Shown here piece by piece: positions 1-64,000 of a stretch of 64,000 bases of DNA. The number at the start of each line of letters is the position of its first letter. Positions within the stretch are counted from its first letter, which is position 1. Both the position numbers and the translations under genes were made by a program. Source of the DNA: a virus; IMG/VR virus record IMGVR_UViG_3300045988_111426; one strand, 5' to 3'. The notes under the pieces are model-generated. The model worked only from the letters and a program-made list of their open reading frames with translations, was not told where the DNA came from and did not search any database.

Positions 1-443
1 TGTGTGAGAACATGTAAAACAAAGTGCTTATATTGATCAAGCGTTTCTATCTTGTAGATGTAGAAATCATCATCATCGCCTATCTTGATGAACTCTGGGA
101 GATTTGCACCACCGAGAGCGTTCGTAAGTAGGAAGCCAGTTGACCAGTTGAACTGATTCTCTTGAGATAGGTACAAAGGTTTTGTAACTGGTTCATCTTC
201 AAGTGTCGTGTAAGAAGACCCAGTGAGAATTTCCTCGTCACATTCCTCGTTGAAGACCGATGATAACAAATCCACTATTTCCTTCGTCGTTGGGCGATGA
301 TCATACTCTTGTACGCTATAAGTCATATCATCACCTTGACCTTTAATGTCGTAGGCGACTGTGTATTTCTCGTGAAGTGGATCTACGAGGTGGATGAGCT
401 TGCCATCCACCTCGGGGTTACCACTTTGTCTGTTAGTTATCAT
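1..443 (-). CDS. hypothetical protein, partial (C-terminus beyond window start)
   Basis: Minus-strand frame is open from the ATG at 443 (MITNRQSGNPEVDGKLIHLVDPLHEKYTVAYDIKGQGDDMTYSVQEYDH...) to position 1. It overlaps the stop of the giant upstream gene by 11 nt. It is absent from the ORF track because it has no in-window stop. Confidence 0.5.
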   Translation of the reverse strand, partial: MITNRQSGNPEVDGKLIHLVDPLHEKYTVAYDIKGQGDDMTYSVQEYDHRPTTKEIVDLLSSVFNEECDEEILTGSSYTTLEDEPVTKPLYLSQENQFNWSTGFLLTNALGGANLPEFIKIGDDDDFYIYKIETLDQYKHFVLHVLT

Positions 444-3400
444 CTGGTACGAATCGTTCATCATATAGGAATTTGTAATGTTTCAGAGATTTAAATTCTT
501 CTAAGTTATTTGATATCACGACATTCCCAAGGAAGATTGGAACGTACGTCTCCCAACCAAACGTTTTCCATTTCACGTAGTTGTATTCATCATTACCGAA
601 ACGGTCGTAACTGTTATTGTGGTCGTAATACAGACAGCAACCATTGAAATCAGTTGCACCAGTGTATGACCTTGGAACAATAGACAATTTCTTACCACTA
701 TTTACAGTTCTCACTGGAGCGTTACGACCATTGTTGGAAGATTCCCAATCAATCACATAAACGTCCTTTGATCCAACTGGTGAGTATGTCGTTGATTTCT
801 GAACAGCGATAATACCGTACCACTGTGAATATCTGTTGCCGTTCCAATATTTGAAGTGGTTCATATTGCTACCACCAGAATAATCAACCCCATCTTTGTT
901 TCTTGCTTGTGTCATAAACACTACAGACTGCATCCATCCATAGCACAGGATCTGTGATTGACTGTATGGATTGAAATGTTTCTGTCCATATTCGTCGTCA
1001 TACACAAACTGCAATCTTGATCTGTTGTACACGCCATCAGTTCCGATACATCTTGAATCGTTTACACCGATTCTTGGATCTGTGAAGAATTTCTCACGAC
1101 CGCTGTCTATATTCGATGAAGAACAACCAGTTATGTTAGCATAGTCAAATCTACCATATGCCGATATCACAAGATGCCAGAAGTAACCAGCTTCTATTCT
1201 GTCGATCGACCTGTACGACGCATGTCTTCTCATGAAGTTCGCCACAGTGTTGGGGTTGTTATGATAACACAACGACGTTCCCTGTTTGAACACCCATTGG
1301 TTTTTGTTGTATCTTGTATCCAAGTGATTGTCGTGATCTTTAGCGTTCACTATGCCTGGGTATGATTGCTTTCTCTTATCGTTTGTACTGTACACGAGAG
1401 GATTGTGTGCTACCCACATCGATTCTTGTTTCGTCCAATCAGGTTCCCAGTCTGCAACCGAATCGCTATTTGTTAGCCATACTTCATAAACTTCGTGCGG
1501 TAGGAAGTCAGTGAGTATCGACGTGTAGAGATATTTTGCATCAGCAGGTACAGCACATCCGAAATCGGGGTTCATGATAGAAAAATCCGAATTGTTCAGA
1601 AGTATGAACTTTATGATCTTCCCATCTGCATCTGTGAAACAAGCACCAACATTCCAAGCTTTCTCGTAGTAGTATTCACCACCAGGTTGTCTCCGAGACC
1701 CAGGACTTGTAAGACCTATTGCTGGATTGTCCTCGTTGTGATATCCTCTGTGCATCATTGGGAACTTCACTCTCTTGAATCCACCAACGTCTATCTTGAC
1801 GTGACCTATGTAGTCTGCTCCTTCGCTTCCATCAGATATTGATCGTCTGTATTTGTAGAGATATTGACTTATGTTCTTTCCGACACAACCATTTCTTGGT
1901 TGTACGTAGATCTGTTTTACAGCATTCTGTCTAAACCATACGAAGTCGAACTTCTTGCCCTCTGGTCTCCGTGGTTCTTCGAGGTTTGATGACCAGATGA
2001 AGTAGTCAGTGTCTGTTTCATAATCATAAACGCCCTTTCTCCAAGATTGTGGTTCATGTACCCAAATACCGCCAGATTCTGCAACGTCGATATCTGCAAC
2101 TTCACAGAGGTCTGGATTTTCATTTGTGTCATATTTCCCAGAATGTCTGTCATGCAGAGGGAACACGACCATCTTTCCTCTCTCTTGTTCCTTTCCTCTG
2201 TACTTTCTACGATTCTCGACGATCTTCTTTACGTGACCACTCATCACATAAGGCTTGTTATAAAGATAACCAGTTTCGTTGTCAAGATTGCTCAGTCTCT
2301 GTGGATCAAGCACGTTCTGTTTCAGACCACGATTATCTACTATCGATTCCGTGACTGCAATTACTGAGTATTCTGGTTGCAGGATAGAAAGTTCGGGGTA
2401 CTGACGTTGCCACTTTTCCAGTTCGGATTCCTCGAGGAAGTTCTCAAGTTCATACTTACCAACAAATCCAGATTCACGACGAAGTGACCCATCAATCGTG
2501 ATCCCTCCCATCAGTTTGTACTTTTCAAAGAAGTCCGTACGACCCTTCTTGGAAACACCATAGATTCTGATGTTCTGAAGATTTGGGAATTCTTGGATGA
2601 TGTCTTCCCAACGAATGTTGTCACAGTTTTCTATCCACAGCTTCGTGATCTTTGATTTATCTTCGAAGTGGATGTTTTCCCAACGGAGATTTCTTAATCC
2701 ACGAAGTTGCAGGAATGTGAACGTTCTGGGAAGCCAAAGTTCCTCGATAAGTGATCCCGATGCAAACGAGATACTCTGCAGTTTCGTACGACGACCATCA
2801 AACTTGCGGAGACGAATATTGCCCGACAAATCAAGTGATGTGAAATTGTCGGATTGGAGACCTTGTACGTTGAGTTCTTCAAGATTTTGACATCCAGTAA
2901 GCGTGAGAGATTGAAGTGTTGTATTCGTATCGGCACATGAAAGGTCAAGCTTCTTCAAGGTCTTACAACTTGAGAAGTCGATATTGTTGAGGATGTACTT
3001 CGAAACCTCACGGAAGTCTATCTCTTGCATTCTCGACGCACCGTATATGAACTGAGGGTCATTGACGATAAGATCCATAAAGAACCTCAGAGAAACCTTG
3101 TAACCATTCTTCTCGTTTGCAAGAATACCGCTCTGTTTTGGAGCACCACTCGTGAACCCATAACCAAAGTTGTATTGCTCTGATGCTTTTATGTGGATCT
3201 CCTTGTTATCTTGAGAGAAGTTGTGAGAGAAGTAGATTCTTATGTTATCTGATCTGTAAGTACCTGCGAGATACTTCGCATCGAGAAGGTCGAATCGGTT
3301 ATTGATGATATACTGACGATGAGATTCTCTGTTCCCTTGAAGTGAATAAAGGTAGTCAAGATTGTTCTCCAGAAGAGGTTTTATGTACTTATGTTCAGAG

Positions 3401-6400
3401 TCCTTGTTATAGATTCTCTTCGACCAGTTGTTCATGAACTCTTCGTTCAAGACGTTCAAGACGTATTCTTTCGACATCACAGATCTGATCTTCTGTGCTG
3501 TTTCTTGAAGTTCGTTCTGAAGTGCCTGTCTTACGAGTTTCCAAAGTTCGGAATCATGACCTGCGTAAGCAAAGTTCTGAATCGATGCGTCGTATGTGTC
3601 TTGGTCGATATCATAATCGTAGATGAGCTTACCATCATTACGAACACCAAGTATAGTATCGTTGTCGTAAGGGATAAAGTACCAAATGTTACCATCCCAC
3701 GTGGCGAACATCATGTTCTTCACTCTCTGGTCGACCATCATGAAGTATTCAGTCATCACGTACCAACCACAGAGGAAGTTGATATCGAAGTAATCTCTCA
3801 CTTCACGCTTGAACTTATCGGGGCGACCCACACAAGACTTGATCCAGCTCCACAATCTTCGAACGTGTCTTTGTCTATCGCCTGCCTGCTCCCAAGTCAT
3901 ATCTTCGGGATATCGGAACTCGAGACCATTCTTGAAGTGTGTGTTCATGTCGTCAGTTTGGAACAGCCCCACAGCATTCGAGTTGTTGAGGAATTCCAAA
4001 CACGTACAACTATCGCCACTGAATCCATAGACGTGGTCAGATTTCGCCTTGTCGTTGTTGAAGTTATACTTGCCGATGTATTTGACATTTCCATCGAGAT
4101 TATCAACGAACATATCGCAAGGCTGACCGTCAACACCTATGCGAACATTGATATCCTGCTTCTGAGGTGGAACGAGGAATCCACACTGCTTGAAGACATC
4201 GTTGACGATGATTGCAACACCAGAGTTGTGGGTAGATGATGATTCAGCAAAGTCGGCTTTCATTGTGAATAGACCTACCTCTGGAGAATTTGGCTTGAAG
4301 GCATACTTTCGCTTTTCCTTGAGGACACCACCCACAGTAAGCGTGTTCTCGGCATCCTTCTTCTTGACATCAAAGTAGAGACGGTAGTTTTTACGTGGAT
4401 AAGTCGTCGATGATGTCCCCTGTATTCTCACTCTACCATGTCTGAGTTCAAATGAGAACTCTTTCCCAAACTTTGAGAAGAAGTCGACATCAAGCGGAAC
4501 TTCGAACTTCTTGTTATTGGTCTTGTCTACAAGAGCGATATCTGCCTTCATCTTCATCACAGATTTTCCCTTTGCGAGAAGTTTCTGCATAGAGACCGCA
4601 CCAGAATCATCAAGAACGTCGTTATCTCTGTAAAGTCTGACAATGTCACTGGGGTTCGGTCTGTCAATGATGTAGTTCATCAAGATTTCATCATCTTGAA
4701 GAGCACGATCATAGATTCTGACAGTTCGAAGATCGACATTTGCAGACGATGAATCCACGACAATGTTTCTGGGTGTTTGATGGAGGATTGAATCGGTGGA
4801 AGGGTACTGTACTGCACCACAACGAACACCATCGACGTAGATTTCAAGGATTCTCGTCTCTGTCTTCTTGGAAAGTACAAAAGTGATCTTGTAGAATCTA
4901 CCAGTGGAGAACTTCGTTTCGACATAAACACCGCTTGATGTCTGGATTCTGGCGGAGATTGGCGTGATAGAAATCCCAACGCCATTGTCAAGAGAATGGA
5001 TGATTGATGATGTTTTATCAGAGATCGTGTTGGTAGAGAATTCGAATTCGAAAGTCTTCCCAGTGATCGTCGGGTCAGTTTCAAATGGTTTATGGTTTAT
5101 TTCTATTCTTGCACCATTTACAAGAGAAAGTGAACCGTTCTTCCAACCCGACGATGAGAAGTTGACGTTATGGAATTCGGTCGAGATCCCCTTATAAGTC
5201 CAAACTGCAGGGTTCGATTCAGTGTTAGAACGACCTCCAGACATAAGTTCCAAGGACATGCTGTCGACAACCTTGTCGATGTCCATTGATGATCTTTCAA
5301 TGACGACTGGGAGGGAGAAAGTGTCGGAAGACGTTTTAATAGAGATCGTCTTTGGAGAGCGGTCGATGAATCTGTTCGTATAAGTTTGATCTATACGGTC
5401 AACGATGATTGAAGATTCTTGATCACCAACCGAAAGATGAATGTTTGCTTTTGCTTTTGAAGGATCGTAGACGTAATAGTTGAACGAGAATTCCTCAAAC
5501 TGGGAGACGACCATCTTGATCTGTTCGCCTGCGTCATAAGTTCTGCCGACCTTGTCATCAAACATAAACAGCGCAAACGGCTTATAAAGATCAACACCTC
5601 TGCGAAGGTGGAAGATTATCGAGTTTGAATGGATCGTCGTACCTGGGACTGACACATCAGTGGTCAAGGTCATCGTATGGATACCAGGTACAATAGAACC
5701 TGCAGGAATCGAGAATGACCCATTTGTGACACCACTCTTCGTGACTGATTGTGATTGAAGCTGTGTGCCATCCATGAGAAGTTTCACATTTTTATCACCT
5801 GCACCAGTTACACGGAAAGGAATGATTATCGTGTCTGCGGATTCATATCCTTGTCCATTTGTGGAGAGCTTGTACGAAGTTTCAAGACGAATGTCGTAAA
5901 CTCTCAATGACTGATACGTTTGCTTCGTCTTTGTTTCTCCTTCTTCGTCTCTGATTGTACACTTTACGTAAATGTCTATCGTACCTTCTCGGAGATAGTC
6001 GTTAATGTCGACACCATAAGTGCCTGCAGAGACATCTTCGTAAGTCTTTGTGAACAGCGTAAGTGCACCATTTTTGATCGTGACTTCAATCTTTGCACGT
6101 ATACCGACCGATTCACCATCGGCATTTTTGTAGTCGTAGGTGTAAGAGAATGTGGAAGTATCACCAAGGCGAATGTGCTTCTTGGTGAGTTCGGACTGTA
6201 ATATAAGCTTTGACTTCTGTATCTGGCCACCGCCACCTCCTCCACCTCCTGCAGGGATAGTCACAGATCCGAACTTCTCACCACGAACTTCGTCATAAAG
6301 AGAAAGAACAACGGATTGACCGTCTTCGGAGAGTTCTGCATCGAGTGAGGAGACCGAGTGTCTCTTCAGTTTCCCGATTTCTTGCGCAACTATAGCATTG

Positions 6401-7455
6401 GAAATTGGAGATTGTGAATTCTCGTCAAGTTCAACATCGACTGGGATTTTCACCACACCATCCTCGTTTGGTAGGATTTCGGGATCAGTACCGATTTGTA
6501 CCGATTTGACGCTACCTTTACCTGCGTCAATTCTTACAGTACCATCTTCCGAAGGTGTAAGTTCGTTTCCATTCACAACGATCTTTTGAATAGGTGCAGA
6601 CGGAACGATGATTCTTCTGTATGATCCGTTTGCACTGAGGAACATATCAGGTTCACCATCGTTCTTGATGATAGAAACCTTAAGTTTTTCCTCATCAGTG
6701 AATCTGTTCCCAAGCGTCTGTGAAAGTTTCCCAACCTCGATCCATCTGTCATCAGAATCTGTGGCTGTGGGATTATAGGAGAAGAGCTTTCCGTTATGTT
6801 CGTACCCAGAATTCGCCTTGTTGTAGATAGCGACAAGGTTTCCATCTTCGAGAGGTTCTCCCTTGTCACTGACAGGGTTCGTGGTCGATCGCATATCTTC
6901 AAGGGTGGAGAATGTTCTGAGAATCCCCATCTTGTAAGACTTGAGCTTTCCTTCAAAGTCCTTTACCAGCTTTGCGAATTCGTTATTTTTCTCTGTGAAG
7001 AAGTTCTGTATGTCTTGAATGATCCCTTCCTTCGTGAAGTTAGTAAGGTTTCTATCACAGATTATGACATCTCGAGTCTCCTTGACGTAAATGATCGAGG
7101 TACGACGAACTTCAACATCAAGGTCTTCATATTCCGAGATGTTGTTGAGTATCATAAACGTCACGTTCTTGCCTTGTTCACCAGACCATTGTTGAACAAT
7201 GTCAAGAATACCAGTAGATCCGACGACAGAATCTGGCTCAACGACGTATCTTCCGTTTTGAACGTCATATCTCAAAACGTACTTTACGTTTCCGAGTGGA
7301 TCTTGTGGCAGTTTCAGATTTTCAAGAAATAAACCAGTGTATTGGTTTATCTTCTGAATCATAATATCTACTACACCAAAATTCTCGTTTATTATCTTTC
7401 TTGATTCCTCAAGAGAGTTGTCTACAGATACTTTCTTTATGGATTGAGTTGCCAT
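433..7455 (-). CDS. giant multidomain tail-fibre/adhesin-like virion protein (LamG-like, CotH-like, leucine-rich-repeat regions)
   Basis: 2340-aa ORF with a late-type motif 8 nt upstream. LamG-type segment: ILEIYVDGVRCG...VRIYDRALQDDEILMNY. CotH-type motifs: IQGTSSTTYPRKNYRLYF and NIWYFIPYDNDTILG. LRR run: LKKLDLSC..LQSLTLTGCQNLEELNV..LDLSGNIRL..ITKLWIENC. Also a G8 linker. Confidence 0.8.
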   Translation of the reverse strand: MATQSIKKVSVDNSLEESRKIINENFGVVDIMIQKINQYTGLFLENLKLPQDPLGNVKYVLRYDVQNGRYVVEPDSVVGSTGILDIVQQWSGEQGKNVTFMILNNISEYEDLDVEVRRTSIIYVKETRDVIICDRNLTNFTKEGIIQDIQNFFTEKNNEFAKLVKDFEGKLKSYKMGILRTFSTLEDMRSTTNPVSDKGEPLEDGNLVAIYNKANSGYEHNGKLFSYNPTATDSDDRWIEVGKLSQTLGNRFTDEEKLKVSIIKNDGEPDMFLSANGSYRRIIVPSAPIQKIVVNGNELTPSEDGTVRIDAGKGSVKSVQIGTDPEILPNEDGVVKIPVDVELDENSQSPISNAIVAQEIGKLKRHSVSSLDAELSEDGQSVVLSLYDEVRGEKFGSVTIPAGGGGGGGGQIQKSKLILQSELTKKHIRLGDTSTFSYTYDYKNADGESVGIRAKIEVTIKNGALTLFTKTYEDVSAGTYGVDINDYLREGTIDIYVKCTIRDEEGETKTKQTYQSLRVYDIRLETSYKLSTNGQGYESADTIIIPFRVTGAGDKNVKLLMDGTQLQSQSVTKSGVTNGSFSIPAGSIVPGIHTMTLTTDVSVPGTTIHSNSIIFHLRRGVDLYKPFALFMFDDKVGRTYDAGEQIKMVVSQFEEFSFNYYVYDPSKAKANIHLSVGDQESSIIVDRIDQTYTNRFIDRSPKTISIKTSSDTFSLPVVIERSSMDIDKVVDSMSLELMSGGRSNTESNPAVWTYKGISTEFHNVNFSSSGWKNGSLSLVNGARIEINHKPFETDPTITGKTFEFEFSTNTISDKTSSIIHSLDNGVGISITPISARIQTSSGVYVETKFSTGRFYKITFVLSKKTETRILEIYVDGVRCGAVQYPSTDSILHQTPRNIVVDSSSANVDLRTVRIYDRALQDDEILMNYIIDRPNPSDIVRLYRDNDVLDDSGAVSMQKLLAKGKSVMKMKADIALVDKTNNKKFEVPLDVDFFSKFGKEFSFELRHGRVRIQGTSSTTYPRKNYRLYFDVKKKDAENTLTVGGVLKEKRKYAFKPNSPEVGLFTMKADFAESSSTHNSGVAIIVNDVFKQCGFLVPPQKQDINVRIGVDGQPCDMFVDNLDGNVKYIGKYNFNNDKAKSDHVYGFSGDSCTCLEFLNNSNAVGLFQTDDMNTHFKNGLEFRYPEDMTWEQAGDRQRHVRRLWSWIKSCVGRPDKFKREVRDYFDINFLCGWYVMTEYFMMVDQRVKNMMFATWDGNIWYFIPYDNDTILGVRNDGKLIYDYDIDQDTYDASIQNFAYAGHDSELWKLVRQALQNELQETAQKIRSVMSKEYVLNVLNEEFMNNWSKRIYNKDSEHKYIKPLLENNLDYLYSLQGNRESHRQYIINNRFDLLDAKYLAGTYRSDNIRIYFSHNFSQDNKEIHIKASEQYNFGYGFTSGAPKQSGILANEKNGYKVSLRFFMDLIVNDPQFIYGASRMQEIDFREVSKYILNNIDFSSCKTLKKLDLSCADTNTTLQSLTLTGCQNLEELNVQGLQSDNFTSLDLSGNIRLRKFDGRRTKLQSISFASGSLIEELWLPRTFTFLQLRGLRNLRWENIHFEDKSKITKLWIENCDNIRWEDIIQEFPNLQNIRIYGVSKKGRTDFFEKYKLMGGITIDGSLRRESGFVGKYELENFLEESELEKWQRQYPELSILQPEYSVIAVTESIVDNRGLKQNVLDPQRLSNLDNETGYLYNKPYVMSGHVKKIVENRRKYRGKEQERGKMVVFPLHDRHSGKYDTNENPDLCEVADIDVAESGGIWVHEPQSWRKGVYDYETDTDYFIWSSNLEEPRRPEGKKFDFVWFRQNAVKQIYVQPRNGCVGKNISQYLYKYRRSISDGSEGADYIGHVKIDVGGFKRVKFPMMHRGYHNEDNPAIGLTSPGSRRQPGGEYYYEKAWNVGACFTDADGKIIKFILLNNSDFSIMNPDFGCAVPADAKYLYTSILTDFLPHEVYEVWLTNSDSVADWEPDWTKQESMWVAHNPLVYSTNDKRKQSYPGIVNAKDHDNHLDTRYNKNQWVFKQGTSLCYHNNPNTVANFMRRHASYRSIDRIEAGYFWHLVISAYGRFDYANITGCSSSNIDSGREKFFTDPRIGVNDSRCIGTDGVYNRSRLQFVYDDEYGQKHFNPYSQSQILCYGWMQSVVFMTQARNKDGVDYSGGSNMNHFKYWNGNRYSQWYGIIAVQKSTTYSPVGSKDVYVIDWESSNNGRNAPVRTVNSGKKLSIVPRSYTGATDFNGCCLYYDHNNSYDRFGNDEYNYVKWKTFGWETYVPIFLGNVVISNNLEEFKSLKHYKFLYDERFVPDDN

Positions 7456-7463
7456 TCTTCAAC

Positions 7464-7480
7464 ATATTTCGTTATTTACC
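7464..7480 (-). promoter_or_regulatory. late-type upstream motif GGTAAATAACGAAATAT
   Basis: 8 nt upstream of the ATG of the 2340-aa gene. Member of a 12-copy family. Confidence 0.5.
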
Positions 7481-7539
7481 GATATGGGCGGATACGGAAA
7501 GTCCCACCAGAGGACTTTACCAATGGTGGGACTTACTTT

Positions 7540-9972
7540 TTATTGTACGTGTTTTACGTATCTGTCATAATCATCACCTGATATCACATTCACAAAGTTG
7601 TGTTTCACACAAAGAGAACTATTGCCCGCATTGTCGAATATCTCACATTCTACTGTGTAGTTTCCTACCTTTTGGAATGTGTAACACATAACGAGAGAGT
7701 TAGTGAGCGTGAGAACTTCGATATCTCCTTGTTTTATCTTCCAGTTTGCGTTCACTATCCCATCAATGTAAGATTCATCAACACTGAAGAAGATCGGGTG
7801 GAATGGTGCAACGAAGAATGATTGTTCGTATATGTTCGTGTTGTTCCACTTGAAAGGATAATCAACACTTGCTTTATATTCTGCACGAAGACCTTCTACA
7901 CGAAGATTAATGTCCTCGTAAACCATTCTATGGGAGACGATCTCAATAAACGAGGTGTCCCACTCTCGGTAGATCACGTTGAACTCTCGGAGATCTATCT
8001 GATGACGAATGTCTTCATATAAATCACGCATCGTTTGTCTTTCACGCATTTCACCACTGAGAGTGAAAAGTTTTGATTGCAAGGAATATCTTCCTTGTGT
8101 GAATGAATGAATAATGATCGAAGGGTATCTTATACCAGACAGATTCAAATCATCCCAAGAGCGAATACCAAAGTCAGATATCTTGAACTCTGATTTTCGA
8201 TAGTTCATTCTTCGGAATCCAAGCGAGGGATCTTTGAGCATGTGAAGTCTTTCATATTCGTGAATCTTTGAAGACAAGAATCTCAGACGAGCATCACTCA
8301 TCCTCTGATGCTTTTGTATTACCTTGCTTGGATGAGACTTGAAGAAAGCGAGGAAGTTGGGGATCTTCTGTCTCACTTCGAACATCTTCTTCTTTTTGAA
8401 GATTTCTTCACCACCATAGTACTCGTAGACGATCTTCACATCGTAGACACCTTTTCGATTAACGAGAATCTTGATTTCGCTCGTGGAAGGTGAAAACTCA
8501 CCAGTTATTCGAAAATCACCATCTTTCAGTTCATATGTTGCTCTGTAATATTGATAATAGTCAACATCTCCCCATGTTGCACCTACATCTTTGAAGTTTT
8601 CCCAGTTCGTGGGAACATCTTCATACCTGCGATTGAAACTATCGTTTTGAAGTGTCACTTCGACACCTATCTTTGATTTCCTGCTCCCAGTTACAAAAGT
8701 GTCGTGGAATCCCTTATAGCCAATCGATGCACCGATGATAGAAGTCGCTATCGACGAAAGCTTTCTCGTTCCAATTGATGATAGTTTTGGATTTCCTTGA
8801 AGGTCTGTATCTGCAACGTACAGAGAATCGTTACGTGTATCTTGGAGATAGTAAACACGTCGATCTGTGGTTATTATATGAGATCTTGATTTTACATTTT
8901 GCGTATGTTCATGTTCTGACCAAGAAGTGGTGATCTTGTATTTTCCAAAGAATACGAATTCTCCTATGATGTCGACGATATCTGAAATACCACCAATTTC
9001 TCTGTCTTCGATCCACTTCTTGATACCAAACAGCTTTATAACAATCTCATCGACTGTAAACAAGAAGTTGTCTTTAACTACTGGAAGTCCTTGATCATCA
9101 TAAAGATCATCCACGACCGAGTTATACTCAAAGAATAGACCAAACTTTGAAGTTTTCTGAAGTCGAGAGTAGTCCATCGATTTCTCTGAGAGATCTTCAT
9201 AGACGAACTTCCCAGTTTTTGGATTTAGCCAATATTCCTTAATCTTGAGGTCTTGGAAATCGAACAGGTTCAAGACACCTCTCACACCTTTATGAGCGGA
9301 GAAATATGGCTTGATGTTGTGCATTTCTATCAAGAATTCCTTACGCTTCCGATTAAGAATAGAAACGTCCGCCACGTCACCGTCCGTGGGATGCGTTCTG
9401 AATAGAAATGCGTCATCTTTAGAAAGATACTCTCCAAAATCGGCAAGTCTGTCGATGAATCTTTCATCTTCCTCTTCAACGAAGATTTGTGCGGTCAGTT
9501 CAATCGCTATTTCTCCGTCAAGTTCAATAACAAGAATATCCTCGATAAAACCACCTTCGGAAGATGTCGCCATTACCTGCAAGCACTTCGGTGTTGCAAA
9601 AATGTCACGAATCTCAACGATATCTTCTCCGAAAGTTGCTGTTTTATCTTCCTTAAAATCTGCTTCAAAAGTGTCGAAAAGTCTTATCTCTGGCTCCGAT
9701 TCATAAGGTGATCCAACATCGAAGAACTTGAATTTCCCTTCGTGCATTTTACACTTCACATGTCTGAACGAACGAACATCATCATATTCGATCTCGTCAT
9801 AGATCTTGACTTTCTCCATGAAGTACAAAGATTGTGTTTCAACCAGTCCTGCACTTGTCTTTGAAAATACAAGATCACCTTGAAGAAGGTCAAGTTCTTC
9901 ATTGTACTCAAGATCTATGATTTCTCCATTTTTTTGGAATAGCGTTATGTTCTTTAATCGATTCAGAGACAT
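7540..9972 (-). CDS. hypothetical virion structural protein
   Basis: 810-aa ORF with GGTAAATAAGCAAATAT 10 nt upstream of the ATG. It lies between fibre-like genes. No catalytic motifs recognised. Confidence 0.7.
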   Translation of the reverse strand: MSLNRLKNITLFQKNGEIIDLEYNEELDLLQGDLVFSKTSAGLVETQSLYFMEKVKIYDEIEYDDVRSFRHVKCKMHEGKFKFFDVGSPYESEPEIRLFDTFEADFKEDKTATFGEDIVEIRDIFATPKCLQVMATSSEGGFIEDILVIELDGEIAIELTAQIFVEEEDERFIDRLADFGEYLSKDDAFLFRTHPTDGDVADVSILNRKRKEFLIEMHNIKPYFSAHKGVRGVLNLFDFQDLKIKEYWLNPKTGKFVYEDLSEKSMDYSRLQKTSKFGLFFEYNSVVDDLYDDQGLPVVKDNFLFTVDEIVIKLFGIKKWIEDREIGGISDIVDIIGEFVFFGKYKITTSWSEHEHTQNVKSRSHIITTDRRVYYLQDTRNDSLYVADTDLQGNPKLSSIGTRKLSSIATSIIGASIGYKGFHDTFVTGSRKSKIGVEVTLQNDSFNRRYEDVPTNWENFKDVGATWGDVDYYQYYRATYELKDGDFRITGEFSPSTSEIKILVNRKGVYDVKIVYEYYGGEEIFKKKKMFEVRQKIPNFLAFFKSHPSKVIQKHQRMSDARLRFLSSKIHEYERLHMLKDPSLGFRRMNYRKSEFKISDFGIRSWDDLNLSGIRYPSIIIHSFTQGRYSLQSKLFTLSGEMRERQTMRDLYEDIRHQIDLREFNVIYREWDTSFIEIVSHRMVYEDINLRVEGLRAEYKASVDYPFKWNNTNIYEQSFFVAPFHPIFFSVDESYIDGIVNANWKIKQGDIEVLTLTNSLVMCYTFQKVGNYTVECEIFDNAGNSSLCVKHNFVNVISGDDYDRYVKHVQ

Positions 9973-9982
9973 ATTTTGGAGG

Positions 9983-9999
9983 ATATTTGCTTATTTACC
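9983..9999 (-). promoter_or_regulatory. late-type upstream motif GGTAAATAAGCAAATAT
   Basis: 10 nt upstream of the ATG of the 810-aa gene. Confidence 0.5.
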
Positions 10000-10043
10000 G
10001 ACCTATATAAACGGAAACAAGAAGAAAAAACAAAAGAACCGCT

Positions 10044-10652
10044 ATGAAGTACGATATGATGAAGATAATCAGTGCTGTCGAGAAAGTAGGTGGTGAAATC
10101 GATAGAACACCCGTCTTTCTCAACATTGTCGGCATCCGTGATTTATCGAATCCAAACACATGGAACGATACCTGTGTTTATTTCAGATTTAACGAGAAGG
10201 GTGAAATAGAAATCCGTGAGATTCTCGAGTTCACGACAGACCCAGGTATTGACAATCTCCAAAAGCCACTTAACCCACAAGGATGCGCTATTCTTAAGCG
10301 TGGATATCATAAAGACCTATGGCAGATCGGTCTGCACCAAGGGAAATATGAAGCACTCAGACAGGTATCTCCCACTCACGTCCATAGAGATAACAACAAA
10401 GATTCCAAGCATGATCTCGTAGGGGATGACTTTGGGGTGTTTGGTATAAACTTCCATCGAGCATCCTCTCAGAAGCTTGTACCAGTTGTTGGTCTCTATT
10501 CTGCAGGTTGTCAAGTGGTGAGAAACATTAACGATTTCTCCAAGTTCATGCAGTGGGCAAATCAAGCCAAGAAAGCAGGACAGAAGGCATTCTCCTACAC
10601 GCTTCTGACCGTGGAAGATCTGAACTCTATGGAAGATATCAAACCAGAATAA
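10044..10652 (+). CDS. hypothetical protein, possible YkuD-fold cell-wall enzyme
   Basis: 202-aa ORF followed by an intrinsic terminator. GINFHRAS...VGLYSAGCQVV resembles the H...SxGC active-site motif of L,D-transpeptidase-fold proteins. The functional call is weak. Confidence 0.6.
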   Translation: MKYDMMKIISAVEKVGGEIDRTPVFLNIVGIRDLSNPNTWNDTCVYFRFNEKGEIEIREILEFTTDPGIDNLQKPLNPQGCAILKRGYHKDLWQIGLHQGKYEALRQVSPTHVHRDNNKDSKHDLVGDDFGVFGINFHRASSQKLVPVVGLYSAGCQVVRNINDFSKFMQWANQAKKAGQKAFSYTLLTVEDLNSMEDIKPE

Positions 10653-10678
10653 CAAAGGTTGTCTAAAATAGACATTAA

Positions 10679-10724
10679 GCCCCGATCATCAACCGTATGG
10701 AAGATGATCGGGGCTTTCTTTTAT
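10679..10724 (+). terminator. intrinsic terminator
   Basis: GCCCCGATCATC..GATGATCGGGGC followed by TTTCTTTTAT. Confidence 0.75.
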
Positions 10725-10737
10725 TCTCCGAACTCAA

Positions 10738-10823
10738 GGAAGGTACTTTCCTTGCACTCTCTTTTTCCTTGAATACTTTCACACCCAAGAACTTCATAGA
10801 GCGCAAGGAAAGTACCTCGTCTT
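10738..10823 (-). repeat. dispersed ~85-bp inverted-repeat element, copy 1 (reverse orientation)
   Basis: Arms GGAAGGTACTTTCCTTGCACTC and GAGCGCAAGGAAAGTACCTCGTCTT. Between convergent genes, next to a terminator. Confidence 0.8.
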
Positions 10824-10928
10824 CATTTTAGTTTTAAAGACAACTTTCTCATGAAAACAATCGGGTGAATGATGAAAAAGAGAACGATAAATCTTAAAAT
10901 TGTTATCATACTTTTAGGTGGAAGTTAA

Positions 10929-11489
10929 CTATTCCTTAGGATTTATAACTTCTTCGTCTTCTGTCTTTTCATCTACCACAACTGACATCTTCTCTATGAA
11001 TTCGAGAGCTATCAATTCTGCAACTTGCCAATCAGTCTTCCAAGGATGCTTTACAAATCCAGTAAAGAAGACATAAACGTAGTCATCTTTATCTGACGGT
11101 TTTACTTTTTCGACATAGTTCTTCAAGATAAAAGACGCAAGTTCACGACATTTGTCCTCTTCCACAAACTCTTGTATCTCCTTGAAGAAGTCAAGATGGA
11201 ACATAACGTCTTCGGGTTCGAGTTCTTTATCACGTGAATAGAAAACCACAGATTTCCGTGTTTCTCTGTACAACTCAAACACGTATCTTTCTTCAATATC
11301 TCCGTTTATGAGTGTGGATTTATCAATTTGTCGGTAATACTTGTTAATGTATGAGCAGATGATATCAACACCTCTATCTGAGGGGTTAAACTTCGCCATT
11401 AAGAAATCTTCAAGTCTCACACCTTTGCTTTGTATGATAGAGTTGCAACTTTTAACAACTCTATCCACGAATTTTTCTACCTTGTTCAT
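10929..11489 (-). CDS. hypothetical acidic protein
   Basis: ORF-track start 11495 is TTG. The first ATG at 11489 gives MNKVEKFVDR... Confidence 0.6.
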   Translation of the reverse strand: MNKVEKFVDRVVKSCNSIIQSKGVRLEDFLMAKFNPSDRGVDIICSYINKYYRQIDKSTLINGDIEERYVFELYRETRKSVVFYSRDKELEPEDVMFHLDFFKEIQEFVEEDKCRELASFILKNYVEKVKPSDKDDYVYVFFTGFVKHPWKTDWQVAELIALEFIEKMSVVVDEKTEDEEVINPKE

Positions 11490-11572
11490 AAGCAACGTTA
11501 ATAATGGTTAAAATACATCGAGGGCTTTGCACGTACTTTTGTTATCCGTACAAAGCCCTCGAAGAGTTGTTG

Positions 11573-12094
11573 TTATCGATATCTATAAGAACCCTTCTGG
11601 CTCTGTTGAGGATACTTGCCTTCCATTGCGGAGGTTATCTCATCAAACAGTTCCTTCATGTTCTTTGAGAAATCTATCTTACAGAAAATCCAGATCATTC
11701 CTTCTTCAGACTTATCTTCTACAAAGTCAAAGAGGTTCTTGTAGAAGTATTCTCCTATGTCTTCACGAGAGTAGTTTGATTCATCCACCATCATTCTGAA
11801 GATCGGCATCTTTTCAAGTATACGATAGAAGATTTCATCGGGATTTTTCATATCCATCTCGGTACTTCCAGCAACACCCATGAATGACTGGTTGAACTTC
11901 TCCATGAGTTCTCTCACATCATAACCATCAATCTTGTCATCTACAACTTCAGACCCTTCTCCGACTTCGAGACCATATCTCACGGAAACCCACGTGTAGA
12001 ATGCACTTCTTCTGAATTTGGTGAAGTCACCACGCATTGACAAGAACTCTTCAAGAAGTTCCGTTGCTGATTCGAAAATTCTCAGTTTTTTCAT
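11573..12094 (-). CDS. hypothetical protein
   Basis: 173-aa ORF. TAATG stop/start overlap with the upstream gene. Hairpin downstream. Confidence 0.6.
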   Translation of the reverse strand: MKKLRIFESATELLEEFLSMRGDFTKFRRSAFYTWVSVRYGLEVGEGSEVVDDKIDGYDVRELMEKFNQSFMGVAGSTEMDMKNPDEIFYRILEKMPIFRMMVDESNYSREDIGEYFYKNLFDFVEDKSEEGMIWIFCKIDFSKNMKELFDEITSAMEGKYPQQSQKGSYRYR

Positions 12095-12579
12095 TATCCT
12101 TTGTAGTATTCTTTAATGATTTCACGACAGATGTCCTTGATACCGAGATTGGGGTACTTTCTGTAGACATTAACGAAGATGTCCTTCGTTTCACGACCAT
12201 TTTCATGAGTGTAACTGAGGATATCAACGTAGTGATTGATGAAGTAGTTCACCATCTGTTGCTTGTCGATAGAAGGGTCTATTTCCAAGATGTAACTGAT
12301 ATAGCGACCAGATGAGATGACATAGACGAGATCATCATAGCTGTTGTATGTCCATTCATAAGCTTGGTTGACCTCATCGATGAGATTTCTGAAGTACTCT
12401 GTGCTTTTTTCTATTCCATCTACGATAGTGCCATCTTCCACAAAGTTCTCTTCATAGAAGAGGAGGTACTCATAAACGAGTGGTCTTGTCTCTTTACCCA
12501 TGCCGAACTTCTGTTCAAGAAGATCACCGACGTACATCCAGTCATCTTCTTGGTGTTCGAATATCTTCAGTTTATTCAT
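12094..12579 (-). CDS. hypothetical protein
   Basis: 161-aa ORF. Its N-terminus MNKLKIFE resembles that of the neighbouring gene (MKKLRIFE). Confidence 0.6.
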   Translation of the reverse strand: MNKLKIFEHQEDDWMYVGDLLEQKFGMGKETRPLVYEYLLFYEENFVEDGTIVDGIEKSTEYFRNLIDEVNQAYEWTYNSYDDLVYVISSGRYISYILEIDPSIDKQQMVNYFINHYVDILSYTHENGRETKDIFVNVYRKYPNLGIKDICREIIKEYYKG

Positions 12580-12689
12580 TATTCCGTGGTTATTATTTCT
12601 TTATGTAACTGACCGATACGAATTGGGCTACAAACCTCGAGAGAGAGATCCGTAGACCAACAACCCTTATAAAAGTAATCAACAAATCG

Positions 12690-12761
12690 TACCCCAGCCA
12701 AGAATCGAACTTGGATTGTCGGTTTAGAAGACCGATGTTCTATCCATTGAACTACTAGGGC
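12690..12761 (-). tRNA. tRNA-Arg (anticodon UCU)
   Basis: Manual cloverleaf, 72 nt. Acceptor GCCCTAG/CTGGGGT, D arm GTTC-AATGGATA-GAAC, anticodon arm TCGGT-CTTCTAA-ACCGA, T arm CCAAG-TTCGATT-CTTGG. No encoded CCA. Confidence 0.85.
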
Positions 12762-12937
12762 GTTCGGGGAGGTGAGGAAAACTCTCGGGAAGAATCTCCC
12801 TCACCTCCTTTGAGAATCAGTTTTATCTGACACTTCGTTTATCCATCGTTTTTATAATGGTGGAGAAGATGTCAGTTTCTGATGTTCCATTTCCCATTTC
12901 TCTCGTAAATCTTATGGATCTCGGAGATTCGTGGTTT

Positions 12938-14680
12938 TTATCTGTACATTGAGATATCGTAACCTCTCTCTTCAAGGAACGATATCACGAAGTTGATGTA
13001 GTTATCAACATCCTGCTCAATGAACCATTCCGATGTGGTAAATGAACAGAACGCATCAACATCCTCGTCGGTGAGATTCACGGAAAGCTGGTCATAAACG
13101 TCGGGGATTATCTGACAGATGTTGTAGATAACACTCGTTCGAAGCTGGTTTCTATCAACCCCTTCTTCTTCTTTGTTTGCATCAAGAGAAATTGAAGAAT
13201 CGACAAGGAGCTGGTTTATACCATAGCAGAACGAGAGATCTATCAGATTTTCCTGCAGATAAACTTCCGAGTTCGGTGCAATTCTGGCTTCTCTATAAAT
13301 TCTGTCGAGATCTGCAAGGAAATCTGTGTAAAGCTGAGGATCAAGATGCTCGGAAGCAAGTCTACGGAACTCTTCGGAATCAATGATTATACTTTCGTTG
13401 TACTTGAAATCACGGATTTCAGAAATTCCATAAGGATTCTTATCATCCGATGCGCACGTCGAAAGTGATCTGAAGTAGAGAATTGTGATCAGTATCACGA
13501 AATCACGATCTTTCTCCTGCTTGACAGTGTCTCCAAGTTCGTCGATGTACTCAAGGATGAACTTTCCATCTTCCCACTTCAAGATTGATCCGTTTGCAAG
13601 AGTATATTCTTTCCCGAGTTGGATCATGTCTTGAATATGTGCTTCGATGAACTCGTGGTCGTATTCAGAAGAAAGAATATCAGTGACGAGATCATTTTCC
13701 TTTGCACAATTCACGATGTCGTTACATTCGAAGACTTCCTCGAGATCCTCATCATTGATAACAAGAACCTTACGTGCTTCATCAATATGGAGCTTGATCG
13801 ACTTCTGATTTTCAAGTTTACAGAGAACGTGGTCTTCGGTGACTTCATAAACGACGATTTCGTCAAACTCTGAGAGGTACTTTGAATCAGAATCAACAAC
13901 GATGAATTTCCCAGGTTTCACGTCACTCAGACGAACGTCTCCGATGAGCTCATCATCTTCACCTTCTTCTTCCATGATTAACACGTCAGTGAACGTTTCG
14001 TGATACGTCTTGATGAGTTCTTCAACTTCTGCCTTGTTTTCAAGGGTGGATTCATTCTCATGGATGTCTACGTGAACCTCAAAGCCAGTTTCAGTATCTC
14101 CCGAGGATACAACGAAAGTGATGAAGTTGTCACCACTCGAGAGGAAATCTACGACAGGTTCGAATGCGCTTTTGTTTCGTTCGACGTACTCGTAGGTGAA
14201 GTAGAACTCGAAATCGATGTAATCAGAAAAAACATAAGTACCTTCTTCAATGTTAACAGATGAGTTTTCAAGTGATTCATTGATCTTTGCTTTATATGAT
14301 TCTTCAATGAAGGCAATACCTTGGTTTATCTTGCCCATCGAGGTTTTATCGAAAAGTCTTGTATTACCAACGACGAGGGTGTTATCTTCAACGATCTGTC
14401 GGAACGATTCATAGATCTTTGAAGAAATCTTTCTGTATCTGCGAAGATAGGTCTTGATGTCTTCGGGTTTGCTGATGTACTTCTTCTCGTTGATGATTTG
14501 GAGGGCATTCGACATGATGCCGTTTTTATCGAGTATATCTTGAACACGACGAGCGATCACAGATTCATTAACAGCGCCTGTGAGCATATCTCCTACCACT
14601 TCGTTGAGTTCTCGTTCAACATTGGGGAGATTCTCTTTTCTACAATGTTCGAAGATCTTTTGTATTTTTTCTTTAAACAT
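12938..14680 (-). CDS. hypothetical acidic protein
   Basis: 580-aa ORF with a late-like motif TGTAAATAAGAAAACG 30 nt upstream. Confidence 0.65.
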   Translation of the reverse strand: MFKEKIQKIFEHCRKENLPNVERELNEVVGDMLTGAVNESVIARRVQDILDKNGIMSNALQIINEKKYISKPEDIKTYLRRYRKISSKIYESFRQIVEDNTLVVGNTRLFDKTSMGKINQGIAFIEESYKAKINESLENSSVNIEEGTYVFSDYIDFEFYFTYEYVERNKSAFEPVVDFLSSGDNFITFVVSSGDTETGFEVHVDIHENESTLENKAEVEELIKTYHETFTDVLIMEEEGEDDELIGDVRLSDVKPGKFIVVDSDSKYLSEFDEIVVYEVTEDHVLCKLENQKSIKLHIDEARKVLVINDEDLEEVFECNDIVNCAKENDLVTDILSSEYDHEFIEAHIQDMIQLGKEYTLANGSILKWEDGKFILEYIDELGDTVKQEKDRDFVILITILYFRSLSTCASDDKNPYGISEIRDFKYNESIIIDSEEFRRLASEHLDPQLYTDFLADLDRIYREARIAPNSEVYLQENLIDLSFCYGINQLLVDSSISLDANKEEEGVDRNQLRTSVIYNICQIIPDVYDQLSVNLTDEDVDAFCSFTTSEWFIEQDVDNYINFVISFLEERGYDISMYR

Positions 14681-14812
14681 TTTCTTAATCCAGATTAATA
14701 TTTATTAAAACGTTTTCTTATTTACAAGACGGTGAAAACGTTGTGGGGAACGATCCCGAAATTGATCGTTCCCCACTCGTCAACAACAAAAATGTTCAAC
14801 AACAAATCCGAA

Positions 14813-15697
14813 TTACAGTCTTTCGTAATTCTCACAAATAGACCCCCAAACCTTGTAGCGAGAGCCGTCAATGCCTTCGACTATCATAACTGGGGATGTT
14901 GAATAGACAAGATTTCGAAAATCTTCGATCTTCACAACTGATCGAAGATTCTCGAGTGATTCGTTTATGCTTTTTATGCTAAACTCTTTCTCTGATGAAT
15001 AAGTGTCCTTGAAAATTGAGCAAACTTCGCCATCTGGGTTTTCACAAACGTCTCTGAGTATTATCTCACGAGAGTTTCTTGGAGGTTCTGATCCATAAAG
15101 CGTTCTATAAATGTGATCGGCTTCATCTTTGGTGAGAGATTTTGCCCAATAGATGATTTCTTCTCTTGAGAGCGTTCCATTTTCATAGATCGATCTTTTA
15201 TATGATGCAAATGCAGCTTCATTGATCGATTTGTTATAAACACCGACTTCTTGAAGAACATCAATAATCACCGATGCAACAAAACCTGGGTTTTCGTATT
15301 CTACTTCAAGAAGATCTTGATAACTTACAGTTCCAAAGGTCGAGAACAGTGCTTCTGATATCTTCGTAAGGATGTGTTCATCGATGATGTAATAATTAAT
15401 CGATGAAATCTCAATAGGTTGAAGCACGGAATCCGTGAGAGCGAGGAATTCATCTTCAGTGATGATATCGGCTTCTTCAATATCTCCCACAACGCTGTCG
15501 AGAAGAGTGATGTCCTTTTCAGATAAATGGCTAATGTAGCTTGGATTTTCTGAGAGAAGATTAGACATGAAAGCCATCTTCTCATATTCTCCAGTTGTAA
15601 AGTGAGATGCGTATTCATCAATGCGACGACGAATACGTTCAGAATCTATGTTCTCGAAAATCGATCTTAATCTCTCAGATTTCTCGACCTTGTTCAT
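14813..15697 (-). CDS. hypothetical protein
   Basis: 294-aa ORF with motif CTTAAATAAGACAAAG 13 nt upstream. Confidence 0.65.
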   Translation of the reverse strand: MNKVEKSERLRSIFENIDSERIRRRIDEYASHFTTGEYEKMAFMSNLLSENPSYISHLSEKDITLLDSVVGDIEEADIITEDEFLALTDSVLQPIEISSINYYIIDEHILTKISEALFSTFGTVSYQDLLEVEYENPGFVASVIIDVLQEVGVYNKSINEAAFASYKRSIYENGTLSREEIIYWAKSLTKDEADHIYRTLYGSEPPRNSREIILRDVCENPDGEVCSIFKDTYSSEKEFSIKSINESLENLRSVVKIEDFRNLVYSTSPVMIVEGIDGSRYKVWGSICENYERL

Positions 15698-15733
15698 GGG
15701 TTTAAAAATGCTTTGTCTTATTTAAGAAATATG

Positions 15734-15814
15734 TCTTCCTTGCGCTCGAAGATATCTGAAGGTAGTTTTACCCCATCGAAACGATCTGAATACAAGGAAA
15801 GTACCTCTCTTTAA
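15734..15814 (+). repeat. inverted-repeat element, copy 2 (left arm degenerate)
   Basis: TCTTCCTTGCGCTCGAAGATATCTGA ... CAAGGAAAGTACCTCTCTTTAA. Next to the terminator hairpin at 15821-15850. Confidence 0.7.
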
Positions 15815-15820
15815 ACAGAA

Positions 15821-15850
15821 AGAGGGTGACATCTTTCAATATCACCCTCT
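15821..15850. terminator. bidirectional terminator hairpin
   Basis: AGAGGGTGA..TCACCCTCT with T-rich runs on both sides. Confidence 0.6.
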
Positions 15851-15858
15851 TTCTTTTG

Positions 15859-16161
15859 TTATTGTTCACCGAGAGACTTTGGTGTGAATGATTCGAACTT
15901 CGGCATCTGTTGCTCATACTCTTGTTGTTGTTGAGCTTCTCGCCTTAGTCTTTCTTCCTCTTCTTCCTCAAGTCTCTTTTTGTAAGCCAGTATCAGAGAT
16001 TGCAGTTCAACATATGGCATCTGATGAATCTCTGACCACGACAGTATCTTATCAAAGATCAACCTGTGAACTATCTCCGAAAAGTTCTCCAATGATACTT
16101 TCATCAGAGAGTAGAGTTGACCACTCTGGAAATCGGACTGGTACCTTGTTCTCCTTTCCAC
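15859..16161 (-). CDS. small Glu/Gln-rich coiled-coil protein, start uncertain
   Basis: The ORF-track start is GTG and overlaps the upstream gene by 110 nt. The first non-overlapping ATG at 16020 gives a 53-aa product, MPYVELQSLILAYKKRLEEEEEE... Confidence 0.4.
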   Translation of the reverse strand: MERRTRYQSDFQSGQLYSLMKVSLENFSEIVHRLIFDKILSWSEIHQMPYVELQSLILAYKKRLEEEEEERLRREAQQQQEYEQQMPKFESFTPKSLGEQ

Positions 16162-17035
16162 ACTTTGAGCAGTGTACTTCCATCATAGGATCAACACCAA
16201 CCTTGAGTGTCTTAGTGACATGAGTAGCGACCTTGTACTTGTCGACTGACCAACGCTTGATTTCTTCGAGTTTACGCTTGATGTACTTACCACTGTCGTC
16301 GATATCTCTCCAATCCTTGGTAATGTACATGATGATCGTAAGATCAGCAAGGTCGTAATAACCACCTTCACCTCTCTGCTTCTTGATTTCTGCTTCCTTG
16401 ATGTATTGGAAGATCTTCTCCGTCACACCAACAGTAGGCACGTAGATTTCAAGAGGAGATTCAAATTTCTCGTGATTAATAACGAATGATCTCTTTTCAT
16501 CATCATAGAACTTCATTATAGAATCGGGGATGCTGTAATAACCAAGATTCCCCTTTTCGATTTCTACCGAGATTTCCTCACCACAGCTGGGGCATGGAGA
16601 CTTGTGAGAAATCGTGGATTGGCGACCATCGGCAAGGAAAGTTCTCTCACGAACAGCAAAGAAGACAAAGATCTTGTCGAATTCGGAAAGATCTCTGTAA
16701 CTTACAGGATTTCCGTTCTTTGAGATTTTCACACAAACGTTGAAGAGCGTGGACATCTTGTCTTGAATGTCAAAGAAATCTTCATCGTTGATTGATGAGA
16801 AATGCTTGACTTCTTGAACATTTGCAGATTTTACAAGAACTTGAGTGCCCTTGTCATAGAAGAAAGACCTTGATGGTAATTCATCGGCAGGAATAGGCAC
16901 GAAGTTATGCTTCGTCACAAACTCTGATTCAAGCTGTTCTCTATCCATAGGTTTGAATCCACCAAAAGGTGTTCCTTCTGTCTCTCGGAGGAGGTTTTCT
17001 TTTGCTTTTTCTTCTAATTCGTCGTAGCTACTCAT
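16052..17035 (-). CDS. hypothetical Zn-ribbon protein
   Basis: 327-aa ORF. Two CxxC pairs (SPCPSCGEE and HCSKCGKE). GATATAAGAAAGG motif about 22 nt upstream of the ATG. Confidence 0.7.
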   Translation of the reverse strand: MSSYDELEEKAKENLLRETEGTPFGGFKPMDREQLESEFVTKHNFVPIPADELPSRSFFYDKGTQVLVKSANVQEVKHFSSINDEDFFDIQDKMSTLFNVCVKISKNGNPVSYRDLSEFDKIFVFFAVRERTFLADGRQSTISHKSPCPSCGEEISVEIEKGNLGYYSIPDSIMKFYDDEKRSFVINHEKFESPLEIYVPTVGVTEKIFQYIKEAEIKKQRGEGGYYDLADLTIIMYITKDWRDIDDSGKYIKRKLEEIKRWSVDKYKVATHVTKTLKVGVDPMMEVHCSKCGKENKVPVRFPEWSTLLSDESIIGELFGDSSQVDL

Positions 17036-17057
17036 TATACAAAAATGTTATATTCCA

Positions 17058-17070
17058 CCTTTCTTATATC
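17058..17070 (-). promoter_or_regulatory. class-2 upstream motif GATATAAGAAAGG
   Basis: About 22 nt upstream of the ATG at 17035. Related copies precede the helicase, Mre11-like, ligase, RuvC-like and terminase-fragment genes and the tRNA genes. Confidence 0.35.
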
Positions 17071-17071
17071 T

Positions 17072-20000
17072 TTACTCATTATCGAGATACTTCTCCATCT
17101 GCTTGTACATCTCTTCACCGTAGATCTTCTGGGCTTCAACCGAGATTTCGTTATCAAGAGAGAATCCGCCAGTTCTTGTTCTATCGGACATTTGCATTCT
17201 TTCGAGCATCTCTGAGATACCAGGTTTTACCCACGTCAAAGATATCTTCTTGAACTTCACACCGCTCTGTGGATCTACGAGATTTGATTCACGAGAGTAT
17301 TTGTCGATATAGTTAGGATTTTCGAATTCTACAACTATCGAGGTGTAAGATTGCTTGTTTGGAGCATATCCACAATCTGCGGAATACCCTTGTGTATAAC
17401 CAACACCTTTCTTGTAAAGTGATGTATAACCACTGAACTCAAGAAGTCTATCGTCAAATCGTACATTCCTAAATATGCGATTTGAATCAATATTCGCTTT
17501 TCTGTTCTGAATGACATCTTTGAGCATTGAACCATGAATAGATTCTCTTCCATCTCTGAACGGTGTCATGGACACTTTGCACATACCATCGGTGTAGAGA
17601 GTTGTATTATCAGAGAACATGATATCGGTCACTGGCATGAATATGGAAGGAATCAACATAGACATCGAGAACCCATATGATTCTTGTAGAGGAGTTTGAT
17701 CTGACAGTTTTACATTATGCACATGTGACTTCTTGTACACTGCATTATGACCTTTATTGCCACCCAGAACACGACCTGCCCATCCAATCATACTGTCCAA
17801 CATTATCCACTCGTCTAAGCATTCTGTAAGCTTTGAATTGAAGAGAATGGTTTTCAATGCCATGGATGAATCCGTACCTGGTTCATATGCATCGGTGTAA
17901 TAAACATGTCTTTGATATGCATAGAAATCACTCACAGACGGTTTCTTTACCTGCAATAATGAACATTCAACATAAATGTCCATGTGAACAACATCACCAA
18001 CAACTTTGAGGGAGAACATGTCGTTCGACAAGAGTTCCTGTGATTCATCAGTTACACTATGATCATTGATGAATGTCGTCATCACACAAGGTACGTGATT
18101 GAGAGATCTATCAGAGAATGGTGACAGTTTTACAATCGATCTCGTCTTGATAGGAGAGAACACAAACGCTGTCTTCCTCGACCGTCTATTCTGTTTTGAT
18201 TCGATATATGAATCGAACGTTTCACACTTAGTACCACCATTCACCAGAACTCTCTGGAATTTATCGGGGGTTATACGTTGCGAACCCGAATTCATACCTT
18301 CTGCTATCAAGTCCATGGCGTTCATATAATAGAAGTTTCTCTGAACTTCGTGAACAAAATCTTGATAAACTGCTGGTTTTATGTCTTCATATTCCAGAAG
18401 TCCACGACTACCATTTTGTGCATCATAGTGACCAATGAACGCCATAAATGATGTCGCATTGAGCATGAAGTTGTTCATAGAATTCCCACCAGGTTTTCTC
18501 TTTATTGGTCTACCTTCTGCATCATAGTTGATAATTGTCGAGAAAATGTTGCCTTCACCATAAGGAACCCCAGCACCTCTACGATTACCTGCGATATGAT
18601 TCTTTGTTTGATCACTAACATCTACTCTTACCTTGTCGAATATCGTCTTCTGATAAGTTGATACATCATTGATATCGTACTCGAAACATGACCAACCGTC
18701 TTGAATCTTGAAACCTACTGGTTTGAACTTGTCTCGTGTGTCATCATAGATCTCGTTGTGCAACTTCACGTAGTACGTCTTCACCTTCTTCTCAGATTCG
18801 AAAACGTACTTCTCAGATTGACTGATGAGGTTCGTCGATGGCTTCATCACGATAACGTTACCTGCTTTCTTCCAACCTTCGTCTTTGTTTTGAGAAGGGA
18901 AAGTTATCGTAGAATAGTCAATGTTACCACCACTAAGATTAAAAGCAGGGATTTTCACGTATTCTTCATAATCTGCGATCTTCCGAGATTTTACAGATTC
19001 AAGACTTATGGATTGACTGGAAAGTTTGCCATGTCCCCAAGCACCAATACCAATCAAAGTGTTCTTATCCGTTTCATGGGTATCGTAATGAGTATCTGCA
19101 AACGTATCAGTATCACCTATCGCAAATACACCGAACAATCTGTGCAGGGGAGAGTACTTGTTATGGAACACACCAGCATCACCCTTGATGAATGTTGAAA
19201 CGTAGACATTCGACGAAGACCCTTCACCAGTTTTTGAAAGAGTGTTAGTGGAAATCGTCATGTTCTTACCATCAGAAGGAGAGAACAGACCAAACCCAAG
19301 AGTACGAAGATCTAACTTCTGCTCTCGGACATCAACGAAGATATCTGAGAAGAGGGTGTTCGATTTTATACTCTTTCTATCAAGTTCACCAACTTTTGAA
19401 TTGGTATCAGAAATCCACTGACGAATGTAAGTGTCACCGATGCGGATATCACTTCCTGCATCAACAGTCAGAACAGTGTTGTCAGAAAGTGACATTGCAC
19501 CACTGACACCTTGTAACTTCTTCGTTTTGAGGATATCTGCCGAGAGTCCATTCCCAGATCCAATGGAAACCATAGTTCCACTGTTGGGAGAGATCGTGTT
19601 GGTCTTGATAGATGGGGCAGAGAACGTTTCATACTCAGTTGCCAAGACATCATTTCTCTCATTCGTATAAAGGATCGACTTTGAGAAATCGGCAATCATA
19701 GACTTTATGACAAACCGCTGACGATTGTCAATAACCACTGCTCTCTTGTTATGACGATCAATTACTGATAAGGTATGCGTGGAAATCGTAGAATGAGAAT
19801 CGTTGGTTCTTTTGTTTGTGAGAAGTTCTATGAATGGTTGATTTGTATCTTCACCATCGCTATTCTCAAGAGAGAATCTCAAGCGTTGACCAGTTACCAG
19901 TCCTTTCGATTTGTCATTCTCATAAAGATCAACGTATCTGGCCGATGCCCAATGACGTGGACTTACAAAGTCGAACGATTGCTGAGAATTCTTACGGAAG

Positions 20001-20848
20001 TACAGCCTTACTTGATCCTTTATATCGGAATCGACAGCATTGGCATCTGCAGTTAAAGTCTGAGGTATGTTTGCAATGGCCAGAGTTGGATCTCCATAAG
20101 CATGCTTCCCAATACCAAGACCAAATCTGTAATATCTCGTGCTGTTATTCGATTCCCCAGATGAAGGAATGAACTGACCAAGAAGTATACGATCGGCAGT
20201 TTGTAAAATATGGTCACGGACTGTAGAGTTTTCAATATCGGTGTTTATATGGAAAGCAGATCCACCTCCGCCAGTTGATCCACCTCCGCCTCCTCCAGTG
20301 CCTGGTGATGTTCCTCCACCACCACCTCCGCTCAGTGCTGAGTAGTTTATCTTTCTTGTAACAAATATCTCAGAATCAGTCACCGATTCGACAGTAAGCA
20401 GGTCACCATTTTTCGTGAATATAACATCACCCACACGATACTTCAGAAGTTCGATTCTTTCATTTTCCTTTTCTGGTGTATTGGGAATAGAAATCGAATA
20501 TGAGTTGTACTGTATTTCACGAAGGTCACTGGTGTTCATCTGTAGGAACTTGACGGACTGTGATGCTTGTACCACAGTGTTCCCATCACGCCCATCGCTA
20601 CCATCACGCCCAGGTTTACCGATCATCTTTATTCGTGATCCTTCAGCACCGAGAATTTCGGAATATTTCCCATCTGCTATGTTTCTAAGGATCAGAGTAG
20701 TCATGAAGTCCACAAGATCAGTTCTTTCATGCCTGAGTATCTGATCAAAGTTGTGGTTCAGTTTTTCTACAAGATTCAGTACAGAATCGTCTTGTTCTAT
20801 GCTGAACAGTGTCATATCTTGGATGTCAGTTCCGCTATATTTTCCCAT
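17072..20848 (-). CDS. giant tail-fibre-like virion protein
   Basis: 1258-aa ORF with GGTAAATAAGCAAATAT 13 nt upstream. Short collagen-like GKPGRDGSDGRDGN. Gly-rich linker SGGGGGGTSPGTGGGGGGSTGGGGS. Confidence 0.75.
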   Translation of the reverse strand: MGKYSGTDIQDMTLFSIEQDDSVLNLVEKLNHNFDQILRHERTDLVDFMTTLILRNIADGKYSEILGAEGSRIKMIGKPGRDGSDGRDGNTVVQASQSVKFLQMNTSDLREIQYNSYSISIPNTPEKENERIELLKYRVGDVIFTKNGDLLTVESVTDSEIFVTRKINYSALSGGGGGGTSPGTGGGGGGSTGGGGSAFHINTDIENSTVRDHILQTADRILLGQFIPSSGESNNSTRYYRFGLGIGKHAYGDPTLAIANIPQTLTADANAVDSDIKDQVRLYFRKNSQQSFDFVSPRHWASARYVDLYENDKSKGLVTGQRLRFSLENSDGEDTNQPFIELLTNKRTNDSHSTISTHTLSVIDRHNKRAVVIDNRQRFVIKSMIADFSKSILYTNERNDVLATEYETFSAPSIKTNTISPNSGTMVSIGSGNGLSADILKTKKLQGVSGAMSLSDNTVLTVDAGSDIRIGDTYIRQWISDTNSKVGELDRKSIKSNTLFSDIFVDVREQKLDLRTLGFGLFSPSDGKNMTISTNTLSKTGEGSSSNVYVSTFIKGDAGVFHNKYSPLHRLFGVFAIGDTDTFADTHYDTHETDKNTLIGIGAWGHGKLSSQSISLESVKSRKIADYEEYVKIPAFNLSGGNIDYSTITFPSQNKDEGWKKAGNVIVMKPSTNLISQSEKYVFESEKKVKTYYVKLHNEIYDDTRDKFKPVGFKIQDGWSCFEYDINDVSTYQKTIFDKVRVDVSDQTKNHIAGNRRGAGVPYGEGNIFSTIINYDAEGRPIKRKPGGNSMNNFMLNATSFMAFIGHYDAQNGSRGLLEYEDIKPAVYQDFVHEVQRNFYYMNAMDLIAEGMNSGSQRITPDKFQRVLVNGGTKCETFDSYIESKQNRRSRKTAFVFSPIKTRSIVKLSPFSDRSLNHVPCVMTTFINDHSVTDESQELLSNDMFSLKVVGDVVHMDIYVECSLLQVKKPSVSDFYAYQRHVYYTDAYEPGTDSSMALKTILFNSKLTECLDEWIMLDSMIGWAGRVLGGNKGHNAVYKKSHVHNVKLSDQTPLQESYGFSMSMLIPSIFMPVTDIMFSDNTTLYTDGMCKVSMTPFRDGRESIHGSMLKDVIQNRKANIDSNRIFRNVRFDDRLLEFSGYTSLYKKGVGYTQGYSADCGYAPNKQSYTSIVVEFENPNYIDKYSRESNLVDPQSGVKFKKISLTWVKPGISEMLERMQMSDRTRTGGFSLDNEISVEAQKIYGEEMYKQMEKYLDNE

Positions 20849-20861
20849 GCTTTTTCGGAGG

Positions 20862-20878
20862 ATATTTGCTTATTTACC
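20862..20878 (-). promoter_or_regulatory. late-type upstream motif GGTAAATAAGCAAATAT
   Basis: 13 nt upstream of the ATG of the 1258-aa gene. Identical 17-mer to the copy at 9983. Confidence 0.5.
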
Positions 20879-20890
20879 TTCCGAGAGCGG

Positions 20891-23800
20891 TTACACAAGA
20901 CCCACGGAAATGGTCATCTCAAGGTGAACATTTTCTATCGTATGGTGATGAATCTTTATGACGTTCTGATCGAGAGAAATTGAGAAATCTTTGACGACTT
21001 CACCATTTGAGAGCATCTTCGAATCCGAGATCTTGTAGAGCATTCCGATATTCTTTGCGCAATATTCTTCCACATAGACACGAGGATCGTCGATTGTGCC
21101 AAGACGATCAACGGCATCGATCATGTCCTGCTTGAACTTTTCCAAGAAAGAATCGATGAGGTTAATCTCGGAAGAATAGTTCCCTTGATCATCGACATTC
21201 CAATTCTCGACAGTGATCTCGAACGAATTGGGGAGGTTGAGGATCTTCGATGAGAACATACTCGTGAAATCTGCAAAGTGCTTAGATTTGTCATAAGGGA
21301 TAGATGTGTCGCCAAAAAGTGGGAGACTTGTGACCTTTAATGACTTATGGTCGTTGTATACGAACTCTGGGATTCGGATATCTCCGAGCACAAATGCAGT
21401 ATTCTCCTTGCGGATGTCGTAGTTGATCGTCTTGTCGAATGTGTCCTTAGAGTCATTGTAAGACATTCGATAATGGTCGATCATAGAAGAGACTTTCGGA
21501 TTGATAGCAGTCGATAGCTTACTGATCTTTGGATCATACTTTCCGCCATATCTCTTCATAGAGCCGAGATCAATAGGTCGGTGGAACTTGAACTGGAGGT
21601 CATCTTGTCTTCTATCTTCTGTATATGAGAAGTTGTTATTTTCTACTATCTCACGAAGAAGAGAGAAGTTGACAAACTCGTGCTGGAAATTGTGGAAGTT
21701 TTTACCACCACCAACGAGATACCACTTCAAGGACTTCTTCTTAGGATCTAACGATTGGATATGCTGTACAAGAGACTTTGGCGTAAGTGTGGTGATGGCT
21801 TCCATCGATGGCTTGTTTGCTTCAATATAAACAACACCATCATCAATCGTGAAGAACTCATGCGAGTTGTCCCATTTCTTGACTGATTTGCCGATAACGA
21901 TCGAATTGTGGTTATAGTCTTTGATTGTCAGAGATCCGTGCTTAAGATAAATCCCAAGAGAATCACACTTCAAGGATCTGAACATTACGAGATTCTTTCT
22001 ATTAGTTTCCAGATCTTCTTCCACACCGATTATCTCCATGAACGTTTTATCATCTTTCAGAGAGTACCATTCGTGAAGTTTACGTGGACTACCATTGATC
22101 ATAGCATCGATTTCAATAGAACTGTCGGTATAAGACACGAACCGCATATCGAGTTCTATACCAAACATCTGGTCATATTCCTGCATCTTGATAGTGTCAT
22201 TGTTCTGAGAATCGACACCAATCTTCAGAAGACCACTGACACCTTCAAAGTCGATTCTATCACCATCGATTATCTTCCCATCTTTAGACTTGGTGGATTG
22301 AGACCCCATTGTGTAAAGATTAAGGAAGGAGAGGTTGTTTTTCGATATCTTGTAGTCATTGTAAGAAATCGTACAGATCATGACGATATTCTTGAATCGA
22401 CGATTTCTTACAATGCGTATGGAAGATTGACCATTTGGATTTACGTTGAGGATCGAGGAGAATCTGTAACCGTCGATGTCGTTCTTGGAAGTGATACTAA
22501 TAAGCACACCTCTGAAGAAAGTGACATAGTCACCGACATTGTTCTTCGAGATTATCGACCAATTTTCGGAAGGATCAGTCTTTGAATATGCCCCATTTCT
22601 AAAGCTATAACCGAAGACAGTGAAGTATTCTTGGAAGTAGTCATAACTCGAGAAACAATACTTCAGTTCGTTGAATGGTTCAGAGAAGTATGATGACATT
22701 TTCCCATCTTCCTCCACGAGTGGATGTCTCGAAATTGGGAAGAACTCATGGGTGTAATACTTCGGATTAGGATAGGAGATGTTGAATGACGGAGAGAAGT
22801 TGTCAGTACCGAACTCTTCCGATACGTTCAGACGATACTCATCCAGACGTACATCTTTAAACTCAGAAACCCACTTACAGACGGACTGTAGAGAAACAAG
22901 AGGTCTCTTCTCATCAATCGATACGACATCATAACCGAGGAACTTTGACAAATCGGGATCTGTCTTCTGCTCTTCTGGTGTATATTGTCCAAGTTCAATG
23001 AGTATGTCGTTTCTCTTGGTCTTCGTCTTGAGCATGAAGTCGAAGTCACAAATGTCGATAAAGTTCACTACAGACAAGGTGAACTCGGTCTGATCATAAA
23101 CCTGTATGACGTTCTTTGTCTGATAGATTGGTGTGTCCGAGATTATGTCGAACATGTCAACATGTCGTCTCTTCTTGACGTGCTTGATTCGTTCGAAGTG
23201 ATTCCCATTCTTCACGTATTTGCCTACACAGTTGAGAGCATTAGAATGGGACATCATGAAGTTGTTATCACTTCTTGAGAATTTCTCATACAAGAGCGAA
23301 AGTGTTCCATCGGCAGAGGTTATCTCGAACTCAATAGAAGGTCTTGTTGAGTTTTCGACGATTATTCTATCGTGGTCATTATCCACGAAGACTTTCACAC
23401 CATACAGACGGAGAGCATCAACGACCCATTCAAGACACGAAGCAATTCTCTGAAGGACTTCTTCTTTAGATCCGAATGGGTTGTAATATGTCAAGAACCA
23501 TCCATCTCGAGACCATTTCTCATAACCATAGTCACCCCTTTCAAGATTCGAGAGTGTGTTGGAGAGTATCGTTTCTGATTCCTTACCATCAATGAAGATC
23601 TTTATAGACGTGTTGATCATCGGCTTTCGTGAAGCGTCGTAGATGATCTCGTTGTAAGCAGGTTCTTGCTCTTGATCTCCCTGCAAACGTATGTTGAAGA
23701 TATTCGTTGTTGTGTATTGTGGGAAATCTTTCTTTCGAAAGTTCTTGATATCAACAACTGCGTCATCAGTCTTCATAAGACAAAGATCGACATCTTTGAA

Positions 23801-24637
23801 GTTGTCTTGTATCTTCTGTATTACGACATCATTCAGATCGGAATAAAGATAAGTCGTGAGGTTTATGTCATCAGCATAAAGACCGAAGTAATTCTCATAC
23901 TTAAGTTCCGTTGAAGGATCATCAAACAAGAACTCGAAGTTGAAGAGCTTGTGGGATACAAGCGAATGTCTCTTGTAACCTTCAGTGATCCATTTGTCAA
24001 ACTCATAGACACTTTGAGCACCACCGACGAAGTCTTCGATTGATTCTGATACTTGAACAATTGATGATTTTTCCACCGATATACCAGTGTAAGTGACGTG
24101 TTTTTGTATGAAGTCGCATTGCACATGGGAATTTTGGAAAAGTGGGAAATCGGTGAGTTTCTCGAAGTACTTGCCTATTGGGGACTTATGAAGATCGATT
24201 ATCTTCAAGATTTGGCAGTCACGAAGTCTGTCCTTCTTCCCATCTGACTTGTAGATGATGAAGTACTTCGGAAGTTTTTCACCAATGTAAAGTGGGGCAA
24301 AAATCGAAAATTCCTCATCATAAAGCATCGACGTACATCTCTGAACTTTGTAAAGATAGGTCTGATCAACCATGTCCGCATATTTCTCATAGACATAACC
24401 ATCGGGTTTCGTGGGGGATTCGTAGAATATGTTCCGAGGAACATCAGCGAAAACTTTTGAGATATCATCAAAAGGTGCTGATGATACACTAAGTGGTTTC
24501 GTATAAGCTATGCTCGACAAGGTATCATTAACTGGTATTGTGGAAATCTGGAAATCTCCATCTGACTTCACTACAAACTTGATATTGCCAGTTAATAATG
24601 GGTTTGTTCTAACAATTGCTGATGATCTTTTAGACAT
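20891..24637 (-). CDS. large hypothetical virion protein
   Basis: 1248-aa ORF with TGTAAATAACGAAAC 12 nt upstream. No recognisable enzymatic motifs. Confidence 0.7.
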   Translation of the reverse strand: MSKRSSAIVRTNPLLTGNIKFVVKSDGDFQISTIPVNDTLSSIAYTKPLSVSSAPFDDISKVFADVPRNIFYESPTKPDGYVYEKYADMVDQTYLYKVQRCTSMLYDEEFSIFAPLYIGEKLPKYFIIYKSDGKKDRLRDCQILKIIDLHKSPIGKYFEKLTDFPLFQNSHVQCDFIQKHVTYTGISVEKSSIVQVSESIEDFVGGAQSVYEFDKWITEGYKRHSLVSHKLFNFEFLFDDPSTELKYENYFGLYADDINLTTYLYSDLNDVVIQKIQDNFKDVDLCLMKTDDAVVDIKNFRKKDFPQYTTTNIFNIRLQGDQEQEPAYNEIIYDASRKPMINTSIKIFIDGKESETILSNTLSNLERGDYGYEKWSRDGWFLTYYNPFGSKEEVLQRIASCLEWVVDALRLYGVKVFVDNDHDRIIVENSTRPSIEFEITSADGTLSLLYEKFSRSDNNFMMSHSNALNCVGKYVKNGNHFERIKHVKKRRHVDMFDIISDTPIYQTKNVIQVYDQTEFTLSVVNFIDICDFDFMLKTKTKRNDILIELGQYTPEEQKTDPDLSKFLGYDVVSIDEKRPLVSLQSVCKWVSEFKDVRLDEYRLNVSEEFGTDNFSPSFNISYPNPKYYTHEFFPISRHPLVEEDGKMSSYFSEPFNELKYCFSSYDYFQEYFTVFGYSFRNGAYSKTDPSENWSIISKNNVGDYVTFFRGVLISITSKNDIDGYRFSSILNVNPNGQSSIRIVRNRRFKNIVMICTISYNDYKISKNNLSFLNLYTMGSQSTKSKDGKIIDGDRIDFEGVSGLLKIGVDSQNNDTIKMQEYDQMFGIELDMRFVSYTDSSIEIDAMINGSPRKLHEWYSLKDDKTFMEIIGVEEDLETNRKNLVMFRSLKCDSLGIYLKHGSLTIKDYNHNSIVIGKSVKKWDNSHEFFTIDDGVVYIEANKPSMEAITTLTPKSLVQHIQSLDPKKKSLKWYLVGGGKNFHNFQHEFVNFSLLREIVENNNFSYTEDRRQDDLQFKFHRPIDLGSMKRYGGKYDPKISKLSTAINPKVSSMIDHYRMSYNDSKDTFDKTINYDIRKENTAFVLGDIRIPEFVYNDHKSLKVTSLPLFGDTSIPYDKSKHFADFTSMFSSKILNLPNSFEITVENWNVDDQGNYSSEINLIDSFLEKFKQDMIDAVDRLGTIDDPRVYVEEYCAKNIGMLYKISDSKMLSNGEVVKDFSISLDQNVIKIHHHTIENVHLEMTISVGLV

Positions 24638-24649
24638 ATTTCGGACAAA

Positions 24650-24664
24650 GTTTCGTTATTTACA
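24650..24664 (-). promoter_or_regulatory. late-type upstream motif TGTAAATAACGAAAC
   Basis: 12 nt upstream of the ATG of the 1248-aa gene. Confidence 0.45.
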
Positions 24665-24730
24665 AATATGTCGAGAGAGCCGATAGAAAAAGATCTGTCG
24701 GCTCTCTCATTAATGTTCTGGGGAGGATGA

Positions 24731-26692
24731 TTAGAAGAGTGCTTTTGAAGGATCTATCAACGACTTTTGCTGTTCCTCAATGATCGTCTCCATTCCCAAC
24801 AGTTCTCTAAACTCTGATTCGCTATAAATCCTAATCCCTGCACTCATCGCCTTTTGTTCCTTCGATGATCCACTTCCCTTCTCCTTAATGACAAGATCAG
24901 TAACTACCTTCGTGTATGTTGCAGACACTTTCCCACCATTTTTAACAATAGTGTCTTCCATCGCCTTGTTTCTGAAACCAGTGAAACAGAAAACTCTCCC
25001 TTGATAAATGTCGGATTCTGTGGTTTCTACCTTTGTCTTGAAAGTGAGTACCGAGGACAAGGACTTATAGAAATCGATAAACTTCTTATAGTTTTCCACA
25101 AAGATACCTGCTTGGATATCCCCGAATCCGTTGATTTTGAGAATGTCTGTGGATGAGGGGTAGAAATCTTCTAAGTTTTCCCACGTGAGAGAATACTCAT
25201 CGACGATCCATTGAAGTTTGACTGATCCAAGACTTTGGAACATGTTTGATGCGTGCATAAGACGAGAAATGGTGATGTCGGATATACACTTTTCAAGCGA
25301 ACGGACAATGTTGGAAGAACGCTTGTCTCCAAACTCTGAGAACACACTCGCACGATCTCTGATGACTCTTACTATTTCGTCAGTGTATAAAGAATTCTTG
25401 TCGAAGATCTTCTCATATGTCACATCTGACATTCCTTCAACACCGAGCACTTTGAAGAAGAATATGAACTCTTGTAGATTTCTACCAGAGCATCTCTCAT
25501 TTGGACAATAGACATCAACGAGAGAATCATCAAGAACAATAGGAGATGAACAGTAGGGACATTCTCGGAAGAGATGACCTTCTGTGACCATTTCTCCATA
25601 AGACTTCCATCTTTCTTTCTTTGGAATAGAGTGAATTCTTGGAATCACCTTTCCAGATCTCTTGATGATAATCTCTTCACCGCATCTTAGTCCATTGTCA
25701 CGGACATAACTCGCATTGTCGACGTAGATGTTGTTGCCACACATAGCACCATCAATGAGGACTTTATCGGTGGTGATAGTTGGGTTGAAAGTCCCATCTT
25801 TCCCGATGAACCAATTCAAGGATCTAATAATCACTTTCTTTGTATCACCAAACGATCCCTTATAAGCAATAGCGAACTTTGGATTTCCGATAGAGTTGCG
25901 ACCAAGAGAATCTGCAACAGAGAGGTCATTGATATCAATCACAAGACCATCGATTTCAAACTCAAGGATAAACTCTTGATAAGTTGTTGATAGGAATTCT
26001 TCGGTTATGTCTTCAAAGTCGACAAGAATGTACCGAACAGGTATCTTGTTGAGAGTGTTCAACCTGTCGATCATCTCCTGCTTTGTCTTATAAGAACCAG
26101 CATAACTGGTGTACTTCATAAAGACAAAGTCTCGAAGCTCCTCCGAAGACCTTGATCGTGGATTGAGCTTTCCTGCGACCATGTTTCTCACATTCTTGTA
26201 TTCTGATGAGTACTTCTCTGAGAATACGCTCTGTGGGATGATAAGCTCACCGACTATTTCTTCATCATCTTTAAAAAGTGGTTCTATAAGTGAGAAATGG
26301 TGAGAAATAGAAAAGCTCATATTCTCACGACCTTTCACGAGTGCTGTCACACTTCCATCTTCTGATATTTTCACCCCACAAGACACACCATCATACTTTG
26401 GTGTGACGATGAACTTCTGAGACTGGAGGTTATTTTTAGAGACCCACTCACGGAATTCCTCGATTGTCTTGATTTTCTCGAGACCATACATCGGGATCGA
26501 GTTTTCTACACGAGCGTGAGAAACACGACCATCGAAAAGTCTCGTACACGTGACCAGAGAATAGTGATTATACGCCTTATCATAGTCTTCATCAGAGGCA
26601 GTTGGAAATCCAGAGCGATATTCATCGTTTCTCTCACGTAACCATTCTCTCAAAAGATCGAGGTCTAAGGAACAGATGTCGTCAATATTCAT
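24731..26692 (-). CDS. ligA: NAD-dependent DNA ligase
   Basis: 653 aa. Adenylation motif VTPKYDGVS (KxDG). Four-Cys Zn finger CPYCSSP...CPNERC. C-terminal BRCT-like GRVFCFTGFRNKAMED..GGKV. Confidence 0.9.
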   Translation of the reverse strand: MNIDDICSLDLDLLREWLRERNDEYRSGFPTASDEDYDKAYNHYSLVTCTRLFDGRVSHARVENSIPMYGLEKIKTIEEFREWVSKNNLQSQKFIVTPKYDGVSCGVKISEDGSVTALVKGRENMSFSISHHFSLIEPLFKDDEEIVGELIIPQSVFSEKYSSEYKNVRNMVAGKLNPRSRSSEELRDFVFMKYTSYAGSYKTKQEMIDRLNTLNKIPVRYILVDFEDITEEFLSTTYQEFILEFEIDGLVIDINDLSVADSLGRNSIGNPKFAIAYKGSFGDTKKVIIRSLNWFIGKDGTFNPTITTDKVLIDGAMCGNNIYVDNASYVRDNGLRCGEEIIIKRSGKVIPRIHSIPKKERWKSYGEMVTEGHLFRECPYCSSPIVLDDSLVDVYCPNERCSGRNLQEFIFFFKVLGVEGMSDVTYEKIFDKNSLYTDEIVRVIRDRASVFSEFGDKRSSNIVRSLEKCISDITISRLMHASNMFQSLGSVKLQWIVDEYSLTWENLEDFYPSSTDILKINGFGDIQAGIFVENYKKFIDFYKSLSSVLTFKTKVETTESDIYQGRVFCFTGFRNKAMEDTIVKNGGKVSATYTKVVTDLVIKEKGSGSSKEQKAMSAGIRIYSESEFRELLGMETIIEEQQKSLIDPSKALF

Positions 26693-26755
26693 ATCTTAAG
26701 AGATCTTTTTTAGTGTTTTGTACGATTCTTATCATAAGAACATACTTTCCTTATC

Positions 26756-26815
26756 ACAGAGAGGTACTTTCCTTGCGCTCTGATAGGTCTTGTGGGGTGA
26801 AAATAGCACAAATAA
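26756..26815 (+). repeat. inverted-repeat element, copy 3 (truncated, left arm only)
   Basis: GAGAGGTACTTTCCTTGCGCTCTGA...GTGGGGTGAAAATAGCACAAATAAG. Lacks the right arm. Next to a terminator. Confidence 0.65.
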
Positions 26816-26817
26816 GC

Positions 26818-26850
26818 GATGACCTCAAGAGAGAGGTTCTCTTGAGGTCA
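26818..26850 (-). terminator. terminator hairpin
   Basis: ATGACCTCAAGAGA..TCTCTTGAGGTCAT downstream of gene 26883-27278. Confidence 0.55.
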
Positions 26851-26882
26851 TTATAGATTAAAGATTGTGTTATTGGAATCTG

Positions 26883-27278
26883 TTAGTACTTGAACAATAA
26901 TTTCACTGCTTCTACGTGAGATTTCTGTCTTTCCCAAGACTTCTTATTCTTCTTGATAGATTCGATAACTTCCACAGATTGTTCCGTTTCGAGCATTGTA
27001 TCGAGATCTGAAATGTGGTTATCACAGACCTTGATAAGCTCGTTTACCTTATCCTCATTTGAGAATTGTGACATGACCTGCGAAAGATTCCACAGAAGTC
27101 GGTGAGATTTTTCGAGTTGTTCAAACTCATATGCGTCGACAGATAACTCATCATCCTCGCCATTGTTACTCATGTCTTGAATGTAAGAGTAGATCTTTTG
27201 CAAGGTGACATTTAGAATCTTTGCATCGAACGAGGCATATTCTACTGGTACTGGACTAATCATTGATTTTTCTTCCAT
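26883..27278 (-). CDS. hypothetical protein
   Basis: 131-aa ORF. Overlaps the upstream gene by 23 nt. Terminator hairpin downstream. Confidence 0.55.
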   Translation of the reverse strand: MEEKSMISPVPVEYASFDAKILNVTLQKIYSYIQDMSNNGEDDELSVDAYEFEQLEKSHRLLWNLSQVMSQFSNEDKVNELIKVCDNHISDLDTMLETEQSVEVIESIKKNKKSWERQKSHVEAVKLLFKY

Positions 27279-28704
27279 CTTCGAGTTTTCTATCGTTTTT
27301 CTTAATATGTTCTATGAGCTTCTTGTTCAACACGACCATTTCATCAAACTTGGACGAGAGTGCGTTATATCTGTCGATGATTTGCATCATTGTCGCCATT
27401 ATTCTTGAAGAATCATCATTTACAGAGTGATGAGAAACGGCATCACCATAGTGGAAATCGGTCTTAAAGTTCAGTTTATATGACAGCGAATTACCCTGCT
27501 GATATGTGACGTTATCATGTCTTATTTTTCTTACTGTCGAGAGAACAGCAGATTCCGTGTTATATGGGACTACATCACCAAGGAACAGAACACCATAAAG
27601 ATTGGTCACTGTTTCCCCAGAAGAATCTTCAACATCGTAATAGACGAGGATACAGTTGAAATCAAAGCTTCGTGCACCAGACTTCGTATTAAAATCACCG
27701 AGCGTGGATATTCTATCAGAATGTGTCTTGTTATATTCTTCGATCTGCTTGTAAGATGACACCTCAAAGTCGATCGAGATACCATCAAGTGATGATCTTT
27801 TGAAAGTGACTGGATCAGAACCATCTGCGTATGATCTCGTGATTTCTACATTCGTGGCATTTCCGAACTCTTTATCGGTATAGTAACCATTTGGATACAA
27901 CGTCGATTTCTCTTGCATCCACTGTTGAGAATAGGTCAGTGTGCCTGGTTGTGTGTCACAGTCATAAACCGCTTCCACAGAAAGTCCCATGTCGGTGATG
28001 TCTCTCGAACTTCTACCGTTTATAAGTTCAGATTGCGCACGATGTCTTACCACAGTCTGTTCGTTATAGTTCTTATCGGATATTGATCTGAACATCACTT
28101 CTGGAGTAGAACCGTGATCAGAGGGAATGTTGATATAAGCTTCTGAATAAGAATCACCGTCGACGATATTCTCTCTTACAGAAATGTCGATATCACCGAT
28201 GTATTGAACAACTTTGTCGTATATTTCAGATTTTTCCTCGGTGAAGCGTTTGTCTTTGTCCGCTTTGAACTGTGACACCTCGGGCTGTTCTTCAAATCGG
28301 ATCGCCCCAGTTTCCTTGAGCCACTTGAAGAAGATTCTCTCGGATGCATTTCGAAGAGTGGCACGGTCATAAGTGTCGGATTCAAGGAGAATGCTTTCCA
28401 TGTTGAGGATGTAGTTTTGGAAAGATTCCGAGAGAATCTTCCTTGCACGGTCATGGATAAGGAGCGTCTTCTGACTATAGTCCGAGGTGTAGAAGCCTTC
28501 TATTCTTCGTGCATCAAGCGTATTTCTCTGAGAGGTATTTGTTTTAGATGCAACGATAGGTGGAAGATTGAGAAGTGCAAACTTTGAAAACTTAAATCCG
28601 TTCGCATCATTCCCAGATGAAATCGTCTTTACATCTTCACCAGACGATTTAAAAGTTATAAATGTTCCCCTTTTCAGAAGTGGAAGAAGAGGTGTATAAG
28701 ACAT
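27256..28704 (-). CDS. hypothetical major structural protein candidate
   Basis: 482-aa ORF with TTAAATAACGAAATAT 10 nt upstream. Fold and function not recognisable by eye. Confidence 0.7.
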   Translation of the reverse strand: MSYTPLLPLLKRGTFITFKSSGEDVKTISSGNDANGFKFSKFALLNLPPIVASKTNTSQRNTLDARRIEGFYTSDYSQKTLLIHDRARKILSESFQNYILNMESILLESDTYDRATLRNASERIFFKWLKETGAIRFEEQPEVSQFKADKDKRFTEEKSEIYDKVVQYIGDIDISVRENIVDGDSYSEAYINIPSDHGSTPEVMFRSISDKNYNEQTVVRHRAQSELINGRSSRDITDMGLSVEAVYDCDTQPGTLTYSQQWMQEKSTLYPNGYYTDKEFGNATNVEITRSYADGSDPVTFKRSSLDGISIDFEVSSYKQIEEYNKTHSDRISTLGDFNTKSGARSFDFNCILVYYDVEDSSGETVTNLYGVLFLGDVVPYNTESAVLSTVRKIRHDNVTYQQGNSLSYKLNFKTDFHYGDAVSHHSVNDDSSRIMATMMQIIDRYNALSSKFDEMVVLNKKLIEHIKKNDRKLEDGRKIND

Positions 28705-28714
28705 GTTCTCGAGA

Positions 28715-28730
28715 ATATTTCGTTATTTAA
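28715..28730 (-). promoter_or_regulatory. late-type upstream motif TTAAATAACGAAATAT
   Basis: 10 nt upstream of the ATG of the 482-aa gene. Overlaps the stop of the Hint ORF. Confidence 0.45.
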
Positions 28731-29403
28731 ACTTCTGTTTCTGACGGAACAGAAAGTATATCAAACGATCGAGAAATGTCTTCGTCCTTTTATTCCTATA
28801 GAAAAGTTCGAAGATTGACACTGATCCATGGCTTTCTTCATCTTTGATCTTTACTTCCACCTTTGTGTCAGAAGTTACACAATTGTGATTCAGAAGTCCA
28901 TCGGAGAAGTAAAGCCTGTCACACGACACCGAGACATCATAAGTCATATGTGGGAAGTAGGAACGTTCCACACTTATGAGCTTTGAAACACCACCTTCTA
29001 AGTTTATGATGTAAATGTGTCTGTGAGAAACATCAATCTTCCTTCTGAAGAAAGACAAACAAGAAGATATCCCAAACTTCTCAAGAGTGAAGATTCCGTA
29101 AGTTTCCGTGATTAGTGGATGATCTTTGGATATCACGGTCTTTTTACCATCTTCAAACCAGAGTTCATAAAGATGCTCCATTTGGCATCTATGAACTTTC
29201 TGAAGTTGTCTTGTGTTATGGGGATGAAGTCTGCTGTTTATGCATCCCGATTTGTCATTTTTACATTCGTGTGAGAGAACACGGAAGTTGGAAGATACGA
29301 GAAATGTCTCCAAAGTTTCATCTTTGGAGACATTTCTGAACTTCAGCAATCTTTCTGAAGATTCTATGATGTAGAGAAGTAGAGATGCTAAAAATTTCCT
29401 CAT
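28723..29403 (-). CDS. Hint (intein-like) domain protein with an unusual block order
   Basis: 226 aa. Intein block B-like HLYELWFEDGKKTVISKDHPLIT. Blocks F/G-like MTYDVSVSCDRLYFSDGLLNHN followed by Cys. Then block A-like CVTSDTKVEVKIKDEESHGSVSIFELF. Confidence 0.6.
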   Translation of the reverse strand: MRKFLASLLLYIIESSERLLKFRNVSKDETLETFLVSSNFRVLSHECKNDKSGCINSRLHPHNTRQLQKVHRCQMEHLYELWFEDGKKTVISKDHPLITETYGIFTLEKFGISSCLSFFRRKIDVSHRHIYIINLEGGVSKLISVERSYFPHMTYDVSVSCDRLYFSDGLLNHNCVTSDTKVEVKIKDEESHGSVSIFELFYRNKRTKTFLDRLIYFLFRQKQKFK

Positions 29404-30239
29404 CGATTAAGACTAAAATCGTTATAGTTCTTCGTTGTCACTGCAGAGATGAATCCACCCTTACCGCCGACACGACAGCGAACGAACCCCTTCATATTTA
29501 GGGTGGAAATAGTCCCAGCGATAGCGTGATCACCGTCCACAACGTCGGATGCACGGATGACATCACGCATTTGTTGTTCCATTGATCGTACTATTGCCTT
29601 GTAAACGATCCATTCATTCTCGGTGAGGAACTGGAGACAAGGTTCGTTGGATTGGGCGAGTTCTTCTACGAATTCATAGCTTGCAAGACCATACTTGATG
29701 CTGTTGGTCTTGAGCATCTTCTGACGACGACTACGAGACACCTTCTCGCCTGTGAGAGTTATCTTTTCTTGCTCTTCGTCTTGCTGTTGTTCTTGAGCAT
29801 CTTCGTCGATGATATCTTCGTTGTTATCCACACTGGTGAAATTAAGCTCGTGTTTTTCGCCATCAAGAAGATAAAGGACATGTCCCTTCATGTTGGAAGC
29901 ATCGTCGAAGTTGATCGATATCTCAACGACATCTGTGCATTCTATGCCTTCATCATCGATGGAGTTGAGGATCTTGCAGATGAATTCCATCTGTTCTACC
30001 GTCATTACGGATTGATGACCGTTGTAGATATCGTTCGTCTGACGTGGCTTGAACGAGATGAAGTCGTCTGACCAAGCTATGAACTGTTCGTATGCGTCTT
30101 TGTCGGTGCAGTTTGCGTTCTCATCTACGAGGAATTTGACCCCATTGTGGTAGATTGAGCGGGTTTGTCCACGCTTAGTGCATGAGTTATAGACGTTAAG
30201 CAAAGAGCTGTACTTGAGGTTGAGGATCTGAGTTGCCAT
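29400..30239 (-). CDS. hypothetical protein
   Basis: 279-aa ORF with an acidic central stretch. ATGA overlap with the downstream gene. Confidence 0.65.
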   Translation of the reverse strand: MATQILNLKYSSLLNVYNSCTKRGQTRSIYHNGVKFLVDENANCTDKDAYEQFIAWSDDFISFKPRQTNDIYNGHQSVMTVEQMEFICKILNSIDDEGIECTDVVEISINFDDASNMKGHVLYLLDGEKHELNFTSVDNNEDIIDEDAQEQQQDEEQEKITLTGEKVSRSRRQKMLKTNSIKYGLASYEFVEELAQSNEPCLQFLTENEWIVYKAIVRSMEQQMRDVIRASDVVDGDHAIAGTISTLNMKGFVRCRVGGKGGFISAVTTKNYNDFSLNR

Positions 30240-30326
30240 GATCGGAATTGTTGTTTAGTTGAATTGATTGATTGATCCGAGTGATCTTTCATAACAGTTA
30301 TAACAAAAATCGTGCCAAATCATCAC

Positions 30327-30412
30327 TGTCATGACAAAGTTGTCATATTCTGTCATCTTTGTCATACTTCGTGTCATGTGTCTGTCATGTCATTCGTGTC
30401 ATATTTTGTCAT
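30327..30412 (+). promoter_or_regulatory. array of nine direct TGTCAT repeats in a divergent intergenic region
   Basis: TGTCAT starts at 30327, 30341, 30351, 30360, 30372, 30383, 30388, 30397 and 30407, so spacing is mostly 9-12 bp. The first copy forms the palindrome TGTCATGACA. Confidence 0.6.
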
Positions 30413-30442
30413 ATGTTCGGAAGGTACATAAACGAAAAAGCG

Positions 30443-31177
30443 ATGACAAGAGAAGCATTCATAAAGCATGTAACTGATGAACTCACAGAGGGTGGTGTTA
30501 TTCCAGCAAGTCCAAGCATAACGAGAATAAACCAGATCATAGACAAATCACTCGCTTATTTCTATGATCACGATGATGATTCTCACGAATATCAGTACTT
30601 GGTGGTTTCACCAAGCGCATTCAACACTGATTTGTTCAGATTAAAGAGACAGATTGCTTTCCCAAAGAATGTTCATGCCGTGATGAGATTCCGTCAAACC
30701 CGTCAGAACAGCTTTATGGGGAATTCTTATCTGATGGGAGGAGATTTCAGAGGAACGAATTATAACTTAAGAATGGCGATAAATGGCGATTCTGAAGCAT
30801 ATCTCACGGCAATCGCATCATCTTACTTTTATCAACAGATCGAAAAGTTCTGCATAAGTGACGTTCAATACGACTATTCATCAATATCAAACATGCTCAC
30901 TGTCATTGGTGTAGATCCAAAAGCAAGTTGTGTAGCTCATGTCTCAGTGAAAGTCCCCGATGAAGCAATGTTTGAACACGAACTTTTCTTCAGATACGTT
31001 TGTGGTCAATGTAAGGTATCGATTGCATCGATCTTTGGATTTACAGATCAGAAACTGATCGCTGGTTATAAGATCGACCACGCATCAATAAAAAGTGAAG
31101 GAAAGGAACTGGTAAAGGATGTCCTACAAGAACTACAAGAAAAGAGAACTGGTGACTTTATGGACTTCTTTGATTAA
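30443..31177 (+). CDS. hypothetical protein
   Basis: The ORF-track start 30359 lies inside the TGTCAT array. Plausible ATG starts are at 30413 and 30443 (MTREAFIKHV...). Confidence 0.6.
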   Translation: MTREAFIKHVTDELTEGGVIPASPSITRINQIIDKSLAYFYDHDDDSHEYQYLVVSPSAFNTDLFRLKRQIAFPKNVHAVMRFRQTRQNSFMGNSYLMGGDFRGTNYNLRMAINGDSEAYLTAIASSYFYQQIEKFCISDVQYDYSSISNMLTVIGVDPKASCVAHVSVKVPDEAMFEHELFFRYVCGQCKVSIASIFGFTDQKLIAGYKIDHASIKSEGKELVKDVLQELQEKRTGDFMDFFD

Positions 31178-31203
31178 CTCGTTGATAGACGAATAACACT
31201 AAT

Positions 31204-31256
31204 ACTTATTGGGCGATATCTTCCTAAAAATCCGAGGTCGATATCGCCCAATAAGT
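31204..31256. terminator. bidirectional terminator hairpin between convergent genes
   Basis: 17-bp stem ACTTATTGGGCGATATC/GATATCGCCCAATAAGT. Confidence 0.6.
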
Positions 31257-31273
31257 GTCGATCAGCTATTTCT

Positions 31274-31480
31274 TCAGCCGATCTTTTGTATTTCTTCTAT
31301 TTCTTTCTTTGATTGTTCCGCAACATCATAGAGATCAGAGACCTTTGCATCTTTGTTCTCGTTTATAAGCTTTACAATGTTCGAAATGAGAACAGCATCC
31401 TCTTGTGTCACCTGCAAACCGATAGTTCTAAGTGCTATGGCCAGATTTCTGTAATAGGCGATCTTTTCCTTGTTGTTCAT
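31274..31480 (-). CDS. hypothetical small protein
   Basis: 68-aa ORF placed 4 nt after the stop of the upstream gene. Confidence 0.5.
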   Translation of the reverse strand: MNNKEKIAYYRNLAIALRTIGLQVTQEDAVLISNIVKLINENKDAKVSDLYDVAEQSKKEIEEIQKIG

Positions 31481-31484
31481 TGAT

Positions 31485-32195
31485 TTATTCGTTTAGTTTC
31501 TTAGAATCTTCAATTTCGAGAAGTGATGAGATCTTATAGGAGAGTGCTTCAAGTTCATCCATAAGATCAAACTCGCTCTCTTCACTCATCTCCTCCTTTA
31601 CAAAGTCAACACCAATAAAGCCAATAGGATAATCTTTAGAGTTCTTTATAAGCTTAATGTATAGCGACTTCGTATCATACTTGGTGATATTCAAGAGAGA
31701 TTGGTCTTGATTGTCACGACGGAAATCTGCAACGGATCTCACACAAACCTGCTCATTTATCAGAACTTCTTGATTGAGATTGATCATCATCCCAGTTGGA
31801 ATACCTTGCATTGCAGTCTTGTGAGATGTGAACCCAGGCTTTGAAGTTTCATAAGTCTCAGACATTTTTGCGAAAGCAAGACCATTTAAGTTTGATTCAC
31901 CATTGTGATATTCGAAGATGTAAACACGATCGGCTTCATGATCCCTGCGGAAATCATCAATCAGTCTTGATATTCTTTTGTTAATCTCAAGTCTTAGATT
32001 TATGGATTCTTTGTGCTTTTCTGATACTTCGATCTGATCTTTCTTACGATGATCTTCGAGTATCATCTTCATGAGTTTGTTATTCTGATCGATCGTATTC
32101 TTTATGAATTTAACAGCAATAGTAACGAATATAACGGAAATGGCGATCGACAAACCAAACTCTTGGACTAATGTTCTGAGTATTTGAATATCCAT
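31485..32195 (-). CDS. hypothetical membrane-anchored protein
   Basis: 236 aa. N-terminal hydrophobic helix LSIAISVIFVTIAVKFI. Motif TTTAAATAAACGAAATTG 8 nt upstream. Confidence 0.6.
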   Translation of the reverse strand: MDIQILRTLVQEFGLSIAISVIFVTIAVKFIKNTIDQNNKLMKMILEDHRKKDQIEVSEKHKESINLRLEINKRISRLIDDFRRDHEADRVYIFEYHNGESNLNGLAFAKMSETYETSKPGFTSHKTAMQGIPTGMMINLNQEVLINEQVCVRSVADFRRDNQDQSLLNITKYDTKSLYIKLIKNSKDYPIGFIGVDFVKEEMSEESEFDLMDELEALSYKISSLLEIEDSKKLNE

Positions 32196-32225
32196 TTGTT
32201 ATCAATTTCGTTTATTTAAAAAGGC

Positions 32226-32261
32226 TTTGGGGATGTCTCGGATACCAGAGACATCCCCAAA
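32226..32261 (-). terminator. intrinsic terminator
   Basis: TTTGGGGATGTCTC..GAGACATCCCCAAA. The minus strand continues GCCTTTTTAAA. Confidence 0.7.
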
Positions 32262-32288
32262 TCTTCAGTTTACGAAACGACAAGATGA

Positions 32289-32795
32289 CTATTCAATAAG
32301 ACCAAACGTGACTATGTTCTTAATGCTTTCGCCAGTGATCTCTTGGGGGAAATGCTGAATACTTGCAACATCTACCTCAACGTTCATCTTTGATGAGATG
32401 ATTTCCTCATATTCACTGTTAATCTCGTTGATCTTCTTTATGGTTTCCGAGAATTCTTCATCGACCTTCTTTGTTTCTTCTTCGAACTTCTGAAGATCTT
32501 CGTCGGAAATGTCGAGCTTACCGTCGACCATCTTCGATTCTCCATTTTCATCGAGAATGCCGTACTTGATACCAAGCTCTCTTAGTTTCTGTCTATATTC
32601 TTCGTGCTTCTCGACATTCTGCATCGCTTCATTGTAGCCCTTTCGAATGTTCGAGATTATCTCTTGTAGCTTCTGAAGATTCTTGTTTGAGAACACAGCA
32701 AGATGAATTGATGGGATCTTCTGTACGAACTCAAGTTCCGAGATGATGCTCGATATCTCGACAACATCGACGCTGATTACCTTCGTAGTACTCAT
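32289..32795 (-). CDS. hypothetical protein
   Basis: 168-aa ORF followed by a hairpin plus T-run. Confidence 0.6.
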   Translation of the reverse strand: MSTTKVISVDVVEISSIISELEFVQKIPSIHLAVFSNKNLQKLQEIISNIRKGYNEAMQNVEKHEEYRQKLRELGIKYGILDENGESKMVDGKLDISDEDLQKFEEETKKVDEEFSETIKKINEINSEYEEIISSKMNVEVDVASIQHFPQEITGESIKNIVTFGLIE

Positions 32796-32802
32796 TTACT
32801 AA

Positions 32803-33507
32803 TTAGTTATTGATATTTTCTTGTTTTAAAAAGTATTCTAACATCCAGTACGAGTCGATGATATCCTGTACAGGACATAAGACCTCGTTGAATTCCTTCC
32901 CTTTCTTTATACGTTTTTTTATGAACTGATTTTCATTTTCAGAGATGCACTTATGGAAGGCATTCACTGCTCCGTTATTAATGTAAGATCTAAGCATGTC
33001 GTATTTGTCGAATGAACCTTTACCAACAAACGCTTTCACCTTTGGTGCAGGGATTATGTAAAAGTTCTCAAGATTACAAACACGCTCGATAAGTGATCTT
33101 TTGAGGGAGAACGTGTTTTCCACCATTTGGATAAGAGTGGAAGATTGTGACGAGTATGAGTAGTTTTCTATTATACAAGCCACGGATTCCCGATTATACT
33201 CACCATAAAGCTCGAGGAGAGTTCTTGAAATCTTCTGACAGAGATCTTCTCCGTAGTAGATGCAATTTTCAACATGTTCTCTTTCCCAACCATAGAGACC
33301 GTCTTCTCGGAGGTTCGGAGACGTAACTGGGGAACGATAATAAGAATGATAGGAAAAGTTGGACGATTCAGAAAGTTTGTCTATGATTTCCTTGGTTTTC
33401 TTCGATGATTTATCGAAGTTGATATAGCTCATGAAGTGATATTCTCCATCTTTATAGAACGTCACACCAGTGCTATTAAGAGAAAAGTCTATCGAGACGT
33501 AGATCAT
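32803..33507 (-). CDS. RuvC-like Holliday junction resolvase
   Basis: Internal ATG at 33507 gives MIYVSIDFSLNSTGV (RuvC motif I Asp). IENYSYSS supplies the Glu. PVQDIIDSYWM supplies the terminal Asp pair. Confidence 0.5.
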   Translation of the reverse strand: MIYVSIDFSLNSTGVTFYKDGEYHFMSYINFDKSSKKTKEIIDKLSESSNFSYHSYYRSPVTSPNLREDGLYGWEREHVENCIYYGEDLCQKISRTLLELYGEYNRESVACIIENYSYSSQSSTLIQMVENTFSLKRSLIERVCNLENFYIIPAPKVKAFVGKGSFDKYDMLRSYINNGAVNAFHKCISENENQFIKKRIKKGKEFNEVLCPVQDIIDSYWMLEYFLKQENINN

Positions 33508-33527
33508 ACTTTTATTATTCTTATAAT

Positions 33528-33956
33528 ATGGAAGTTTTTGGAGCTTTAACGAAAGTGGAAGTTGAGAACGGTTGTGTGAAAGTGACTGTCGATGAACCAA
33601 TCCAACCATTCATTGATGAGCTTCGTCATATCGGTTTCAAGAAGCAGACAGCCTCGTTGTACGTGGCAGACAACACAGAACTCTTGGAATCTGCTCGAGA
33701 GATTTGTTCGTTCTATTTTTCTGCAGGGAAAACGATGACCTCGGGAAATCGTAAGCTTTGTAAGACGATAGAAGACTACTATTCAAACGGTTGTGGGACT
33801 GCAGATGTTGACTTCAAGAAAACTGACGAAGGAATCTGGGTTTACTCATTGAGTGGAATCTACGGAAGTGCTGAAGATATGGCAGAAGATATAAAAAAGA
33901 TGAGAGCATCGATAATTTGCACAAGAAATGGAAGAAGAGTTTGTTTTACACGGTAA
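33528..33956 (+). CDS. hypothetical protein
   Basis: 142-aa ORF, divergent from the RuvC-like gene with only 20 bp between the two starts. Confidence 0.5.
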   Translation: MEVFGALTKVEVENGCVKVTVDEPIQPFIDELRHIGFKKQTASLYVADNTELLESAREICSFYFSAGKTMTSGNRKLCKTIEDYYSNGCGTADVDFKKTDEGIWVYSLSGIYGSAEDMAEDIKKMRASIICTRNGRRVCFTR

Positions 33957-34227
33957 TATAAAGTTCACAGAAAGTGGTGTTGTGAACCCACTTGGGCAGA
34001 TCTGCACATATGAGGAGTTCATAGAGAAGATCCGAGACAATGATAATGTTCGAGACATCTTCGAAGATGTCTCATATGCGTTCAAGATGACATATAACGA
34101 CTATCATCGGATTTTCCCAGATAACAAGAGAAATCTTGAGCGAACGTTTAACATTGTCCCCCAATGTGGGAAAACCAGACACTTCGACTTTTATAAGAAA
34201 CATGGGTTCGAGATCTACGTGGATTAG
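33928..34227 (+). CDS. hypothetical protein
   Basis: 99-aa ORF. Overlaps the previous gene by 29 nt. Strong terminator downstream. Confidence 0.5.
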   Translation: MEEEFVLHGNIKFTESGVVNPLGQICTYEEFIEKIRDNDNVRDIFEDVSYAFKMTYNDYHRIFPDNKRNLERTFNIVPQCGKTRHFDFYKKHGFEIYVD

Positions 34228-34256
34228 AATTCATAAATGTTTACGGGTTAAGTAGA

Positions 34257-34296
34257 AAGCCCCGACGAGAACGATCTCGTCGGGGCTTTTGATTTT
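34257..34296 (+). terminator. intrinsic terminator
   Basis: AAGCCCCGACGAGA..TCTCGTCGGGGCTT followed by TTGATTTT. Confidence 0.75.
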
Positions 34297-34305
34297 CGTG
34301 AATAT

Positions 34306-34320
34306 GGTAAATAACGAAAT
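34306..34320 (+). promoter_or_regulatory. late-type upstream motif GGTAAATAACGAAAT (plus strand)
   Basis: 14 nt upstream of the ATG at 34335, directly after a terminator. Confidence 0.5.
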
Positions 34321-34334
34321 CTCAAAGAACAATA

Positions 34335-35843
34335 ATGAATTCACGATACATACGAATAAGTACAGAACTTCTACTTGAATTCGTTGCAAGTGCATCAGAG
34401 AAGCACGATACCGATGTTCGACTTCGTAGAATAACTTCGGAATATGACGGCACATGTACTCTGTATAACGAGAAGGGAACTGGGAACAGTATCGACAAAG
34501 TGCATCTCATCACCGACAGGTATGACACAATGGCGGTTGGTGAAGAAGGTGGGAAACTGTCGGATTCCAACACGCTTTTCAGAGATGAAAAATGCGACCT
34601 TCGTTTCTATGACAAGATGAAATACAACAAGGTTCGTCTTCATCTTCTTTGTGGATACAACTTGCAGAACATAGAAGGCTTAGGTATAAACCTTTTCATT
34701 AGAGATACCGAGAAGGTCTTTAATCTTGCCGATATTGTCATTTTCTCTCCACGTATCGGAGATGTGACATATACAAGATCACCAAAGAGAATCACGGAAT
34801 CAGTCTTTGACAGATACATCGAGTTTGACATCATAAGCATTGACGATATTCTCGAATATTCTCGAACAGATGAAGAAATGGTAAAGAGAGTGTTCGGACA
34901 AGATATGGTCATTGACGGCGTTCTTCATGTCGAGACTTATGAAATCCGAAATCTTCACGTAGAGAACGGATTCAAGGTATTCCAAACATACAACAAGCAT
35001 CGGTCATCATTTCCGATTGGGAACGAATATAAATCGTTAAGCGCAGAACTGAGATTTTCGGAAGACAAGACTTGTGTTGAGTTCTCGGGAAGTTTTGAAG
35101 GTATGAGTTTCGAGGACTTCATGTACAGACTAAACTCGATGTCAAAGAACTCTTATTTTGTACAACACGAGATAAGAGTTGTTGAACAGGTTGGTAACTC
35201 TTTCATTGAGCAGGATACGTGGGTAACTGTACAGAACACTGACTTTGACAAGATCTTCAAGTTCAGACCAGTGATAGAGAACAAGGGTGTGATCTCGGTC
35301 AGCATCGATTATAGGATGACCTTGGTGAATGCTTATAACGCAAACGGCATGAGTGTAGAAGCATCAATAAGCACACGAGACATACAAAGTTTCCAAGGGA
35401 AGTTGGTAAAACTTCAAGCACCTTTGCAAAACATAAGAGTTGTGCAGAAAATTGCGAGATCTTCAGATAAGAACATACGTGAGGTGTCAAACGATGTCAT
35501 AAAGACGAAGTATATCACAAAGTACGTAAACGTTACCGATATCACAACCGACAAGAAGGACATCCACGTCACGCCATTTAGATCGACCTACAGGATAAAT
35601 CTGAAAGGTGTAGAATCACAGAACAACAATCATCGTGCTTTCCTCGTCTATGTTGATGACTATGGGCAGAAGCACTATATGAAGAACGTGGTGAGTGAAG
35701 AGCTGTCGGCTCGTGAGTACATGTTCATAATGGAAGAAAACACGTCTGTTACGATTCTTAAAAATGCGAATCGTAAGCTCTATTTCGTCATAATAGAGAA
35801 TGATGTAGAAAATGTGATCGATGTCTTGAACATCACGACTTAA
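34335..35843 (+). CDS. hypothetical virion protein
   Basis: 502-aa ORF with a perfect late motif GGTAAATAACGAAAT 14 nt upstream. Confidence 0.7.
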   Translation: MNSRYIRISTELLLEFVASASEKHDTDVRLRRITSEYDGTCTLYNEKGTGNSIDKVHLITDRYDTMAVGEEGGKLSDSNTLFRDEKCDLRFYDKMKYNKVRLHLLCGYNLQNIEGLGINLFIRDTEKVFNLADIVIFSPRIGDVTYTRSPKRITESVFDRYIEFDIISIDDILEYSRTDEEMVKRVFGQDMVIDGVLHVETYEIRNLHVENGFKVFQTYNKHRSSFPIGNEYKSLSAELRFSEDKTCVEFSGSFEGMSFEDFMYRLNSMSKNSYFVQHEIRVVEQVGNSFIEQDTWVTVQNTDFDKIFKFRPVIENKGVISVSIDYRMTLVNAYNANGMSVEASISTRDIQSFQGKLVKLQAPLQNIRVVQKIARSSDKNIREVSNDVIKTKYITKYVNVTDITTDKKDIHVTPFRSTYRINLKGVESQNNNHRAFLVYVDDYGQKHYMKNVVSEELSAREYMFIMEENTSVTILKNANRKLYFVIIENDVENVIDVLNITT

Positions 35844-35903
35844 AGAGAGGTACTTTCCTTGAACTCGAAGACACCCAAGAATAGTTTCATAGCGGAAAGT
35901 ATA
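35840..35903 (+). repeat. inverted-repeat element, copy 4 (right arm degenerate)
   Basis: TTAAAGAGAGGTACTTTCCTTGAACTCGAAGACACCCAAGAATAG..AGCGGAAAGTAT. Overlaps the stop codon of gene 34335-35843. Confidence 0.7.
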
Positions 35904-35911
35904 AGAAAAAG

Positions 35912-35954
35912 CAAGAGAGCCACATCTGGAACACTTCCAGATGTGGCTCTCTTG
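35912..35954. terminator. bidirectional terminator hairpin between convergent genes
   Basis: 19-bp stem CAAGAGAGCCACATCTGGA/TCCAGATGTGGCTCTCTTG. Confidence 0.65.
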
Positions 35955-35981
35955 TTAGTAATATTAGAATAAAGTCGAATG

Positions 35982-37787
35982 TTAGTATTCGATACCTGCT
36001 TCTTGAGCTGTCTTTGCTCTTGTCTTCTTTCTCTTTGACATATCAATAACTGGCTTACTACCATCTTTGTTGATGATTCCTTTTTCGGGAACGTAAGTAC
36101 GACCATAACCAAGAGCAAGCATAGACTGCCAGTCCCCAGAATCAAGCGCACGAGCTTTCTTCATATTCACACGCAACCTCAAAGTATCGGGGAAATCATC
36201 GAATCCAAGAGTTCCATCGGGGAAGGTGATATCAAACGATTCCATTATGAGATTTCCAACAGAAGCTATCGGATTGTAAGGATTTCCGATGACCATGTGA
36301 TATTCTCCCACTGGTGCACCACTTACCAATGAGTGAACAGCTACTGATTGTGGGCGAGATTGTGCACTTCTCATATCCATTATCGTTCCGAAGCCCTTAC
36401 CGAGAACACCTTTGATTGCGTTGAGGTCTCCCGAAAGAATCCCACCCATAAGCTGTTTGAAAGCATCACCCACAACGCTAAATGCGCTCTTGAACTGATC
36501 CATAATGCTACCAAAGTAACCACCATAATCACCACTGTAGAACTTGCTAGCATCACCGAGGAATCCGAACTGCTTCTGAGTAGCTGGCATAAATCGGTTC
36601 GCACCACCCCACCATTTAGCGTGGAAGAAGGTGAGGGCAAGGAGGTTGTTAATGAGGTCTAACATTACGAGCTTTGGATTCATGTTCGAGTAAGATTTCA
36701 ACTGATAATCAAAGACAAGAGTGAACTTGAACTCGCCACCAATACCAGTGTCACGTGTCATAGTGTCCTTGACAACGTTGACTGGGCCGTAGACCTTGTG
36801 AGTATAACTAAAGTCCATAGATGCACGAGCTGCACTTATACTGGCATTTTGACGACCAGTGATATCACCTTTACCAGTTATTGCAGAGAGGTACTTACCA
36901 ATACCGACGTAGTTGTTATTCACCGTTGACGTGAGATTGTTGGCAGTCTTTGATGTCGCATTGAGAGCACCTGCAACACGACCAGTTCCAGAAAGTCTTC
37001 CAAGTTGACCGATCTTGTTAACCTTTGCAGATTCTTCAAGACCTGGTTGTGATTGGGCTTGAGCATCCCATATCTGAGAAGAAACTGCTTTCCAATTGAT
37101 CTTACCATTGATCTTCAAGATATCAGAGAGGTTGTTATCTGTCGGTTCTCCAAAGTAAGTGACGGCTTGTGCAACTGGTCTTATGTTCTTTCTTTCAGAG
37201 AACTCAAGGTTATCATAAGTCGGATAAGGATAACGACGAAGTGTGATAAGTCTGTTCAAAGGGAGCATGCGATACCACTTACAATAAAGGAAGTCGTTGG
37301 CGTAGTAAGGCATCTGAGTGATTTCCTCCTTGTTATTGACCTTAAAATCGATAAGAAGTTGTTCAATTGTAGGTTCACCAGCATTCTTCTTATGACCAAA
37401 GATTCCTCGATCACCTTTTCGATCGAGGAAGTCACGTGCACCAGAAGCAAGAGGATGAATCATAATCGAATAATCATTAAAGATTGACGGAACACCTTTG
37501 GATTGGACACCACCAGTGAAATATTCATCCGCTTCTGCATTGTCATCATCAGAATCGTGTTCGGCATAGACAAGCTGACTATTCCTCTCAAGACCTGCTG
37601 GTGCAGATACAGTGACCTCGTCGATCATGTGAGCATCTGGATCAGATGCGGTTATAGAACCATCATCTGATGATTTCTCCCCATTTTTCACATTTGGGTT
37701 AACACCAGTTTTTATTATAGACTTCCCATCTTTCACAGATTTTGCAGGGGAATTCTTTGTTGTTTTTCTAACTTGTTTTTTCTTCAT
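35982..37787 (-). CDS. hypothetical virion or tail-associated protein
   Basis: 601-aa ORF. Lys-rich, low-complexity N-terminus. No motif recognised. Confidence 0.65.
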   Translation of the reverse strand: MKKKQVRKTTKNSPAKSVKDGKSIIKTGVNPNVKNGEKSSDDGSITASDPDAHMIDEVTVSAPAGLERNSQLVYAEHDSDDDNAEADEYFTGGVQSKGVPSIFNDYSIMIHPLASGARDFLDRKGDRGIFGHKKNAGEPTIEQLLIDFKVNNKEEITQMPYYANDFLYCKWYRMLPLNRLITLRRYPYPTYDNLEFSERKNIRPVAQAVTYFGEPTDNNLSDILKINGKINWKAVSSQIWDAQAQSQPGLEESAKVNKIGQLGRLSGTGRVAGALNATSKTANNLTSTVNNNYVGIGKYLSAITGKGDITGRQNASISAARASMDFSYTHKVYGPVNVVKDTMTRDTGIGGEFKFTLVFDYQLKSYSNMNPKLVMLDLINNLLALTFFHAKWWGGANRFMPATQKQFGFLGDASKFYSGDYGGYFGSIMDQFKSAFSVVGDAFKQLMGGILSGDLNAIKGVLGKGFGTIMDMRSAQSRPQSVAVHSLVSGAPVGEYHMVIGNPYNPIASVGNLIMESFDITFPDGTLGFDDFPDTLRLRVNMKKARALDSGDWQSMLALGYGRTYVPEKGIINKDGSKPVIDMSKRKKTRAKTAQEAGIEY

Positions 37788-37802
37788 ATCAACCAGTGAT
37801 GA

Positions 37803-38891
37803 CTAATAATTGAGAGACGATGAAAGTCCATCATCTTCGGCTTCCGTGAGTGAATCTGCACCATCTGCAGGATCAGAGTTTGGAACATAGATTCGAGCTT
37901 CATCTTCCACTAGTGGATCATTTGTCACAAGCTTCGTATTCGGAGATTTTGGAATCTTCATATCGGAAGATGCGGAACGGAACTCTGCAAGCTTCTTGAT
38001 AAGTTCTGCTCTTGAGTTAGTGGAAAGTGATCCATCGTCATGGGTAACATCCACGACATCAACATCCACGACATCATCTTGTGCAAAGATCTCTTCTTCA
38101 CTGTCCTTTTTCAGATTCTTAAATGATGATTGCACCGAATCGATGTATTCTCTTTGATACTTCGAAAGGTCAAGGATCATCTTCTGCAGTTTTACCAGTG
38201 AATCGATATTCTTCGGTGAAGGATTCTTCACTATCTCTTTGTAGATCTTCTTGAGAAGTCTGTTAGAGATGACAATTTGAAGAGTGATCGATGAGATCGA
38301 TTGTTGTTCAAAGGCGAGTTTGTTGAGGATGAACTTATGCTTCTCGATCGTTCCCTTATCAAGGTAGAGTTCAGCGACAGATTTTAGGAGATCATTGGCT
38401 CTCGAAAGTGCCATTGTCGTGTTCTCGTCATATTCACCATCTGCAAGTTCTGCTTCTTGAAGTCTTTGAAGTCTTTCCTTTTCCTCATCGGAAGCATCAT
38501 CCCCAAGAATTGTCGACGGAAGATAGCCGTCCATCAGCGAGGTTTCAAGCATGTGAATCAGACGATCATCTTCCTCATCCTCTTCATTCTTGATATGCTC
38601 TTTGTTGGAGAGTATGTTGTCCCCGAAGAACTTCTCAGCATCTTGTTTTGTTGAGAACACTTCGATATCTTCAAGTTCTTCCCCATCTGTCGTGCAGAAA
38701 GTCACGATCCATTTGTCGTTGAACTTTTCACGATACTTATCGGCTTCCTTCTTGCTTTTAAACTTTTCGACTATCTTTGTTGATTTCTTCCCATCTATAA
38801 ACTTGTTCACTTGATAAGGTTGATTTTTACCAAGTGTGTAAGATTGTGAACATGTCACATAATAAGGCTTATTTGCGATTTTAATAGACAT
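37803..38891 (-). CDS. hypothetical acidic coiled-coil protein (scaffold-like composition)
   Basis: 362 aa, highly acidic with predicted long helices. The scaffold role is only a guess from composition and context. Confidence 0.55.
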   Translation of the reverse strand: MSIKIANKPYYVTCSQSYTLGKNQPYQVNKFIDGKKSTKIVEKFKSKKEADKYREKFNDKWIVTFCTTDGEELEDIEVFSTKQDAEKFFGDNILSNKEHIKNEEDEEDDRLIHMLETSLMDGYLPSTILGDDASDEEKERLQRLQEAELADGEYDENTTMALSRANDLLKSVAELYLDKGTIEKHKFILNKLAFEQQSISSITLQIVISNRLLKKIYKEIVKNPSPKNIDSLVKLQKMILDLSKYQREYIDSVQSSFKNLKKDSEEEIFAQDDVVDVDVVDVTHDDGSLSTNSRAELIKKLAEFRSASSDMKIPKSPNTKLVTNDPLVEDEARIYVPNSDPADGADSLTEAEDDGLSSSLNY

Positions 38892-39474
38892 TTTCAGACG
38901 AAAGTTTTAGTGGGGTCATTTCTTCCAAAGGTGAGACTTCTTCGATTGAGTTGTATCTGAAAGTGCAGGTAAACTCTCTGTAACCAAAGCCATTCTCATT
39001 TTTCTTCAAGGAAATCGAAGATATGCTCTCGAAGACAACACCGTGGTAATTCTGTGTGAAGATCACATAGCCGTACTGATCGATAATGTCGAGCGTGATA
39101 TGAGGAAGAATGAAGTCAGTGTTCTTATCACGACGATCTATGAACTCGACAAACATTGATCTCATGAGAAAGTAAGTGAAGAAGTTGTTCCTTATCTTGA
39201 AACTAACAGTGATCGACTTTTTGATTGATGATGTAGCAGACAGAGAACCTGCGTAATGTCTCTTTGATCCGTCTCTGGATGTTTGATCAACTATTTGTGT
39301 AGACATCTGAGGGATGTCAACACCGTATATTGAATCGTTGACATATGCAATCATAGAATCAAAGACTGGTGTCTGTCTATCAAACCATCTCTGAAACTTC
39401 TTCCTCACAGAAGGTATGAGAAATTGTCTCGAAAAGTATAAGTGAAATCTGTTAAAAACTGGATTAGAAAGCAT
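38881..39474 (-). CDS. tail tube / tube-initiator family protein (T4 gp19/gp54-like)
   Basis: 197 aa with late motif CGTAAATAACGAAATCG 11 nt upstream. N-terminal NRFHLYFS and C-terminal GYREFTCTFRYNSIE follow the gp19-family pattern. Confidence 0.45.
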   Translation of the reverse strand: MLSNPVFNRFHLYFSRQFLIPSVRKKFQRWFDRQTPVFDSMIAYVNDSIYGVDIPQMSTQIVDQTSRDGSKRHYAGSLSATSSIKKSITVSFKIRNNFFTYFLMRSMFVEFIDRRDKNTDFILPHITLDIIDQYGYVIFTQNYHGVVFESISSISLKKNENGFGYREFTCTFRYNSIEEVSPLEEMTPLKLSSENVY

Positions 39475-39485
39475 CTTCCGTCAGC

Positions 39486-39500
39486 GATTTCGTTATTTAC
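39486..39500 (-). promoter_or_regulatory. late-type upstream motif GTAAATAACGAAATC
   Basis: 11 nt upstream of the ATG at 39474. A divergent partner, TAAATAAAGG at 39526-39535, precedes the gp25-like gene. Confidence 0.45.
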
Positions 39501-39555
39501 GATATCTTTTCCCGACGTATATCTTTAAATAAAGGCTGTAGATAAAAACAAAAAG

Positions 39556-39897
39556 ATGAAAGATATCAACATCGATCCAAGTGCAACAAAAATGGACATA
39601 AATGACAATATCAACAAATACATCCAAGAAATTGTCATGATCCTCAACACTTCACCCCATGAAGTCATGGGATCTTTTGGAATGCCACTTGATCTTGAAA
39701 GACTGGTTTATGAGACAAACATCGATAATAAGGCGCTGGAACGTGAGATAATGACGAAGATAAGAGAATATTCTACTTATTACGACATGTTCCACACTGA
39801 GGTTGAAGTTAGCTTCATGGAAACCGAGGAGCGAGATACTTGCATAATTGACATAACAATAAACTATACTAAAAAACTGTCATTCGTTATACGATAA
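39556..39897 (+). CDS. baseplate wedge protein, gp25/GPW-like
   Basis: 113 aa. IQEIVMILNTSPHEVMGSFGMPLDLERLVYE matches the gp25/W-family signature. It is adjacent to the hub gene. Confidence 0.6.
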   Translation: MKDINIDPSATKMDINDNINKYIQEIVMILNTSPHEVMGSFGMPLDLERLVYETNIDNKALEREIMTKIREYSTYYDMFHTEVEVSFMETEERDTCIIDITINYTKKLSFVIR

Positions 39898-39947
39898 GAA
39901 CCATAAAGAAAGTATTCGAGTAAAACAACTCATAACAACAAATCTTT

Positions 39948-40511
39948 ATGACTTCGGCAAGAATAGATGGGCGACAATTCACCACAAGCTCAAAACAGCG
40001 TGAACTTTTCGCATTGTGCTTGAAAGTTATCAAGGGTGGAATGAGACTTCAAGATGTTCCACAGAAGAAGTACTATGGTGTGAAAAACATCGTCGAGAGA
40101 TACTATCAAGGAAAGATTTCTATGGAGCATATTCTCGAAAAGTCAACATCCGCAATAGTTCGAGGTGATAATGGTAATCAGACGATCATCACGAATGGTT
40201 ACAAGATTGAGAAGAATCCAAACTATGAAGATGAAGGGGGGGAGACGATTTTCTACATGTACCTCCCAAAAAGAGCGATCGACGAAATCCCGAGGATCTT
40301 CAACTATGGTATCCGATCGATGAATTATGGATCGATGACAGAGACGAACGAGTTCTGTAGATTCCAAGACAACGTTGTGGTTGTGATATCGACAAACATA
40401 AAGGTGAGAAAGAAGATAGACGAATTCAAAAGGAAGGCGGTCTATTATGGTCTTGATGTTGTAAGACCTCAAGATATCAGAGAAATACAATACAAACTGG
40501 AAAATGTCTAA
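39948..40511 (+). CDS. hypothetical protein
   Basis: 187-aa ORF between baseplate genes. Confidence 0.55.
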   Translation: MTSARIDGRQFTTSSKQRELFALCLKVIKGGMRLQDVPQKKYYGVKNIVERYYQGKISMEHILEKSTSAIVRGDNGNQTIITNGYKIEKNPNYEDEGGETIFYMYLPKRAIDEIPRIFNYGIRSMNYGSMTETNEFCRFQDNVVVVISTNIKVRKKIDEFKRKAVYYGLDVVRPQDIREIQYKLENV

Positions 40512-41310
40512 TAGAAGTGAAATAATCCACAGAGACCTTTTTGGTGAACTCAAGGAGATGATGTCATGTAGTCATCTTGGAGAAATCGTCTCTCTTGAGG
40601 GAACAGATAAAGACCCAGGCAGGGTAAAAATTAGGGTCTTTGGGGTGTTTGATTCCAAAGACCTCGGAAGCATACCAGATGAAGATCTTCCATACGCTTA
40701 TCCAATAGAAACCCTTTCATTTGGTAGCAAAAGTGGTGCAGGTGCGTATTCTGCACCAAAGGTGGGAAGCATTGTAAGAGTGGTGTTCAAGGACGACATT
40801 TATCATCCTCGATACTTCTCTATTGAATGGTTAGATGAAGAACTTCGGCAGGAAATAAAAAATGATCCCGAGAACTTCCATTCACTTCTGTTCGATACTG
40901 ATGAGAAGATGAAGATCTTCTACAGTAAAAAGAAAGGTATGATGATTGATTACAATGAATCAAACGTAAACATCAAGCCAGATGGGTCGATAGTGATCAC
41001 GCATCGTGGAGGATCTGCAGTTATAGAACTCAGAGGTGACGATATCGACATTGTCTCCAAGAATCAGATCAACATCTCTTCAGAGAATAGCGTCACCGTG
41101 AACTCACAGAAGATACACGACAATGGTTCTGAGTACATGGCAGGTGCAAATCCTTCTTACAAAATGGTAAATGGTGAACCACTGATGATACTCCTTAAAG
41201 GTCTTGCACAGATAATAGGAACTAAACTTCCAATTGATCCAAGCGCATCAACACTCGTGCAATCTATGGAACAATCAGTGCTTAGTGCAACTTGTAAAGT
41301 TTCTCCTTAA
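40504..41310 (+). CDS. baseplate hub/central spike protein (gp5/VgrG N-terminal OB-fold-like)
   Basis: 268 aa. GRVKIRVFGVFD..LPYAYP..GAGAYSAPKVGSIVRVVFKDDIYHPRY is typical of the gp5/phage_base_V OB domain. C-terminal beta-helix-like repeats. Confidence 0.6.
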   Translation: MSNRSEIIHRDLFGELKEMMSCSHLGEIVSLEGTDKDPGRVKIRVFGVFDSKDLGSIPDEDLPYAYPIETLSFGSKSGAGAYSAPKVGSIVRVVFKDDIYHPRYFSIEWLDEELRQEIKNDPENFHSLLFDTDEKMKIFYSKKKGMMIDYNESNVNIKPDGSIVITHRGGSAVIELRGDDIDIVSKNQINISSENSVTVNSQKIHDNGSEYMAGANPSYKMVNGEPLMILLKGLAQIIGTKLPIDPSASTLVQSMEQSVLSATCKVSP

Positions 41311-41336
41311 AAAGGGAAACTAAGAAATAAGAAAAA

Positions 41337-41385
41337 CCGATTGGGGTCATCTGATGCTATTTTCAGATGACCCCAATCGGTTTTC
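41337..41385. terminator. bidirectional terminator hairpin between convergent genes
   Basis: 18-bp stem CCGATTGGGGTCATCTGA/TCAGATGACCCCAATCGG followed by TTTTC. Confidence 0.7.
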
Positions 41386-41400
41386 AAGTATGTCTTCTGA

Positions 41401-41493
41401 TAAAGACGAGGTACTTTCCTTGAACTTGGAGGTACTCGAAGCTATGAAAACAACACCAAACTTTTCAGAGTGCAAGGAAAGTGCCTTCCTTGA
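41401..41493 (+). repeat. inverted-repeat element, copy 5
   Basis: TAAAGACGAGGTACTTTCCTTGAAC ... GAGTGCAAGGAAAGTGCCTTCCTTGA. Ends 6 nt from the stop of the truncated terminase ORF. Confidence 0.8.
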
Positions 41494-41499
41494 AGTCGG

Positions 41500-41961
41500 T
41501 TAACCATAGATCATCGTGTAAAGCTTTGATCTTAATCTGTTGATGAATGTTTGAGGGAAGAGGTCAGAAATCTTGAAGTTTCCGTGTTGCCCATTTATGA
41601 CAGATCCCCAACCTTTACTTTTCCCAATCTGACGTGAAGCAAGGATAACGTTGTGCCTGTAATACTGAAGCTGTTGGATGATTCTTGTCTGATATGGTCT
41701 CAGTTTGATATGCTTGATACCATCATCAGTTTTTACCTTGGCCAGATTTTCTGAGAAGTACAAGACAGAATCTTGAACCTTTGCAAGTTCAAGAAGTTCA
41801 TCCTCTGTGTATGAGAAGTTGATACGTGGTTTCCTCAAGCGAACATCACCACTATAAAACGGATTCTTCTTGGGAAGTACACCCTTGTCGTTGAATTCCT
41901 GTATGAGCTTCTCTACACGTTCTGTAGACCACAGCATGTTCTCTACAACCTTCTTCGCCAT
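41500..41961 (-). CDS. terminase large subunit, N-terminal fragment ending just after Walker A
   Basis: 153 aa. LYFSENLAKVKTDDGIKHIKLRPYQTRIIQQLQYYRHNVILASRQIGKS parallels T4 gp17 VYFAETY..IKVQLRDYQRDML..NLSRQLGKT. The sequence diverges right after GKS and stops 37 codons later. Confidence 0.7.
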   Translation of the reverse strand: MAKKVVENMLWSTERVEKLIQEFNDKGVLPKKNPFYSGDVRLRKPRINFSYTEDELLELAKVQDSVLYFSENLAKVKTDDGIKHIKLRPYQTRIIQQLQYYRHNVILASRQIGKSKGWGSVINGQHGNFKISDLFPQTFINRLRSKLYTMIYG

Positions 41962-41995
41962 ATGTTGGTTTTTCTTTATATTTTCAAAAAGACGA

Positions 41996-42029
41996 GTGTC
42001 GGAGATGCCTTCTTTGACACCTCCGACAC
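41996..42029 (-). terminator. intrinsic terminator
   Basis: GTGTCGGAG..CTCCGACAC. The minus strand continues TCGTCTTTTTG. Confidence 0.65.
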
Positions 42030-42052
42030 CTTTTATCTTCTCTTCGTTTTTG

Positions 42053-42676
42053 TTATTTCTCCCAAAGTGGGGAATAATCGTGCTTATCGAGTTCTTTCTT
42101 TACACGTTCCCAATATTTCCCAGCTTCTGGATCTGTTCCACTGATGTCGTGACGTGACCAGATTCTACAAGCCATTTCATAGGACATCTTCTTGTTATAC
42201 TTCTTCTGAGTTATGAGGAACATCTGCACCGCCTTCTTGGGGTCAAGTCGATCCTCATATTTGAAAGCAGAATCTGTCGACAGGTTACAATCATCAACGT
42301 TGATTCTTGACTGTTGAAGAAGACCTTTATACTTTCCGCTCTTGGAGACCATGTTTGGAATCCCACGAGATTCAACATGTGCTATTGCGGAAAGTAGTGG
42401 CTTGAATTTTTCATAGACTTCGATGTATTCATAAGAATAAACGTAGTCGGGGAACTTTGAAGAATCGACCTTCAAGGGAGCTTCGATCTCTTGTTCGATC
42501 GTGATTACAGATTCTAATGAATCCTGTGGTAGAGAATCTACAACAGTCGATTCAAGAGCGGTAGTGTCAGTGATAGATTTACCAGAACTACCATTACAGC
42601 TTTTTACACAGATCACTGTAATCACAAACAAAAGTACTACAGCACCTACGAGATAGATTGTTTTTTTCTGTTTCAT
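42053..42676 (-). CDS. lytic transglycosylase (SLT-domain) lipoprotein
   Basis: 207 aa. Signal peptide plus lipobox-like VKSC. SLT motif AIAHVESRGIPNMVSKSGKYKGLLQQ. Confidence 0.65.
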   Translation of the reverse strand: MKQKKTIYLVGAVVLLFVITVICVKSCNGSSGKSITDTTALESTVVDSLPQDSLESVITIEQEIEAPLKVDSSKFPDYVYSYEYIEVYEKFKPLLSAIAHVESRGIPNMVSKSGKYKGLLQQSRINVDDCNLSTDSAFKYEDRLDPKKAVQMFLITQKKYNKKMSYEMACRIWSRHDISGTDPEAGKYWERVKKELDKHDYSPLWEK

Positions 42677-42688
42677 TAGTCGTATTAA

Positions 42689-44296
42689 TTAAAAGATAGT
42701 TTCTGATTCTTTGATTTCCATAGCACCCTCCTTTGTTATGTCAACATTGTAGGATTCTACTATCAAATCTTCAGATCTGTAGTATTCAAGTCTCGACTTT
42801 GACCAATTCTGCATGAAACACTTCTTGGTTTCCTTTTGTCCAGTCATCGGATTTGACCTTACCACAGTAGTATCTTCTGTTATATCGTAAAAGTATGACA
42901 TTTCCTTACCATCCGAAAGTCTCAAAAGTCGACCAGATGATTGGTTGAGAAGAATATCACTCTTAATTGCTTCACCAGTGACGACATTCACGAGGTTTTT
43001 AATCGATTGCCCAGTAGAGAAAACTGAGTAATTCGCCACGAGAATCGATTGACCTTCCGTGTCGTTTCTCATGTAGTCTTTTATCACTTCTCTTTCATTG
43101 GAGGAAATGTCGCCATCAATATAGAACACTTTCTTGGAAAGTCCTCTTTGGAAAGATATCTCTTGAAGTCTTTCGTAGATCTTTCGACCATAGCCACCCT
43201 TTTTGTCATTGAAGTAGACAAGGGTGTTACCTTTCAAGGAGCATATGAACTGACACTTCCATTCAAGAAGACGCTTATGATTTCGGATGAACTGTTGTTC
43301 ATATCTCAGTGACTTCTCACCATCTTCGATATAGTCCTTTTCGGATGATAAAGCAATGAGTTCTGATCTACTACAGAACTTGACGTTTATCATTCTGATC
43401 GTTATGTTAGTCGCTGCACCTCTATTGATCAGATCAGTTTTCTTGATAACTCTCACAACTGGTCCGAAGTTCTCTTCAACGGTGAACTCATCGGCATCAC
43501 CTTTTCCCTTGTAGAATGAACCCGAACATCCAAGAAGGTTCTCAACCGCACCACACTTTGCAATGATTTGTTTGATTGTGGTGGCAACGGATCTGTGTGC
43601 TTCGTCACAGATTACAGTGTCAAACTTCTCAAAGAACTCATCGGGGAGGTTTATTAATGATGCAAAGTTTCCAATTGCGTGTGGGAAGTCGTTCGCAGAG
43701 AGTTTGTCCTTAGAACCTCCGTGGATCATTGCCACTTTTAGGTTGTATTTTCCACAAGCATAATCTCGCCATTCATCATAAGACTGAATGACAAGACCTG
43801 GGTCGGGTTCAATGATAAGGATGTTCTTCGAGATTTTCAAGTATCTCAGAAGCATCATGTACATGTACATGATCAACGTTTTACCACCACTCGTTGCGAC
43901 CTCTACACAACTGAAACGAGACCTGATTGCTTTATAGACAGTGTCAATCTGATAGTCGTATGGTCTGATCTTTGGATGACAAGAGAGAAGCTTCTTACAG
44001 AACTTTTCTACAAATTCATAGGTGATCTCCTCACGGATGAAACCATCAAAGTTCTCAAACTCAAGAGGAAACTGGTATTTCTCACACATTTCTATGAGCT
44101 TCGACCACATCGTTGATCTTATCCGCTTCCCTTTGTAGATGTACGCCACGATACCATTCCAACCTTTGAACTTCTTCTTCATGAAATGGTAGTTTTTTAC
44201 TTTCCTATGGAAGTAGTCGTTTGTCTGTAGCATTTCGCCTTCATTTTCATAATGAAGGTCGATGAACATCTTGTCTTCAGAAAGTATTGCTTTCAT
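42689..44296 (-). CDS. SF2 DEAH-box DNA helicase (UvsW/Res-subunit-like)
   Basis: Walker A VATSGGKTLIM, DEAH box VICDEAH, motif VI QSSGRLLRL. The track start 44305 is TTG. The first ATG is at 44296. Confidence 0.75.
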   Translation of the reverse strand: MKAILSEDKMFIDLHYENEGEMLQTNDYFHRKVKNYHFMKKKFKGWNGIVAYIYKGKRIRSTMWSKLIEMCEKYQFPLEFENFDGFIREEITYEFVEKFCKKLLSCHPKIRPYDYQIDTVYKAIRSRFSCVEVATSGGKTLIMYMYMMLLRYLKISKNILIIEPDPGLVIQSYDEWRDYACGKYNLKVAMIHGGSKDKLSANDFPHAIGNFASLINLPDEFFEKFDTVICDEAHRSVATTIKQIIAKCGAVENLLGCSGSFYKGKGDADEFTVEENFGPVVRVIKKTDLINRGAATNITIRMINVKFCSRSELIALSSEKDYIEDGEKSLRYEQQFIRNHKRLLEWKCQFICSLKGNTLVYFNDKKGGYGRKIYERLQEISFQRGLSKKVFYIDGDISSNEREVIKDYMRNDTEGQSILVANYSVFSTGQSIKNLVNVVTGEAIKSDILLNQSSGRLLRLSDGKEMSYFYDITEDTTVVRSNPMTGQKETKKCFMQNWSKSRLEYYRSEDLIVESYNVDITKEGAMEIKESETIF

Positions 44297-44307
44297 TGTC
44301 TTCAAAC

Positions 44308-44356
44308 AGATCGTTGCGTACCTACTTTCTTATATTTTGTAGATACGCAACGATCT
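44308..44356 (-). promoter_or_regulatory. 13-bp inverted repeat AGATCGTTGCGTA/TACGCAACGATCT enclosing class-2 motif ATATAAGAAAGTAGG
   Basis: Immediately upstream of the helicase start (44296). The motif sits in the loop of the palindrome. Confidence 0.4.
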
Positions 44357-44380
44357 ATAAACAGTTATTTATGAACCTGT

Positions 44381-44923
44381 TTATTTAGATTGTTTGTCCT
44401 TTAAGAAAGTCTTCTTTAAGAAATCTTCATCGACGTACTTGACGATATAAGAGGTGGATTCGAGAAGTTCATAGATGAACTGGATCTCATCGACGTAAAC
44501 ACCTTCCGATATGTTCTTGTAGATCTTCTCACCAACAGTGAAGAATGTCTCTTCATCCCGAGCATTCATCAGACTTTCAACGTCTGCCTTGTATTCTTGG
44601 GATTTGTATTCGTGTCGATTTATGCATTCGATCACATTCTCATAGTTCTCGAGATTGAACTTATAAGCATTCATCACAGACTTGTAGAAACTGTACTTAG
44701 TCCTCGCATCGAGGAAGTTCTTATAAGTGATCGCATGAACATAGAACATTGCGACGACACTTACCGAGATGATGAATCTTAATCTGTACAAAGATGAAGG
44801 ATCACGATCAACTGCATAGAACACGAGGTAGAGAATGATGACGAGACATAGGAGATCGAAGAACATTTTCCCCAACCATGTGTAATAGTTGTTACGTGCT
44901 TTTGTGTACCCAGATTTCTTCAT
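44381..44923 (-). CDS. hypothetical membrane protein
   Basis: 180 aa with two hydrophobic helices (FFDLLCLVIILYLVFYAV and FIISVSVVAMFYVHAI). Confidence 0.6.
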   Translation of the reverse strand: MKKSGYTKARNNYYTWLGKMFFDLLCLVIILYLVFYAVDRDPSSLYRLRFIISVSVVAMFYVHAITYKNFLDARTKYSFYKSVMNAYKFNLENYENVIECINRHEYKSQEYKADVESLMNARDEETFFTVGEKIYKNISEGVYVDEIQFIYELLESTSYIVKYVDEDFLKKTFLKDKQSK

Positions 44924-44965
44924 TTGTTCGTTGTTGTTAAAAGTTGCTTATTGATTGATGATTAG

Positions 44966-45487
44966 TTAGTAGTTTTTACGATATTCTTCAAACTGGATGA
45001 CGTACGTGAAGCCGTAGATCATATCAGTCAAGTTCTTTACGGAATCCGTTATAAACTGGATGTGGTTATCAAGTGTGTCCACAACGAGTTGCATGTCAGA
45101 AAGATTTCCATCAAGAATCATCCTGCGCTCTGTGTCATTTGAAGGACGAATCCCATCTTCATTGCTACCCACCTTATACGATATCATCTCCTTCTTTTTC
45201 ATTTTTGCCATTTCTGCAACAATGAAAGATTGATCATCAAGGATGAGTTGCTTTCTTGTGATGAGCTTTTGTCTATAATTGTAGAACTTAGAACTTATCT
45301 TCGAAAGATCACCAATGGAAACCATCGACTTGGAGAATGATGAGATAGCGTTCGATATGGATGAGACATCCTTTGCCTTTCTACCACAAGAATACTCGTA
45401 GATTTCCGAGGTGTCTTGAAGTATGCCGTTTGTGAGAAGATATCTTACGGAATGTGAGAATTCTTCAAGGTTTATTTCTTTCTCCAT
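44966..45487 (-). CDS. hypothetical protein
   Basis: 173-aa ORF in the same operon-like run. Confidence 0.6.
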   Translation of the reverse strand: MEKEINLEEFSHSVRYLLTNGILQDTSEIYEYSCGRKAKDVSSISNAISSFSKSMVSIGDLSKISSKFYNYRQKLITRKQLILDDQSFIVAEMAKMKKKEMISYKVGSNEDGIRPSNDTERRMILDGNLSDMQLVVDTLDNHIQFITDSVKNLTDMIYGFTYVIQFEEYRKNY

Positions 45488-45503
45488 TTTGCTACCAAGC
45501 CGT

Positions 45504-45743
45504 TTACCAGAGAGGTTTGTTCTTGTTTTTCTTTGTTTCTATTATTCTTATAACACTTTCAGTAGCATCTTCTTGTTTTACACTTTTCTCGAAGTCGATG
45601 TCCATTTCTTTGTCGATTGACTTCGATTCTATAACGCCAGTGTCAATATCGAAGTCCACTTTGAGTTTTATTGTCCCAGATTCATCCTCGAGGTCATCAA
45701 AGGAATCTGGGACAATAAAGCTTCTACTTCTGGTTGTACTCAT
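45504..45743 (-). CDS. hypothetical small acidic protein
   Basis: An ATG at 45743 gives a 79-aa product. It overlaps the SbcC-like stop by 20 nt. The longer track ORF (to 45839) is mostly inside the upstream gene. Confidence 0.4.
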   Translation of the reverse strand: MSTTRSRSFIVPDSFDDLEDESGTIKLKVDFDIDTGVIESKSIDKEMDIDFEKSVKQEDATESVIRIIETKKNKNKPLW

Positions 45744-48348
45744 CAATTGATCGAATCTGAAGACGTGAGAAGTGGTCAACCATCTCAAGTTCAAAGATAT
45801 TATCGAAGAACGACGAGGAAATGAAAGAGTGGTTGACAAGGAACACGTGCAGTTTCATCTCCGCCTTGAGTTCACGGTGAATGATTTCCATCATCTGAGA
45901 AACGGCAGATGTGTGGAGCGACGAGAAGATCTCATCATAGAACACGATGTTAATACCACCACATTTCGAAATCAAGAACTTCGTAATTGTGAAGATGATA
46001 GCAGAATCGATCATCTTTGTCTGCCCAGTGGAGATTGATGATGTCGAAACCTGCTTGCCAAATCTAAAAATCGAAGGCTTGAAATTATCGTCAAATCTGA
46101 CAACGAGAGGTATCTCAAGATTGGAGAGGATGTCGTTGACTGACTTGTTGATGTAAGGGACTACGTTGCGGATAATGTAGGACTTCACACCATCGTCAGA
46201 GATAATGTTCTCCATGACGTTATAAAATCTGATCGATTTGTAACAACGCTTGATATTCTCACGAGTTTCCTCAAGTTTATCGTCATACTTCTTTATTACA
46301 GACTTCTTTGCTTCGATCTGAGATTCTTCTGCAACATTGATCTTGGAGATCTCGATCTTGATCTCCGAAATCTCTGACTTCAAAGTGTTGATCTTCTTGG
46401 AAAAATCACGGATCTTCTGATCAATCTGGGAGAACTCGGAATCTGGGAGAAGGTCGGATTCTGTGAAATCTTCGAAGTCTCCATCGATAAGTCTCATCTT
46501 CGCATTCTCCATTGCGAGGTTTTTATGAGAGATTTCCTCGATCTTCTGACGAATATCCTCGTTGTACTTCTCTCTTATGGATTCCAGATAGGACTTTTCG
46601 CCTATGAGTTCTTCTTCAGATTCTTCTGGGATTTCCACATCAGAATCTTCAACGTCGGAGACTTGATCAATGATGTAGTTCATCTTAGAAATCTGTGAAT
46701 CTCTTAAAGACTTCTTTTCAGAGATCTTCGACTTCAACTCATCGATTGGTGTGTCATAATCGACATTTTCCGAAGATTCGAGAACATCCTCTTGGGAAAG
46801 ATCGTTCTGGAGAAGAAGTGTGGAGATTTCCTTATCAATGTCTTCAACACCGATCTTCGAATCTTCGATGTCCGTGTCGATGTTTCTTATTCTCGAGGTC
46901 AGGTTCGTGATCTTCTCGTTATACTCAGAAACGATCGACCTGTATTCTTTCTTGCTCTCTTCAAGTTCTGAGATGCGAGATTCGATATTCTCAAGTTCAT
47001 CCTCGAATTCACCGATCTTGGACAGAGACTGAGGATCTTTGAACTCCGATCCACATTGATCGCAATGACCAGATTCATAAGTCTCCTTCTTTCTCTTTAT
47101 AGACTTGTACGAAACGTGAAGATCCGCAATTTTCGTAGAAAGATCGTCGACAGTCTTTTGAGCATCATCACGCTTCTGTACAGCATCATCTTTGTCTTTC
47201 TCAAGATCTTCCTTTTCCTTTACAAGAGAAGTTATGGTTTCACGAAGATGATCGGATTCATTAATCTTCGATCGAATATCTTGCTTTACGTGATAAACAG
47301 ACCTCTCGGAGATGAGCACAGAAAGTCTCTCCTCATGTGTGGAAATCTCCGACTTCAAAGCGTCGATTTCTCCCTGTAACTTTTCTGCTTCCTCCATTGC
47401 TTTCACTTTCCTTGCATATTCTCTATGCTTAGAATGTAAAGCGATCTTTGAAGATACCTCCGAAAGCTTCTTCTTTGATTCTTCAGATTCCTCTTCGAGT
47501 GAATCTTTGTATTCGTTTATTTTCGATATGTCTTCCGATAATCTTTGTATATCTTCCTTGAGCTTCTCGTTCTTCCTCTTATTCTCATACGAGAGATGAC
47601 GATGACGCTTGTTCTCGAGGTCAGAAATAGTCTCGTCGGTTTCCTTGATCTCCGCTTTCTTCTCCTCGATTTTTCCTTCAAGTTCATCGATCTTCTCTCG
47701 AGAATCGCTATTTGCTTCAAGTTCTTCAATCTCTGCACGTAGATCATCACGAGTTTCTTCAAGAGATTGAAGCGAGAGAAGGTTGGTCTTGTGGATTTCC
47801 GATTGAGATTTCAGAGAAAGTTTCAAGCTTTCCATCATGTCATTCAAGACATAGAAGCCGAAGATTCTGTCACGAATGTTTCTCGTGTCCTTTGGAGACA
47901 TTGACAGGAATGACTTGAAGTCATTGACCGAGAGACTGAGGATGTTGGAGAAGATGTGATAAGGAATGTCAACAACATCCGACTTTATCATCTTCTTTGT
48001 ATCTGGAATCTTCCCCCAGTCTTGCTCTATTCCGTTCTTATAAACACGGATCGTGGACAGCTTTGTACGAGTGTATTCCGATTCGATCCTCCAGTCATTT
48101 CCTTTCGATTCGATATCGATCGAGAGGAATCCGTTGCCGTTTATATCGTTTGCGATACTGTCCATTGTGACACCATCAGCATCGAAATAAAGAGCTAACT
48201 TATGGAGCTTGATAAAAGATGACTTCCCACAACCATTCTTCCCAAGGATCATGTTGAGAGAACCATCACCAAGATTGTCATAATCGACGACCATCTTCTT
48301 ATTACCAAACGAGAAGATGTTCTGAAACTCTATCTTTTTAATTTTCAT
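45724..48348 (-). CDS. SbcC/Rad50-type recombination ATPase (T4 gp46-like)
   Basis: 874 aa. Walker A LGKNGCGKSS. Long coiled coil with Zn hook HCDQCG. Signature SISTGQTKM. Walker B NIVFYDEIF. Confidence 0.85.
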   Translation of the reverse strand: MKIKKIEFQNIFSFGNKKMVVDYDNLGDGSLNMILGKNGCGKSSFIKLHKLALYFDADGVTMDSIANDINGNGFLSIDIESKGNDWRIESEYTRTKLSTIRVYKNGIEQDWGKIPDTKKMIKSDVVDIPYHIFSNILSLSVNDFKSFLSMSPKDTRNIRDRIFGFYVLNDMMESLKLSLKSQSEIHKTNLLSLQSLEETRDDLRAEIEELEANSDSREKIDELEGKIEEKKAEIKETDETISDLENKRHRHLSYENKRKNEKLKEDIQRLSEDISKINEYKDSLEEESEESKKKLSEVSSKIALHSKHREYARKVKAMEEAEKLQGEIDALKSEISTHEERLSVLISERSVYHVKQDIRSKINESDHLRETITSLVKEKEDLEKDKDDAVQKRDDAQKTVDDLSTKIADLHVSYKSIKRKKETYESGHCDQCGSEFKDPQSLSKIGEFEDELENIESRISELEESKKEYRSIVSEYNEKITNLTSRIRNIDTDIEDSKIGVEDIDKEISTLLLQNDLSQEDVLESSENVDYDTPIDELKSKISEKKSLRDSQISKMNYIIDQVSDVEDSDVEIPEESEEELIGEKSYLESIREKYNEDIRQKIEEISHKNLAMENAKMRLIDGDFEDFTESDLLPDSEFSQIDQKIRDFSKKINTLKSEISEIKIEISKINVAEESQIEAKKSVIKKYDDKLEETRENIKRCYKSIRFYNVMENIISDDGVKSYIIRNVVPYINKSVNDILSNLEIPLVVRFDDNFKPSIFRFGKQVSTSSISTGQTKMIDSAIIFTITKFLISKCGGINIVFYDEIFSSLHTSAVSQMMEIIHRELKAEMKLHVFLVNHSFISSSFFDNIFELEMVDHFSRLQIRSIDEYNQK

Positions 48349-48366
48349 TGTTGTTGCTTACTGCCA

Positions 48367-49569
48367 TTATTCTTGATCTTCGGGCTTTGACTTTTCAGAG
48401 ACTGAATCGTAGATCTTCTTCAGCGATTCTTGTATCTTCAACTTTGCTTTTTCAGACAAGGGAATCAGCGTGCCTTGGATGACAACTGAATCAATGCTTT
48501 CGATATAGTCATTGATGTAGCTAAAAATGTCGGATGATAGTTCTACGTTCGAGATATCTTGGAGGTCGTCATCATCTTCCAAGTCAACACTTTCTCCACC
48601 AATCTTTTGATTTTTATCGAACACCTGCTTGTAGTCGATCTTCTTATAACCTTCTACAGATTGGGTTATACGTGGTGTCTGGAATCTCATAATGGTGTCG
48701 TTAGGACACTGAACGACGACCTTGTTGCCTTTCACAAATTCCAATGCTTCTGATCTCCGCATGTCGAGGAACTTGAAGAGGTCTATTTTCACATATCTCG
48801 AAGATACCTTGTTCTCAATCTTCTGAATCTTTCCAGTCTCGGTGTCAAGAATAACTATTTGTGGAACATTTCTCCATTCGTTAACTCTTGTATGATAAGC
48901 ACTTCCAACATAGGTGATATTTGCACTGTCTTGTGGCTTGTGAATATGACCCATGAAGACATGCTTGAACCTTTCAAACTCAGACATTGGTAAAGAGTGA
49001 ATCTCAGAAACTTCCTTGCCTTCATAATGGAAGCCAGAGATCTCGTCATGACCAAAGATGTAAGAAGAATCTTCACAAAGATCAACTGCCTTCTTGAACA
49101 GCTCCTTATTCCCATAATTAGGTAAGAGGAAAGCAGGTGTTCCAGATTCTGTGAGGATCTTTGTGATGTTCGGGATGACATTCACTCTTGGAATGAGAGA
49201 GATTGATTTGTTGTTGTTGATATGACGGATGTCCTTATAAACAGTGTCGTGATTCCCAACAAGAACATAAACGTCGTTCTTTGATGCAAGTCTTAAGAAG
49301 ATATCAATGACGTTGTTCCCAGTAAGTGTTCCAACAGATGACTTATTATCAAAGACATCACCCATCTGAATGATCGACACGTTCCCTCCGCATTTCTCAT
49401 TCATTCTCTCGAGAAGTGGGAACAAGAACTCGTGAAAATATCTCACACTTTCATCGAGTTCGGACTGATCATTAGAAGCACGACCAAAGTGTAAGTCACC
49501 AATCAGTAGAAGATACCTTTTTAATCTGTTGTCGTCTATTGTTGTCAAGTTTGTTGTTACATTTTCCAT
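48367..49569 (-). CDS. SbcD/Mre11-type nuclease (T4 gp47-like)
   Basis: 400 aa. Phosphoesterase motifs IGDLHFG, MGDVFD, VGNHD and MGHIH. Immediately upstream of the SbcC-like gene. Confidence 0.85.
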   Translation of the reverse strand: MENVTTNLTTIDDNRLKRYLLLIGDLHFGRASNDQSELDESVRYFHEFLFPLLERMNEKCGGNVSIIQMGDVFDNKSSVGTLTGNNVIDIFLRLASKNDVYVLVGNHDTVYKDIRHINNNKSISLIPRVNVIPNITKILTESGTPAFLLPNYGNKELFKKAVDLCEDSSYIFGHDEISGFHYEGKEVSEIHSLPMSEFERFKHVFMGHIHKPQDSANITYVGSAYHTRVNEWRNVPQIVILDTETGKIQKIENKVSSRYVKIDLFKFLDMRRSEALEFVKGNKVVVQCPNDTIMRFQTPRITQSVEGYKKIDYKQVFDKNQKIGGESVDLEDDDDLQDISNVELSSDIFSYINDYIESIDSVVIQGTLIPLSEKAKLKIQESLKKIYDSVSEKSKPEDQE

Positions 49570-49584
49570 CTTTATACGAAATTT

Positions 49585-49600
49585 CCACTTCTCTTATATG
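49585..49600 (-). promoter_or_regulatory. class-2 upstream motif CATATAAGAGAAGTGG
   Basis: 15 nt upstream of the Mre11-like ATG (49569), just after the terminator at 49600-49646. Confidence 0.35.
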
Positions 49601-49646
49601 TTTTGTCGTGACGATGTGGTAGAAAAACCAATCGTCACGACAAAAC
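49600..49646 (-). terminator. terminator hairpin
   Basis: 16-bp stem GTTTTGTCGTGACGAT/ATCGTCACGACAAAAC downstream of gene 49674-50024. Confidence 0.6.
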
Positions 49647-49673
49647 GAAAAAATAAGCAACTAAAGATCGGTT

Positions 49674-50024
49674 TTATCTGTGAGTGATATACTGCACAAA
49701 CCTCTGTACAACATCCTCAACAGTAGCAGATTCGCTTATGGTTTCCATCACACTCTGGTTCTCGTCATGGTACTTGCCGTAGACTGACGTGTCACAAAGA
49801 GCATAGAGAATGCCGTCTGTCATTGTACAGATCGTATACGTCTTTTCTATACCTTCTTGAGAGATATTACAATCGACGTGGACAGATTTGCCTTCGTGTA
49901 GAGAAACTGACACACGAAGATCATCGAAGTAGATACCGTTATCTAACAATGACGATTTTATAGAATCGTGAAAGAGATTGATGACCTCATGATTCAGATT
50001 CTTCAATAGTTCTAAGACTTTCAT
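49674..50024 (-). CDS. hypothetical protein
   Basis: 116-aa ORF with a 16-bp-stem hairpin downstream. Confidence 0.55.
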   Translation of the reverse strand: MKVLELLKNLNHEVINLFHDSIKSSLLDNGIYFDDLRVSVSLHEGKSVHVDCNISQEGIEKTYTICTMTDGILYALCDTSVYGKYHDENQSVMETISESATVEDVVQRFVQYITHR

Positions 50025-50131
50025 ATAGAGAAGAGTTGGTTTTGTTCATAGTTTTTATATGGATTGGGCTGTCGAGATTTCTCCCCCGACAGCCCAATTC
50101 GGATAAATGGTTATTTGAAAGAATAAGTTTT

Positions 50132-50716
50132 TTAGATGTCTTCTGCTCTGTATGACTTCACATTTTCACACTGGAACTTAAAACCAGTGATCTTATAGAT
50201 CGCTTCCTGTGTGTTGTTCAGTTCCCATGCAGGAAGATTTGACTTTGGGAACATGATCCCCACGTCGACGTGGCGGATAAGTCTGCCGATCTTGTCAGTG
50301 ACATCTATCGTACATTTCCCTGCATAGTCTTTCTTGAGAGATTGGAAGCCAGTGTTAGGATCATAACAGAGACGAAGCCAATCCTGCAGGAGGTTGTAAG
50401 GATAAGGAACGTTCGTTTCGGAATCCACGTTTACTTCAAAGTCAAACGACAGTTCCACCTTAGTATCAAGAATAGTACCAATGAACGATCTATCGTTATA
50501 GCGGAACTTCTGTGTGACAGTACCTGGTACCTTATCGAGATCAAGACCACCAATTTTCAACATCTGTTCGTGGAGAAGTTCTGCTGTACCATACTTTTCT
50601 TTGAGGATGTCTGGAAGTATGATGTTTGCAGAGAACTTCGTAAGGAACAATGGTTCATCCAGCGAATTATTCACTCTACTCTTGGAGAAGTGATAATCTC
50701 TTGTATTGTTACTCAT
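50132..50716 (-). CDS. tail tube protein (T4 gp19-like)
   Basis: 194 aa with late motif CTTAAATAAGCAAAATAT 23 nt upstream. LFLTKFSANIILP...VELSFDFEVN...VDVGIMFPKSNLPAWELNNTQEAIYKITGFKFQCE follows the gp19-family pattern. Confidence 0.5.
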   Translation of the reverse strand: MSNNTRDYHFSKSRVNNSLDEPLFLTKFSANIILPDILKEKYGTAELLHEQMLKIGGLDLDKVPGTVTQKFRYNDRSFIGTILDTKVELSFDFEVNVDSETNVPYPYNLLQDWLRLCYDPNTGFQSLKKDYAGKCTIDVTDKIGRLIRHVDVGIMFPKSNLPAWELNNTQEAIYKITGFKFQCENVKSYRAEDI

Positions 50717-50739
50717 ATTTTAATTCGTCTTTCTTTTAG

Positions 50740-50756
50740 ATATTTTGCTTATTTAA
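50740..50756 (-). promoter_or_regulatory. late-type upstream motif TTAAATAAGCAAAATAT
   Basis: 23 nt upstream of the ATG of the tube-like gene at 50716. Confidence 0.45.
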
Positions 50757-50780
50757 GGTGGTATATTTGCCCGACGGAAA

Positions 50781-50807
50781 CGTTTCTTTATTTTACATAA
50801 AGAAACG
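50781..50807. promoter_or_regulatory. perfect 11-bp palindrome CGTTTCTTTAT-n5-ATAAAGAAACG in a divergent region
   Basis: Between the starts at 50716 (-) and 50819 (+). Contains the ATAAAGAAA class-2-like core on both strands. Confidence 0.35.
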
Positions 50808-50818
50808 GAAAAATCATC

Positions 50819-51415
50819 ATGAACCACCTAATAAAACCAATCTTTGAAAGTTGGAGATCAGATTTCACAAGGGTTATTGATTGTGGCTACGATGTTGATA
50901 TCTATGACGAAATACTAGCAAGTGTTATTGATGGTGACATTATGCAACCATTAAACACAGGTGGTGAAAGTTTCGTTTGGAAGCATATCGACGGAGACAA
51001 GGTTGTCAAAAGCACATCCACAAGACTTCTTGGTGTATCTTGCGACTATGAGGTCAACGCTGACTTCTGGTGCAGATCTCTTAAAACTTATAATCAAGTT
51101 TTCCCAGAGAGTAAGATAACACCGATCGCTTTCTGCATAATCGAGAACGACAGCAGTTACTTTATGACCACTCAGAAGTTCATCGAAGGTGTTGATGCTA
51201 CAGAAGAAGAAATAAGAAGAGATCTTCGCAAGAGAGGTTTTAGACCATGTAAAAACAAAGAAACTGGTTATTCTCGAAACATCTACTTTGATGGTTATTA
51301 TCTGATAGATGATGTTCGAGAATCAAACGTAATAAAAAGTGGTGGCGAATTTTACTACATTGATGTAGGTTGCTACATTGTGAACAATCCCGACAACTAC
51401 GAGTTTATCGATTAA
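50819..51415 (+). CDS. small atypical protein-kinase-fold protein
   Basis: 198 aa. Gly-loop-like NTGGESFVW, Lys in DKVVKS, catalytic-loop-like LIDDVRESNVI, DFG-like YYIDVG. Confidence 0.35.
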   Translation: MNHLIKPIFESWRSDFTRVIDCGYDVDIYDEILASVIDGDIMQPLNTGGESFVWKHIDGDKVVKSTSTRLLGVSCDYEVNADFWCRSLKTYNQVFPESKITPIAFCIIENDSSYFMTTQKFIEGVDATEEEIRRDLRKRGFRPCKNKETGYSRNIYFDGYYLIDDVRESNVIKSGGEFYYIDVGCYIVNNPDNYEFID

Positions 51416-51423
51416 AAATAAAG

Positions 51424-51464
51424 ATTGGGCGTAACAACAAAAATAGAAAGTTGTTACGCCCAAT
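51424..51464. terminator. bidirectional terminator hairpin between the kinase-like and phosphatase genes
   Basis: 15-bp stem ATTGGGCGTAACAAC/GTTGTTACGCCCAAT. Confidence 0.65.
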
Positions 51465-51483
51465 CTGTGTTCGGATTATTGTT

Positions 51484-52209
51484 TTATCTTAGGATTTCAC
51501 ACTCTCCAGTCTCGGTATCCAAGATGAATGCTTCGTGTTGATTAGAATCTGTGAAATAGAGGTTCTTACCATTGTCCATAGTCACACGATTAGAATCGAT
51601 ATTCGAGAAATCGAAAGCAGTATGACCAACTATTTGGTGATAATCTCCGTAAGGGTTTTCCGAGAGAGCATTTGGTCGAATCCAGATTGGAGACTGATGA
51701 ATGTTGTCACCATATTGCGATGTTGTCCGTTCATCTTTTCGGAACTCGACAATCCTTGGAGATTGCTTGAACACACCATTGATATCTTCGACACTTGAAT
51801 CTTCTCCAACCATTTCCTTGAACCAAGTCTCGGAGACCCCAGCATGAGAGAAAAGATAACCGTCAGATTCATAGGAGAGAACCAAAGTTCCTCGATCTAC
51901 AAGCTCATCAAGGAGACTTCCTACAAGGACAAATGTCGTGGTGGAAAATCCGCTGTATCTTCCCATGCAAAACTTTGTATAGTGGAAGTCATGGTTTCCG
52001 ATAAGCATTATGACTTTTTCCACTCCAATAGATTCTCGAAGAGCGAGGATCTTCTTGAAGTTCTCTGAAGCCACCTGCGCAGAGACTTTCTTGAATGAAT
52101 CGAAATAGTCCCCCATAAAAACGATCTTCTCGACACTGTCTTTGTTTTTTTGAACATGTTCTATCCAAAAGTCGCTTTCGTGAATGTCACCAATTATGAG
52201 AATCTTCAT
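51484..52209 (-). CDS. calcineurin-like metallophosphoesterase (PPP-type Ser/Thr phosphatase-like)
   Basis: 241 aa. Motifs IIGDIHE, FMGDYFD, IGNHD, SHAG and VGHT. Confidence 0.7.
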   Translation of the reverse strand: MKILIIGDIHESDFWIEHVQKNKDSVEKIVFMGDYFDSFKKVSAQVASENFKKILALRESIGVEKVIMLIGNHDFHYTKFCMGRYSGFSTTTFVLVGSLLDELVDRGTLVLSYESDGYLFSHAGVSETWFKEMVGEDSSVEDINGVFKQSPRIVEFRKDERTTSQYGDNIHQSPIWIRPNALSENPYGDYHQIVGHTAFDFSNIDSNRVTMDNGKNLYFTDSNQHEAFILDTETGECEILR

Positions 52210-52245
52210 TTATCGTCTAATCGTTGTTTATTGATTGTCTTTACC

Positions 52246-52270
52246 TATCTGCATTATCTTATAGCAGATA
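52246..52270. promoter_or_regulatory. palindrome TATCTGC-n11-GCAGATA in a divergent promoter region
   Basis: Lies between the divergent starts at 52209 (-) and 52297 (+). The same ATCTGC/GCAGAT core recurs four times at 62544-62697. Confidence 0.3.
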
Positions 52271-52296
52271 AACAACAAAACATTTCTTCAGAAAGT

Positions 52297-53946
52297 ATGA
52301 AAAAATTGAGGACTGTAGGTTCTTCGGCTATATTCGACATAGAGAAATCGCCAATGGAGATCGAGTATGTTATGGAGAAGGTTGAAGGTGAAAACTCATC
52401 TTCCTTGCTTCTCCGAGACTTTACGACTTCTTCCGATGGGAAAAATTGGGATTCGTGGAAATCGTATAACAGAGATTCTCTTGTCGGTGTTCACGGAAAA
52501 CATATCAAAGTCAGATACTCTCTTGTGGAGAACTTCTTGGGATCGACTATATCGATCGAGAAACCACTAATCAAGTACAAATCTCCACAGACCACTTTTA
52601 TAGATCAAGGAGAATCGTTCCTGCTGTCTGGTGTGGATTCACTTGCTGATTATTCTCGAATGTCAATAGGTCTTCAGAAATTGGAGATCGACATGAACTA
52701 TTACATCCAGCAACATTCAGCGGTGAGTGTTAAGTATTGGCACACAAATCCAGATCTGAAGTCCAAAGATGAGTTCTTAAGAGAATATTCTCTGCAGAAT
52801 GTCGTCGACATGAAGATCTTAAAAGTTGTCTTGAAAGACAACCAGATCCCAGAACCTAAGCATGAGTTCTCACAATGGGGGATCGAGTTTGAAAAACTGG
52901 AAGTTTACTTTGAGAAGACCTATTTCGAAGAAGTGTTTGGGATAAAAGAAGAACCAAGAAAAATGGACTACCTTTACTTCTCGGAGATTAACAGAATGTA
53001 CATGATCCAAGACGTTTATCTCAATCATGGGATAGGTGAACATGGAAGCTTCTATGTTTGTACAATCAAGAAGTATGAAGACATGACGAATGTCGACAAA
53101 AGGGATGATGATCTTGAGTTCTTAAAAGAACACGTGAAGATTGACGATTATTCAGATGAACAAATAGACGAAATGGAAGACATGCAGAACACGAAGCAAA
53201 ATCTGGACAACGTAGGGGTTGATGATCTTCTTCATTCAGAGTTTGATCCAAGTCTTGTTAAATCTGAAAGATGTGATTATGATAACAATGGGAACTCACT
53301 TGGAAAGTTCATCTACGACATGTCAGTAGGGAAAACTGGAGAAACAGCTATCAAATACCTCCCGAGAGTTCATTCACGGCAGGGGATTTCCTTCATGTTC
53401 TGGATAGAACTTCTCGACGACAGTCTTTCGAAAGTGATCAATGTAGATGGGAAACCATTCTCAATTTCCGTTTCAACAAAGAACATAGTCGTCAGTGGTG
53501 AACATTCGTTCTCTTTGGAAATTGATCTTGAGCGGAGAAAGTTCTATTGTGTTGTCATAGGAATCAACAATGAACACCACTTTATGAGGTTCAATATCTA
53601 TCAAGTAAACGATGGAGATTCAACAATTCTCAAGAGTGTCTTCGACCATACAGAACCAATGGAGAAGGTCATGAAACTTCTGTACAGAGAAAGGTCATCT
53701 GTTTTGGAGATTGATGGACAAGTCGCACTAATTACTGGGAAATACGCCATTCGACAGATTCGAATCGCAAATCACGAAGTTGATGAAACTTACCATTCTT
53801 ACATTATGTCGAAACAAATGGTGAAGACACCTTCGAAGTTCTTCATAATCGATGATTGTCGTGATCCATTGAACTTGGATAAAAAGTCAAGATCACTTTT
53901 CAGAGAAATCAACGAAAGTTTCCTTAAAAGAAGAACCATTCACTAA
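52297..53946 (+). CDS. hypothetical protein
   Basis: The first ATG at 52297 (MKKLRTVGSS...) gives 549 aa. The track start 52150 would overlap the divergent gene. Terminator hairpin downstream. Confidence 0.65.
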   Translation: MKKLRTVGSSAIFDIEKSPMEIEYVMEKVEGENSSSLLLRDFTTSSDGKNWDSWKSYNRDSLVGVHGKHIKVRYSLVENFLGSTISIEKPLIKYKSPQTTFIDQGESFLLSGVDSLADYSRMSIGLQKLEIDMNYYIQQHSAVSVKYWHTNPDLKSKDEFLREYSLQNVVDMKILKVVLKDNQIPEPKHEFSQWGIEFEKLEVYFEKTYFEEVFGIKEEPRKMDYLYFSEINRMYMIQDVYLNHGIGEHGSFYVCTIKKYEDMTNVDKRDDDLEFLKEHVKIDDYSDEQIDEMEDMQNTKQNLDNVGVDDLLHSEFDPSLVKSERCDYDNNGNSLGKFIYDMSVGKTGETAIKYLPRVHSRQGISFMFWIELLDDSLSKVINVDGKPFSISVSTKNIVVSGEHSFSLEIDLERRKFYCVVIGINNEHHFMRFNIYQVNDGDSTILKSVFDHTEPMEKVMKLLYRERSSVLEIDGQVALITGKYAIRQIRIANHEVDETYHSYIMSKQMVKTPSKFFIIDDCRDPLNLDKKSRSLFREINESFLKRRTIH

Positions 53947-53975
53947 ACGAAGAGACTTATCAACTAAAAAGAAGA

Positions 53976-54011
53976 ATGTGGGGAGAAGATGTTCGAAACT
54001 TCTCCCCACAT
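53976..54011 (+). terminator. terminator hairpin
   Basis: ATGTGGGGAGAAG..CTTCTCCCCACAT after gene 52297-53946. Confidence 0.6.
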
Positions 54012-54094
54012 CTGTATTCAAACATTGACCTTCCAGTCATATTCAGAAAAATTGACTGGAAAAATGACTGGAAATGTGTTATTAAACTATCACA

Positions 54095-54179
54095 TTAAAG
54101 GAAGGTACTTTCCTTGCACTCGAAATAGCCCGAGAATATGAAAATAGCGGAAAATGGATCAGAGTTCAAGGAAAGTACC
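54095..54179 (+). repeat. inverted-repeat element, copy 6 (locus unit A)
   Basis: TTAAAGGAAGGTACTTTCCTTGCACTC..GAATATGAAAATAGCGGA..GAGTTCAAGGAAAGTACC. Confidence 0.85.
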
Positions 54180-54353
54180 AAGGAAAGCCAAGGAGAGGTA
54201 TTCCGTGAGACTATGGGTCATCGTCCGAAGGCAATAGACCATTTCGAAGGATTATGGAAGACTATGGAAGACTATGAAAGACAATGACGATTGTTGAAAG
54301 ACAACGGAGGATTATCAAAGGATTATGAAGAGACAATAGTTCTGATTTGTTAA

Positions 54354-54438
54354 TTAAGACGAGGTACTTTCCTTGCGCTCTGAGATATTCAAGAATATGA
54401 AAATAGCGGAGACTATACTCGAGTTCAAGGAAAGTACC
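54354..54438 (+). repeat. inverted-repeat element, copy 7 (locus unit B)
   Basis: TTAAGACGAGGTACTTTCCTTGCGCTC..GAATATGAAAATAGCGGA..GAGTTCAAGGAAAGTACC. Confidence 0.85.
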
Positions 54439-54646
54439 TTCCTGTAATCAGGAGACATATTCTCGAGGATTATGGGTTTCTGTCGGAAGACAATCAAAGA
54501 CAATGACTGATTATGGAAAGACAATGATGATCATCAAAGGACTATTGAAAGACAATGACTAATCATCGAATACTATGAACGATAATCGGAAGACAATGAA
54601 GGATTATCAAAGGATTATTGAAAGAAAATGGCTAAAAATGGTCGAA

Positions 54647-54731
54647 TTAAAGAGAGGTACTTTCCTTGTCCTCGAAGACATTCAGTGGGGTAGAAATAGC
54701 GTCAAATAGATCAGAGCGCAAGGAAAGTACC
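54647..54731 (+). repeat. inverted-repeat element, copy 8 (locus unit C)
   Basis: TTAAAGAGAGGTACTTTCCTTGTCCTC..GTAGAAATAGCGTC..GAGCGCAAGGAAAGTACC. Confidence 0.85.
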
Positions 54732-55409
54732 TTCCTGTAATCAGAAGAGGTATTCTGTTGAATGGTGGGTTTCTGTCGGAAGACAATGACTATTGTCAAT
54801 GACTATGGAAAGACAATCGACTATGGAAAGACAATAGAGGATCGTGAAAAGATCATCAAAGACTTTGAAAGACAATCAAAGACAATAGCTGATTCTTTGA
54901 AGACTTTGGAATCTATTGATTAATCATTGAAAAGATCATCACTTCTTTGAAAATTTCTCTAAAGATTGATTGATAGACTGATGACTTTTGTCTGAATCAT
55001 AGATTTCCGCCCCTTTAATGATAATCGTTTTGAAGACAAAAGATGATCGTTAAATGGTTTTATTGTGGACGAGGATTGTTGAAAATCAAAATCAGTCTTT
55101 TTTGAATCCCAGAATAGACCAGAACAATTGAAAGAGACCATTGATGATTCCCGAGATATTTATGATTCTTGGAAAGACTATGATTCTTGGAAAGACAATG
55201 GAGGATTATTCAAAGAGAGATTGAAATTGAAAGATAATCATTCCAAGAACGGAGATTTGTTAAGAATTGTTAACTGATTTTGAATGGAAAGTTGAAAATT
55301 GGAGGATTCATCAGACAGATAATCATACAGATAATCAGATTATCCTCGGAATTTGCCGACAAACCGTGCGTATACACGAAACTTTAAAAAAACGCGCGAA
55401 TTCCCGTGT

Positions 55410-55438
55410 ATACCCGTATACGCATGCGGTATTTTTTT
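55410..55438 (+). terminator. terminator-like hairpin plus T7 run
   Basis: ATACCCG..CGGTAT stem followed by TTTTTTT. Confidence 0.35.
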
Positions 55439-55562
55439 CCAGTTTTATCGTAAATACAAAGTATTTACAACTGGTTTGGGGTCAGCCTTGGCACGATAGT
55501 GCCAAGCCAGGCTGCCCCAAACCATACATTGAGCGCAGAAACATGTCGTGCGCATGTTTTTA
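55439..55562 (+). ncRNA. candidate small structured RNA in the GC-rich core of the repeat locus
   Basis: Three consecutive hairpins: 55439-55474 (CCAGTT..GTAAATAC/GTATTTAC..AACTGG), 55473-55523 (about 21 bp, GC-rich, GGTTTGGGG..CCCCAAACC), and 55539-55559 (AAACATG/CATGTTT) followed by a T-run. No ATG-initiated ORF. Confidence 0.35.
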
Positions 55563-55799
55563 AATTTCCAGTTTAAACCAAAAGTACCAGGTGCGTGTTA
55601 GGGAACTTTAAAAAAACGCATGCGTGAAACTCCAAAAAAAGCGCACGCACGCAAAAAACTTTAAAAAAGACCTGTGTCAAATCCCCCGAACAGATTAACA
55701 CCTTTTAACACCTTAAAACCGATATTCTCTTTCCAAGATATTCCTCCCATAAGCCACAGAGACCATAACCCTCGAAAATATGTCTCCTTGGCTTTCCTT

Positions 55800-55884
55800 G
55801 GTACTTTCCTTGAACTCGAGTATAGTCTCCGCTATTTTCATATTCTCAGATATCTCAGAGCGCAAGGAAAGTACCTTCCTTTAA
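55800..55884 (-). repeat. inverted-repeat element, copy 9 (locus unit D, reverse)
   Basis: The reverse complement reads TTAAAGGAAGGTACTTTCCTTGCGCTC..GAATATGAAAATAGCGGA..GAGTTCAAGGAAAGTACC. Confidence 0.85.
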
Positions 55885-56087
55885 TTCAATTATTTTCGAT
55901 CATTGTCTCGATAGTCATTGATGATCTTCCATTGTCCTTCATTATTGTCATAGTCTTTTGATAATCCTTGGAAATAACCATTGTTTTCGGAAGATGATTC
56001 ATAAACCTCAAAAATGTTCAGAATCGATATTCCCATGTGAACCGAGGAGACCATAATAATCAGAAAATACTCTCCTTGGCTTTCCTT
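55885..56087 (-). repeat. same short-repeat family in reverse orientation (CATTGTC cores)
   Basis: CATTGTCTCG, CATTGTCCTT, TATTGTCATAG and CCATTGTTTTC lie between units D and E. Confidence 0.6.
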
Positions 56088-56172
56088 GGTACTTTCCTTG
56101 CGCTCTGATCTATTTTCCGCTATTTTCATATTCTTGAACCTCTCAGAGCGCAAGGAAAGTACCTCTCTTTAA
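56088..56172 (-). repeat. inverted-repeat element, copy 10 (locus unit E, reverse)
   Basis: The reverse complement reads TTAAAGAGAGGTACTTTCCTTGCGCTC..GAATATGAAAATAGCGGA..GAGCGCAAGGAAAGTACC. Confidence 0.85.
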
Positions 56173-56239
56173 AGCGTATCAATTGATAATACACTTTAAC
56201 ACATTTCTTCAATCTTCAATCATCCCTCAAACAACAATC

Positions 56240-56306
56240 CGCCAATCTCCGATGAATTGGTTCTTTTTGATAAAAAAGAACCAATTCATCGGAGATTGGC
56301 GTTTTT
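56240..56306 (+). terminator. exceptionally long hairpin plus T-run at the right edge of the repeat locus
   Basis: CGCCAATCTCCGATGAATTGGTTCTTTTT-GA-TAAAAAAGAACCAATTCATCGGAGATTGGCG (about 30 bp with one mismatch) followed by TTTTT. Confidence 0.6.
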
Positions 56307-56395
56307 GGCATTAATAACTGTGATGGTCGTGAATAGCTTCCAATAATCCTCCAAAATCATCAATAATCATCATTGAAACTAACATCTTGACATTC

Positions 56396-56409
56396 ACAAT
56401 AAGAACACC
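56396..56409 (+). promoter_or_regulatory. class-2-like motif ACAATAAGAACACC upstream of tRNA-Lys
   Basis: 39 nt upstream of the tRNA-Lys 5' end. A similar AAATAATAAGACTT at 61694-61707 precedes the tRNA-like/tRNA-Tyr pair. Confidence 0.3.
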
Positions 56410-56447
56410 GAAGCAATCATTCAGAAGAGATTGTTTAAGGTTGGTTC

Positions 56448-56520
56448 GATTTCATAGCTCAACAGGTAGAGCACTGCACTTTTAATGCAGGGGTTGTGGG
56501 TTCGATCCCCACTGGAATCA
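56448..56520 (+). tRNA. tRNA-Lys (anticodon UUU)
   Basis: 73 nt. Acceptor GATTTCA/TGGAATC, D arm GCTC-AACAGGTA-GAGC, anticodon arm CTGCA-CTTTTAA-TGCAG, T arm GTGGG-TTCGATC-CCCAC. Confidence 0.9.
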
Positions 56521-56541
56521 CAAAAAAGAACAAGAAACACA

Positions 56542-57087
56542 ATGCAAATCTTCGAAGATTACAAATTGGTGACTTTCTTCACTGGTTCGGACATTTTTAG
56601 CAACTTCTATAAGTCTGAGATCGATTATAATGGGATGACTTTCCATTGCGGTGAATCGTTGTTCATGTTCTTGAAAGCGAAGTACTTCGGTGATGAAGAT
56701 ATCGCAATGGAAATCCTCAAGAACTCTGATAGTCCTCGTTTTTGTAAAGAGCTTGGAAGACTTGTTCGAAACTTCGAAGATGGAAAATGGTCATCTGTCA
56801 GATATGACGTGATGCTCTTTGTAGTTCTCATGAAGCTAAGATCTTCCAAGACAATCAGAGATCACTACACACAACTGATAGATGAAGGTTATGAGTTTGT
56901 AGAAGCCAGTCCTTATGACAAAATCTGGGGGTGTGGACTTGCAGAAAATGATCTTCGTATCTTGGACAAATCAAAGTGGAGAGGATCGAATCTTCTTGGT
57001 ACGGTTTACAACAATGTTCACGAGATTCTGGATAATGATTCATTGAGAGATCTTTCGGATGTTTTTGGATACAGTAAAACGTTCTAA
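56542..57087 (+). CDS. NADAR / YbiA-like (DUF1768) protein
   Basis: Start moved to the ATG at 56542 because the track start lies inside tRNA-Lys. FFTGSDIFSNFY..MTFHCGESLFMFLKAKYF..PRFCKELGR..W..VEASPYDKIWGCGL matches the YbiA/NADAR pattern. Confidence 0.65.
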   Translation: MQIFEDYKLVTFFTGSDIFSNFYKSEIDYNGMTFHCGESLFMFLKAKYFGDEDIAMEILKNSDSPRFCKELGRLVRNFEDGKWSSVRYDVMLFVVLMKLRSSKTIRDHYTQLIDEGYEFVEASPYDKIWGCGLAENDLRILDKSKWRGSNLLGTVYNNVHEILDNDSLRDLSDVFGYSKTF

Positions 57088-57156
57088 AAACGTCTTTTAT
57101 AAGATTTCTGAAAAGGTTCATTAATTAATAATCACTCTTTGTTCAATTGAACAAAT

Positions 57157-57230
57157 GTTCCAATAGCTCAGTCGGTAAGAGCAACTGACTCATAATCAGT
57201 AGGTCGTAGGTTCAATCCCTACTTGGAACA
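57157..57230 (+). tRNA. tRNA-Met/Ile2 (anticodon CAU)
   Basis: 74 nt. Acceptor GTTCCAA/TTGGAAC, D arm GCTC-AGTCGGTAA-GAGC, anticodon arm ACTGA-CTCATAA-TCAGT, T arm GTAGG-TTCAATC-CCTAC. Confidence 0.9.
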
Positions 57231-57243
57231 CTCAAGAAAAAAT

Positions 57244-58248
57244 ATGAACAATCTGGAAAAGGGTTCAATCTCAAATCTCATCATGCATAACACAGCTCCC
57301 TCTTGTTATGATGTTTTTGTTGCAAACGATGAGGTGGAAATTGGTGAAGGGAAAACTGTCTCTCGAAAAGCAGTTTTCCATGTGGAGACACCACGTTCAT
57401 TGGGTGATGAAAATGAACTGTCTATCGACTGCACAGAAGAGACCATGACTGGGAATGAGGATGTCTATTATAAGACCTATCTGTATGAAGGTGGTAAGTA
57501 CATTGATAGGTCAGAGAAACTACATGATGATGTTTATGAATGTGTTTCCTATGCTATGCGAAAGATCTTTGAGAGATGCAAGGAACACAGTGATAAATTC
57601 ACCCCAGAGTTTGACTTCGAAATCCAATATGCAAGTTATGATAACGACGACGATTGTGTCCGCTGGATCTCTGCTGTAACACCTTGTGATGAAAGCACAA
57701 TCCTTGGATATGTCAATGTAGGATATAGGACTGTTGCACACCGCATCTGCAATGCATACCAAACAATCAATAGCCACTTCGATAAATCAACACAAGATTG
57801 CGTTACTCCACATATCGGTTTATATGAATCCATCATATTTTATAGAAGGCTCTATGATGGAAAATGGGGAGATTACACAGATTCAGACAGACCTAAAGTG
57901 AACCTCAATGCATATCTGAAGAAGTCCACCATCACTGATGATATAATCTTAACATGTTACGGATGTCTAGGGATTGGCGGAAAGATAAAAGATTTTCATC
58001 ATAATCTAGGCGAAGATCATAACAATGCTGTTTCCGAAGCATGTAATATCATCACCCATCATATCCTCAATGAATACTTCTTCTCATCCCCTCCAAGGAT
58101 GATTATCAGATCAATCGAGAAGTATAAACACATGGTGACTTTTGAAGGTGTGGATATTGGTTATTTCTTGTTTGCAAGAAGAGAAGATGCGATCACCTTC
58201 TTGACCTTCTTCGGGACGGCGGTTAGAAATCAGTTAGAGAAACAATAA
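57244..58248 (+). CDS. hypothetical Cys/His-rich protein
   Basis: The ATG at 57244 (MNNLEKGS...) gives 334 aa. The track start overlaps tRNA-Met. Confidence 0.65.
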   Translation: MNNLEKGSISNLIMHNTAPSCYDVFVANDEVEIGEGKTVSRKAVFHVETPRSLGDENELSIDCTEETMTGNEDVYYKTYLYEGGKYIDRSEKLHDDVYECVSYAMRKIFERCKEHSDKFTPEFDFEIQYASYDNDDDCVRWISAVTPCDESTILGYVNVGYRTVAHRICNAYQTINSHFDKSTQDCVTPHIGLYESIIFYRRLYDGKWGDYTDSDRPKVNLNAYLKKSTITDDIILTCYGCLGIGGKIKDFHHNLGEDHNNAVSEACNIITHHILNEYFFSSPPRMIIRSIEKYKHMVTFEGVDIGYFLFARREDAITFLTFFGTAVRNQLEKQ

Positions 58249-58261
58249 AAATACCAACAAA

Positions 58262-58477
58262 ATGTTTCGATTAATTCTCATAGACAAAGGCAGGGCACCT
58301 CTTCAAGTTATAAAGTGCCTAATGGATCATCTTCGTATTTCACTTAGCTTCGCTATGGAACTTGTTCGTCAGAATGAACCAGTTCTTTATGAAACGGAAG
58401 ATAAGCAGGACATCCTTGATCTTGAGGAAAAGTTGAAGAAGTTTTGCGCTGTTACAAAAATCGTAAACGACAATTAG
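58262..58477 (+). CDS. miniprotein resembling the ribosomal protein L7/L12 C-terminal domain
   Basis: 71 aa. FRLILIDKGRAPLQVIKCLMDHLRISLSFAMELVRQNEPVLYETEDKQDILDLEEKLKKFCAVTKIV parallels the L12 CTD [66 protein letters not shown]. Confidence 0.45.
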   Translation: MFRLILIDKGRAPLQVIKCLMDHLRISLSFAMELVRQNEPVLYETEDKQDILDLEEKLKKFCAVTKIVNDN

Positions 58478-58484
58478 ACGAGTT

Positions 58485-58709
58485 ATGCTTGAAGAATATG
58501 AACAGAGGAGACGGAAAGCTCTGAAGAGCTATGAAAGGTTCAAAGAGGTCACTTTGAAGCAACTCGATTTCATCCAGTCTCTGGAATTTGAGAAGTTGTC
58601 ACCAGATGAGAAGTTCTTTCAGCAGACTAAGTACGAATACATGCACGGCTATCTTCGCTGTCTGAGACTGGAATTCGATAGGATCTTAGCAGAAGAAAAA
58701 GATCTGTAA
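58485..58709 (+). CDS. hypothetical helical miniprotein
   Basis: 74-aa ORF that ends 15 nt before the tnpB ATG. Confidence 0.5.
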   Translation: MLEEYEQRRRKALKSYERFKEVTLKQLDFIQSLEFEKLSPDEKFFQQTKYEYMHGYLRCLRLEFDRILAEEKDL

Positions 58710-58724
58710 TGGTTGATCATAAGC

Positions 58725-59867
58725 ATGTTAAGAGCAATTAAAGTAAGGTTATATCCAAACAAAGCGCAGGAACAAGAACTTAACAAGGTTCTTGGTGCTT
58801 ATCGTTTTGTCTATAACCACATGCTCGATAAAAGAAAGACTGCTTATGAAACTGACAAGACAAGTCTAAGCGAAAACGATCTATCAAAGTACTTCCATGG
58901 AACATTGCTGAAAGATGAACAACATGTTTGGATAAAAGAACAGAACACAAAGGTGATGAACCAAGCAATCAAACAGATGGTCGGTGCTTATCAAAACTTC
59001 TTCAATCATCATAAAGGATTTCCAAAGTTTAAATCAAAGAAAGACAAACAATCGGCATTGTTTCCTCGTAATGCCATTTCAAAGAGGAACACTTTCGAAA
59101 CGAAGCACATAACTTTAATCACTTCCCTTAAGAACCTCAGATTCCGTTGTTCTGACTTATATCACAAACGCTTGCAGAAATACAAGGACAACATAAGAAG
59201 CGCAACTCTCTCGAAAACCAAGAGTGGGAATTTCTTCTTGTCGATTCTTGTAGACATTCCCGAAGCGGAATTTGTGAAATTCGGAAAGACCAACAAACAA
59301 GTTGGTATTGACCTTGGCGTGAAAGATTTCGTTATAACCTCCGATGAAACTGTGTTTGAAAACAAACACTTCTTCAAGAAGGAGGAAAAGAAGATGATCA
59401 AACTTCAACGTCAATTATCCAGAAAGGTCAAAGGTTCAAACAATAGGAACAAACAGAGAATCAGACTTGCAAAAGTGATTGCGAATATAACGAACAAGAA
59501 AGAGAACTACATCCACTCAGTTGTGAACGAGATATTGAAATCATACGACACGGTGTTCATGGAAGACTTGAATATTAAAGGGATGCTTGGAAATCGTTAT
59601 CTTGCGAATGCTATCCAAGAGTCTGGATTTTATCGGTTCAAGTCGATATTGCAATATAAGGCTCTTATGAATGATAAGCGAGTTGTTCTTATCAATAGGT
59701 TCTATCCAAGTTCAAAGACTTGTTCGTGTTGTGGTTACAAGAAGAAAGACTTGAAACTCGGTGATAGGTTTTGGACTTGTCCCGAATGTGGTGAATATCA
59801 CGACAGAGATATAAACGCTTCGAAGAACATTCTTTTTGAAGGACAAAGAAAACTTCGAACTGGCTAA
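58725..59867 (+). CDS. tnpB: TnpB (OrfB_IS605-type RuvC nuclease), no associated TnpA
   Basis: MLRAIKVRLYPNKAQEQELNKVLGAYRFVYNHML is a typical TnpB N-terminus. RuvC-I GIDLGVKDF, RuvC-II VFMEDLNIKGM, Zn ribbon CSCCG..CPECG, RuvC-III HDRDINASKNI. Confidence 0.85.
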   Translation: MLRAIKVRLYPNKAQEQELNKVLGAYRFVYNHMLDKRKTAYETDKTSLSENDLSKYFHGTLLKDEQHVWIKEQNTKVMNQAIKQMVGAYQNFFNHHKGFPKFKSKKDKQSALFPRNAISKRNTFETKHITLITSLKNLRFRCSDLYHKRLQKYKDNIRSATLSKTKSGNFFLSILVDIPEAEFVKFGKTNKQVGIDLGVKDFVITSDETVFENKHFFKKEEKKMIKLQRQLSRKVKGSNNRNKQRIRLAKVIANITNKKENYIHSVVNEILKSYDTVFMEDLNIKGMLGNRYLANAIQESGFYRFKSILQYKALMNDKRVVLINRFYPSSKTCSCCGYKKKDLKLGDRFWTCPECGEYHDRDINASKNILFEGQRKLRTG

Positions 59868-60140
59868 GATATAAAAAAGATGAATAGGTGTTCGTAACAC
59901 CGAATTTACGCTTGCGGACTGCTCTCTTATGGATGACCGAACCTCGTGTTCCTAAAAAGTAATGGTAGGTTGAAACAAGAAGTGAGAACTGGATAAAACG
60001 CAGATTTTTCACATACGATAAGGCTTTTACACATCCAAGGGAAGATTTGTCGATAGGTATGAAGCTTGTAAAATAGCCAAAGAATCTGGCCAAATAGAGG
60101 TCGATGATGAAAATATGGTTCTTTACTCGGAAGACCTCTA
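59800..60140 (+). ncRNA. candidate omega (re)RNA scaffold plus guide of TnpB; boundaries not determined
   Basis: A 289-nt ORF-free tail follows tnpB. Hairpins GGTGTTCGTAACACC at 59887-59901 and AGAGGTC..GACCTCT at 60096-60139. By analogy, omega RNAs span the tnpB 3' end and the downstream region. Confidence 0.3.
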
Positions 60141-60156
60141 CTGAATCACAAGATCA

Positions 60157-60624
60157 ATGATTAGTCCTACAGAGTTTTACGAAGGTCTTGATAAAGGTGA
60201 ATATAAGACGAATATCAAGATATATCAATCATCACAGACATTGGACTACAATGGAAGTCCAATGTTTGAGGTTGAAATAACAACAACAAAAACACGGATG
60301 CCTATCAAAGACGATCCTTACGATAGTCCCTATGAGTTCAAGCTCACGATAAAAAGGAATCAACGAGAAATCAACGATTTTATCACACATGTAAAGTTGG
60401 TTAGCTTACGTTGGAAATCATCTGAAGAGGTTGATAAAACCGTTGCTAAATTGGAACGGCTTATAAACGATTTCACTAATGCTTGCTATGGCTATCAAAA
60501 TGGAGAGTACAACTCAAGATCGGACTATTACGCATATCTAACATTGCGAGGTTGTTATGAATATCTAAGCTCGTACTTTGATGATTTACAATATGTCTAC
60601 GATGCTTATATTGTACGGACTTAA
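60157..60624 (+). CDS. hypothetical protein
   Basis: 155-aa ORF between tnpB and the methyltransferase. Confidence 0.6.
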   Translation: MISPTEFYEGLDKGEYKTNIKIYQSSQTLDYNGSPMFEVEITTTKTRMPIKDDPYDSPYEFKLTIKRNQREINDFITHVKLVSLRWKSSEEVDKTVAKLERLINDFTNACYGYQNGEYNSRSDYYAYLTLRGCYEYLSSYFDDLQYVYDAYIVRT

Positions 60625-60681
60625 TAAGTCTGTCACACACAAATCCCTAAACAGAAGAATAGTTAAAACTTGAATCGAAAC

Positions 60682-61635
60682 ATGGTAAGGAAGGCAACTA
60701 ATAAGTTACTTCAGAAGGCTAAAAAGCAGAAGAACGACGAGTTCTATACGCAACTTATTGACATCGAGAGAGAATTGCGACATTATGAAAGCTATTTTAA
60801 GGGGAAAGTTGTGTATTGCAATTGTGATGATCCTTTGACGGGTAACTTTTTCAGATACTTCGTTTCTAACTTCAAAGCATTAGGACTTAAGAAGGTGATC
60901 GCATCTTGTTATAAGGAAAACGGTCATGGCTTTTTCTTTGAATACACAGGGACAGAACTTGCTGATGCAGATCCAAAGACCGCCAATGTTGTCTACTTCA
61001 AGGGCGATGGCGACTTTCGTAGCCAAGAAAGTATTGCCTTACTGGAACAATCTGACATAGTTGTTACCAATCCACCATTTTCGTTGTTCCGTGAGTATGT
61101 TGCACAATTAACAAGATATGATAAGCTCTTTCTCATTATTGGGAATATCAACGCCATCACTTATAAAGAGATTTTCAAGCTCATTCAAGATGGTAAGGTA
61201 TGGCTTGGTGTGAATATTGCGAGAGGAATTTCTGGGTTTGTTGTACCAGCTCATTATGAACTCTACGGAACAGAAACAAGGATAGACGAATCTGGTAACA
61301 GGGTTGTATCTACCAACAATTGTCTGTGGCTTACGAATTTGGACAATTTTACGCATCGTAAAGAGATCTCGCTTACCAAAAGCTACTATGGGCACGAACA
61401 TGAATATCCCAAATACGACAATTATGATGGTATAAATGTTGATAAGACTAAGAACATACCACGAGATTACAGTGGTTATATGGGAGTTCCGATAACATTC
61501 TTACATAAATTCGATCCACGCCAATTTGAGATTGTGGGTTCCAGAAAGGGAAACGATGGGAAATGTTTATCTGTGAATGGGAAATGTTCTTATTTTAGGA
61601 TAATCATCAAGAAGAAACAAACTACGACTAAATGA
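60682..61635 (+). CDS. N6-adenine DNA methyltransferase, EcoRI-methylase-like family
   Basis: The ATG at 60682 gives 317 aa. NDEFYTQLIDIERELRHYESYFKGKVVYCNCDDP plus catalytic IVVTNPPFSLFREYV (NPPF). No cognate nuclease recognised nearby. Confidence 0.75.
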   Translation: MVRKATNKLLQKAKKQKNDEFYTQLIDIERELRHYESYFKGKVVYCNCDDPLTGNFFRYFVSNFKALGLKKVIASCYKENGHGFFFEYTGTELADADPKTANVVYFKGDGDFRSQESIALLEQSDIVVTNPPFSLFREYVAQLTRYDKLFLIIGNINAITYKEIFKLIQDGKVWLGVNIARGISGFVVPAHYELYGTETRIDESGNRVVSTNNCLWLTNLDNFTHRKEISLTKSYYGHEHEYPKYDNYDGINVDKTKNIPRDYSGYMGVPITFLHKFDPRQFEIVGSRKGNDGKCLSVNGKCSYFRIIIKKKQTTTK

Positions 61636-61709
61636 TCTGATCAATAGAGATCAATGATGATAAAAAGAAGGAAACGAAACCGATAGGAAGATCAAATAAT
61701 AAGACTTAT

Positions 61710-61779
61710 GAAGAGATTCAGAAAAAGGTCTGATGATCTAACCATAAAGATCAGAGAGGTTCGACCCCTCTTCTCTTCG
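61710..61779 (+). tRNA. aberrant tRNA-like element (8-nt anticodon loop containing CAU, 1-nt variable region)
   Basis: Perfect 7-bp acceptor GAAGAGA/TCTCTTC. U8. D arm CAGA-AAAAGG-TCTG. T arm AGAGG-TTCGACC-CCTCT. The anticodon arm only folds as TGATCT-AACCATAA-AGATCA. Confidence 0.45.
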
Positions 61780-61796
61780 CAAAAATAAAAAGGAAC

Positions 61797-61880
61797 AGAG
61801 GTGTCGCATAGTGGCAATTGCAAGTGACTGTAAATCACTCGTCTTAAAAGGCTTCGTAAGTTCGATTCTTACCACCTCTA
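61797..61880 (+). tRNA. tRNA-Tyr (anticodon GUA), class II with long variable arm
   Basis: 84 nt. Acceptor AGAGGTG/CACCTCT, anticodon arm AGTGA-CTGTAAA-TCACT, variable arm CGTCTTAAAAGGCTTC, T arm GTAAG-TTCGATT-CTTAC. Confidence 0.85.
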
Positions 61881-62241
61881 CAAAAATAAAAAGAAAAAGC
61901 GACTCGAGGGCTACTTGAAAAGATACACAGTAGCTATCTTCACGGAATCTTTCATAGAGTTGGGACTTTCTTGAAGATATCGCAATATTGAACAACAACT
62001 CTATCACTCGGCTTGGTCTTTGATTAATGGGACTATAGGTCGATAGGTAAAGAACAACCTTGATAGCGTGTAAGATTATCAGAAAAGTCTCTTGTGCAGA
62101 GTGACAAAGCCCTCATTGGAGAAGCTAAAATCCCTAGTGGTTTGAACCATGATGATGATACGGCTGTTGAGTAGATTGAGAGAGCGTTTAGGATTTATAG
62201 TGATGCTCCACCAACCTCTCTGGGCAAGTAAAAAACTCGTT

Positions 62242-62326
62242 GGAGAGATGGCAGAGCGGTCTATCGCATCAGTCTTGAAAACTGAAGGTCGGAAACGATC
62301 CGTGGGTTCGAATCCCACTCTCTCCT
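62242..62326 (+). tRNA. tRNA-Ser (anticodon UGA), class II
   Basis: 85 nt. Acceptor GGAGAGA/TCTCTCC, anticodon arm TCAGT-CTTGAAA-ACTGA, long variable arm AGGTCGGAAACGATCC, T arm GTGGG-TTCGAAT-CCCAC. Confidence 0.85.
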
Positions 62327-62771
62327 CAAAAATGACTATTGGATTCACAGCAAGAAGATATCGCAATTGCTCCTAAAAATTACGTAGTCCACTGGGAAGT
62401 CATCAAAACAAAAGCGTTCTTTTAAAGAATTCTCAATGTCGAGATTTATAGACATACAGCAAACATAATTATTCATAACTGGCTCATAGACCGTCTGTAG
62501 TAAAGATTTCGACGAAAACATTAAGAAAACATCCGTTTAGATAGCAGATTTCCTGCATTGAAAATCTAAGGTTAATGGCTTCGTGCTCCTGTCGGCACTA
62601 TCTGCAGTCATCTAAACGGTTATCAATCATAGTCTCCGATTTGCAGATATTCAGCAATGAATCTTCATTATCGTTTGTCTACGTGTTAAACGTCTGCAGT
62701 ATAATCGGAATCCATAAAGTGATGACACTATACTTCGCCTCCTACAATAGGTTCACCACTTTTTGTTGTTA

Positions 62772-62815
62772 GAAGGGCTGTCGTTCGATTCAGAGAACGA
62801 CAGCCCTTCGTCATT
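62772..62815 (+). terminator. intrinsic terminator closing the tRNA/noncoding stretch
   Basis: 15-bp stem GAAGGGCTGTCGTTC/GAACGACAGCCCTTC followed by GTCATTTTC. Confidence 0.7.
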
Positions 62816-62852
62816 TTCTAAAGATAACTAAAAAGATATCACAACACATACG

Positions 62853-63155
62853 ATGAAGAAGACTTTAAAGCGTAAGATGCTTACCGATGGAGAACTGTCT
62901 ATCCGATTTGAACGAGATAGGTACTTGGATACTGAGAAAGTTGCTCGTGGAAATGGCTATAAGATGTTCAAGTACCGTGGTCGATTTTTAGCAGAAGTTC
63001 GTGGGAAGAATCCTCGTTATGTCCAAATCTTTAAACATAAACACGTCTCTATGGGAAGATGTAACTGTTCGCTATGTGAATGGCGAAGAAAACGTACCAT
63101 TCAATATAAGGCGAAAAAGATGAACGAGAAGACAGAAGCATTTGGAGAATGGTGA
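62853..63155 (+). CDS. hypothetical basic protein
   Basis: 100-aa ORF, Lys/Arg-rich, with a CNCSLC motif. Terminator downstream. Confidence 0.55.
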   Translation: MKKTLKRKMLTDGELSIRFERDRYLDTEKVARGNGYKMFKYRGRFLAEVRGKNPRYVQIFKHKHVSMGRCNCSLCEWRRKRTIQYKAKKMNEKTEAFGEW

Positions 63156-63180
63156 TTTGATCGCTATCTTTGAAAAACGA

Positions 63181-63218
63181 AAGGCGACAACTCGATTTAG
63201 AGAGTTGTCGCCTTTTCT
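63181..63218. terminator. bidirectional terminator hairpin
   Basis: AAGGCGACAACTC..GAGTTGTCGCCTT flanked by T-rich runs. Confidence 0.65.
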
Positions 63219-63250
63219 GCATATTGGGATTAAAATCAAGATTTGTTGAA

Positions 63251-63344
63251 TTAAAGAGAGGTACTTTCCTTGTCCTCGAAGATATCTGAGAATATGAAAA
63301 TAGCGGAAACTATACTCAAGCTCAAGGAAAGTACCTCTCTTTAA
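63251..63344 (+). repeat. inverted-repeat element, copy 11 (most symmetric copy)
   Basis: TTAAAGAGAGGTACTTTCCTTG ... GAATATGAAAATAGCGGA ... CAAGGAAAGTACCTCTCTTTAA, with 22-bp perfect terminal inverted repeats. Confidence 0.85.
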
Positions 63345-63360
63345 TCAGGAGAGTACTTTC

Positions 63361-63837
63361 TCATTTAAAGAACTTCTCTGTCACGAAGAGATATTTCCAA
63401 CCTCTCTCTGCACAGAACTTTTCTGCAGATCTTCTCTTTACTTCTACATTCAGATTTGTCTGTAGTTCTCGGCTATATGTCGATTTCGATTTCTTTGCAC
63501 TTCTCTTAGGAATCTGAGTTTGAGAGTAAGGTTTTACTTCTATGAGGAACGTTTTAAGTTCTCCCTTCACTCTCATCTGCATCCAAAAATCTGGGTAGTA
63601 AGTCCTCTGTTTTTGCATCATTGGATCGAAATACGAGATCTTTGTGTCGGGATGTTCGTATGTCCACTTTTCTACATTCGGATTCGCATCAATAAGTCGC
63701 ATGAACTTGAGTTCTAAAGATGATCTGTACGGAACACCTTCTTTGTTGAGATGTCCAACAAACTTGTCCTTATTGGTTGGAATGTAGTAACCTTGTTTAT
63801 ATCCTCTTGTGTTATTAGGATTTGGATTCTGTAGCAT
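63361..63837 (-). CDS. PD-(D/E)xK nuclease-fold protein (TnsA-N / T4 gp4 head-completion-like)
   Basis: 158 aa. YRSSLELKFMRLIDANPNV..YYPDFWM..FLIEVKP matches the TnsA-N-type D..E-x-K arrangement. Confidence 0.5.
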   Translation of the reverse strand: MLQNPNPNNTRGYKQGYYIPTNKDKFVGHLNKEGVPYRSSLELKFMRLIDANPNVEKWTYEHPDTKISYFDPMMQKQRTYYPDFWMQMRVKGELKTFLIEVKPYSQTQIPKRSAKKSKSTYSRELQTNLNVEVKRRSAEKFCAERGWKYLFVTEKFFK

Positions 63838-63850
63838 GTGTTCTTTCTAA

Positions 63851-64000
63851 TTATGCAGGAAAGCCCATGTAAGGTGTCTGCTTCCTCATCATTTCGTTGA
63901 GGAAAGCTATGAATTGTAAATTGTTCATTCCCATTCTTTCAAAAGGTGGGAAATCGTCAGATTGGATAGCAAGGGATTGGAATGAGGAAGGATCAGTGTC
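63851..64000 (-). CDS. hypothetical protein, partial (N-terminus beyond window end)
   Basis: Open frame of 49 codons from the window end to the TAA at 63851-63853 (...MGMNNLQFIAFLNEMMRKQTPYMGFPA). Confidence 0.4.
   Translation of the reverse strand, partial: DTDPSSFQSLAIQSDDFPPFERMGMNNLQFIAFLNEMMRKQTPYMGFPA

Follow-up and report, generated by a model that had tools for sequence, protein, structure and literature searches.

The window, the whole stretch of 64,000 nt analysed here, belongs to an uncultured lineage of ~150-kb T4-like phages, an affinity marked by Portal_T4 and T4_Y16D domains and by gp46/47-like SbcCD. This lineage carries a non-coding element of ~100 bp in about a dozen or more copies. 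Eleven copies in the window, at the positions given in a preliminary description of this DNA, were confirmed, with 0 expected by chance. Six are solitary, at 10.7, 15.7, 26.7, 35.8, 41.4 and 63.3 kb, and five are clustered at 54.1-56.2 kb. The 22-mer arm had 12 matches at up to three mismatches (0.00 expected), and the 13-mer core had 22 matches at up to two mismatches (1.2 expected), 20 of which fell inside the 11 elements.

The universal part of the element is the 13-bp core only (GGTACTTTCCTTG / CAAGGAAAGTACC, offset 63 nt start-to-start). The 20-22-bp terminal inverted repeats previously ascribed to the family occur in a minority of copies and are not a family property, and a perfect 22-bp repeat is found in the window in copy K (63251-63344) only. 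Likewise, the loop, previously put at ~45 nt, measures 50 nt if the 13-bp core is taken as the stem. The central motif ATGAAAATAGCGG is also conserved; the central 18-mer quoted earlier is exact in only five copies and is represented by variants in the others. The half-site underlying the 13-bp arms is CAAGGAAAG, and the arms are inverted with a near-constant offset. This 9-nt half-site recurs both as direct repeats (CAAGGAAAGTACCAAGGAAAGCCAAGGAGAG) and in inverted orientation. Among 91 distinct copies, the entropy of the core and central motif was near zero, and the intervening patches of 10-15 nt varied freely.

Solitary copies and adjacent hairpins

Three of the solitary copies are complete and lie at convergent junctions. 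Copy A (10733..10825, minus strand) has cores at 10742-10754 and 10804-10816, with an offset of 62 nt, and is located 17 nt from a terminator-like hairpin with a 14-bp stem (10677..10716); its orthologues were found in L014, L027, L031, L032, L034 and L037. Copy E (41401..41494, plus strand) has cores at 41410-41422 and 41473-41485, the right one with one mismatch, and the central motif AGCTATGAAAACAACACC. It lies 17 nt from a bidirectional terminator-like hairpin with a 22-bp stem (41333..41384), and has orthologues in L003, L005, L007, L011 and L036. For copy K (63251..63344, plus strand), the distance to the stop codon of a TnsA-like nuclease gene is 17 nt and that to a bidirectional terminator-like hairpin with a 14-bp stem (63180..63215) is 36 nt; the neighbourhood of this copy recurs in the 80% relative L104.

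The other three are one-armed or degenerate, in agreement with the earlier remark that some solitary copies are truncated. Copy B (15730..15814, minus strand) combines a perfect 22-nt left arm and the motif GGGGTAAAACTACC with a degenerate right arm, CAAGGAAGACATA, and is abutted by a terminator-like hairpin with a 13-bp stem (15817..15854). On the gene strand the order is terminator, element, promoter-like motif TAAATAAG and the ATG at 15697. This site is also filled in L094, an 81% relative, and in L095, a 47% relative. Copy C (26734..26818, plus strand) is one-armed, with a left arm at 26754-26775, a partial extra arm preceding it and the central motif GTGAAAATAGCAC; a hairpin that starts with CAAGAGA and has a 14-bp stem (26819..26851) takes the position of the right arm. 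It is antisense to the genes on its flanks, and the same one-armed form occurs in six relatives. Copy D (35840..35911, plus strand) is also one-armed, with a left arm at 35840-35861, whose TAA is the stop codon of the gene at 34335-35843, and the central motif GAATAGTTTCATAGCGGAAAG; here a hairpin with a 20-bp stem that starts with CAAGAGAG (35912..35954) occupies the right-arm position. In six relatives the arm and motif of copy D were invariant and a 15-nt patch was hypervariable.

All six solitary copies lie 1-36 nt from a strong hairpin, which bears out the reported placement beside terminators. The outer cluster copies are 68-84 nt from one. None of the eight loci is more than 90 nt away from a strong hairpin, and together they account for 8 of the 16 intergenic hairpins. 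The mostly convergent placement also holds (4/6 solitary copies), and copies occupy four of the six convergent junctions and none of the six divergent ones. Relative to the adjacent terminator, three copies in the window are forward and three reverse. Similarly, two copies in L095 share one layout (terminator, element, TAAATAA promoter, gene) but differ in the strand on which the central 15-mer lies. The orientation of the element with respect to transcription is not fixed.

The non-coding cluster at 54-56 kb

The remaining copies are contained in a non-coding locus (53976..56301) with strong hairpins at both ends (53976-54011 and 56240-56301). Three of them are forward and two reverse, and the locus also includes short-repeat arrays and a structured core. 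All five copies are complete. On the plus strand are copy F (54095..54197), whose tail CAAGGAAAGTACCAAGGAAAGCCAAGGAGAG consists of three direct half-sites, copy G (54354..54447), with the tail TTCCTGTAA followed by AGGAGA, and copy H (54647..54740), with the central variant GGGGTAGAAATAGCG. Tandem repeats in the cluster were identified with Tandem repeats finder. Arrays of repeats of about 10 nt (AAAGACAAT, GGATTAT) extend over 54240..55200 on the plus strand, after copies F-H, and are strand-specific: all nine plus-strand AAAGACAAT sites in the 64-kb window lie within this interval. A conserved structured core (55395..55610, plus strand), composed of hairpins and invariant blocks, is common to a second cluster in the relatives. 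Of its 37 predicted pairs, six showed changes in both partners, for the most part in comparisons of the two paralogous clusters. Two copies on the minus strand point to the core, namely copy I (55782..55884), with a three-half-site tail, and copy J (56070..56172), in which the stem extends inward to about 21 bp.

Cluster identity among relatives was only 65-80%, compared with about 90% in the flanks, and the copy number ranged from three to five. A search of the cluster against Rfam returned no family, the only matches being sub-threshold, miRNA-like ones to the hairpin at 56240-56301. The strand-specific repeats and central hairpins suggest that the locus is transcribed, and an RNA-level or promoter role is possible there.

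Conservation among related phages

At least six related phage genomes of ~145-151 kb carry copies at orthologous sites. The family thus extends outside the window, confinement to which had been proposed as a sign of neutral duplication debris. Across seven genomes, the one-armed copies C and D show no change in arm or motif, alongside hypervariable patches, and one-armed sites elsewhere retain just the opposite arm. At the B site of L095, where the neighbouring protein is 47% identical, the element and its core are kept and the interior has fully diverged. A distant clade has TGAAATAC at the position of the central motif, versus ATGAAAATAGCGG in this clade, and the outer flank differs between the clades on both arms together (AGAGAGG/CCTCTCT to CCGGAGG/CCTCCGG). 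The only site difference also separates deep clades: L095 has a copy in the portal-upstream spacer, and L023 has none. Chimeric interiors reflect exchange between copies and make it evident that these evolve in concert by gene conversion. The element is old and its turnover is slow.

Interpretation of the element

The inverted arms could be read in RNA, as a long 3' UTR hairpin with a role in termination, RNase III cleavage or stabilisation. Consistent with this are the location at gene 3' ends with adjoining terminators, very stable predicted folds (-33 to -46 kcal/mol, z-scores down to -7.6), the complementarity of the 13-bp core in 98% of cells, and the joint change of the outer flank in the distant clade. 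However, both strands fold equally well, and complementarity was 50% of cells in the outer 9 nt and 58% in the inner 10 nt. Pairing outside the core was no better than with shuffled partners (z-scores of about 0 in the inner and -3.4 in the outer part), and left and right halves assorted independently. Compensatory changes, which the preliminary description had proposed to look for, were not observed in the core (0 pairs changed on both sides); the core gives no covariation evidence because it never varies. For the whole structure, the covariation score was 0.093, compared with 0.117 for shuffles, and 499 of 500 shuffles reached or exceeded the observed value. Mismatches in the inner extension comprised 111 G-U and 155 A-C, with neither an excess of G-U nor a strand signature. 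Moreover, the one-armed copies are conserved although unable to fold as a hairpin, the orientation relative to transcription varies, no U-tract follows the hairpin, and the comparison of the window with Rfam covariance models returned only five tRNAs at gathering score and no match to the element. There is no selected hairpin, and action as RNA is very improbable; of the suggested RNA processing, termination or stability module, the 3'-end location stands, but the lack of covariation, the conserved one-armed copies and the flipping orientation speak against it. A regulated promoter cassette, with the central motif as a phage-specific promoter element and the arms as activator or repressor sites, would instead direct 'forward' transcription. 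At co-directional sites, downstream genes would gain additional transcripts; at convergent junctions the products would be short or antisense RNAs, and in the clusters the transcripts would converge on the core. Several features fit: co-directional sites have the order terminator, element, gene (as at copy B, at the L030-type site and at the portal site of L095), and the forward copies A, C and D are followed directly by a hairpin, predicting RNAs of about 50-100 nt. The cluster copies aim at the centre with its hairpins, followed by T-runs; the repeats downstream of them occur strictly on one strand, and each copy is followed by a conserved AGGAGAS..ATTY block. The central motif also weakly resembles the phage's own start-proximal motif GGTAAATAACGAAAT, the best instances scoring 3-4.5 bits against it, above the 99.9th percentile. 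Yet 4.5 bits at most is far below the 11 bona fide sites of that motif (at least 12 bits), the Bacteroidota-type TTTG / TAnnTTTG signal is absent, and copies avoid the divergent regions, where promoters must lie, in favour of convergent ones. Copy C and the B-site copy of L095 face the other way relative to the downstream gene, and the spacing between the element and the downstream promoter motif or ATG varies. The analogue would be the PeSL (promoter-early stem-loop) cassettes, which are repeated in intergenic regions of T4-type phages and whose copies recombine. The present element is similarly a repeated cassette in T4-like phage spacers, with stem-loops nearby and regions that are mosaic among relatives; in contrast to PeSL, it has no recognisable early promoter consensus and is not enriched at gene 5' ends, and the breakpoints near copy K lie at the terminator, outside the element. 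A promoter cassette is regarded as distinctly unlikely.

A non-autonomous selfish repeat, either a MITE or a REP doublet (REPIN), could have spread once into terminator-proximal spacers, the only insertion-tolerant DNA in a tightly packed phage genome, and would now be essentially fixed and homogenised by recombination, its arms having been one-time transposase-binding ends. The architecture of the MITE with TTAA ends proposed earlier is present: inverted arms surround a small non-coding body, and the 13-bp core is of the length used to recognise MITEs (inverted repeats of at least 10-15 bp). The degenerate or one-armed state of many copies, the variable cluster copy number, the chimeric interiors, the portal-upstream spacer that differs between clades, the outer flank changed jointly on both arms, and the nearby TnpB and TnsA-like nuclease genes are in line with such an origin. 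Nevertheless, every mobility test that was run came out against it. No direct repeat of at least 3 nt, as expected for a target-site duplication, was common to more than three of the eight copies at 16 boundary offsets. Presence or absence at orthologous sites, suggested earlier as evidence of mobility, showed all six solitary sites filled in every covering relative, with no empty site in 6-7 genomes of 85-93% DNA identity, and the B site is filled down to the 47% protein identity mentioned above. No complete copy occurred in 185,579 bacterial and archaeal genomes, in which the 20-mer arm had three matches, the chance level. No transposase gene with matching ends or flanked by the arms was found within the window, and the ends of the TnpB unit there are unrelated to the arms. 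Outside the arms and central motif, paralogues hardly resemble one another, contrary to what a recent burst would leave, and the arms and motif are invariant even in relics no longer able to transpose. MITEs are rare in viral genomes, in 0.01% of viral sequences (PMC11602168). There is no recent mobility, and a fixed selfish repeat is considered rather unlikely.

The preliminary description, which chose none of its three options, is partly supported; of these options, a site for a DNA-binding protein fits best: arms and motif are invariant without a partner arm, spacers vary, the orientation is free and half-sites are reused. Many copies of one sequence are kept regardless of structural context, as for operators. 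The element may tentatively be viewed (probability of about 0.4) as a composite site at the boundaries of transcription units, where a sequence-specific protein would recognise duplex DNA; we infer the protein reader, its action on DNA and the function of the complex from these patterns. The protein, most likely phage-encoded, would bind a site of ~100 bp in three parts, comprising the inverted pair of 13-bp arms, the central motif and a clade-specific outer flank. It would occupy both arms and probably make a second contact, or introduce a bend, at the central motif, yielding a fixed nucleoprotein complex. Seated in the spacers that separate transcription units, this complex might act as a symmetric boundary or roadblock that strengthens the terminators beside it, or might regulate the unit next to it. 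Both non-coding clusters could be high-density assembly centres, in which five copies and dozens of weaker GGAAAGAC-type repeats surround the structured core, with origin-like, partition-like or regulatory hub functions as candidate roles. The joint change of the outer flank on both arms is expected if the specificity of a protein co-evolves with its site, and is equally expected for a hairpin or transposon ends. Gene conversion could maintain arm uniformity with no need for a protein that reads the arms. Some 50 window proteins were scanned against Pfam and PHROGs, with no HTH, ParB or Rep-type match near the elements and no candidate for the binding protein. Phasing offers no argument because the distances between arm centres (59-70 bp, by site definition) are not whole helical turns.

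Several known systems resemble the element in part. In the BIME-1 (RIP) elements of E. coli, two inverted REP units flank an IHF site, and REP doublets are known as REPINs. BIME-1/REP elements are bound by IHF, gyrase and Pol I, and a perfect hairpin is not needed. Like these, the phage element is about 100 bp long and extragenic, occupies the 3' ends of genes and convergent junctions, in many cases with a terminator alongside, and has two conserved inverted units at near-fixed spacing with a separately conserved central motif. It has no sequence similarity to them, its arms lack a GTAG-type 5' tetranucleotide, and it is present in a dozen or more copies per genome, whereas REPs number hundreds in a bacterial chromosome. 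No Y1_Tnp match, indicative of a RAYT (Y1 transposase), was obtained among the window proteins. The Correia elements of Neisseria, and MITEs, likewise have terminal inverted repeats around an intergenic body of about 50-100 bp, with a central IHF site, and can affect transcription and RNA processing. Correia elements show TA duplications, insertion polymorphism and hundreds of near-identical host copies; the phage element differs in having no duplication, no polymorphism among close relatives and no host copies, and its paralogues are alike only in arms and motif. Dispersed operators include the 'stoperators' of mycobacteriophage L5 (bound by gp71), the C1 operators of P1 and the OB sites of KorB in RK2. 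In these systems one element-encoded protein controls many transcription units, and KorB sites are also used in partition. They are single short operators, in contrast to the 100-bp tripartite module, and the L5 stoperators keep one orientation with respect to transcription, whereas the phage elements have no fixed orientation. In common with dispersed operators, the phage element provides many conserved sites of at least 13 bp across the replicon, mostly in short intergenic spaces, in which sequence rather than structure is kept.

Copies, anatomy and placement of the element

Allowing ≤3 mismatches, the 22-mer arm matched the window at 12 places (0.00 expected), and the 13-mer core GGTACTTTCCTTG, allowing ≤2, at 22 (1.2 expected). 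Twenty of the 22 core matches fell within exactly the eleven elements listed in the preliminary description. Eight copies were complete, namely the solitary copies A (10733-10825), E (41401-41494) and K (63251-63344) and the cluster copies F, G and H (54.1-54.7 kb) and I and J (55.8-56.2 kb). The solitary copies B (15730-15814), C (26734-26818) and D (35840-35911) were one-armed or degenerate, consistent with the truncation noted earlier for some solitary copies.

With the forward orientation set by the central motif, the consensus reads TTAAAG(RR)A-GGTACTTTCCTTG-..CTC..-(variable ~12)-(GA)ATATGAAAATAGCGG-(variable ~12)-..AGAG..-CAAGGAAAGTACC-tail. Measured from start to start, the two cores were offset by 63 nt in 68 of the 73 complete copies, with rare variants of 59-65 nt. 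In a comparison of 91 distinct copies, taken from the window and its relatives, entropy was near zero in both cores, the adjoining CTC/GAG and the central ~13 nt, moderate in the outer flanks and high in both patches between cores and centre. The 18-mer centre quoted previously was exact in only five copies, the remaining ones carrying variants. Likewise, of the described terminal inverted repeats of 20-22 bp, the full 22 bp were completed by only one of the three main right-hand tail types (TCTCTTTAATCA, n = 16) and not by TTCCTGTAATCA (n = 33) or AAGGAAAGCCAA (n = 19). In the AAGGAAAGCC tail type, the 9-nt half-site CAAGGAAAG was present as three direct repeats, and an invariant AGGAGAS..ATTY block lay 3' of the tail in the cluster copies and K.

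A description of the arms as self-palindromic operators (AAGGAAGGTACTTTCCTT) was true for some flank types and failed in the distant clade with its CCGGAGG flank, and a helical-phasing argument was dropped because the centre-to-centre distance varied with site definition (59, 63 or 70 bp). A small ORF starting at the ATG of GAATATGAAAATAGCGG was also rejected: its frame was open in many copies and broken in copy A, its frame relative to the downstream gene was not kept (in frame, stopped or out of frame in the related loci L030, L028 and L020), and by inspection the downstream 'peptide' differed mostly non-synonymously between the window and its close relative L023.

A strong hairpin lay close to all eight loci, 68-84 nt from the outer cluster copies and 1-36 nt from every solitary copy, as expected from the reported position beside terminators, and of the window's 16 strong intergenic hairpins, 8 belonged to element loci. 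The described preference for convergent genes was also recovered, with copies at 4/6 convergent versus 0/6 divergent junctions; B and C lay between co-directional genes, directly after a terminator. The right-arm position in C and D was taken by a hairpin beginning CAAGAGAG, which looks like a remodelled arm. The phage also carried a start-proximal motif of its own, GGTAAATAACGAAAT (core TAAATAA), upstream of ~11 ATGs at a distance of 23-44 nt, mostly 23-28 nt (minus strand, 7455, 9972, 14680, 15697, 20848, 24637, 28704, 32195, 39474 and 50716; plus strand, 34335). The genes bearing it were mostly structural-type and the motif was conserved in a 47% relative, L095; it has the look of a phage-specific promoter similar to T4 late promoters. 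Its best match outside the training sites (12.1 bits, 63348-63372, minus strand) abutted copy K.

Distribution among related phages

Far from being confined to the window, a case raised in the preliminary description, the element was present in 38 IMG/VR loci, comprising five complete 145-151-kb genomes and fragments, and a metagenome scan recovered the same clade again. Window-clade genomes were 85-93% identical to the window in genes and carried copies at orthologous positions. A further relative with an 80% identical neighbouring protein (L104) shared these arms, its cluster was of the 3+1 type, and a K-like copy again stood by a TnsA-like gene. In a distant phage from sample SRR19906134, whose neighbouring proteins were 47% (contig L095) and 61% (contig L081) identical to those of the window, the orthologous B site was occupied (L095 8876-8950), a second copy lay upstream of the portal gene (L095 16238-16313), a conserved membrane-protein gene had a half copy upstream, and an arm stood at the end of L081. 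The core in this phage was GGTA(C/T)(T/C)TTCCTTG (clade arms, GGTAYYTTCCTTG) and the central motif was ATGGACTTGAAATAC at an unchanged internal position, whereas the outer flank was CCGGAGG/CCTCCGG instead of AGAGAGG/CCTCTCT. In the window clade, the spacer upstream of the portal gene (L023 1138-1513) was without a copy, in contrast to L095, indicating that sites are gained or lost only over long time scales. Neither the element nor analogous repeats were found in relatives at 41-43% identity (L078, L079 and L103), an IMG/VR search for further distant-clade copies gave unrelated chance matches only, and none of the GenBank phages in the collection searched matched the element or any neighbouring protein.

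Pairing, mobility and protein binding

The arms are plainly able to pair, and either strand folded equally well (-30 to -46 kcal/mol). Five lines of evidence showed that pairing itself is not what is conserved in the element. Among 38 diverse copies, the core helix was 98% paired without a single pair changed on both sides, and pairing outside the core was found in 50% of cells at the outer 9 positions and 58% at the inner 10; the compensatory stem changes for which a covariance check had been proposed were thus absent from the core, and the overall covariation score (0.093) fell below the shuffled mean of 0.117, with 499 of 500 shuffles scoring at least as high. When right halves were re-dealt among all 91 copies, the number of pairs was unchanged (z ~0 for inner and -3.4 for outer positions), and G-U mismatches (111) were not in excess over A-C mismatches (155). 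The one-armed copies C and D were kept in truncated form in 6/6 relatives, with an invariant arm and central motif next to 10-15-nt patches that differed in almost every genome, and at other sites the opposite arm alone was retained. Furthermore, orientation was not tied to transcription, since three window copies were forward and three reverse relative to the adjacent terminator, and two L095 copies of identical layout (terminator, element, TAAATAA motif, gene) had the central 15-mer on opposite strands. The non-core pairing that drew attention to the element is therefore not under selection. An RNA hairpin is accordingly very unlikely, as the element shows neither the covariation nor the fixed orientation that define structured RNAs; it illustrates that the presence of an inverted repeat is no proof of a hairpin. 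A promoter cassette in the style of PeSLs is also unlikely. The central motif resembled GGTAAATAACGAAAT weakly, and a position weight matrix excluded the element from that motif class (≤4.5 bits versus ≥12 bits at real sites). The host-type Bacteroidota promoter (TTTG-N19-21-TAnnTTTG) had no convincing match in either orientation of the element, which thus lacks the promoter consensus defining PeSLs, and was itself not associated with gene starts in this phage (2/57 only).

That the family represents a fixed MITE- or REPIN-like repeat homogenised by gene conversion appears doubtful. Scoring presence or absence at orthologous sites, proposed earlier as evidence of mobility, revealed no empty site at the six solitary positions across six to seven genomes, and no target-site duplication was detected at any boundary definition tested. 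No transposase gene flanked by arms was present in the window. The element displays neither the duplication and polymorphism that define MITEs nor the GTAG motif of REPINs, no RAYT gene of the REPIN type was present among the window proteins, and its paralogous copies have little in common beyond arms and centre, the opposite of a recent burst. A host-derived MITE or IS was rejected because 185,579 bacterial and archaeal genomes contained no complete copy and only three chance-level matches to the 20-mer arm; an apparent double match in a Sphingobacteriales MAG (L041) was coincidental coding sequence. A link to the TnpB unit nearby and the guide RNA of that unit was likewise discarded, their ends and downstream sequence being unrelated to the arms. 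Nevertheless, copies do exchange sequence, as exemplified by the K orthologue in L010, a chimera of L002-type and window-type interiors, and cluster copy number varied among relatives. In the orthologous alignments at D (A4, 35862-35878) and C (A5, 26776-26794), the 10-15-nt arm-to-motif patches differed in nearly every relative while the flanking genes were 86-98% identical in protein; the same variants recurred in other copies (CGCTCTGA, CACTCGAA and TCCTCGAAG), which suggests gene-conversion shuffling rather than point mutation alone. A selfish origin is thus possible, whereas present-day mobility is not supported. MITEs are rare in viruses, at 0.01% of viral sequences (PMC11602168), and a fossil transposon would here constitute a rare documented repeat family fixed and maintained in a virulent-type phage genome.

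The constraint pattern led us to favour a sequence-specific, probably phage-encoded protein that would bind arms and centre, forming complexes at transcription-unit boundaries with the clusters as high-density centres, a reading to which we assign a probability of roughly 40%. Blocks stayed invariant whatever their pairing, partner or orientation; the spacers between them were free in sequence and fixed in length; half-sites were reused in direct and inverted arrays; both arms changed flank together between clades; and the same spacer was occupied across deep divergence. Of the earlier suggestion of a DNA-binding-protein site, the site itself fits this pattern, but domain and PHROGs scans found no candidate binder among the window proteins. 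Such complexes would act as a roadblock or insulator, as a regulator, or in an origin or partition role. In architecture, the closest known system is E. coli BIME-1/RIP, where an IHF site lies between paired inverted REPs at 3' ends; dispersed operator families such as L5 stoperators, P1 C1 operators and RK2 KorB sites come closest in logic. The element would thus be classed as a lineage-specific intergenic repeat or operator family of an uncultured phage clade, with a putative function.

A bolder and quite improbable proposal is that the elements are cis sites of an undescribed phage-encoded chromosome-organising system. One sequence-specific protein would occupy a dozen or more tripartite sites at transcription-unit ends and shield convergent and tandem units against read-through, or against a tracking activator of late transcription like that of T4. 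It would nucleate at two large clusters doubling as replication-origin/partition-like centres around a structured core. Such a system would be the viral equivalent of KorB/ParB-type global regulators or of boundary elements. Large uncultured gut/rumen-type phages are nearly opaque at the regulatory level, and here a sharply defined, deeply conserved cis-element, with invariant 13-mers, a central motif and fixed spacing, marks transcription-unit boundaries, with at least a dozen sites in each genome in addition to two clusters. It is experimentally tractable, being directly usable as bait for its putative reader protein. Were that reader a global regulator or boundary factor, it would expose how transcription is partitioned in a T4-like phage of a non-model host, and origins might be located too.

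Non-coding clusters, host and neighbouring genes

The 54-56-kb cluster formed a 2.3-kb non-coding locus bounded by hairpins, in which three forward copies came first, then a conserved core (55395-55610) and finally two reverse copies facing back towards that core. Each forward copy was followed by strictly plus-strand ~10-nt repeats; these strand-specific arrays (54240-55200), purine-rich on the plus strand, comprised AAAGACAAT, GGATTAT and GGAAAGAC, the last resembling a degenerate arm half-site. All nine plus-strand AAAGACAAT sites of the 64-kb window lay within the arrays. Paralogous copies of the core (L023 12566-12782, L008 7753-7960 and L035 3256-3472) lay in the relatives' second cluster, which adjoins a family-B DNA polymerase segment. 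Its hairpins, GUAAAUAC-AAA-GUAUUUAC and UGGUUUGGGG...CCCCAAACCA, showed compensatory differences between the two paralogous clusters, and the blocks ACAACTGGTTTGG and CCAAACCATACATTG were invariant. No Rfam family matched the core, which could be a new ncRNA or origin-type structure. On the tRNA side, the cluster was bounded by the longest hairpin of the window, a perfect 29-bp stem with a 4-nt loop (56240-56301) that gave sub-threshold miRNA-like Rfam matches on both strands. Right after the second cluster, an ORF with family-B DNA polymerase motifs (NSIYG and YADTDS; L023 12990-13418) had no upstream polymerase sequence in the same frame, and this gene may be split.

The window is one part of a ~150-kb phage. 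It encodes five tRNA genes, an NAD-dependent ligase, Rad50/SbcD-like, helicase and baseplate-like proteins, and a 2340-aa protein similar to a large, functionally unannotated protein of Bacteroides phages, e.g. Hankyphage p00; relatives encode a T4-type portal and a T4_Y16D domain. Start codons in the window were preceded by A-rich tracts without Shine-Dalgarno sequences. Considered alongside the best database neighbours, this suggests a Bacteroidota host. PDB, Pfam and PHROGs searches gave nothing useful for two ~1250-aa proteins and the 598-aa cluster neighbour. The TnpB gene (58725-59867, plus strand) encoded OrfB_IS605, Cas12f1-like TNB and HTH_OrfB_IS605 domains. Its region (57.2-61.8 kb) was mosaic among relatives: L033 lacked 58459-60656, L019 lacked 57231-58274, and L002 and L012 lacked 60146-61672 with its 155-aa ORF and EcoRI-like adenine methylase (window coordinates), while in L104 TnpB lay in a different neighbourhood. 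A 158-aa protein with a TnsA-like endonuclease N-terminal (PD-(D/E)XK) domain (63361-63837, minus strand) had its stop codon 17 nt from copy K, a pairing retained in L104. The genes flanking copy E, at 41500-41961 (minus strand) and 40504-41310 (plus strand), matched PHROGs for the terminase large subunit (N-terminal part only, 153 aa) and a baseplate hub/lysozyme, and this terminase gene may be short or split. An array of ~11 TGTCAT repeats (30330-30412) lay directly upstream of the ATG at 30413, and a second one elsewhere in the genome (L017 9380-9445) was directly followed by an element copy; the TGTCAT repeats may be another operator array.

Follow-up and report, generated by a model that had tools for sequence, protein, structure and literature searches.

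Structure and genomic setting of the locus

The locus occupies positions 53947-56447 of the 64,000-nucleotide stretch of viral DNA that was analysed (the window), which belongs to an uncultured gut phage of about 150 kb whose host is probably a Bacteroidota bacterium. It is a gene-free region of 2.5 kb between the 52150-53946 gene and a tRNA-Lys gene that starts at 56448, and is here called locus A to distinguish it from a second locus, B, of related genomes. Its neighbourhood is a region of replication and recombination genes (SbcCD, helicase, ligase), and the proteins encoded here are almost all orphans. For the 598-aa neighbour protein, no relative with a known structure was found, and no paralogy was detected between the genes upstream of loci A and B.

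The first-pass annotation described the region as free of ORFs, and a comparative test of codon positions and gaps established that 53947-56447 is noncoding. No ORF between 53947 and the tRNA-Lys gene exceeds 98 aa. Mismatches to relatives were distributed over the three codon positions as 19/9/76 in the flanking gene, which held no gaps, versus 120/135/121 in the locus, where 65 of the 76 gaps were not multiples of three. These statistics, together with ORF loss in relatives (the longest minus-strand ATG ORF, 54959-55141, 60 aa, is missing there), rule out small ORFs as an explanation of the locus. The same annotation took it for the only long noncoding stretch, which is an overstatement: locus A is the longest gap, yet gaps of 1217 nt (with two tRNAs) and 725 nt also exist.

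Both flanks are predicted to be insulated by terminator hairpins. The left boundary hairpin (53977-54010), with a 12-bp stem (TGTGGGGAGAAG/CTTCTCCCCACA) that is 84% conserved in relatives, lies just past the stop codon of the 52150-53946 gene, and since it is followed by a T-run on the minus strand it looks like a bidirectional terminator. At the other end, the terminal hairpin of about 30 bp noted earlier is indeed present as a perfect 29-bp stem on the plus strand (56240-56301), followed by TTTTT, which closes the locus ahead of the tRNA-Lys gene and reads as a long-stem intrinsic terminator of the kind predicted elsewhere in the phage. Its stem carries compensatory changes in three relatives (L019, L004 and L026), and in L173 the hairpin is replaced by a tandem array, a perfect 11-nt unit repeated 10 times. 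A further conserved noncoding block (54980-55075; ..GTCTGAATCATAGATTTCCGCCCCTTTAATGATAATCGTTTTGAAGACAAAAGA..) shows 91-98% identity and occurs in locus A only; it is kept even in L173, an 80% relative, and the ORF that overlaps it is not conserved.

A 76-bp element at the locus and throughout the genome

Five repeat units, three forward and two reverse, had been proposed, and all five could be mapped. The unit size of 85 bp was in turn revised, the element proper measuring 76 bp, or about 98 bp with its extended arms. Each element consists of two invariant 13-nt arms at a fixed 63-bp spacing, which places the arm sites exactly six helical turns apart, and its length is fixed at 76 bp in 76-95 distinct copies. 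The short conserved segment reported after each unit is real and exists in two types, TTCCTGTAATCAGRAGA..TATTCT..GGGTTTCTGTCGGAAGACAATG (type 1) and AAGGAAAGCCAAGGAGAG (type 2); the tail motif TAATCAGGAGA is restricted to element-associated positions. On the plus strand, forward unit 1 (54094-54235, 90% conserved) contains the element at 54104-54179, with arms GGTACTTTCCTTG and CAAGGAAAGTACC, an asymmetric centre (GAATATGAAAATAGCGG) and a type 2 tail. It is followed by forward unit 2 (54352-54494; element 54363-54438; tail TTCCTGTAATCAGGAGAC..TATTCT..GGGTTTCTGTCGGAAGACAAT) and by forward unit 3 (54646-54787; element 54656-54731), whose tail is of the same type as in unit 2. On the minus strand lie reverse unit 1 (55777-55886; element 55800-55875; tail AAGGAAAGCCAAGGAGAC) and reverse unit 2 (56070-56172; element 56088-56163), which has its own tail.

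The arms are invariant in sequence and show no compensatory changes, whereas divergence in the centres reaches about 50%. Mismatches of G-U type in the arms lack strand asymmetry (19 versus 19). The absence of compensation and of strand bias rules out elements that act as RNA hairpins or RNase III sites, and the fixed spacing of invariant, uncompensated arms indicates a role at the DNA level.

Copies of the element also occur elsewhere. There are about 20 sites per genome, in intergenic DNA beside terminators, and the window contains 22 arm matches against 1.2 expected. Outside the locus, full copies lie at 10742, 41410 and 63260 and half copies lie at 15793, 26763 and 35849. The first full copy (10733-10825, minus strand), with orthologues in L027, L037 and L034, and the second (41400-41495, plus strand) each sit between convergent genes and adjoin a terminator hairpin; the third (63250-63353, plus strand) has fully palindromic extended arms (TTAAAGAGAGGTACTTTCCTTG) and a TAATCAGGAGAG tail. 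This dispersal beside terminators suggests a role related to transcription. The copies take both orientations relative to neighbouring genes, a mixture that rules them out as polar markers pointing toward locus A or B. Single extended arms are found upstream of genes in distant relatives, and the arm is kept in a relative whose PolB is only 43% identical; a 14-mer arm scan was too unspecific, with L152 and L121 among the matches listed.

Terminal inverted repeats, fixed length and multiple intergenic copies are also what selfish, MITE-like palindromes would show, accompanied by slippage-prone satellites and without function for the phage. The hypervariable arrays described below and a TnpB gene (58713-59867) only 2.5 kb away, the sole transposase-like gene, fit such an origin. 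We consider it extremely improbable, however, given that copies occupy orthologous positions in relatives with no presence/absence polymorphism, that divergence has affected the centres and not the arms, which persist even at the distance of the 43% PolB relative, and that the core of the locus is so highly conserved. Target-site duplications are not visible at the flanks, and the sequences on either side of the TnpB gene bear no relation to the element arms, so that a link between this gene and the element was rejected.

Short-repeat arrays keep helical phase

Between the units lie arrays of degenerate short repeats. Four are on the plus strand: array 1 (54236-54345; GGAAGACTATG, GAAAGACAATG and GGATTAT), whose plus strand is purine-rich; array 2 (54495-54640), with the lowest conservation in the locus (39-62% identity); array 3 (54788-54969), in which relatives differ by indels of 10/20-nt units; and array 4 (55100-55339; GGAAAGACTATGATTCTTGGAAAGACAATGG, GATTGAAATTGAAAGATAATC). 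The reversed array (55887-56050, minus strand) contains CATTGTC, ATAGTC and GATAATCC as read on the plus strand. On either side, the purine-rich strand (57-66% purine) is oriented toward the core. The end of array 3 (54910-54969), which is AT-rich and adjoins the 98%-conserved block, is the least stable duplex of the locus, ranks among the 0.2% most unstable 60-bp windows of the whole 64 kb, and represents a candidate unwinding element, poorly conserved in sequence.

That the short repeats are helically phased, as claimed originally, was confirmed by a coherence maximum at 10.3 bp. The GAYHRT motif, which occurs 44 times on the plus strand versus 14 on the minus strand, shows distances that peak at 10-11, 20-21, 30-31, 41, 51-52 and 61-62 bp; outside the locus, the array motif is not seen in the window. 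The phasing spans six turns, and both loci as well as relatives show it. Although indels remodel the arrays rapidly, helical phase is kept, which supports the arrangement on one face of the helix that had been proposed. Hypervariable arrays that preserve their phase provide a clear example of selection on DNA geometry, not on sequence.

Two blocks of 10-11-bp direct repeats that flank a core, as in R1 parC, bring to mind a partition or genome-organising site, in which a ParR/TubR-like or histone-like protein would coat the repeats and use the dispersed palindromic elements as secondary sites, comparable to the dispersed sites of N15 centromeres. The perfect 11-nt array of L173 also agrees with this explanation. 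It nevertheless appears improbable: the ParA, ParM, TubZ, ParB and ParR families had no match in the window or beside locus B, and both element and core were missing from 185,579 bacterial species genomes in both scans, which gives no sign of a plasmid-prophage lifestyle. It would also leave the covariation of the core hairpins (see below) unexplained, and we know of no centromeres with covarying hairpins.

A second, paralogous locus in related phages

The locus is 75-90% conserved within a clade of uncultured phages of about 145-152 kb. Four of the five near-complete relatives carry the paralogous locus B, inverted and 66-69 kb away, directly upstream of the gene for the PolB polymerase domain (the PolB gene is split). 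Locus B has forward units only, and at both loci the downstream genes are co-directional (tRNAs after A, PolB after B). One genome has lost core A and kept core B, as expected for redundant origins. All assemblies are colinear, which rules out an invertible switch between forward and reverse units. Further afield, homologues of the 52150-53946 protein (61%, 41% and 39% identity) have no comparable locus at the same position, nor do homologues of PolB-C (56% and 43% identity) have one before the gene.

Several contigs end inside the locus, and the imperfect two-fold symmetry about the core resembles SPP1 pacL-pacC-pacR. Both features would fit a pac/cos region where packaging is initiated, or a neighbour of physical genome ends. 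We regard this as highly improbable. The contig breaks are attributable to perfect tandem arrays (in one case with a 119-bp overlap inside a 19-nt repeat), and they differ between assemblies, falling in locus A of one genome and in locus B of another; two diverged copies per genome, one with a dispensable core, fit poorly, and no terminase gene lies in the neighbourhood of the locus. A physical genome end or collapsed terminal repeat is likewise not supported, since several independent assemblies read through the locus, and hallmarks of a pac or centromere site, namely nearby terminase or Par genes, were not found.

A core of covarying hairpins

The core (55340-55700, plus strand) shows 92-100% identity among orthologues, a constraint exceeding that of coding DNA; the identity of the paralogous cores is 72%. 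It had been singled out as much more GC- and CpG-rich than its surroundings, which holds for CpG (observed/expected 1.51 versus 0.96) and for local contrast in GC content (0.427 versus 0.33 in the flanking arrays); since the window mean is 0.40, the GC claim is true only locally. The window contains 15 runs of alternating purines and pyrimidines that are 10 nt or longer, and five of them fall in the core (55365-55378, 55415-55428, 55547-55557, 55616-55626 and 55641-55653), which also contains A-tract repeats (AACTTTAAAAAAACGC) at 55380, 55604 and 55657. Nothing notable was seen in EcoRI or GATC site bias.

A small terminator-like hairpin followed by T7 (55414-55429) precedes three hairpins, H1 (55450-55468; 8-bp stem, 3-nt purine loop), H2 (55473-55523) and H3 (55539-55559), and the linker CCAAACCATACATTGAGCGCAG is invariant. 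Compensatory changes occur at six pairs in H1 and H2 with no one-sided changes, 95.7-100% of stem cells are paired versus 17-53% in slid controls, and folding z-scores reach -6.3 and -5.6. The paralogous core retains H3, there built from another sequence. Such covariation indicates that the core acts in single-stranded form, as RNA or DNA.

A pattern of covarying stems and invariant linkers is at the same time the textbook hallmark of a functional RNA, and as such counts against an origin. The core may accordingly encode a structured noncoding RNA of about 90-250 nt, in which H1 would be a promoter or 5' hairpin, followed by H2, the invariant single-stranded linker and H3 as terminator. This RNA would act as a small RNA, a put-like antiterminator leader or a sponge within a transcription hub whose units are promoter/operator cassettes of a phage-specific transcription system and whose phased arrays are curved upstream DNA or factor-binding enhancers. 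The plus-strand hairpins followed by T-runs (55414-55438 and 55539-55565), the GTAAATA common to H1 and a gene-proximal promoter-like motif (GTAAATAACGAAAT), the bracketing terminators, the single extended arms upstream of genes in distant relatives, and the retention of two diverged paralogues upstream of co-directional genes all point in this direction. Several observations, however, make this explanation unlikely, though it is the main rival to an origin. Only tRNAs pass the gathering thresholds of Rfam 15 covariance models, and permissive E-values add only miRNA-like matches to the 29-bp hairpin; the invariant linker has no complementary targets in the 64-kb window; and H3 of locus B lacks a U-run. 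Host-type promoters were not found either, as scans of the locus returned a single, nonconserved -7 motif for the Bacteroides promoter (TAnnTTTG) and 17 sigma-70-like matches, not clearly above the shuffled mean of 10.6 (sd 3.7). Moreover, an RNA-level function gives no reason for a 10.3-bp period, the arms lack G-U strand asymmetry, and dispersed elements point both ways relative to their neighbours.

No match came from DNA searches, near or distant, against 50,697 phage records. Scans of metagenomes and viruses with the core motif recovered the same clade only, plus one 23-nt match in coding DNA (L051) that is due to chance, and the three matches to a gapped core pattern were likewise judged chance.

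A possible replication origin

We tentatively propose that the locus is an origin-type nucleoprotein control region, possibly transcript-primed, a function deduced from sequence and to which we give somewhat less than an even chance. Locus A would then most likely be one of two paralogous origins, A and B. An origin was among the functions that the first-pass annotation had considered and still provides the best single reading. The DNA-level layout on one helix face is supported as well, whereas the genome end, the pac or centromere site and the divergent promoters are not, the last because the units converge on the core instead. The genome-wide element family, the second locus and the single-strand action of the core had all been missed.

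Under the origin hypothesis, one phage protein would bind the element arms, and another factor or intrinsic curvature would act on the phased repeats, so that the DNA is bent or wrapped on either side of the core. Duplex opening would follow, and the core hairpins would form on the unwound DNA as signals for priming or helicase loading. Alternatively, they may form in a purine-rich transcript from the flanking units, which would prime synthesis through an R-loop as in ColE1, T7, T4 oriF and lactococcal phage c2. The convergent units of locus A would lead to bidirectional initiation, and the forward units of locus B to one-way initiation toward the PolB gene. The units are oriented coreward, and no sigma-70 or Bacteroides-type promoter was found there.

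In favour of an origin we count the conservation of noncoding sequence, the helical phasing, the invariant arms at fixed spacing, the paralogous second locus, the covarying core, the candidate unwinding element, the coreward purine-rich strand, the setting among replication genes and the precedent of PLE (see below). Against an origin we count the absence of DnaA boxes (TTATCCACA, at most 1 mismatch) from the locus, the lack of any match to Rep, O or DnaA-type initiator families among window proteins or beside locus B (mostly orphans), the lack of a comparable locus at the same positions in distant relatives and the dispersal of the element by terminators. GC skew tracks gene orientation and so gives no independent origin signal; both were set aside as confounded by coding strand, and gene orientation around locus A or B showed no organisation.

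It is rather unlikely, in our estimate, that the loci are master sites of an undescribed, lineage-wide cis-regulatory system in which an uncharacterized phage protein reads the arms and the core represents a new class of element acting as a single strand. The core could then be either a novel structured RNA of the phage or a hairpin-type signal, serving as promoter or for priming, that is recognised once the DNA is extruded. In both cases it would link transcription with the initiation of replication in large phages of Bacteroidota.

For large uncultured gut phages, essentially no replication origins or early control regions have been mapped. The locus offers a concrete, conserved and experimentally tractable candidate, with two paralogous loci and a 200-nt core under near-absolute constraint, and the 13-nt site defines a putative genome-wide binding network. 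Should it be an origin, replication in this clade could be measured from metagenomic coverage, and its parts could go into vectors or interference constructs. A core that proves to be an RNA or a hairpin promoter would represent a new class of regulatory element in phages.

Comparison with known systems

Iteron-type origins (lambda ori, P1 oriR, SPP1 oriL/oriR, PLE) share with the locus a long noncoding region of direct and inverted repeats beside an easily melted stretch, repeats in helical phase, and a location among replication genes; SPP1 also has two related origins per genome. Their repeats are 17-22 bp, whereas those described here are about 10 bp, hypervariable and present in dozens of copies, and the locus differs further in having a core of covarying hairpins, no recognisable initiator gene, no DnaA boxes and no sequence similarity. 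DnaA boxes are present in many iteron-type origins, not in all. The 2.7-kb noncoding region of PLE, a proven origin, sets a precedent for a large noncoding repeat region in this role (PMC7145576).

T5, a large lytic phage, has a similar feature in its injection-stop-signal (iss) region, which is large, untranslated and crowded with repeats, palindromes and inverted repeats, and which occurs twice per genome (bioRxiv 10.1101/866236). Its copies are identical because they lie in terminal repeats, whereas the present loci are 72% paralogues 66-69 kb apart, and it contains eight DnaA boxes where locus A has none. Type II/III centromeres (R1 parC, pSK41 parC, tubC) are alike in the phased blocks of 10-12-bp repeats that flank a central region, and differ in that neither an adjacent partition operon nor signs of a plasmid lifestyle are found here.

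The dispersed element can be compared with the stoperators of cluster A mycobacteriophages, the PeSL promoter/stem-loop cassettes of T4-type phages and the RNase III sites of T7. The likeness lies in an invariant 13-nt motif at about 20 intergenic sites per genome, by terminators and gene starts. The differences are the inverted pairs at 63 bp, the tandem clustering at two loci, the mixed orientation, the lack of a known cognate protein and arms without RNA-type compensation.

Hairpin promoters for the virion RNA polymerase of N4 occur three in tandem. H1 may be analogous in its 8-bp stem and 3-nt purine loop, with a stem that covaries while its shape is kept, although the core holds one such hairpin instead of three tandem promoters and no N4-like RNA polymerase was identified.

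Transcript-primed origins include ColE1 with its RNA II, the T7 primary origin (tandem promoters and an AT-rich region), T4 oriF/oriG and the ori transcript of c2. The putative promoters of the locus have no known consensus and the units of locus A converge from both sides, in contrast to these systems. The resemblance, by analogy, may nonetheless extend to tandem oriented units upstream of a core, a non-template strand rich in purines, A-tracts that follow a structured region, and action in single-stranded form.

Noncoding status and layout of locus A

The region that the first-pass annotation described as ORF-free, here termed locus A (53947-56447), is noncoding by comparative test. Between the stop codon of the gene at 52150-53946 and tRNA-Lys (56448), the longest ORF spans at most 98 aa. 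When the last 940 nt of that flanking gene were compared with three relatives, mismatches by codon position were 19/9/76, 24/10/69 and 32/11/83, with zero gaps; in locus A the counts were flat (120/135/121) and 65 of 76 gaps were not multiples of three. Small translated ORFs do not explain the repeats either, the longest minus-strand ORF (54959-55141) having no counterpart in relatives.

The repeat anatomy first proposed (three forward and two reverse units, short repeats, a core and a hairpin of about 30 bp) proved correct. Forward units, composed of a 76-bp palindromic element and a conserved tail, lie at 54104, 54363 and 54656 (plus strand), and reverse units at 55800 and 56088 (minus strand). 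Each unit contains the sequence ..TAATCAGGAGA, strand-specific short repeats including GAAGACAATG lie between units, and a distinct core occupies 55340-55700. Candidate protein-binding targets are the ACGCATGCGT palindromes, the 13-nt arms of the element and the GAAGACAATG repeats. The hairpin that ends the locus is a perfect 29 bp (56240-56301). Terminator-like hairpins are present on both flanks, which suggests that the locus is insulated from neighboring transcription or that its own transcripts end there. The right-flank hairpin is similar to long-stem terminators found throughout the phage, and its perfect stem of ~26-29 bp is kept through compensatory changes in several relatives.

Four of the five tRNA genes of the window lie just right of locus A (Lys-UUU 56448-56521, Met-CAU 57157-57231, Tyr-GUA 61797-61881 and Ser-UGA 62242-62327, plus strand), interspersed with NADAR, TnpB and methylase genes; the fifth, Arg-UCU, is at 12689-12761 (minus strand). 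The TnpB/IS605 OrfB-like gene (58713-59867, plus strand) encodes HTH_OrfB_IS605, OrfB_IS605 and Cas12f1-like TNB domains and is not accompanied by tnpA. The flanks of this gene bear no relation to the 76-bp element, and the 289-nt gap downstream (59868-60156) could hold an omega-RNA. An EcoRI-type adenine methyltransferase is encoded at 60670-61635 (plus strand; E = 4e-120). GAATTC is not depleted in the window (38 sites against ~21 expected), with one site in the core of locus A and one in the locus B core sequences read (contigs L039 and L040).

Conservation in related phages

No phage in the INPHARED collection matched at the DNA level. The proteins of the neighborhood (SbcCD-like nuclease, helicase, NAD-dependent ligase, NADAR, TnpB and EcoRI-type methylase), together with a 2340-aa protein 33-39% identical to Bacteroides phage proteins, indicate that the phage is large and uncultured and that its host is probably a member of the Bacteroidota. 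The accessions of related metagenome contigs are of ENA/MGnify type, which probably denotes human-gut samples. Scanning for sequence patterns yielded about five near-complete genomes (145-152 kb) and some fragments.

The comparison of synteny called for at the outset gave a divided answer: the whole of locus A is conserved at 75-90% in close relatives, but distant relatives have no comparable locus, neither at position A in those traced by homologues of the 52150-53946 protein (61%, 41% and 39% identity) nor at position B, the site of a paralogous locus, in those traced by PolB-C homologues (56% and 43% identity). Conservation within the locus is graded. Identity is 92-100% in the core (55380-55580), exceeding the coding flank, 91-98% in a block at 54980-55075, 84-91% in the 76-bp elements and 39-64% in the arrays of short repeats. 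A relative at 80% identity (L173) has a locus A of the same plan with extensive turnover, in which there is only one reverse unit, a perfect 11-nt x 10 array stands in place of the terminal hairpin, and the left part of the core is swapped for (GTGTGATGC)3.

Phased short-repeat arrays

The motif GAYHRT occurs in 54180-55340 44 times on the plus strand versus 14 on the minus strand, with ~6 expected from window density. The distances between its copies fall on a ladder of 10-11, 20-21, 30-31, 41, 51-52 and 61-62 bp, phase coherence being maximal at 10.3 bp, and locus B and three further genomes gave the same ladder. The forward strand of the arrays is 57-66% purine, and this strand is directed at the core from both sides. 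Copy number shifts in 10- or 20-nt steps. Since the helical period is retained despite rapid turnover, selection appears to act on DNA geometry, through either one-face protein binding or curvature.

Some genomes carry runaway perfect repeats, and hypervariable micro- and minisatellites mark the locus edges (window 56206-56222; L026; L173:9385-9490; L025:1-119; the end of L041). These include (CTTCAAT)n in 2 to 9 copies, the 11-nt repeat x 10, (AAAGAC)n in another genome, and a 19-nt repeat in at least 10 copies that produced a 119-bp circularisation overlap at one contig's ends. Such satellites interrupt assemblies, and judgments of completeness that rely on terminal overlaps could be misled by them.

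The core and its paralogous copy

The core has a CpG observed/expected ratio of 1.51, contains A-tract repeats AACTTTAAAAAAACGC, and holds five of the window's 15 alternating purine-pyrimidine runs of at least 10 nt. Its predicted folding is much more stable than that of shuffled sequence (z = -6.3 and -5.6), and it forms three hairpins, H1 (55450-55468), H2 (55473-55523) and H3, with invariant linkers ACAACTGGTTTGG and CCAAACCATACATTGAGCGCAG. In an alignment of orthologues, the 80% relative and paralogues, six base pairs of H1 and H2 were changed on both sides and none on one side only; paired cells amounted to 95.7-100% in register, versus 17-53% when 3' partners were slid one to three columns. 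This selection on intramolecular pairing implies that the core functions either as RNA or as DNA that is unwound or extruded. No G-U pairs mark a strand in the core hairpins. One metagenome contig has a 23-nt exact match to an invariant linker inside unrelated coding sequence (L051:7676-7700), which was judged to be due to chance.

Of the five near-complete genomes, four have a further copy of the core, 72% identical over 55400-55602, at a distance of 66-69 kb and in inverted orientation. This locus B has, besides the core, three forward units and phased arrays; it lacks reverse units and retains H3 with a different stem sequence. About 150 nt beyond its core is a 400-aa ORF for a family-B DNA polymerase that comprises the polymerase domain only; the gene upstream of the locus is divergent. 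The fifth genome, 3300006251_000001, has only the B core, its locus A lacking equivalents of 54820-55780 and 56000-56180, and consequently core A is dispensable when B is present. The family-B polymerase is split: the standalone polymerase-domain ORF of ~400 aa (L039:1809-3011, minus strand; homologues P0001-P0013) occurs in this clade, where locus B is directly upstream, and in relatives down to 31% identity.

The 76-bp element family and a candidate promoter

The 76-bp element has the form GGTACTTTCCTTG + 50 nt + CAAGGAAAGTACC, and the window holds 22 matches to its arm motif versus 1.2 expected. Full copies outside locus A are located at 10742, 41410 and 63260, all between convergent genes, and half copies at 15793, 26763 and 35849. 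A canonical long-stem terminator hairpin adjoins each of the five dispersed copies with inspected flanks (10742, 15793, 26763, 35849 and 41410). Among 76-95 distinct copies gathered from the window and related contigs, the element keeps a fixed length of 76 nt (75 or 78 in rare cases), its 13-nt arms hardly vary, and the asymmetric center (..TATGAAAAYAGC..) is free to diverge. We rejected the element as an RNA hairpin, because mutated arms were not compensated by their partners in these copies and G-U-type mismatches were equal on the two strands (19 vs 19). The pattern instead fits two protein-recognition sites exactly six helical turns apart. Copies occupy orthologous positions in relatives and show no target-site duplications, indicating that the family has not been recently mobile.

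Dispersed elements of this kind hint at a role in transcription. Their orientation relative to neighboring genes is mixed, so a simple promoter reading of the element fails. A better candidate for the ordinary phage promoter is GTAAATAA[CG][GC]AAAT, which is found 13-25 nt ahead of many start codons, often preceded by ATAT, and usually directly after a long-stem terminator hairpin where upstream sequence was available (7466-7479, 9985-9998, 14712-14725, 20864-20877, 24650-24663, 28717-28730 and 39487-39500, minus strand; 34307-34320, plus strand). Core hairpin H1 has the first 7-11 nt of this motif in common. Two adjacent orphan proteins of ~1250 aa each (17072-20848 and 20891-24637, minus strand) had no Pfam or PHROG match and are candidates for highly diverged enzymes, for example RNA polymerase subunits, in which case they would bear on the mode of phage transcription.

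Farther afield, a 76% relative has the extended arm 110 nt ahead of PolB-C, its contigs breaking inside that arm, and L152 (167 kb, 29% GC, PolB identity only 43%) has one such site, upstream of a gene. In a contig of 46% GC, two genes are separated by a 76-bp element (L121:7729-7804) whose 13-nt arms are the same but whose center is different and internally palindromic. The start of the next gene is preceded by a Shine-Dalgarno-type sequence, and translated search of that stretch revealed no similarity to the window.

A possible replication origin

We tentatively read the locus as an origin-type nucleoprotein region, a possibility we hold at somewhat below even chances. It draws on features of the DNA itself (helical phasing, invariant sites at a fixed spacing, and at 54910-54969 an AT-rich stretch of high instability adjoining a highly conserved block, up to 98%), on a core acting single-stranded, and on the presence, among replication genes, of two paralogous copies that are partly redundant. 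Replication might be primed by a transcript from the flanking units, or the hairpins might act as signals on unwound DNA. Against an origin stand the lack of positional conservation in distant relatives and the transcriptional hint of the dispersed elements. No initiator gene was identified among flanking and window proteins or beside locus B, and skew was uninformative. The main rival reading is a structured-RNA or promoter hub. Centromere and packaging-site or genome-end functions, which the first-pass annotation had also raised, and a selfish-repeat nature had little support or were contradicted.

The locus is real, elaborate and conserved, and by sequence it has, as initially noted, no counterpart among described systems. 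The 2.7-kb noncoding region of PLE, a proven origin, is a precedent for such large repeat-rich noncoding DNA (PMC7145576). The iss region of T5 is a look-alike with a different function; it relies on DnaA boxes and terminal repeats, which are absent here. Nearest in kind are the origin and control regions of phages and plasmids.

What the first reader, a model, noticed from the sequence alone, without database searches (positions are those of the whole stretch)
58725..60156. Catalytically intact TnpB embedded in a phage operon without a transposon context, with a 289-nt structured downstream tail
The ORF has the full TnpB layout and all three RuvC acidic residues (GIDLG, MEDL, DRDINAS), so it does not look like a nuclease-dead TldR-type derivative. 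There is no TnpA (Y1 or serine recombinase) anywhere in the window. The upstream ORF ends only 15 nt before the start, which leaves no room for a left end. TTGAT does occur at 58713-58717, matching the ISDra2 TAM, but that may be coincidence. Downstream is 289 nt of ORF-free sequence with hairpins, which is where an omega RNA scaffold plus guide would lie. A fixed, non-mobile TnpB with a fixed guide in a virulent-type phage could be an RNA-guided nuclease used against the host, competing phages or mobile elements. It could also serve homing-type maintenance of the island. The adjacent orphan N6A methyltransferase may be functionally linked.
Basis: partly seen in the sequence, partly recalled or inferred. 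Interest (0 to 1): 0.75.

Follow-up and report, generated by a model that had tools for sequence, protein, structure and literature searches.

The report
Transposase-less TnpB guide-RNA cassette in phage
An oral phage carries an intact RNA-guided nuclease gene (TnpB) with its guide-RNA scaffold but no transposase and no left transposon end; it has replaced the front of a small phage gene that close relatives still have whole, so it looks like a selfish, homing-type gene cassette, not an ordinary insertion sequence or a fixed phage weapon.

Summary
58725-59867 encodes a 380-aa TnpB with all three RuvC acidic residues and the zinc finger. No TnpA was found in the window, and no Y1 TnpA within ±6 kb of 71 related copies.

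The 289-nt tail has two main parts. A ~135-nt omega-RNA scaffold (59883-60017) has stems that covary across 33 copies. Then comes the promoterless 3' remnant (60022-60144) of a 92-aa phage gene ("ORF92").

At least seven related ~150-kb phage contigs carry ORF92 full length and no tnpB. Four others carry the cassette. Neighbouring small genes, including the methyltransferase, assort independently of tnpB.

Copies in other contexts share homology only from the ATG to a sharp ...TACG end. There is no conserved left end or TAM. The window's TTGAT is not conserved in its closest orthologues.

tnpB is under purifying selection (dN/dS 0.06-0.15). The guide is not conserved, and its best database match is intact ORF92 in a tnpB-less relative.

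Best reading: a transposase-independent, selfish TnpB-omega cassette that spreads by recombination or homing in a hyperplastic, tRNA-rich phage region. Cleavage, TAM and RNA ends are untested.

Verdict: a new variant of a known kind, of moderate interest.

The parts
58709..58712 (+). Relic start of the disrupted gene ORF92 (ATGG). It overlaps the TAA stop of ORF74, as in empty-site relatives (ctgTAATGGaaagg...).
   Evidence: Compared with L074, L079, L080 and L082, where ORF92 starts at this position.
58713..58724 (+). 12-nt relic (TTGATCATAAGC) of an earlier left flank that travelled with the cassette. It contains the non-conserved TTGAT.
   Evidence: L001 and L014 have ATAATCAATCATAGGC or ATAATCAATCATAAGT here, and L002 has ATAATCAATCATAAGC. 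The same sequence is the native region upstream of the ORF92 ATG in empty L073/L075 (caatcaatcataggtaATG).
58725..59867 (+). tnpB coding sequence (380 aa plus stop). RuvC D196/E280/D362, zinc finger C333-C336 and C352-C355.
   Evidence: Pfam; alignment to ISDra2 TnpB structures; dN/dS 0.06-0.15 against 10 relatives.
58773..58794 (+). Covarying hairpin inside the tnpB coding sequence (CAAGAAC-ttaacaag-GTTCTTG). Role unknown.
   Evidence: 42 copies: 92.5% of cells paired versus 81% in shuffles, 0 of 500 shuffles as high. The central pair is CG 20 / AU 17 / UA 3.
59883..60017 (+). Omega-RNA scaffold (right end of the element), ending in the conserved ...TTTCAYRTACG.
   Evidence: nhmmer profile hit at 59883-60016, E 2e-33. 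Four helices are 98.7% paired with 45 double-sided changes versus 14.7 in shuffles. Homology between copies stops here.
60018..60037 (+). Predicted guide (ATAAGGCTTTTACACATCCA). The boundary is uncertain by about ±2 nt and the length is inferred.
   Evidence: Its position immediately 3' of the scaffold end follows established TnpB biology. It matches intact ORF92 of L075/L078 at 17 of 18 positions from +3.
60022..60144 (+). 3' remnant (40 codons plus stop) of the 92-aa phage gene ORF92. It has no start codon.
   Evidence: Translation GFYTSKGRFVDRYEACKIAKESGQIEVDDENMVLYSEDLY*. Full-length ORF92 is present in L074, L075 and L078-L082.

Best explanation
**What it is.** This is a TnpB-omega RNA cassette that has lost, or never had, the transposon parts of an IS200/IS605 element. 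It has no TnpA, no left end and no TAM-flanked boundary. It sits in a hyperplastic, tRNA-rich region of a ~150-kb phage from a human oral metagenome.

**Shown**
- The nuclease is intact and under purifying selection.
- About 135 nt of covarying scaffold follow the gene and end sharply at TACG.
- The cassette replaces the first ~155 nt of a small phage gene (ORF92), with the tnpB ATG placed where the ORF92 ATG was.
- Closely related phages carry ORF92 full length instead.
- The flanks of filled genomes are mosaics of different empty-type backbones.

**Inferred**
1. tnpB is transcribed with the rightward operon and translated from the initiation region it captured.
2. TnpB binds and processes the 3' part of its own mRNA into an omega RNA. 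The guide would be the first ~16-20 nt of the ORF92 remnant.
3. The ribonucleoprotein cuts the matching sequence in intact ORF92 of co-infecting tnpB-less relatives.
4. Its own genome is spared because the scaffold end, not a TAM, precedes that sequence.
5. The break is repaired from the tnpB-bearing genome. This copies the cassette in (homing without a transposase) or simply handicaps the competitor.

New sites would be reached by recombination that drags bits of the old left flank along, not by peel-and-paste transposition.
For: **Intact TnpB**
-.

**Purifying selection**
- It holds even among syntenic orthologues: dN/dS 0.12-0.15 at dS 0.25-0.58.

**Scaffold**
- Covariation is strong and the 3' boundary is sharp.

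**No transposase and no left end**
- No Y1 TnpA in 931 kb (window plus 77 loci).
- No conserved sequence at -40..-1 in 29 contexts, and no similarity between the left and right ends.

**Empty and filled alleles**
- Alleles are 87-95% identical in the flanks. L073-L075 and L078-L082 are empty (L078 looks like the same phage as L075). The window, L001, L014, L002 and L083 are filled.
- Full-length ORF92 cannot be regenerated from the filled allele, so the empty alleles are ancestral.

**Mosaic flanks**
- The window's remnant is 91% identical to empty L075 but 75% to filled L001. The L001 remnant is 90% identical to empty L079.
- A 16-nt relic of a different backbone travels with the cassette.

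**Same architecture at two other loci**
- The tnpB ATG abuts a target gene's 5' UTR, and the right end abuts that gene's start (L005 versus L012; L015 type versus L091-L101).

**Family distribution**
- The family is essentially phage-borne and multicopy, often within tRNA arrays.

**Guide**
- The only near-exact guide match in IMG/VR is ORF92 of a tnpB-less relative.

**Literature**
- 'Non-restorative homing' by TnpB into phages or plasmids has been proposed in theory (PMC13565253).
Against: - No RNA, cleavage or homing data exist for this family.
- The TAM is unknown. No consistent motif precedes guide-matching sites in empty alleles, so the present guide may be unable to direct cleavage.
- The right junction has been remodelled. 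Compared with L002/L083 there is a 53-nt deletion next to the scaffold. The current guide may therefore be an accident of deletion.
- Mosaic flanks are also what ordinary phage recombination produces, with no nuclease needed.
- The covarying hairpin inside the coding sequence could be a transposase-recognition hairpin, which would point to mobilisation in trans.
- Only ±6 kb around related copies was examined, along with 64 kb of this genome. A TnpA elsewhere in the phage or in the host is not excluded.
Confidence: 0.55

Rival explanations
1. It is an ordinary IS200/IS605 (IS1341-type) insertion that has decayed. The left end and part of the target were lost by deletion. The gene is now an immobile passenger on its way to becoming a pseudogene.
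For: - The TnpB and right-end/omega architecture are canonical.
- Deletions next to the element are evident: the L002 junction versus the window junction, and the missing 5' part of ORF92.
- Degraded copies exist in relatives. L063, L065 and L066 are truncated at about aa 183, and L037 has a stop at codon 3.
Against: - dN/dS is 0.12-0.15 among orthologues that already share the end-less left junction.
- Lack of a left end is family-wide, not specific to this copy.
- Nearly all of the 120 best homologues keep a length of 379-381 aa.
- The cassette is found on several different backbones.
Confidence: 0.15
2. It is a non-autonomous IS605-type element mobilised in trans by a Y1 TnpA from the host or elsewhere in the phage. 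Its left-end hairpin would lie inside the tnpB coding sequence, so the element starts at or just before its own start codon.
For: - A covarying hairpin lies at +49..+70 of the coding sequence, with compensatory changes across amino-acid-changing codons.
- The 3' boundary is sharp and conserved.
- Many copies sit in different sites.
- At the L015-type locus the insertion causes no target loss.
Against: - No Y1 TnpA was found in 931 kb around copies.
- Only one related tnpB was found in 185,579 species genomes.
- The hairpin does not resemble anything at the right end.
- Inserts carry variable lengths of foreign upstream sequence: 12-16, ~55-75, ~88 and 116 nt. Some are bracketed by repeats of target sequence. 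Peel-and-paste transposition does not produce either feature.
Confidence: 0.12
3. It is a domesticated phage weapon or regulator. A fixed TnpB-guide pair would be kept to cut or bind host DNA, other mobile elements or unrelated phages for the phage's benefit.
For: - Purifying selection acts on tnpB.
- The gene sits within a co-oriented phage operon.
- TnpB-family genes are common in phages: 428 INPHARED records match (PMC12607003).
Against: - The guide region is not conserved among orthologues and is a drifting pseudogene remnant.
- Every copy in the family has a different flank, and therefore a different guide.
- About half of close relatives lack the cassette.
- The only near-exact guide match in IMG/VR is the phage gene ORF92.
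- RuvC is intact, so it is not a TldR-like repressor.
Confidence: 0.1

Closest known systems
ISDra2 TnpB-omega RNA (IS200/IS605 family; structures 8EXA, 8BF8, 8H1J)
   Same: - Same domain layout and catalytic D/E/D plus zinc finger.
- Full-length alignment at E 1e-54.
- A structured guide-RNA scaffold lies at the 3' end, followed by flank-derived guide sequence.
   Different: - No TnpA partner, no left end and no TTGAT TAM at the boundary.
- The scaffold lies wholly downstream of the stop codon.
- At this locus the element removed part of its target gene.
Solo / IS1341-type tnpB elements (non-autonomous IS605 relatives)
   Same: tnpB without an adjacent tnpA. Multiple diverged copies per genome in relatives.
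   Different: - Those elements still have recognisable left and right ends and rely on a TnpA in trans.
- Here homology starts at the start codon.
- The family is almost confined to phages.
Free-standing homing endonuclease genes of T4-like phages (Seg and Mob; SegB acts in the tRNA region)
   Same: - A presence/absence polymorphism between close relatives at one locus.
- Location in a hyperplastic, tRNA-rich region.
- Mosaic flanks and no discrete element ends.
- The predicted target lies in the allele lacking the gene (concept in PMC13565253).
   Different: - The nuclease is RNA-guided (RuvC), not GIY-YIG or HNH.
- Target choice would follow from whatever lies 3' of the scaffold.
- No homing has been demonstrated.
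TldR (nuclease-dead TnpB-like transcription factors)
   Same: TnpB-derived and lacking a transposase. Some are prophage-encoded (PMC10705468).
   Different: TldR proteins have lost RuvC residues and keep a conserved guide to a promoter. Here RuvC is intact and the guide is not conserved.
TnpB homologues of Prevotella Lak megaphages
   Same: They are the closest matches among deposited phage genomes: 50% identity over 99% of the protein, with several copies per genome.
   Different: They are unannotated and uncharacterised, and only 50% identical. Much closer relatives (76-93%) exist only in metagenomic phage contigs.

Membership tests
TnpB (RNA-guided RuvC nuclease, OMEGA system) | HTH/REC, RuvC and zinc-finger domain layout with catalytic D, E, D | tested here: met
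   Three Pfam domains. D196/E280/D362 align with ISDra2 D191/E278/D361, and the CxxC...CxxC motif is present.
TnpB (RNA-guided RuvC nuclease, OMEGA system) | Conserved structured omega-RNA scaffold at the 3' end, followed by a variable guide | tested here: met
   33 copies give four helices that are 98.7% paired, with 0 of 500 shuffles reaching the observed covariation. Homology ends at ...TACG and the flanks differ.
TnpB (RNA-guided RuvC nuclease, OMEGA system) | RNA-guided, TAM-dependent DNA cleavage | not testable with these tools
   This needs RNA-seq, a TAM-library screen and cleavage assays.
IS200/IS605 transposon (including IS1341-type) | Left end with a subterminal hairpin upstream of the genes, bounded by a TAM or target motif | tested here: not met
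   Homology between copies starts at the ATG. No conserved column at -40..-1 in 29 contexts. No similarity between the left and right ends. TTGAT is not conserved in orthologues.
IS200/IS605 transposon (including IS1341-type) | Y1 (HUH) TnpA in the element or in the same genome | tested here: not met
   None among 42 window ORFs. None by tblastn in the window plus 77 loci, 931 kb in all. Complete genomes and the host could not be examined.
IS200/IS605 transposon (including IS1341-type) | Insertion 3' of the target motif without loss or duplication of target DNA | tested here: not met
   About 155 nt of ORF92 are missing at this locus. Other loci show carried-over upstream DNA and short flanking repeats.
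IS200/IS605 transposon (including IS1341-type) | Hairpin usable as a transposase recognition site | tested here: inconclusive
   There is a covarying hairpin inside the coding sequence at 58773-58794. It has no counterpart at the right end, and no transposase is available to test it.
Free-standing homing endonuclease gene (works like, not a sequence family) | Filled and empty alleles at one locus among closely related genomes | tested here: met
   Five filled contigs and at least seven empty ones, 87-95% identical in the flanks.
Free-standing homing endonuclease gene (works like, not a sequence family) | The nuclease target is present in the empty allele and absent or protected in the filled allele | tested here: inconclusive
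   The guide matches intact ORF92 of L075/L078 at 17 of 18 positions from +3. In the filled allele the scaffold end precedes that sequence. The TAM is unknown.
Free-standing homing endonuclease gene (works like, not a sequence family) | Nuclease-dependent biased inheritance in mixed infection | not testable with these tools
   This is experimental only.
TldR (nuclease-dead TnpB-derived regulators) | Loss of RuvC catalytic residues and a conserved guide to a promoter | tested here: not met
   RuvC is intact and the guide varies among orthologues.

The most novel reading that the evidence does not exclude
This TnpB lineage, found almost only in large oral and gut phages, may have become a transposase-independent, RNA-guided homing endonuclease gene.
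- The cassette begins at its own start codon. It lands at the start of a phage gene and takes over that gene's expression signals.
- It uses the displaced gene's sequence as its guide to cut genomes that lack it.
- It would thus be the RNA-guided counterpart of the T4 Seg and Mob endonucleases, and a natural case of 'non-restorative homing'.
Probability: 0.35. Interest if true: 0.8.

Novelty: new variant of a known kind. Interest (0 to 1): 0.5.

Why it matters
TnpB is well understood as a helper that keeps IS200/IS605 transposons in place after TnpA excises them. What the many tnpB genes without a transposase do, especially the many in phages, is still open.

This locus offers a concrete natural test case:
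- filled and empty alleles from closely related phages;
- a defined scaffold/guide junction;
- a defined candidate target, the intact ORF92 gene.

A simple cleavage and homing experiment could show whether a TnpB can spread, or exclude rival phages, with no transposase at all. If it can, RNA-guided homing would join protein-guided homing as a force shaping phage mosaicism. It would also be a plausible intermediate between a transposon accessory gene and a stand-alone Cas12-like system.

Tried and rejected
1. **Close phage genome.** A megablast of 57200-61700 against INPHARED found nothing.
2. **Rfam.** No omega-RNA-like family, even at E ≤ 10.
3. **Exact look-up of homologues.** P0001 and P0003 were not on record. 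The window's own protein was found, and it gave the source contig.
4. **TAM inference.** I compared the sequence 5' of guide matches in four filled/empty locus pairs and found no consistent motif. TTGAT was rejected because it is not conserved.
5. **ATAG motif.** A possible ATAG upstream of the ATG turned out to be subfamily-specific and partly due to shared ancestry.
6. **Left end resembling the right end.** No similarity in general. It appears only where a cassette sits behind a truncated older scaffold (L017, L022).
7. **Thermodynamic support for a structured tail.** Not significant.
8. **Promoter and terminator scans.** At chance level.
9. **Host-borne parent IS.** Only one relative, at 63% identity, in 185,579 species genomes, on a Prevotella-labelled scaffold.
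10. **Pfam family for ORF92.** None.
11. **Minus-strand ORF 59692-60093 (133 aa).** It overlaps the 3' end of tnpB, the covarying scaffold and part of the ORF92 remnant. I did not test it and assumed it is spurious.
12. **Literature.** I found no experimental study of TnpB homing in phages.
Full report
**The observation**

The ORF at 58725-59867 (+) encodes a 380-aa protein with the three Pfam domains of TnpB: HTH_OrfB_IS605, OrfB_IS605 and Cas12f1-like_TNB. It aligns over its whole length with the solved ISDra2 TnpB structures 8BF8, 8EXA and 8H1J (E 1e-54). D196, E280 and D362 fall on the catalytic D191, E278 and D361, and both CxxC pairs of the zinc finger are present.

The upstream ORF (58485-58709, 74 aa) stops 15 nt before the ATG. 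TTGAT is at 58713-58717, and 59868-60156 is 289 nt without a listed + strand ORF.

Pfam scans of 42 substantial ORFs of the window found no Y1 or serine recombinase. A tblastn with IS608 TnpA found nothing. That query is sound: it found 121 phage records in INPHARED. The window holds no second copy of the gene or of its downstream RNA.

The window comes from a human oral metagenome contig of 71 kb (ERR589411). It belongs to a group of uncultivated phages of about 150 kb, judged by the lengths of related contigs. These phages have no close relative among deposited phage genomes. Functional annotation is sparse: ligase, helicase and an SbcC-like protein.

**What the tail is**

Seventy-one related loci were fetched from IMG/VR. 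Copies that sit in unrelated contexts share similarity with the window only from the ATG (58725, ±5 nt) to about 60017. All copies end in a conserved ...TTTCAYRTACG, after which the sequences diverge completely.

Within that stretch, 59883-60017 is a conserved non-coding module. An alignment of 33 copies gives four helices:
- 98.7% of cells are paired;
- there are 45 double-sided (compensatory) changes, against 14.7 in shuffles;
- 0 of 500 shuffles reach the observed covariation;
- slid controls collapse.

This is the omega-RNA scaffold. On its own the window sequence does not fold better than shuffled sequence (z = +0.77), and Rfam has no matching family. The evidence for structure is therefore comparative, not thermodynamic.

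60022-60144 is an open frame without a start codon (GFYTSKGRFVDRYEACKIAKESGQIEVDDENMVLYSEDLY*). It is the 3' end of a 92-aa phage gene that I call ORF92. This gene is full length in related contigs.

**Filled and empty alleles**

| State | Contigs | Note |
|---|---|---|
| Empty (full-length ORF92, no tnpB) | L073, L074, L075, L078, L079, L080, L081, L082 | L073 has an in-frame TGA at ORF92 codon 18; L078 looks like the same phage as L075 |
| Filled (cassette present) | window, L001, L014 (same contig as L084), L002, L083 | |

The empty contigs are 87-95% identical to the window in the flanking genes.

The junctions read as follows.
- Empty genomes: ...ctgTAATGGaaagg... (ORF74 stop overlapping the ORF92 start), or ...aatcataggtaATGgaacg... 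where ORF74 is absent.
- The window: ...ctgTAATGG|TTGATCATAAGC|ATG(tnpB).
- L001: TAATGG|ATAATCAATCATAGGC|ATG (L014 differs at two positions).
- L002...ATAATCAATCATAAGC|ATG.

The 12-16 nt in front of the tnpB ATG are the native sequence found in front of the ORF92 ATG in the ORF74-less backbones. So the tnpB ATG took the place of the ORF92 ATG in one backbone. The cassette later arrived in ORF74-bearing backbones with that scrap of old flank attached.

The window's TTGAT lies inside this scrap. It corresponds to TCAAT in L001, L014 and L002. It is therefore neither ancestral nor conserved.

On the right side:
- L002 and L083 resume ORF92 at about codon 35 (...catacgat|ACGACATATTC...).
- The window, L001 and L014 have a further 53-nt deletion (...catacgat|aaggcttttacac...).

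ORF92's 5' part is absent from filled genomes. The empty alleles therefore cannot derive from the filled ones and must be ancestral.

**Independence from neighbours**

A presence/absence table for seven relatives shows that ORF341, ORF74, tnpB, ORF155 and the EcoRI-like methyltransferase each come and go independently.
- The methyltransferase is present in three tnpB-less genomes.
- It is absent from two tnpB-bearing genomes.
- In L001 it is swapped in order with ORF155.

There is no support for a functional link with tnpB. The region is a typical hyperplastic phage region flanked by tRNA genes.

**Mosaicism**

Within the ORF92 remnant, the window is 91% identical to empty L075/L078 but only 75% identical to filled L001. 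L001 is 90% identical to empty L079. L001 and L014 share only the first ~35 nt after the junction.

So the same cassette junction sits on different ORF92 backgrounds. Recombination breakpoints lie within tens of nucleotides of the junction. Repeated homing would produce this pattern, but so would ordinary phage recombination.

**The family**

- Hundreds of proteins 76-91% identical occur on contigs of ~150 kb and ~250 kb, several per contig. Some sources name them 'endonuclease [Caudoviricetes]' or 'putative transposase'.
- One contig has three copies within 6 kb, and relatives place them inside arrays of 16-19 tRNA genes.
- A scan of one genome per 185,579 prokaryotic species found a single relative at 63% identity, on a Prevotella-labelled scaffold.
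- The best deposited phage matches are Prevotella Lak megaphages at 50%.
- No Y1 TnpA lies within ±6 kb of any copy.
- In 29 independent contexts nothing is conserved at -40..-1 except A-richness. The upstream DNA does not resemble the right end, except where a cassette sits behind a truncated older scaffold.
- tnpB is under clear purifying selection: dN/dS 0.06-0.15, and 0.12-0.15 among the orthologues that already share the end-less junction.
- A few copies are degraded.

**Other insertion sites**

Two further loci could be resolved, and they show the same layout.
- L005 versus L012: the tnpB ATG sits where the target gene's ATG is in the empty allele, and about 10 nt of the target are lost.
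- L015-type locus, with five filled and seven empty relatives: tnpB is preceded by a diverged copy of the downstream gene's own upstream region. The right end stops 3-4 nt before that gene's ATG. Empty alleles are unusually variable exactly at that point.

Elsewhere the insert carries 55-116 nt of foreign upstream DNA, or is bracketed by 11- or ~27-nt repeats of target sequence. These features do not fit peel-and-paste transposition, which inserts 3' of a fixed motif with no loss or gain of target DNA. They do fit recombination-based spread.

**An unexplained feature**

A 7-bp hairpin inside the coding sequence (58773-58794) covaries across 42 copies, including across amino-acid-changing codons. 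It is 92.5% paired, 0 of 500 shuffles are as high, and the central pair is CG 20 / AU 17 / UA 3. It could be a DNA hairpin for a transposase acting in trans, an RNA element, or protein-level covariation. I could not decide between these.

**Mechanism**

*Shown:* an intact, selected TnpB; its covarying scaffold; a sharp right end; no left end and no TnpA in what could be examined; replacement of the 5' part of ORF92; filled/empty polymorphism; mosaic flanks.

*Inferred from established TnpB biology* (Karvelis 2021; Meers 2023; Nety 2023, as cited in the papers read):
1. The mRNA 3' region is processed into an omega RNA.
2. Its guide is the first ~16-20 nt after 60017 (ATAAGGCTTTTACACATCCA).
3. 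The complex cuts TAM-flanked matches.

The only near-exact match in IMG/VR is intact ORF92 of the tnpB-less phage L075. It matches at 17 of 18 positions from +3. The filled genome has the scaffold end in front of the same sequence, so it should be immune.

I therefore favour a selfish homing or exclusion role in mixed infections. This has been proposed in theory as 'non-restorative homing' (PMC13565253). I found no experimental demonstration in phages.

The weak points are:
- the unknown TAM;
- the possibility that the current guide arose from a deletion and is non-functional;
- the absence of any RNA or cleavage data.

**Rivals**
1. A decaying IS remnant is disfavoured by purifying selection and by the family-wide architecture.
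2. Trans-mobilisation by an unseen TnpA stays possible because of the coding-sequence hairpin. It is disfavoured by the junction types and the absence of TnpA.
3. A domesticated weapon with a fixed guide is disfavoured because guides are not conserved and half the relatives lack the cassette.
4. A TldR-like regulator is excluded by the intact RuvC.

**Verdict**

- Supported: an intact nuclease, no transposon context, and a homing role is plausible.
- Not supported: TTGAT as the TAM, a fixed and non-mobile element, a host-directed role, and linkage to the methyltransferase.

TnpB genes in phages are already known to be common (PMC12607003). This is therefore a new variant of a known kind, not a new kind. 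It has moderate interest because it offers a clean natural system for testing transposase-free, RNA-guided homing.

Noticed in passing
window 54090-56300 and 63239-63353: An ORF-poor stretch is packed with a family of ~90-125-nt repeats in both orientations. They share a palindromic core (GGTACTTTCCTTG...CAAGGAAAGTACC) and sit alongside short GGAAAGACAAT-type direct repeats. The repeats are conserved in relatives L001, L002, L014, L073 and L075. They could be an origin with iterons, or regulatory cassettes that mediate module shuffling.
   Followed up: partly
window 63361-63837 (-): A 158-aa ORF carries a TnsA-like endonuclease N-terminal domain (PF08722, E 1.8e-14). It is 92-96% conserved in the six ~150-kb relatives compared. 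It is a second nuclease-like gene in the same variable region.
   Followed up: no
window 58773-58794: A covarying 7-bp hairpin lies inside the tnpB coding sequence, with compensatory changes across non-synonymous codons in 42 copies. Its function is unknown.
   Followed up: partly
L011 4687-4837; L065 4066-4216; L030 864-1009; L022 5882-5994: Omega-RNA scaffolds occur without an adjacent tnpB. One truncated scaffold sits directly in front of another tnpB ATG. L017 also has scaffold-like sequence upstream. These could be stand-alone guide RNAs or leftovers of nested insertions.
   Followed up: partly
L037 2718-8703; L011 and L029 whole loci: Three tnpB copies lie within 6 kb; the middle one has a stop at codon 3. 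The family is embedded in arrays of 16-19 tRNA genes. In L037 the right end abuts tRNA-Asp (6052-6127), so that guide would be the tRNA 5' sequence.
   Followed up: partly
L011 11053-11126: A tRNA with anticodon TTA, which would read the UAA stop codon, occurs in a ~250-kb relative. This hints at stop-codon suppression or recoding in that phage group.
   Followed up: no
L073 about 4041-4043 (ORF92 codon 18): The otherwise full-length ORF92 of this empty-site phage has an in-frame TGA where relatives have TGC. ORF92 may be dispensable.
   Followed up: no
L091, L094, L096, L098-L101 (empty alleles of the L015-type locus), the ~10 nt before TTTATGAAAAAG: Empty alleles are nearly identical on both sides but differ sharply at the cassette's insertion or target point (ggttaaATG / gggataTTG / gggatatag / gggaaatcg). 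This may reflect escape mutations or repair scars.
   Followed up: no
window 56485-57087 and 56448-57231: A NADAR-domain protein (E 4e-32) overlaps tRNA-Lys at its 5' end and lies upstream of tRNA-Met. Its 5' end overlaps the tRNA-Lys gene by about 36 nt if the first ATG is used.
   Followed up: no
window 433-7455 (-), 17072-24637 (-): Three very large ORFs (2340, 1258 and 1248 aa) are present. Only the first matches a PHROG, one of unknown function (phrog_14959). The other two have no PHROG match.
   Followed up: no
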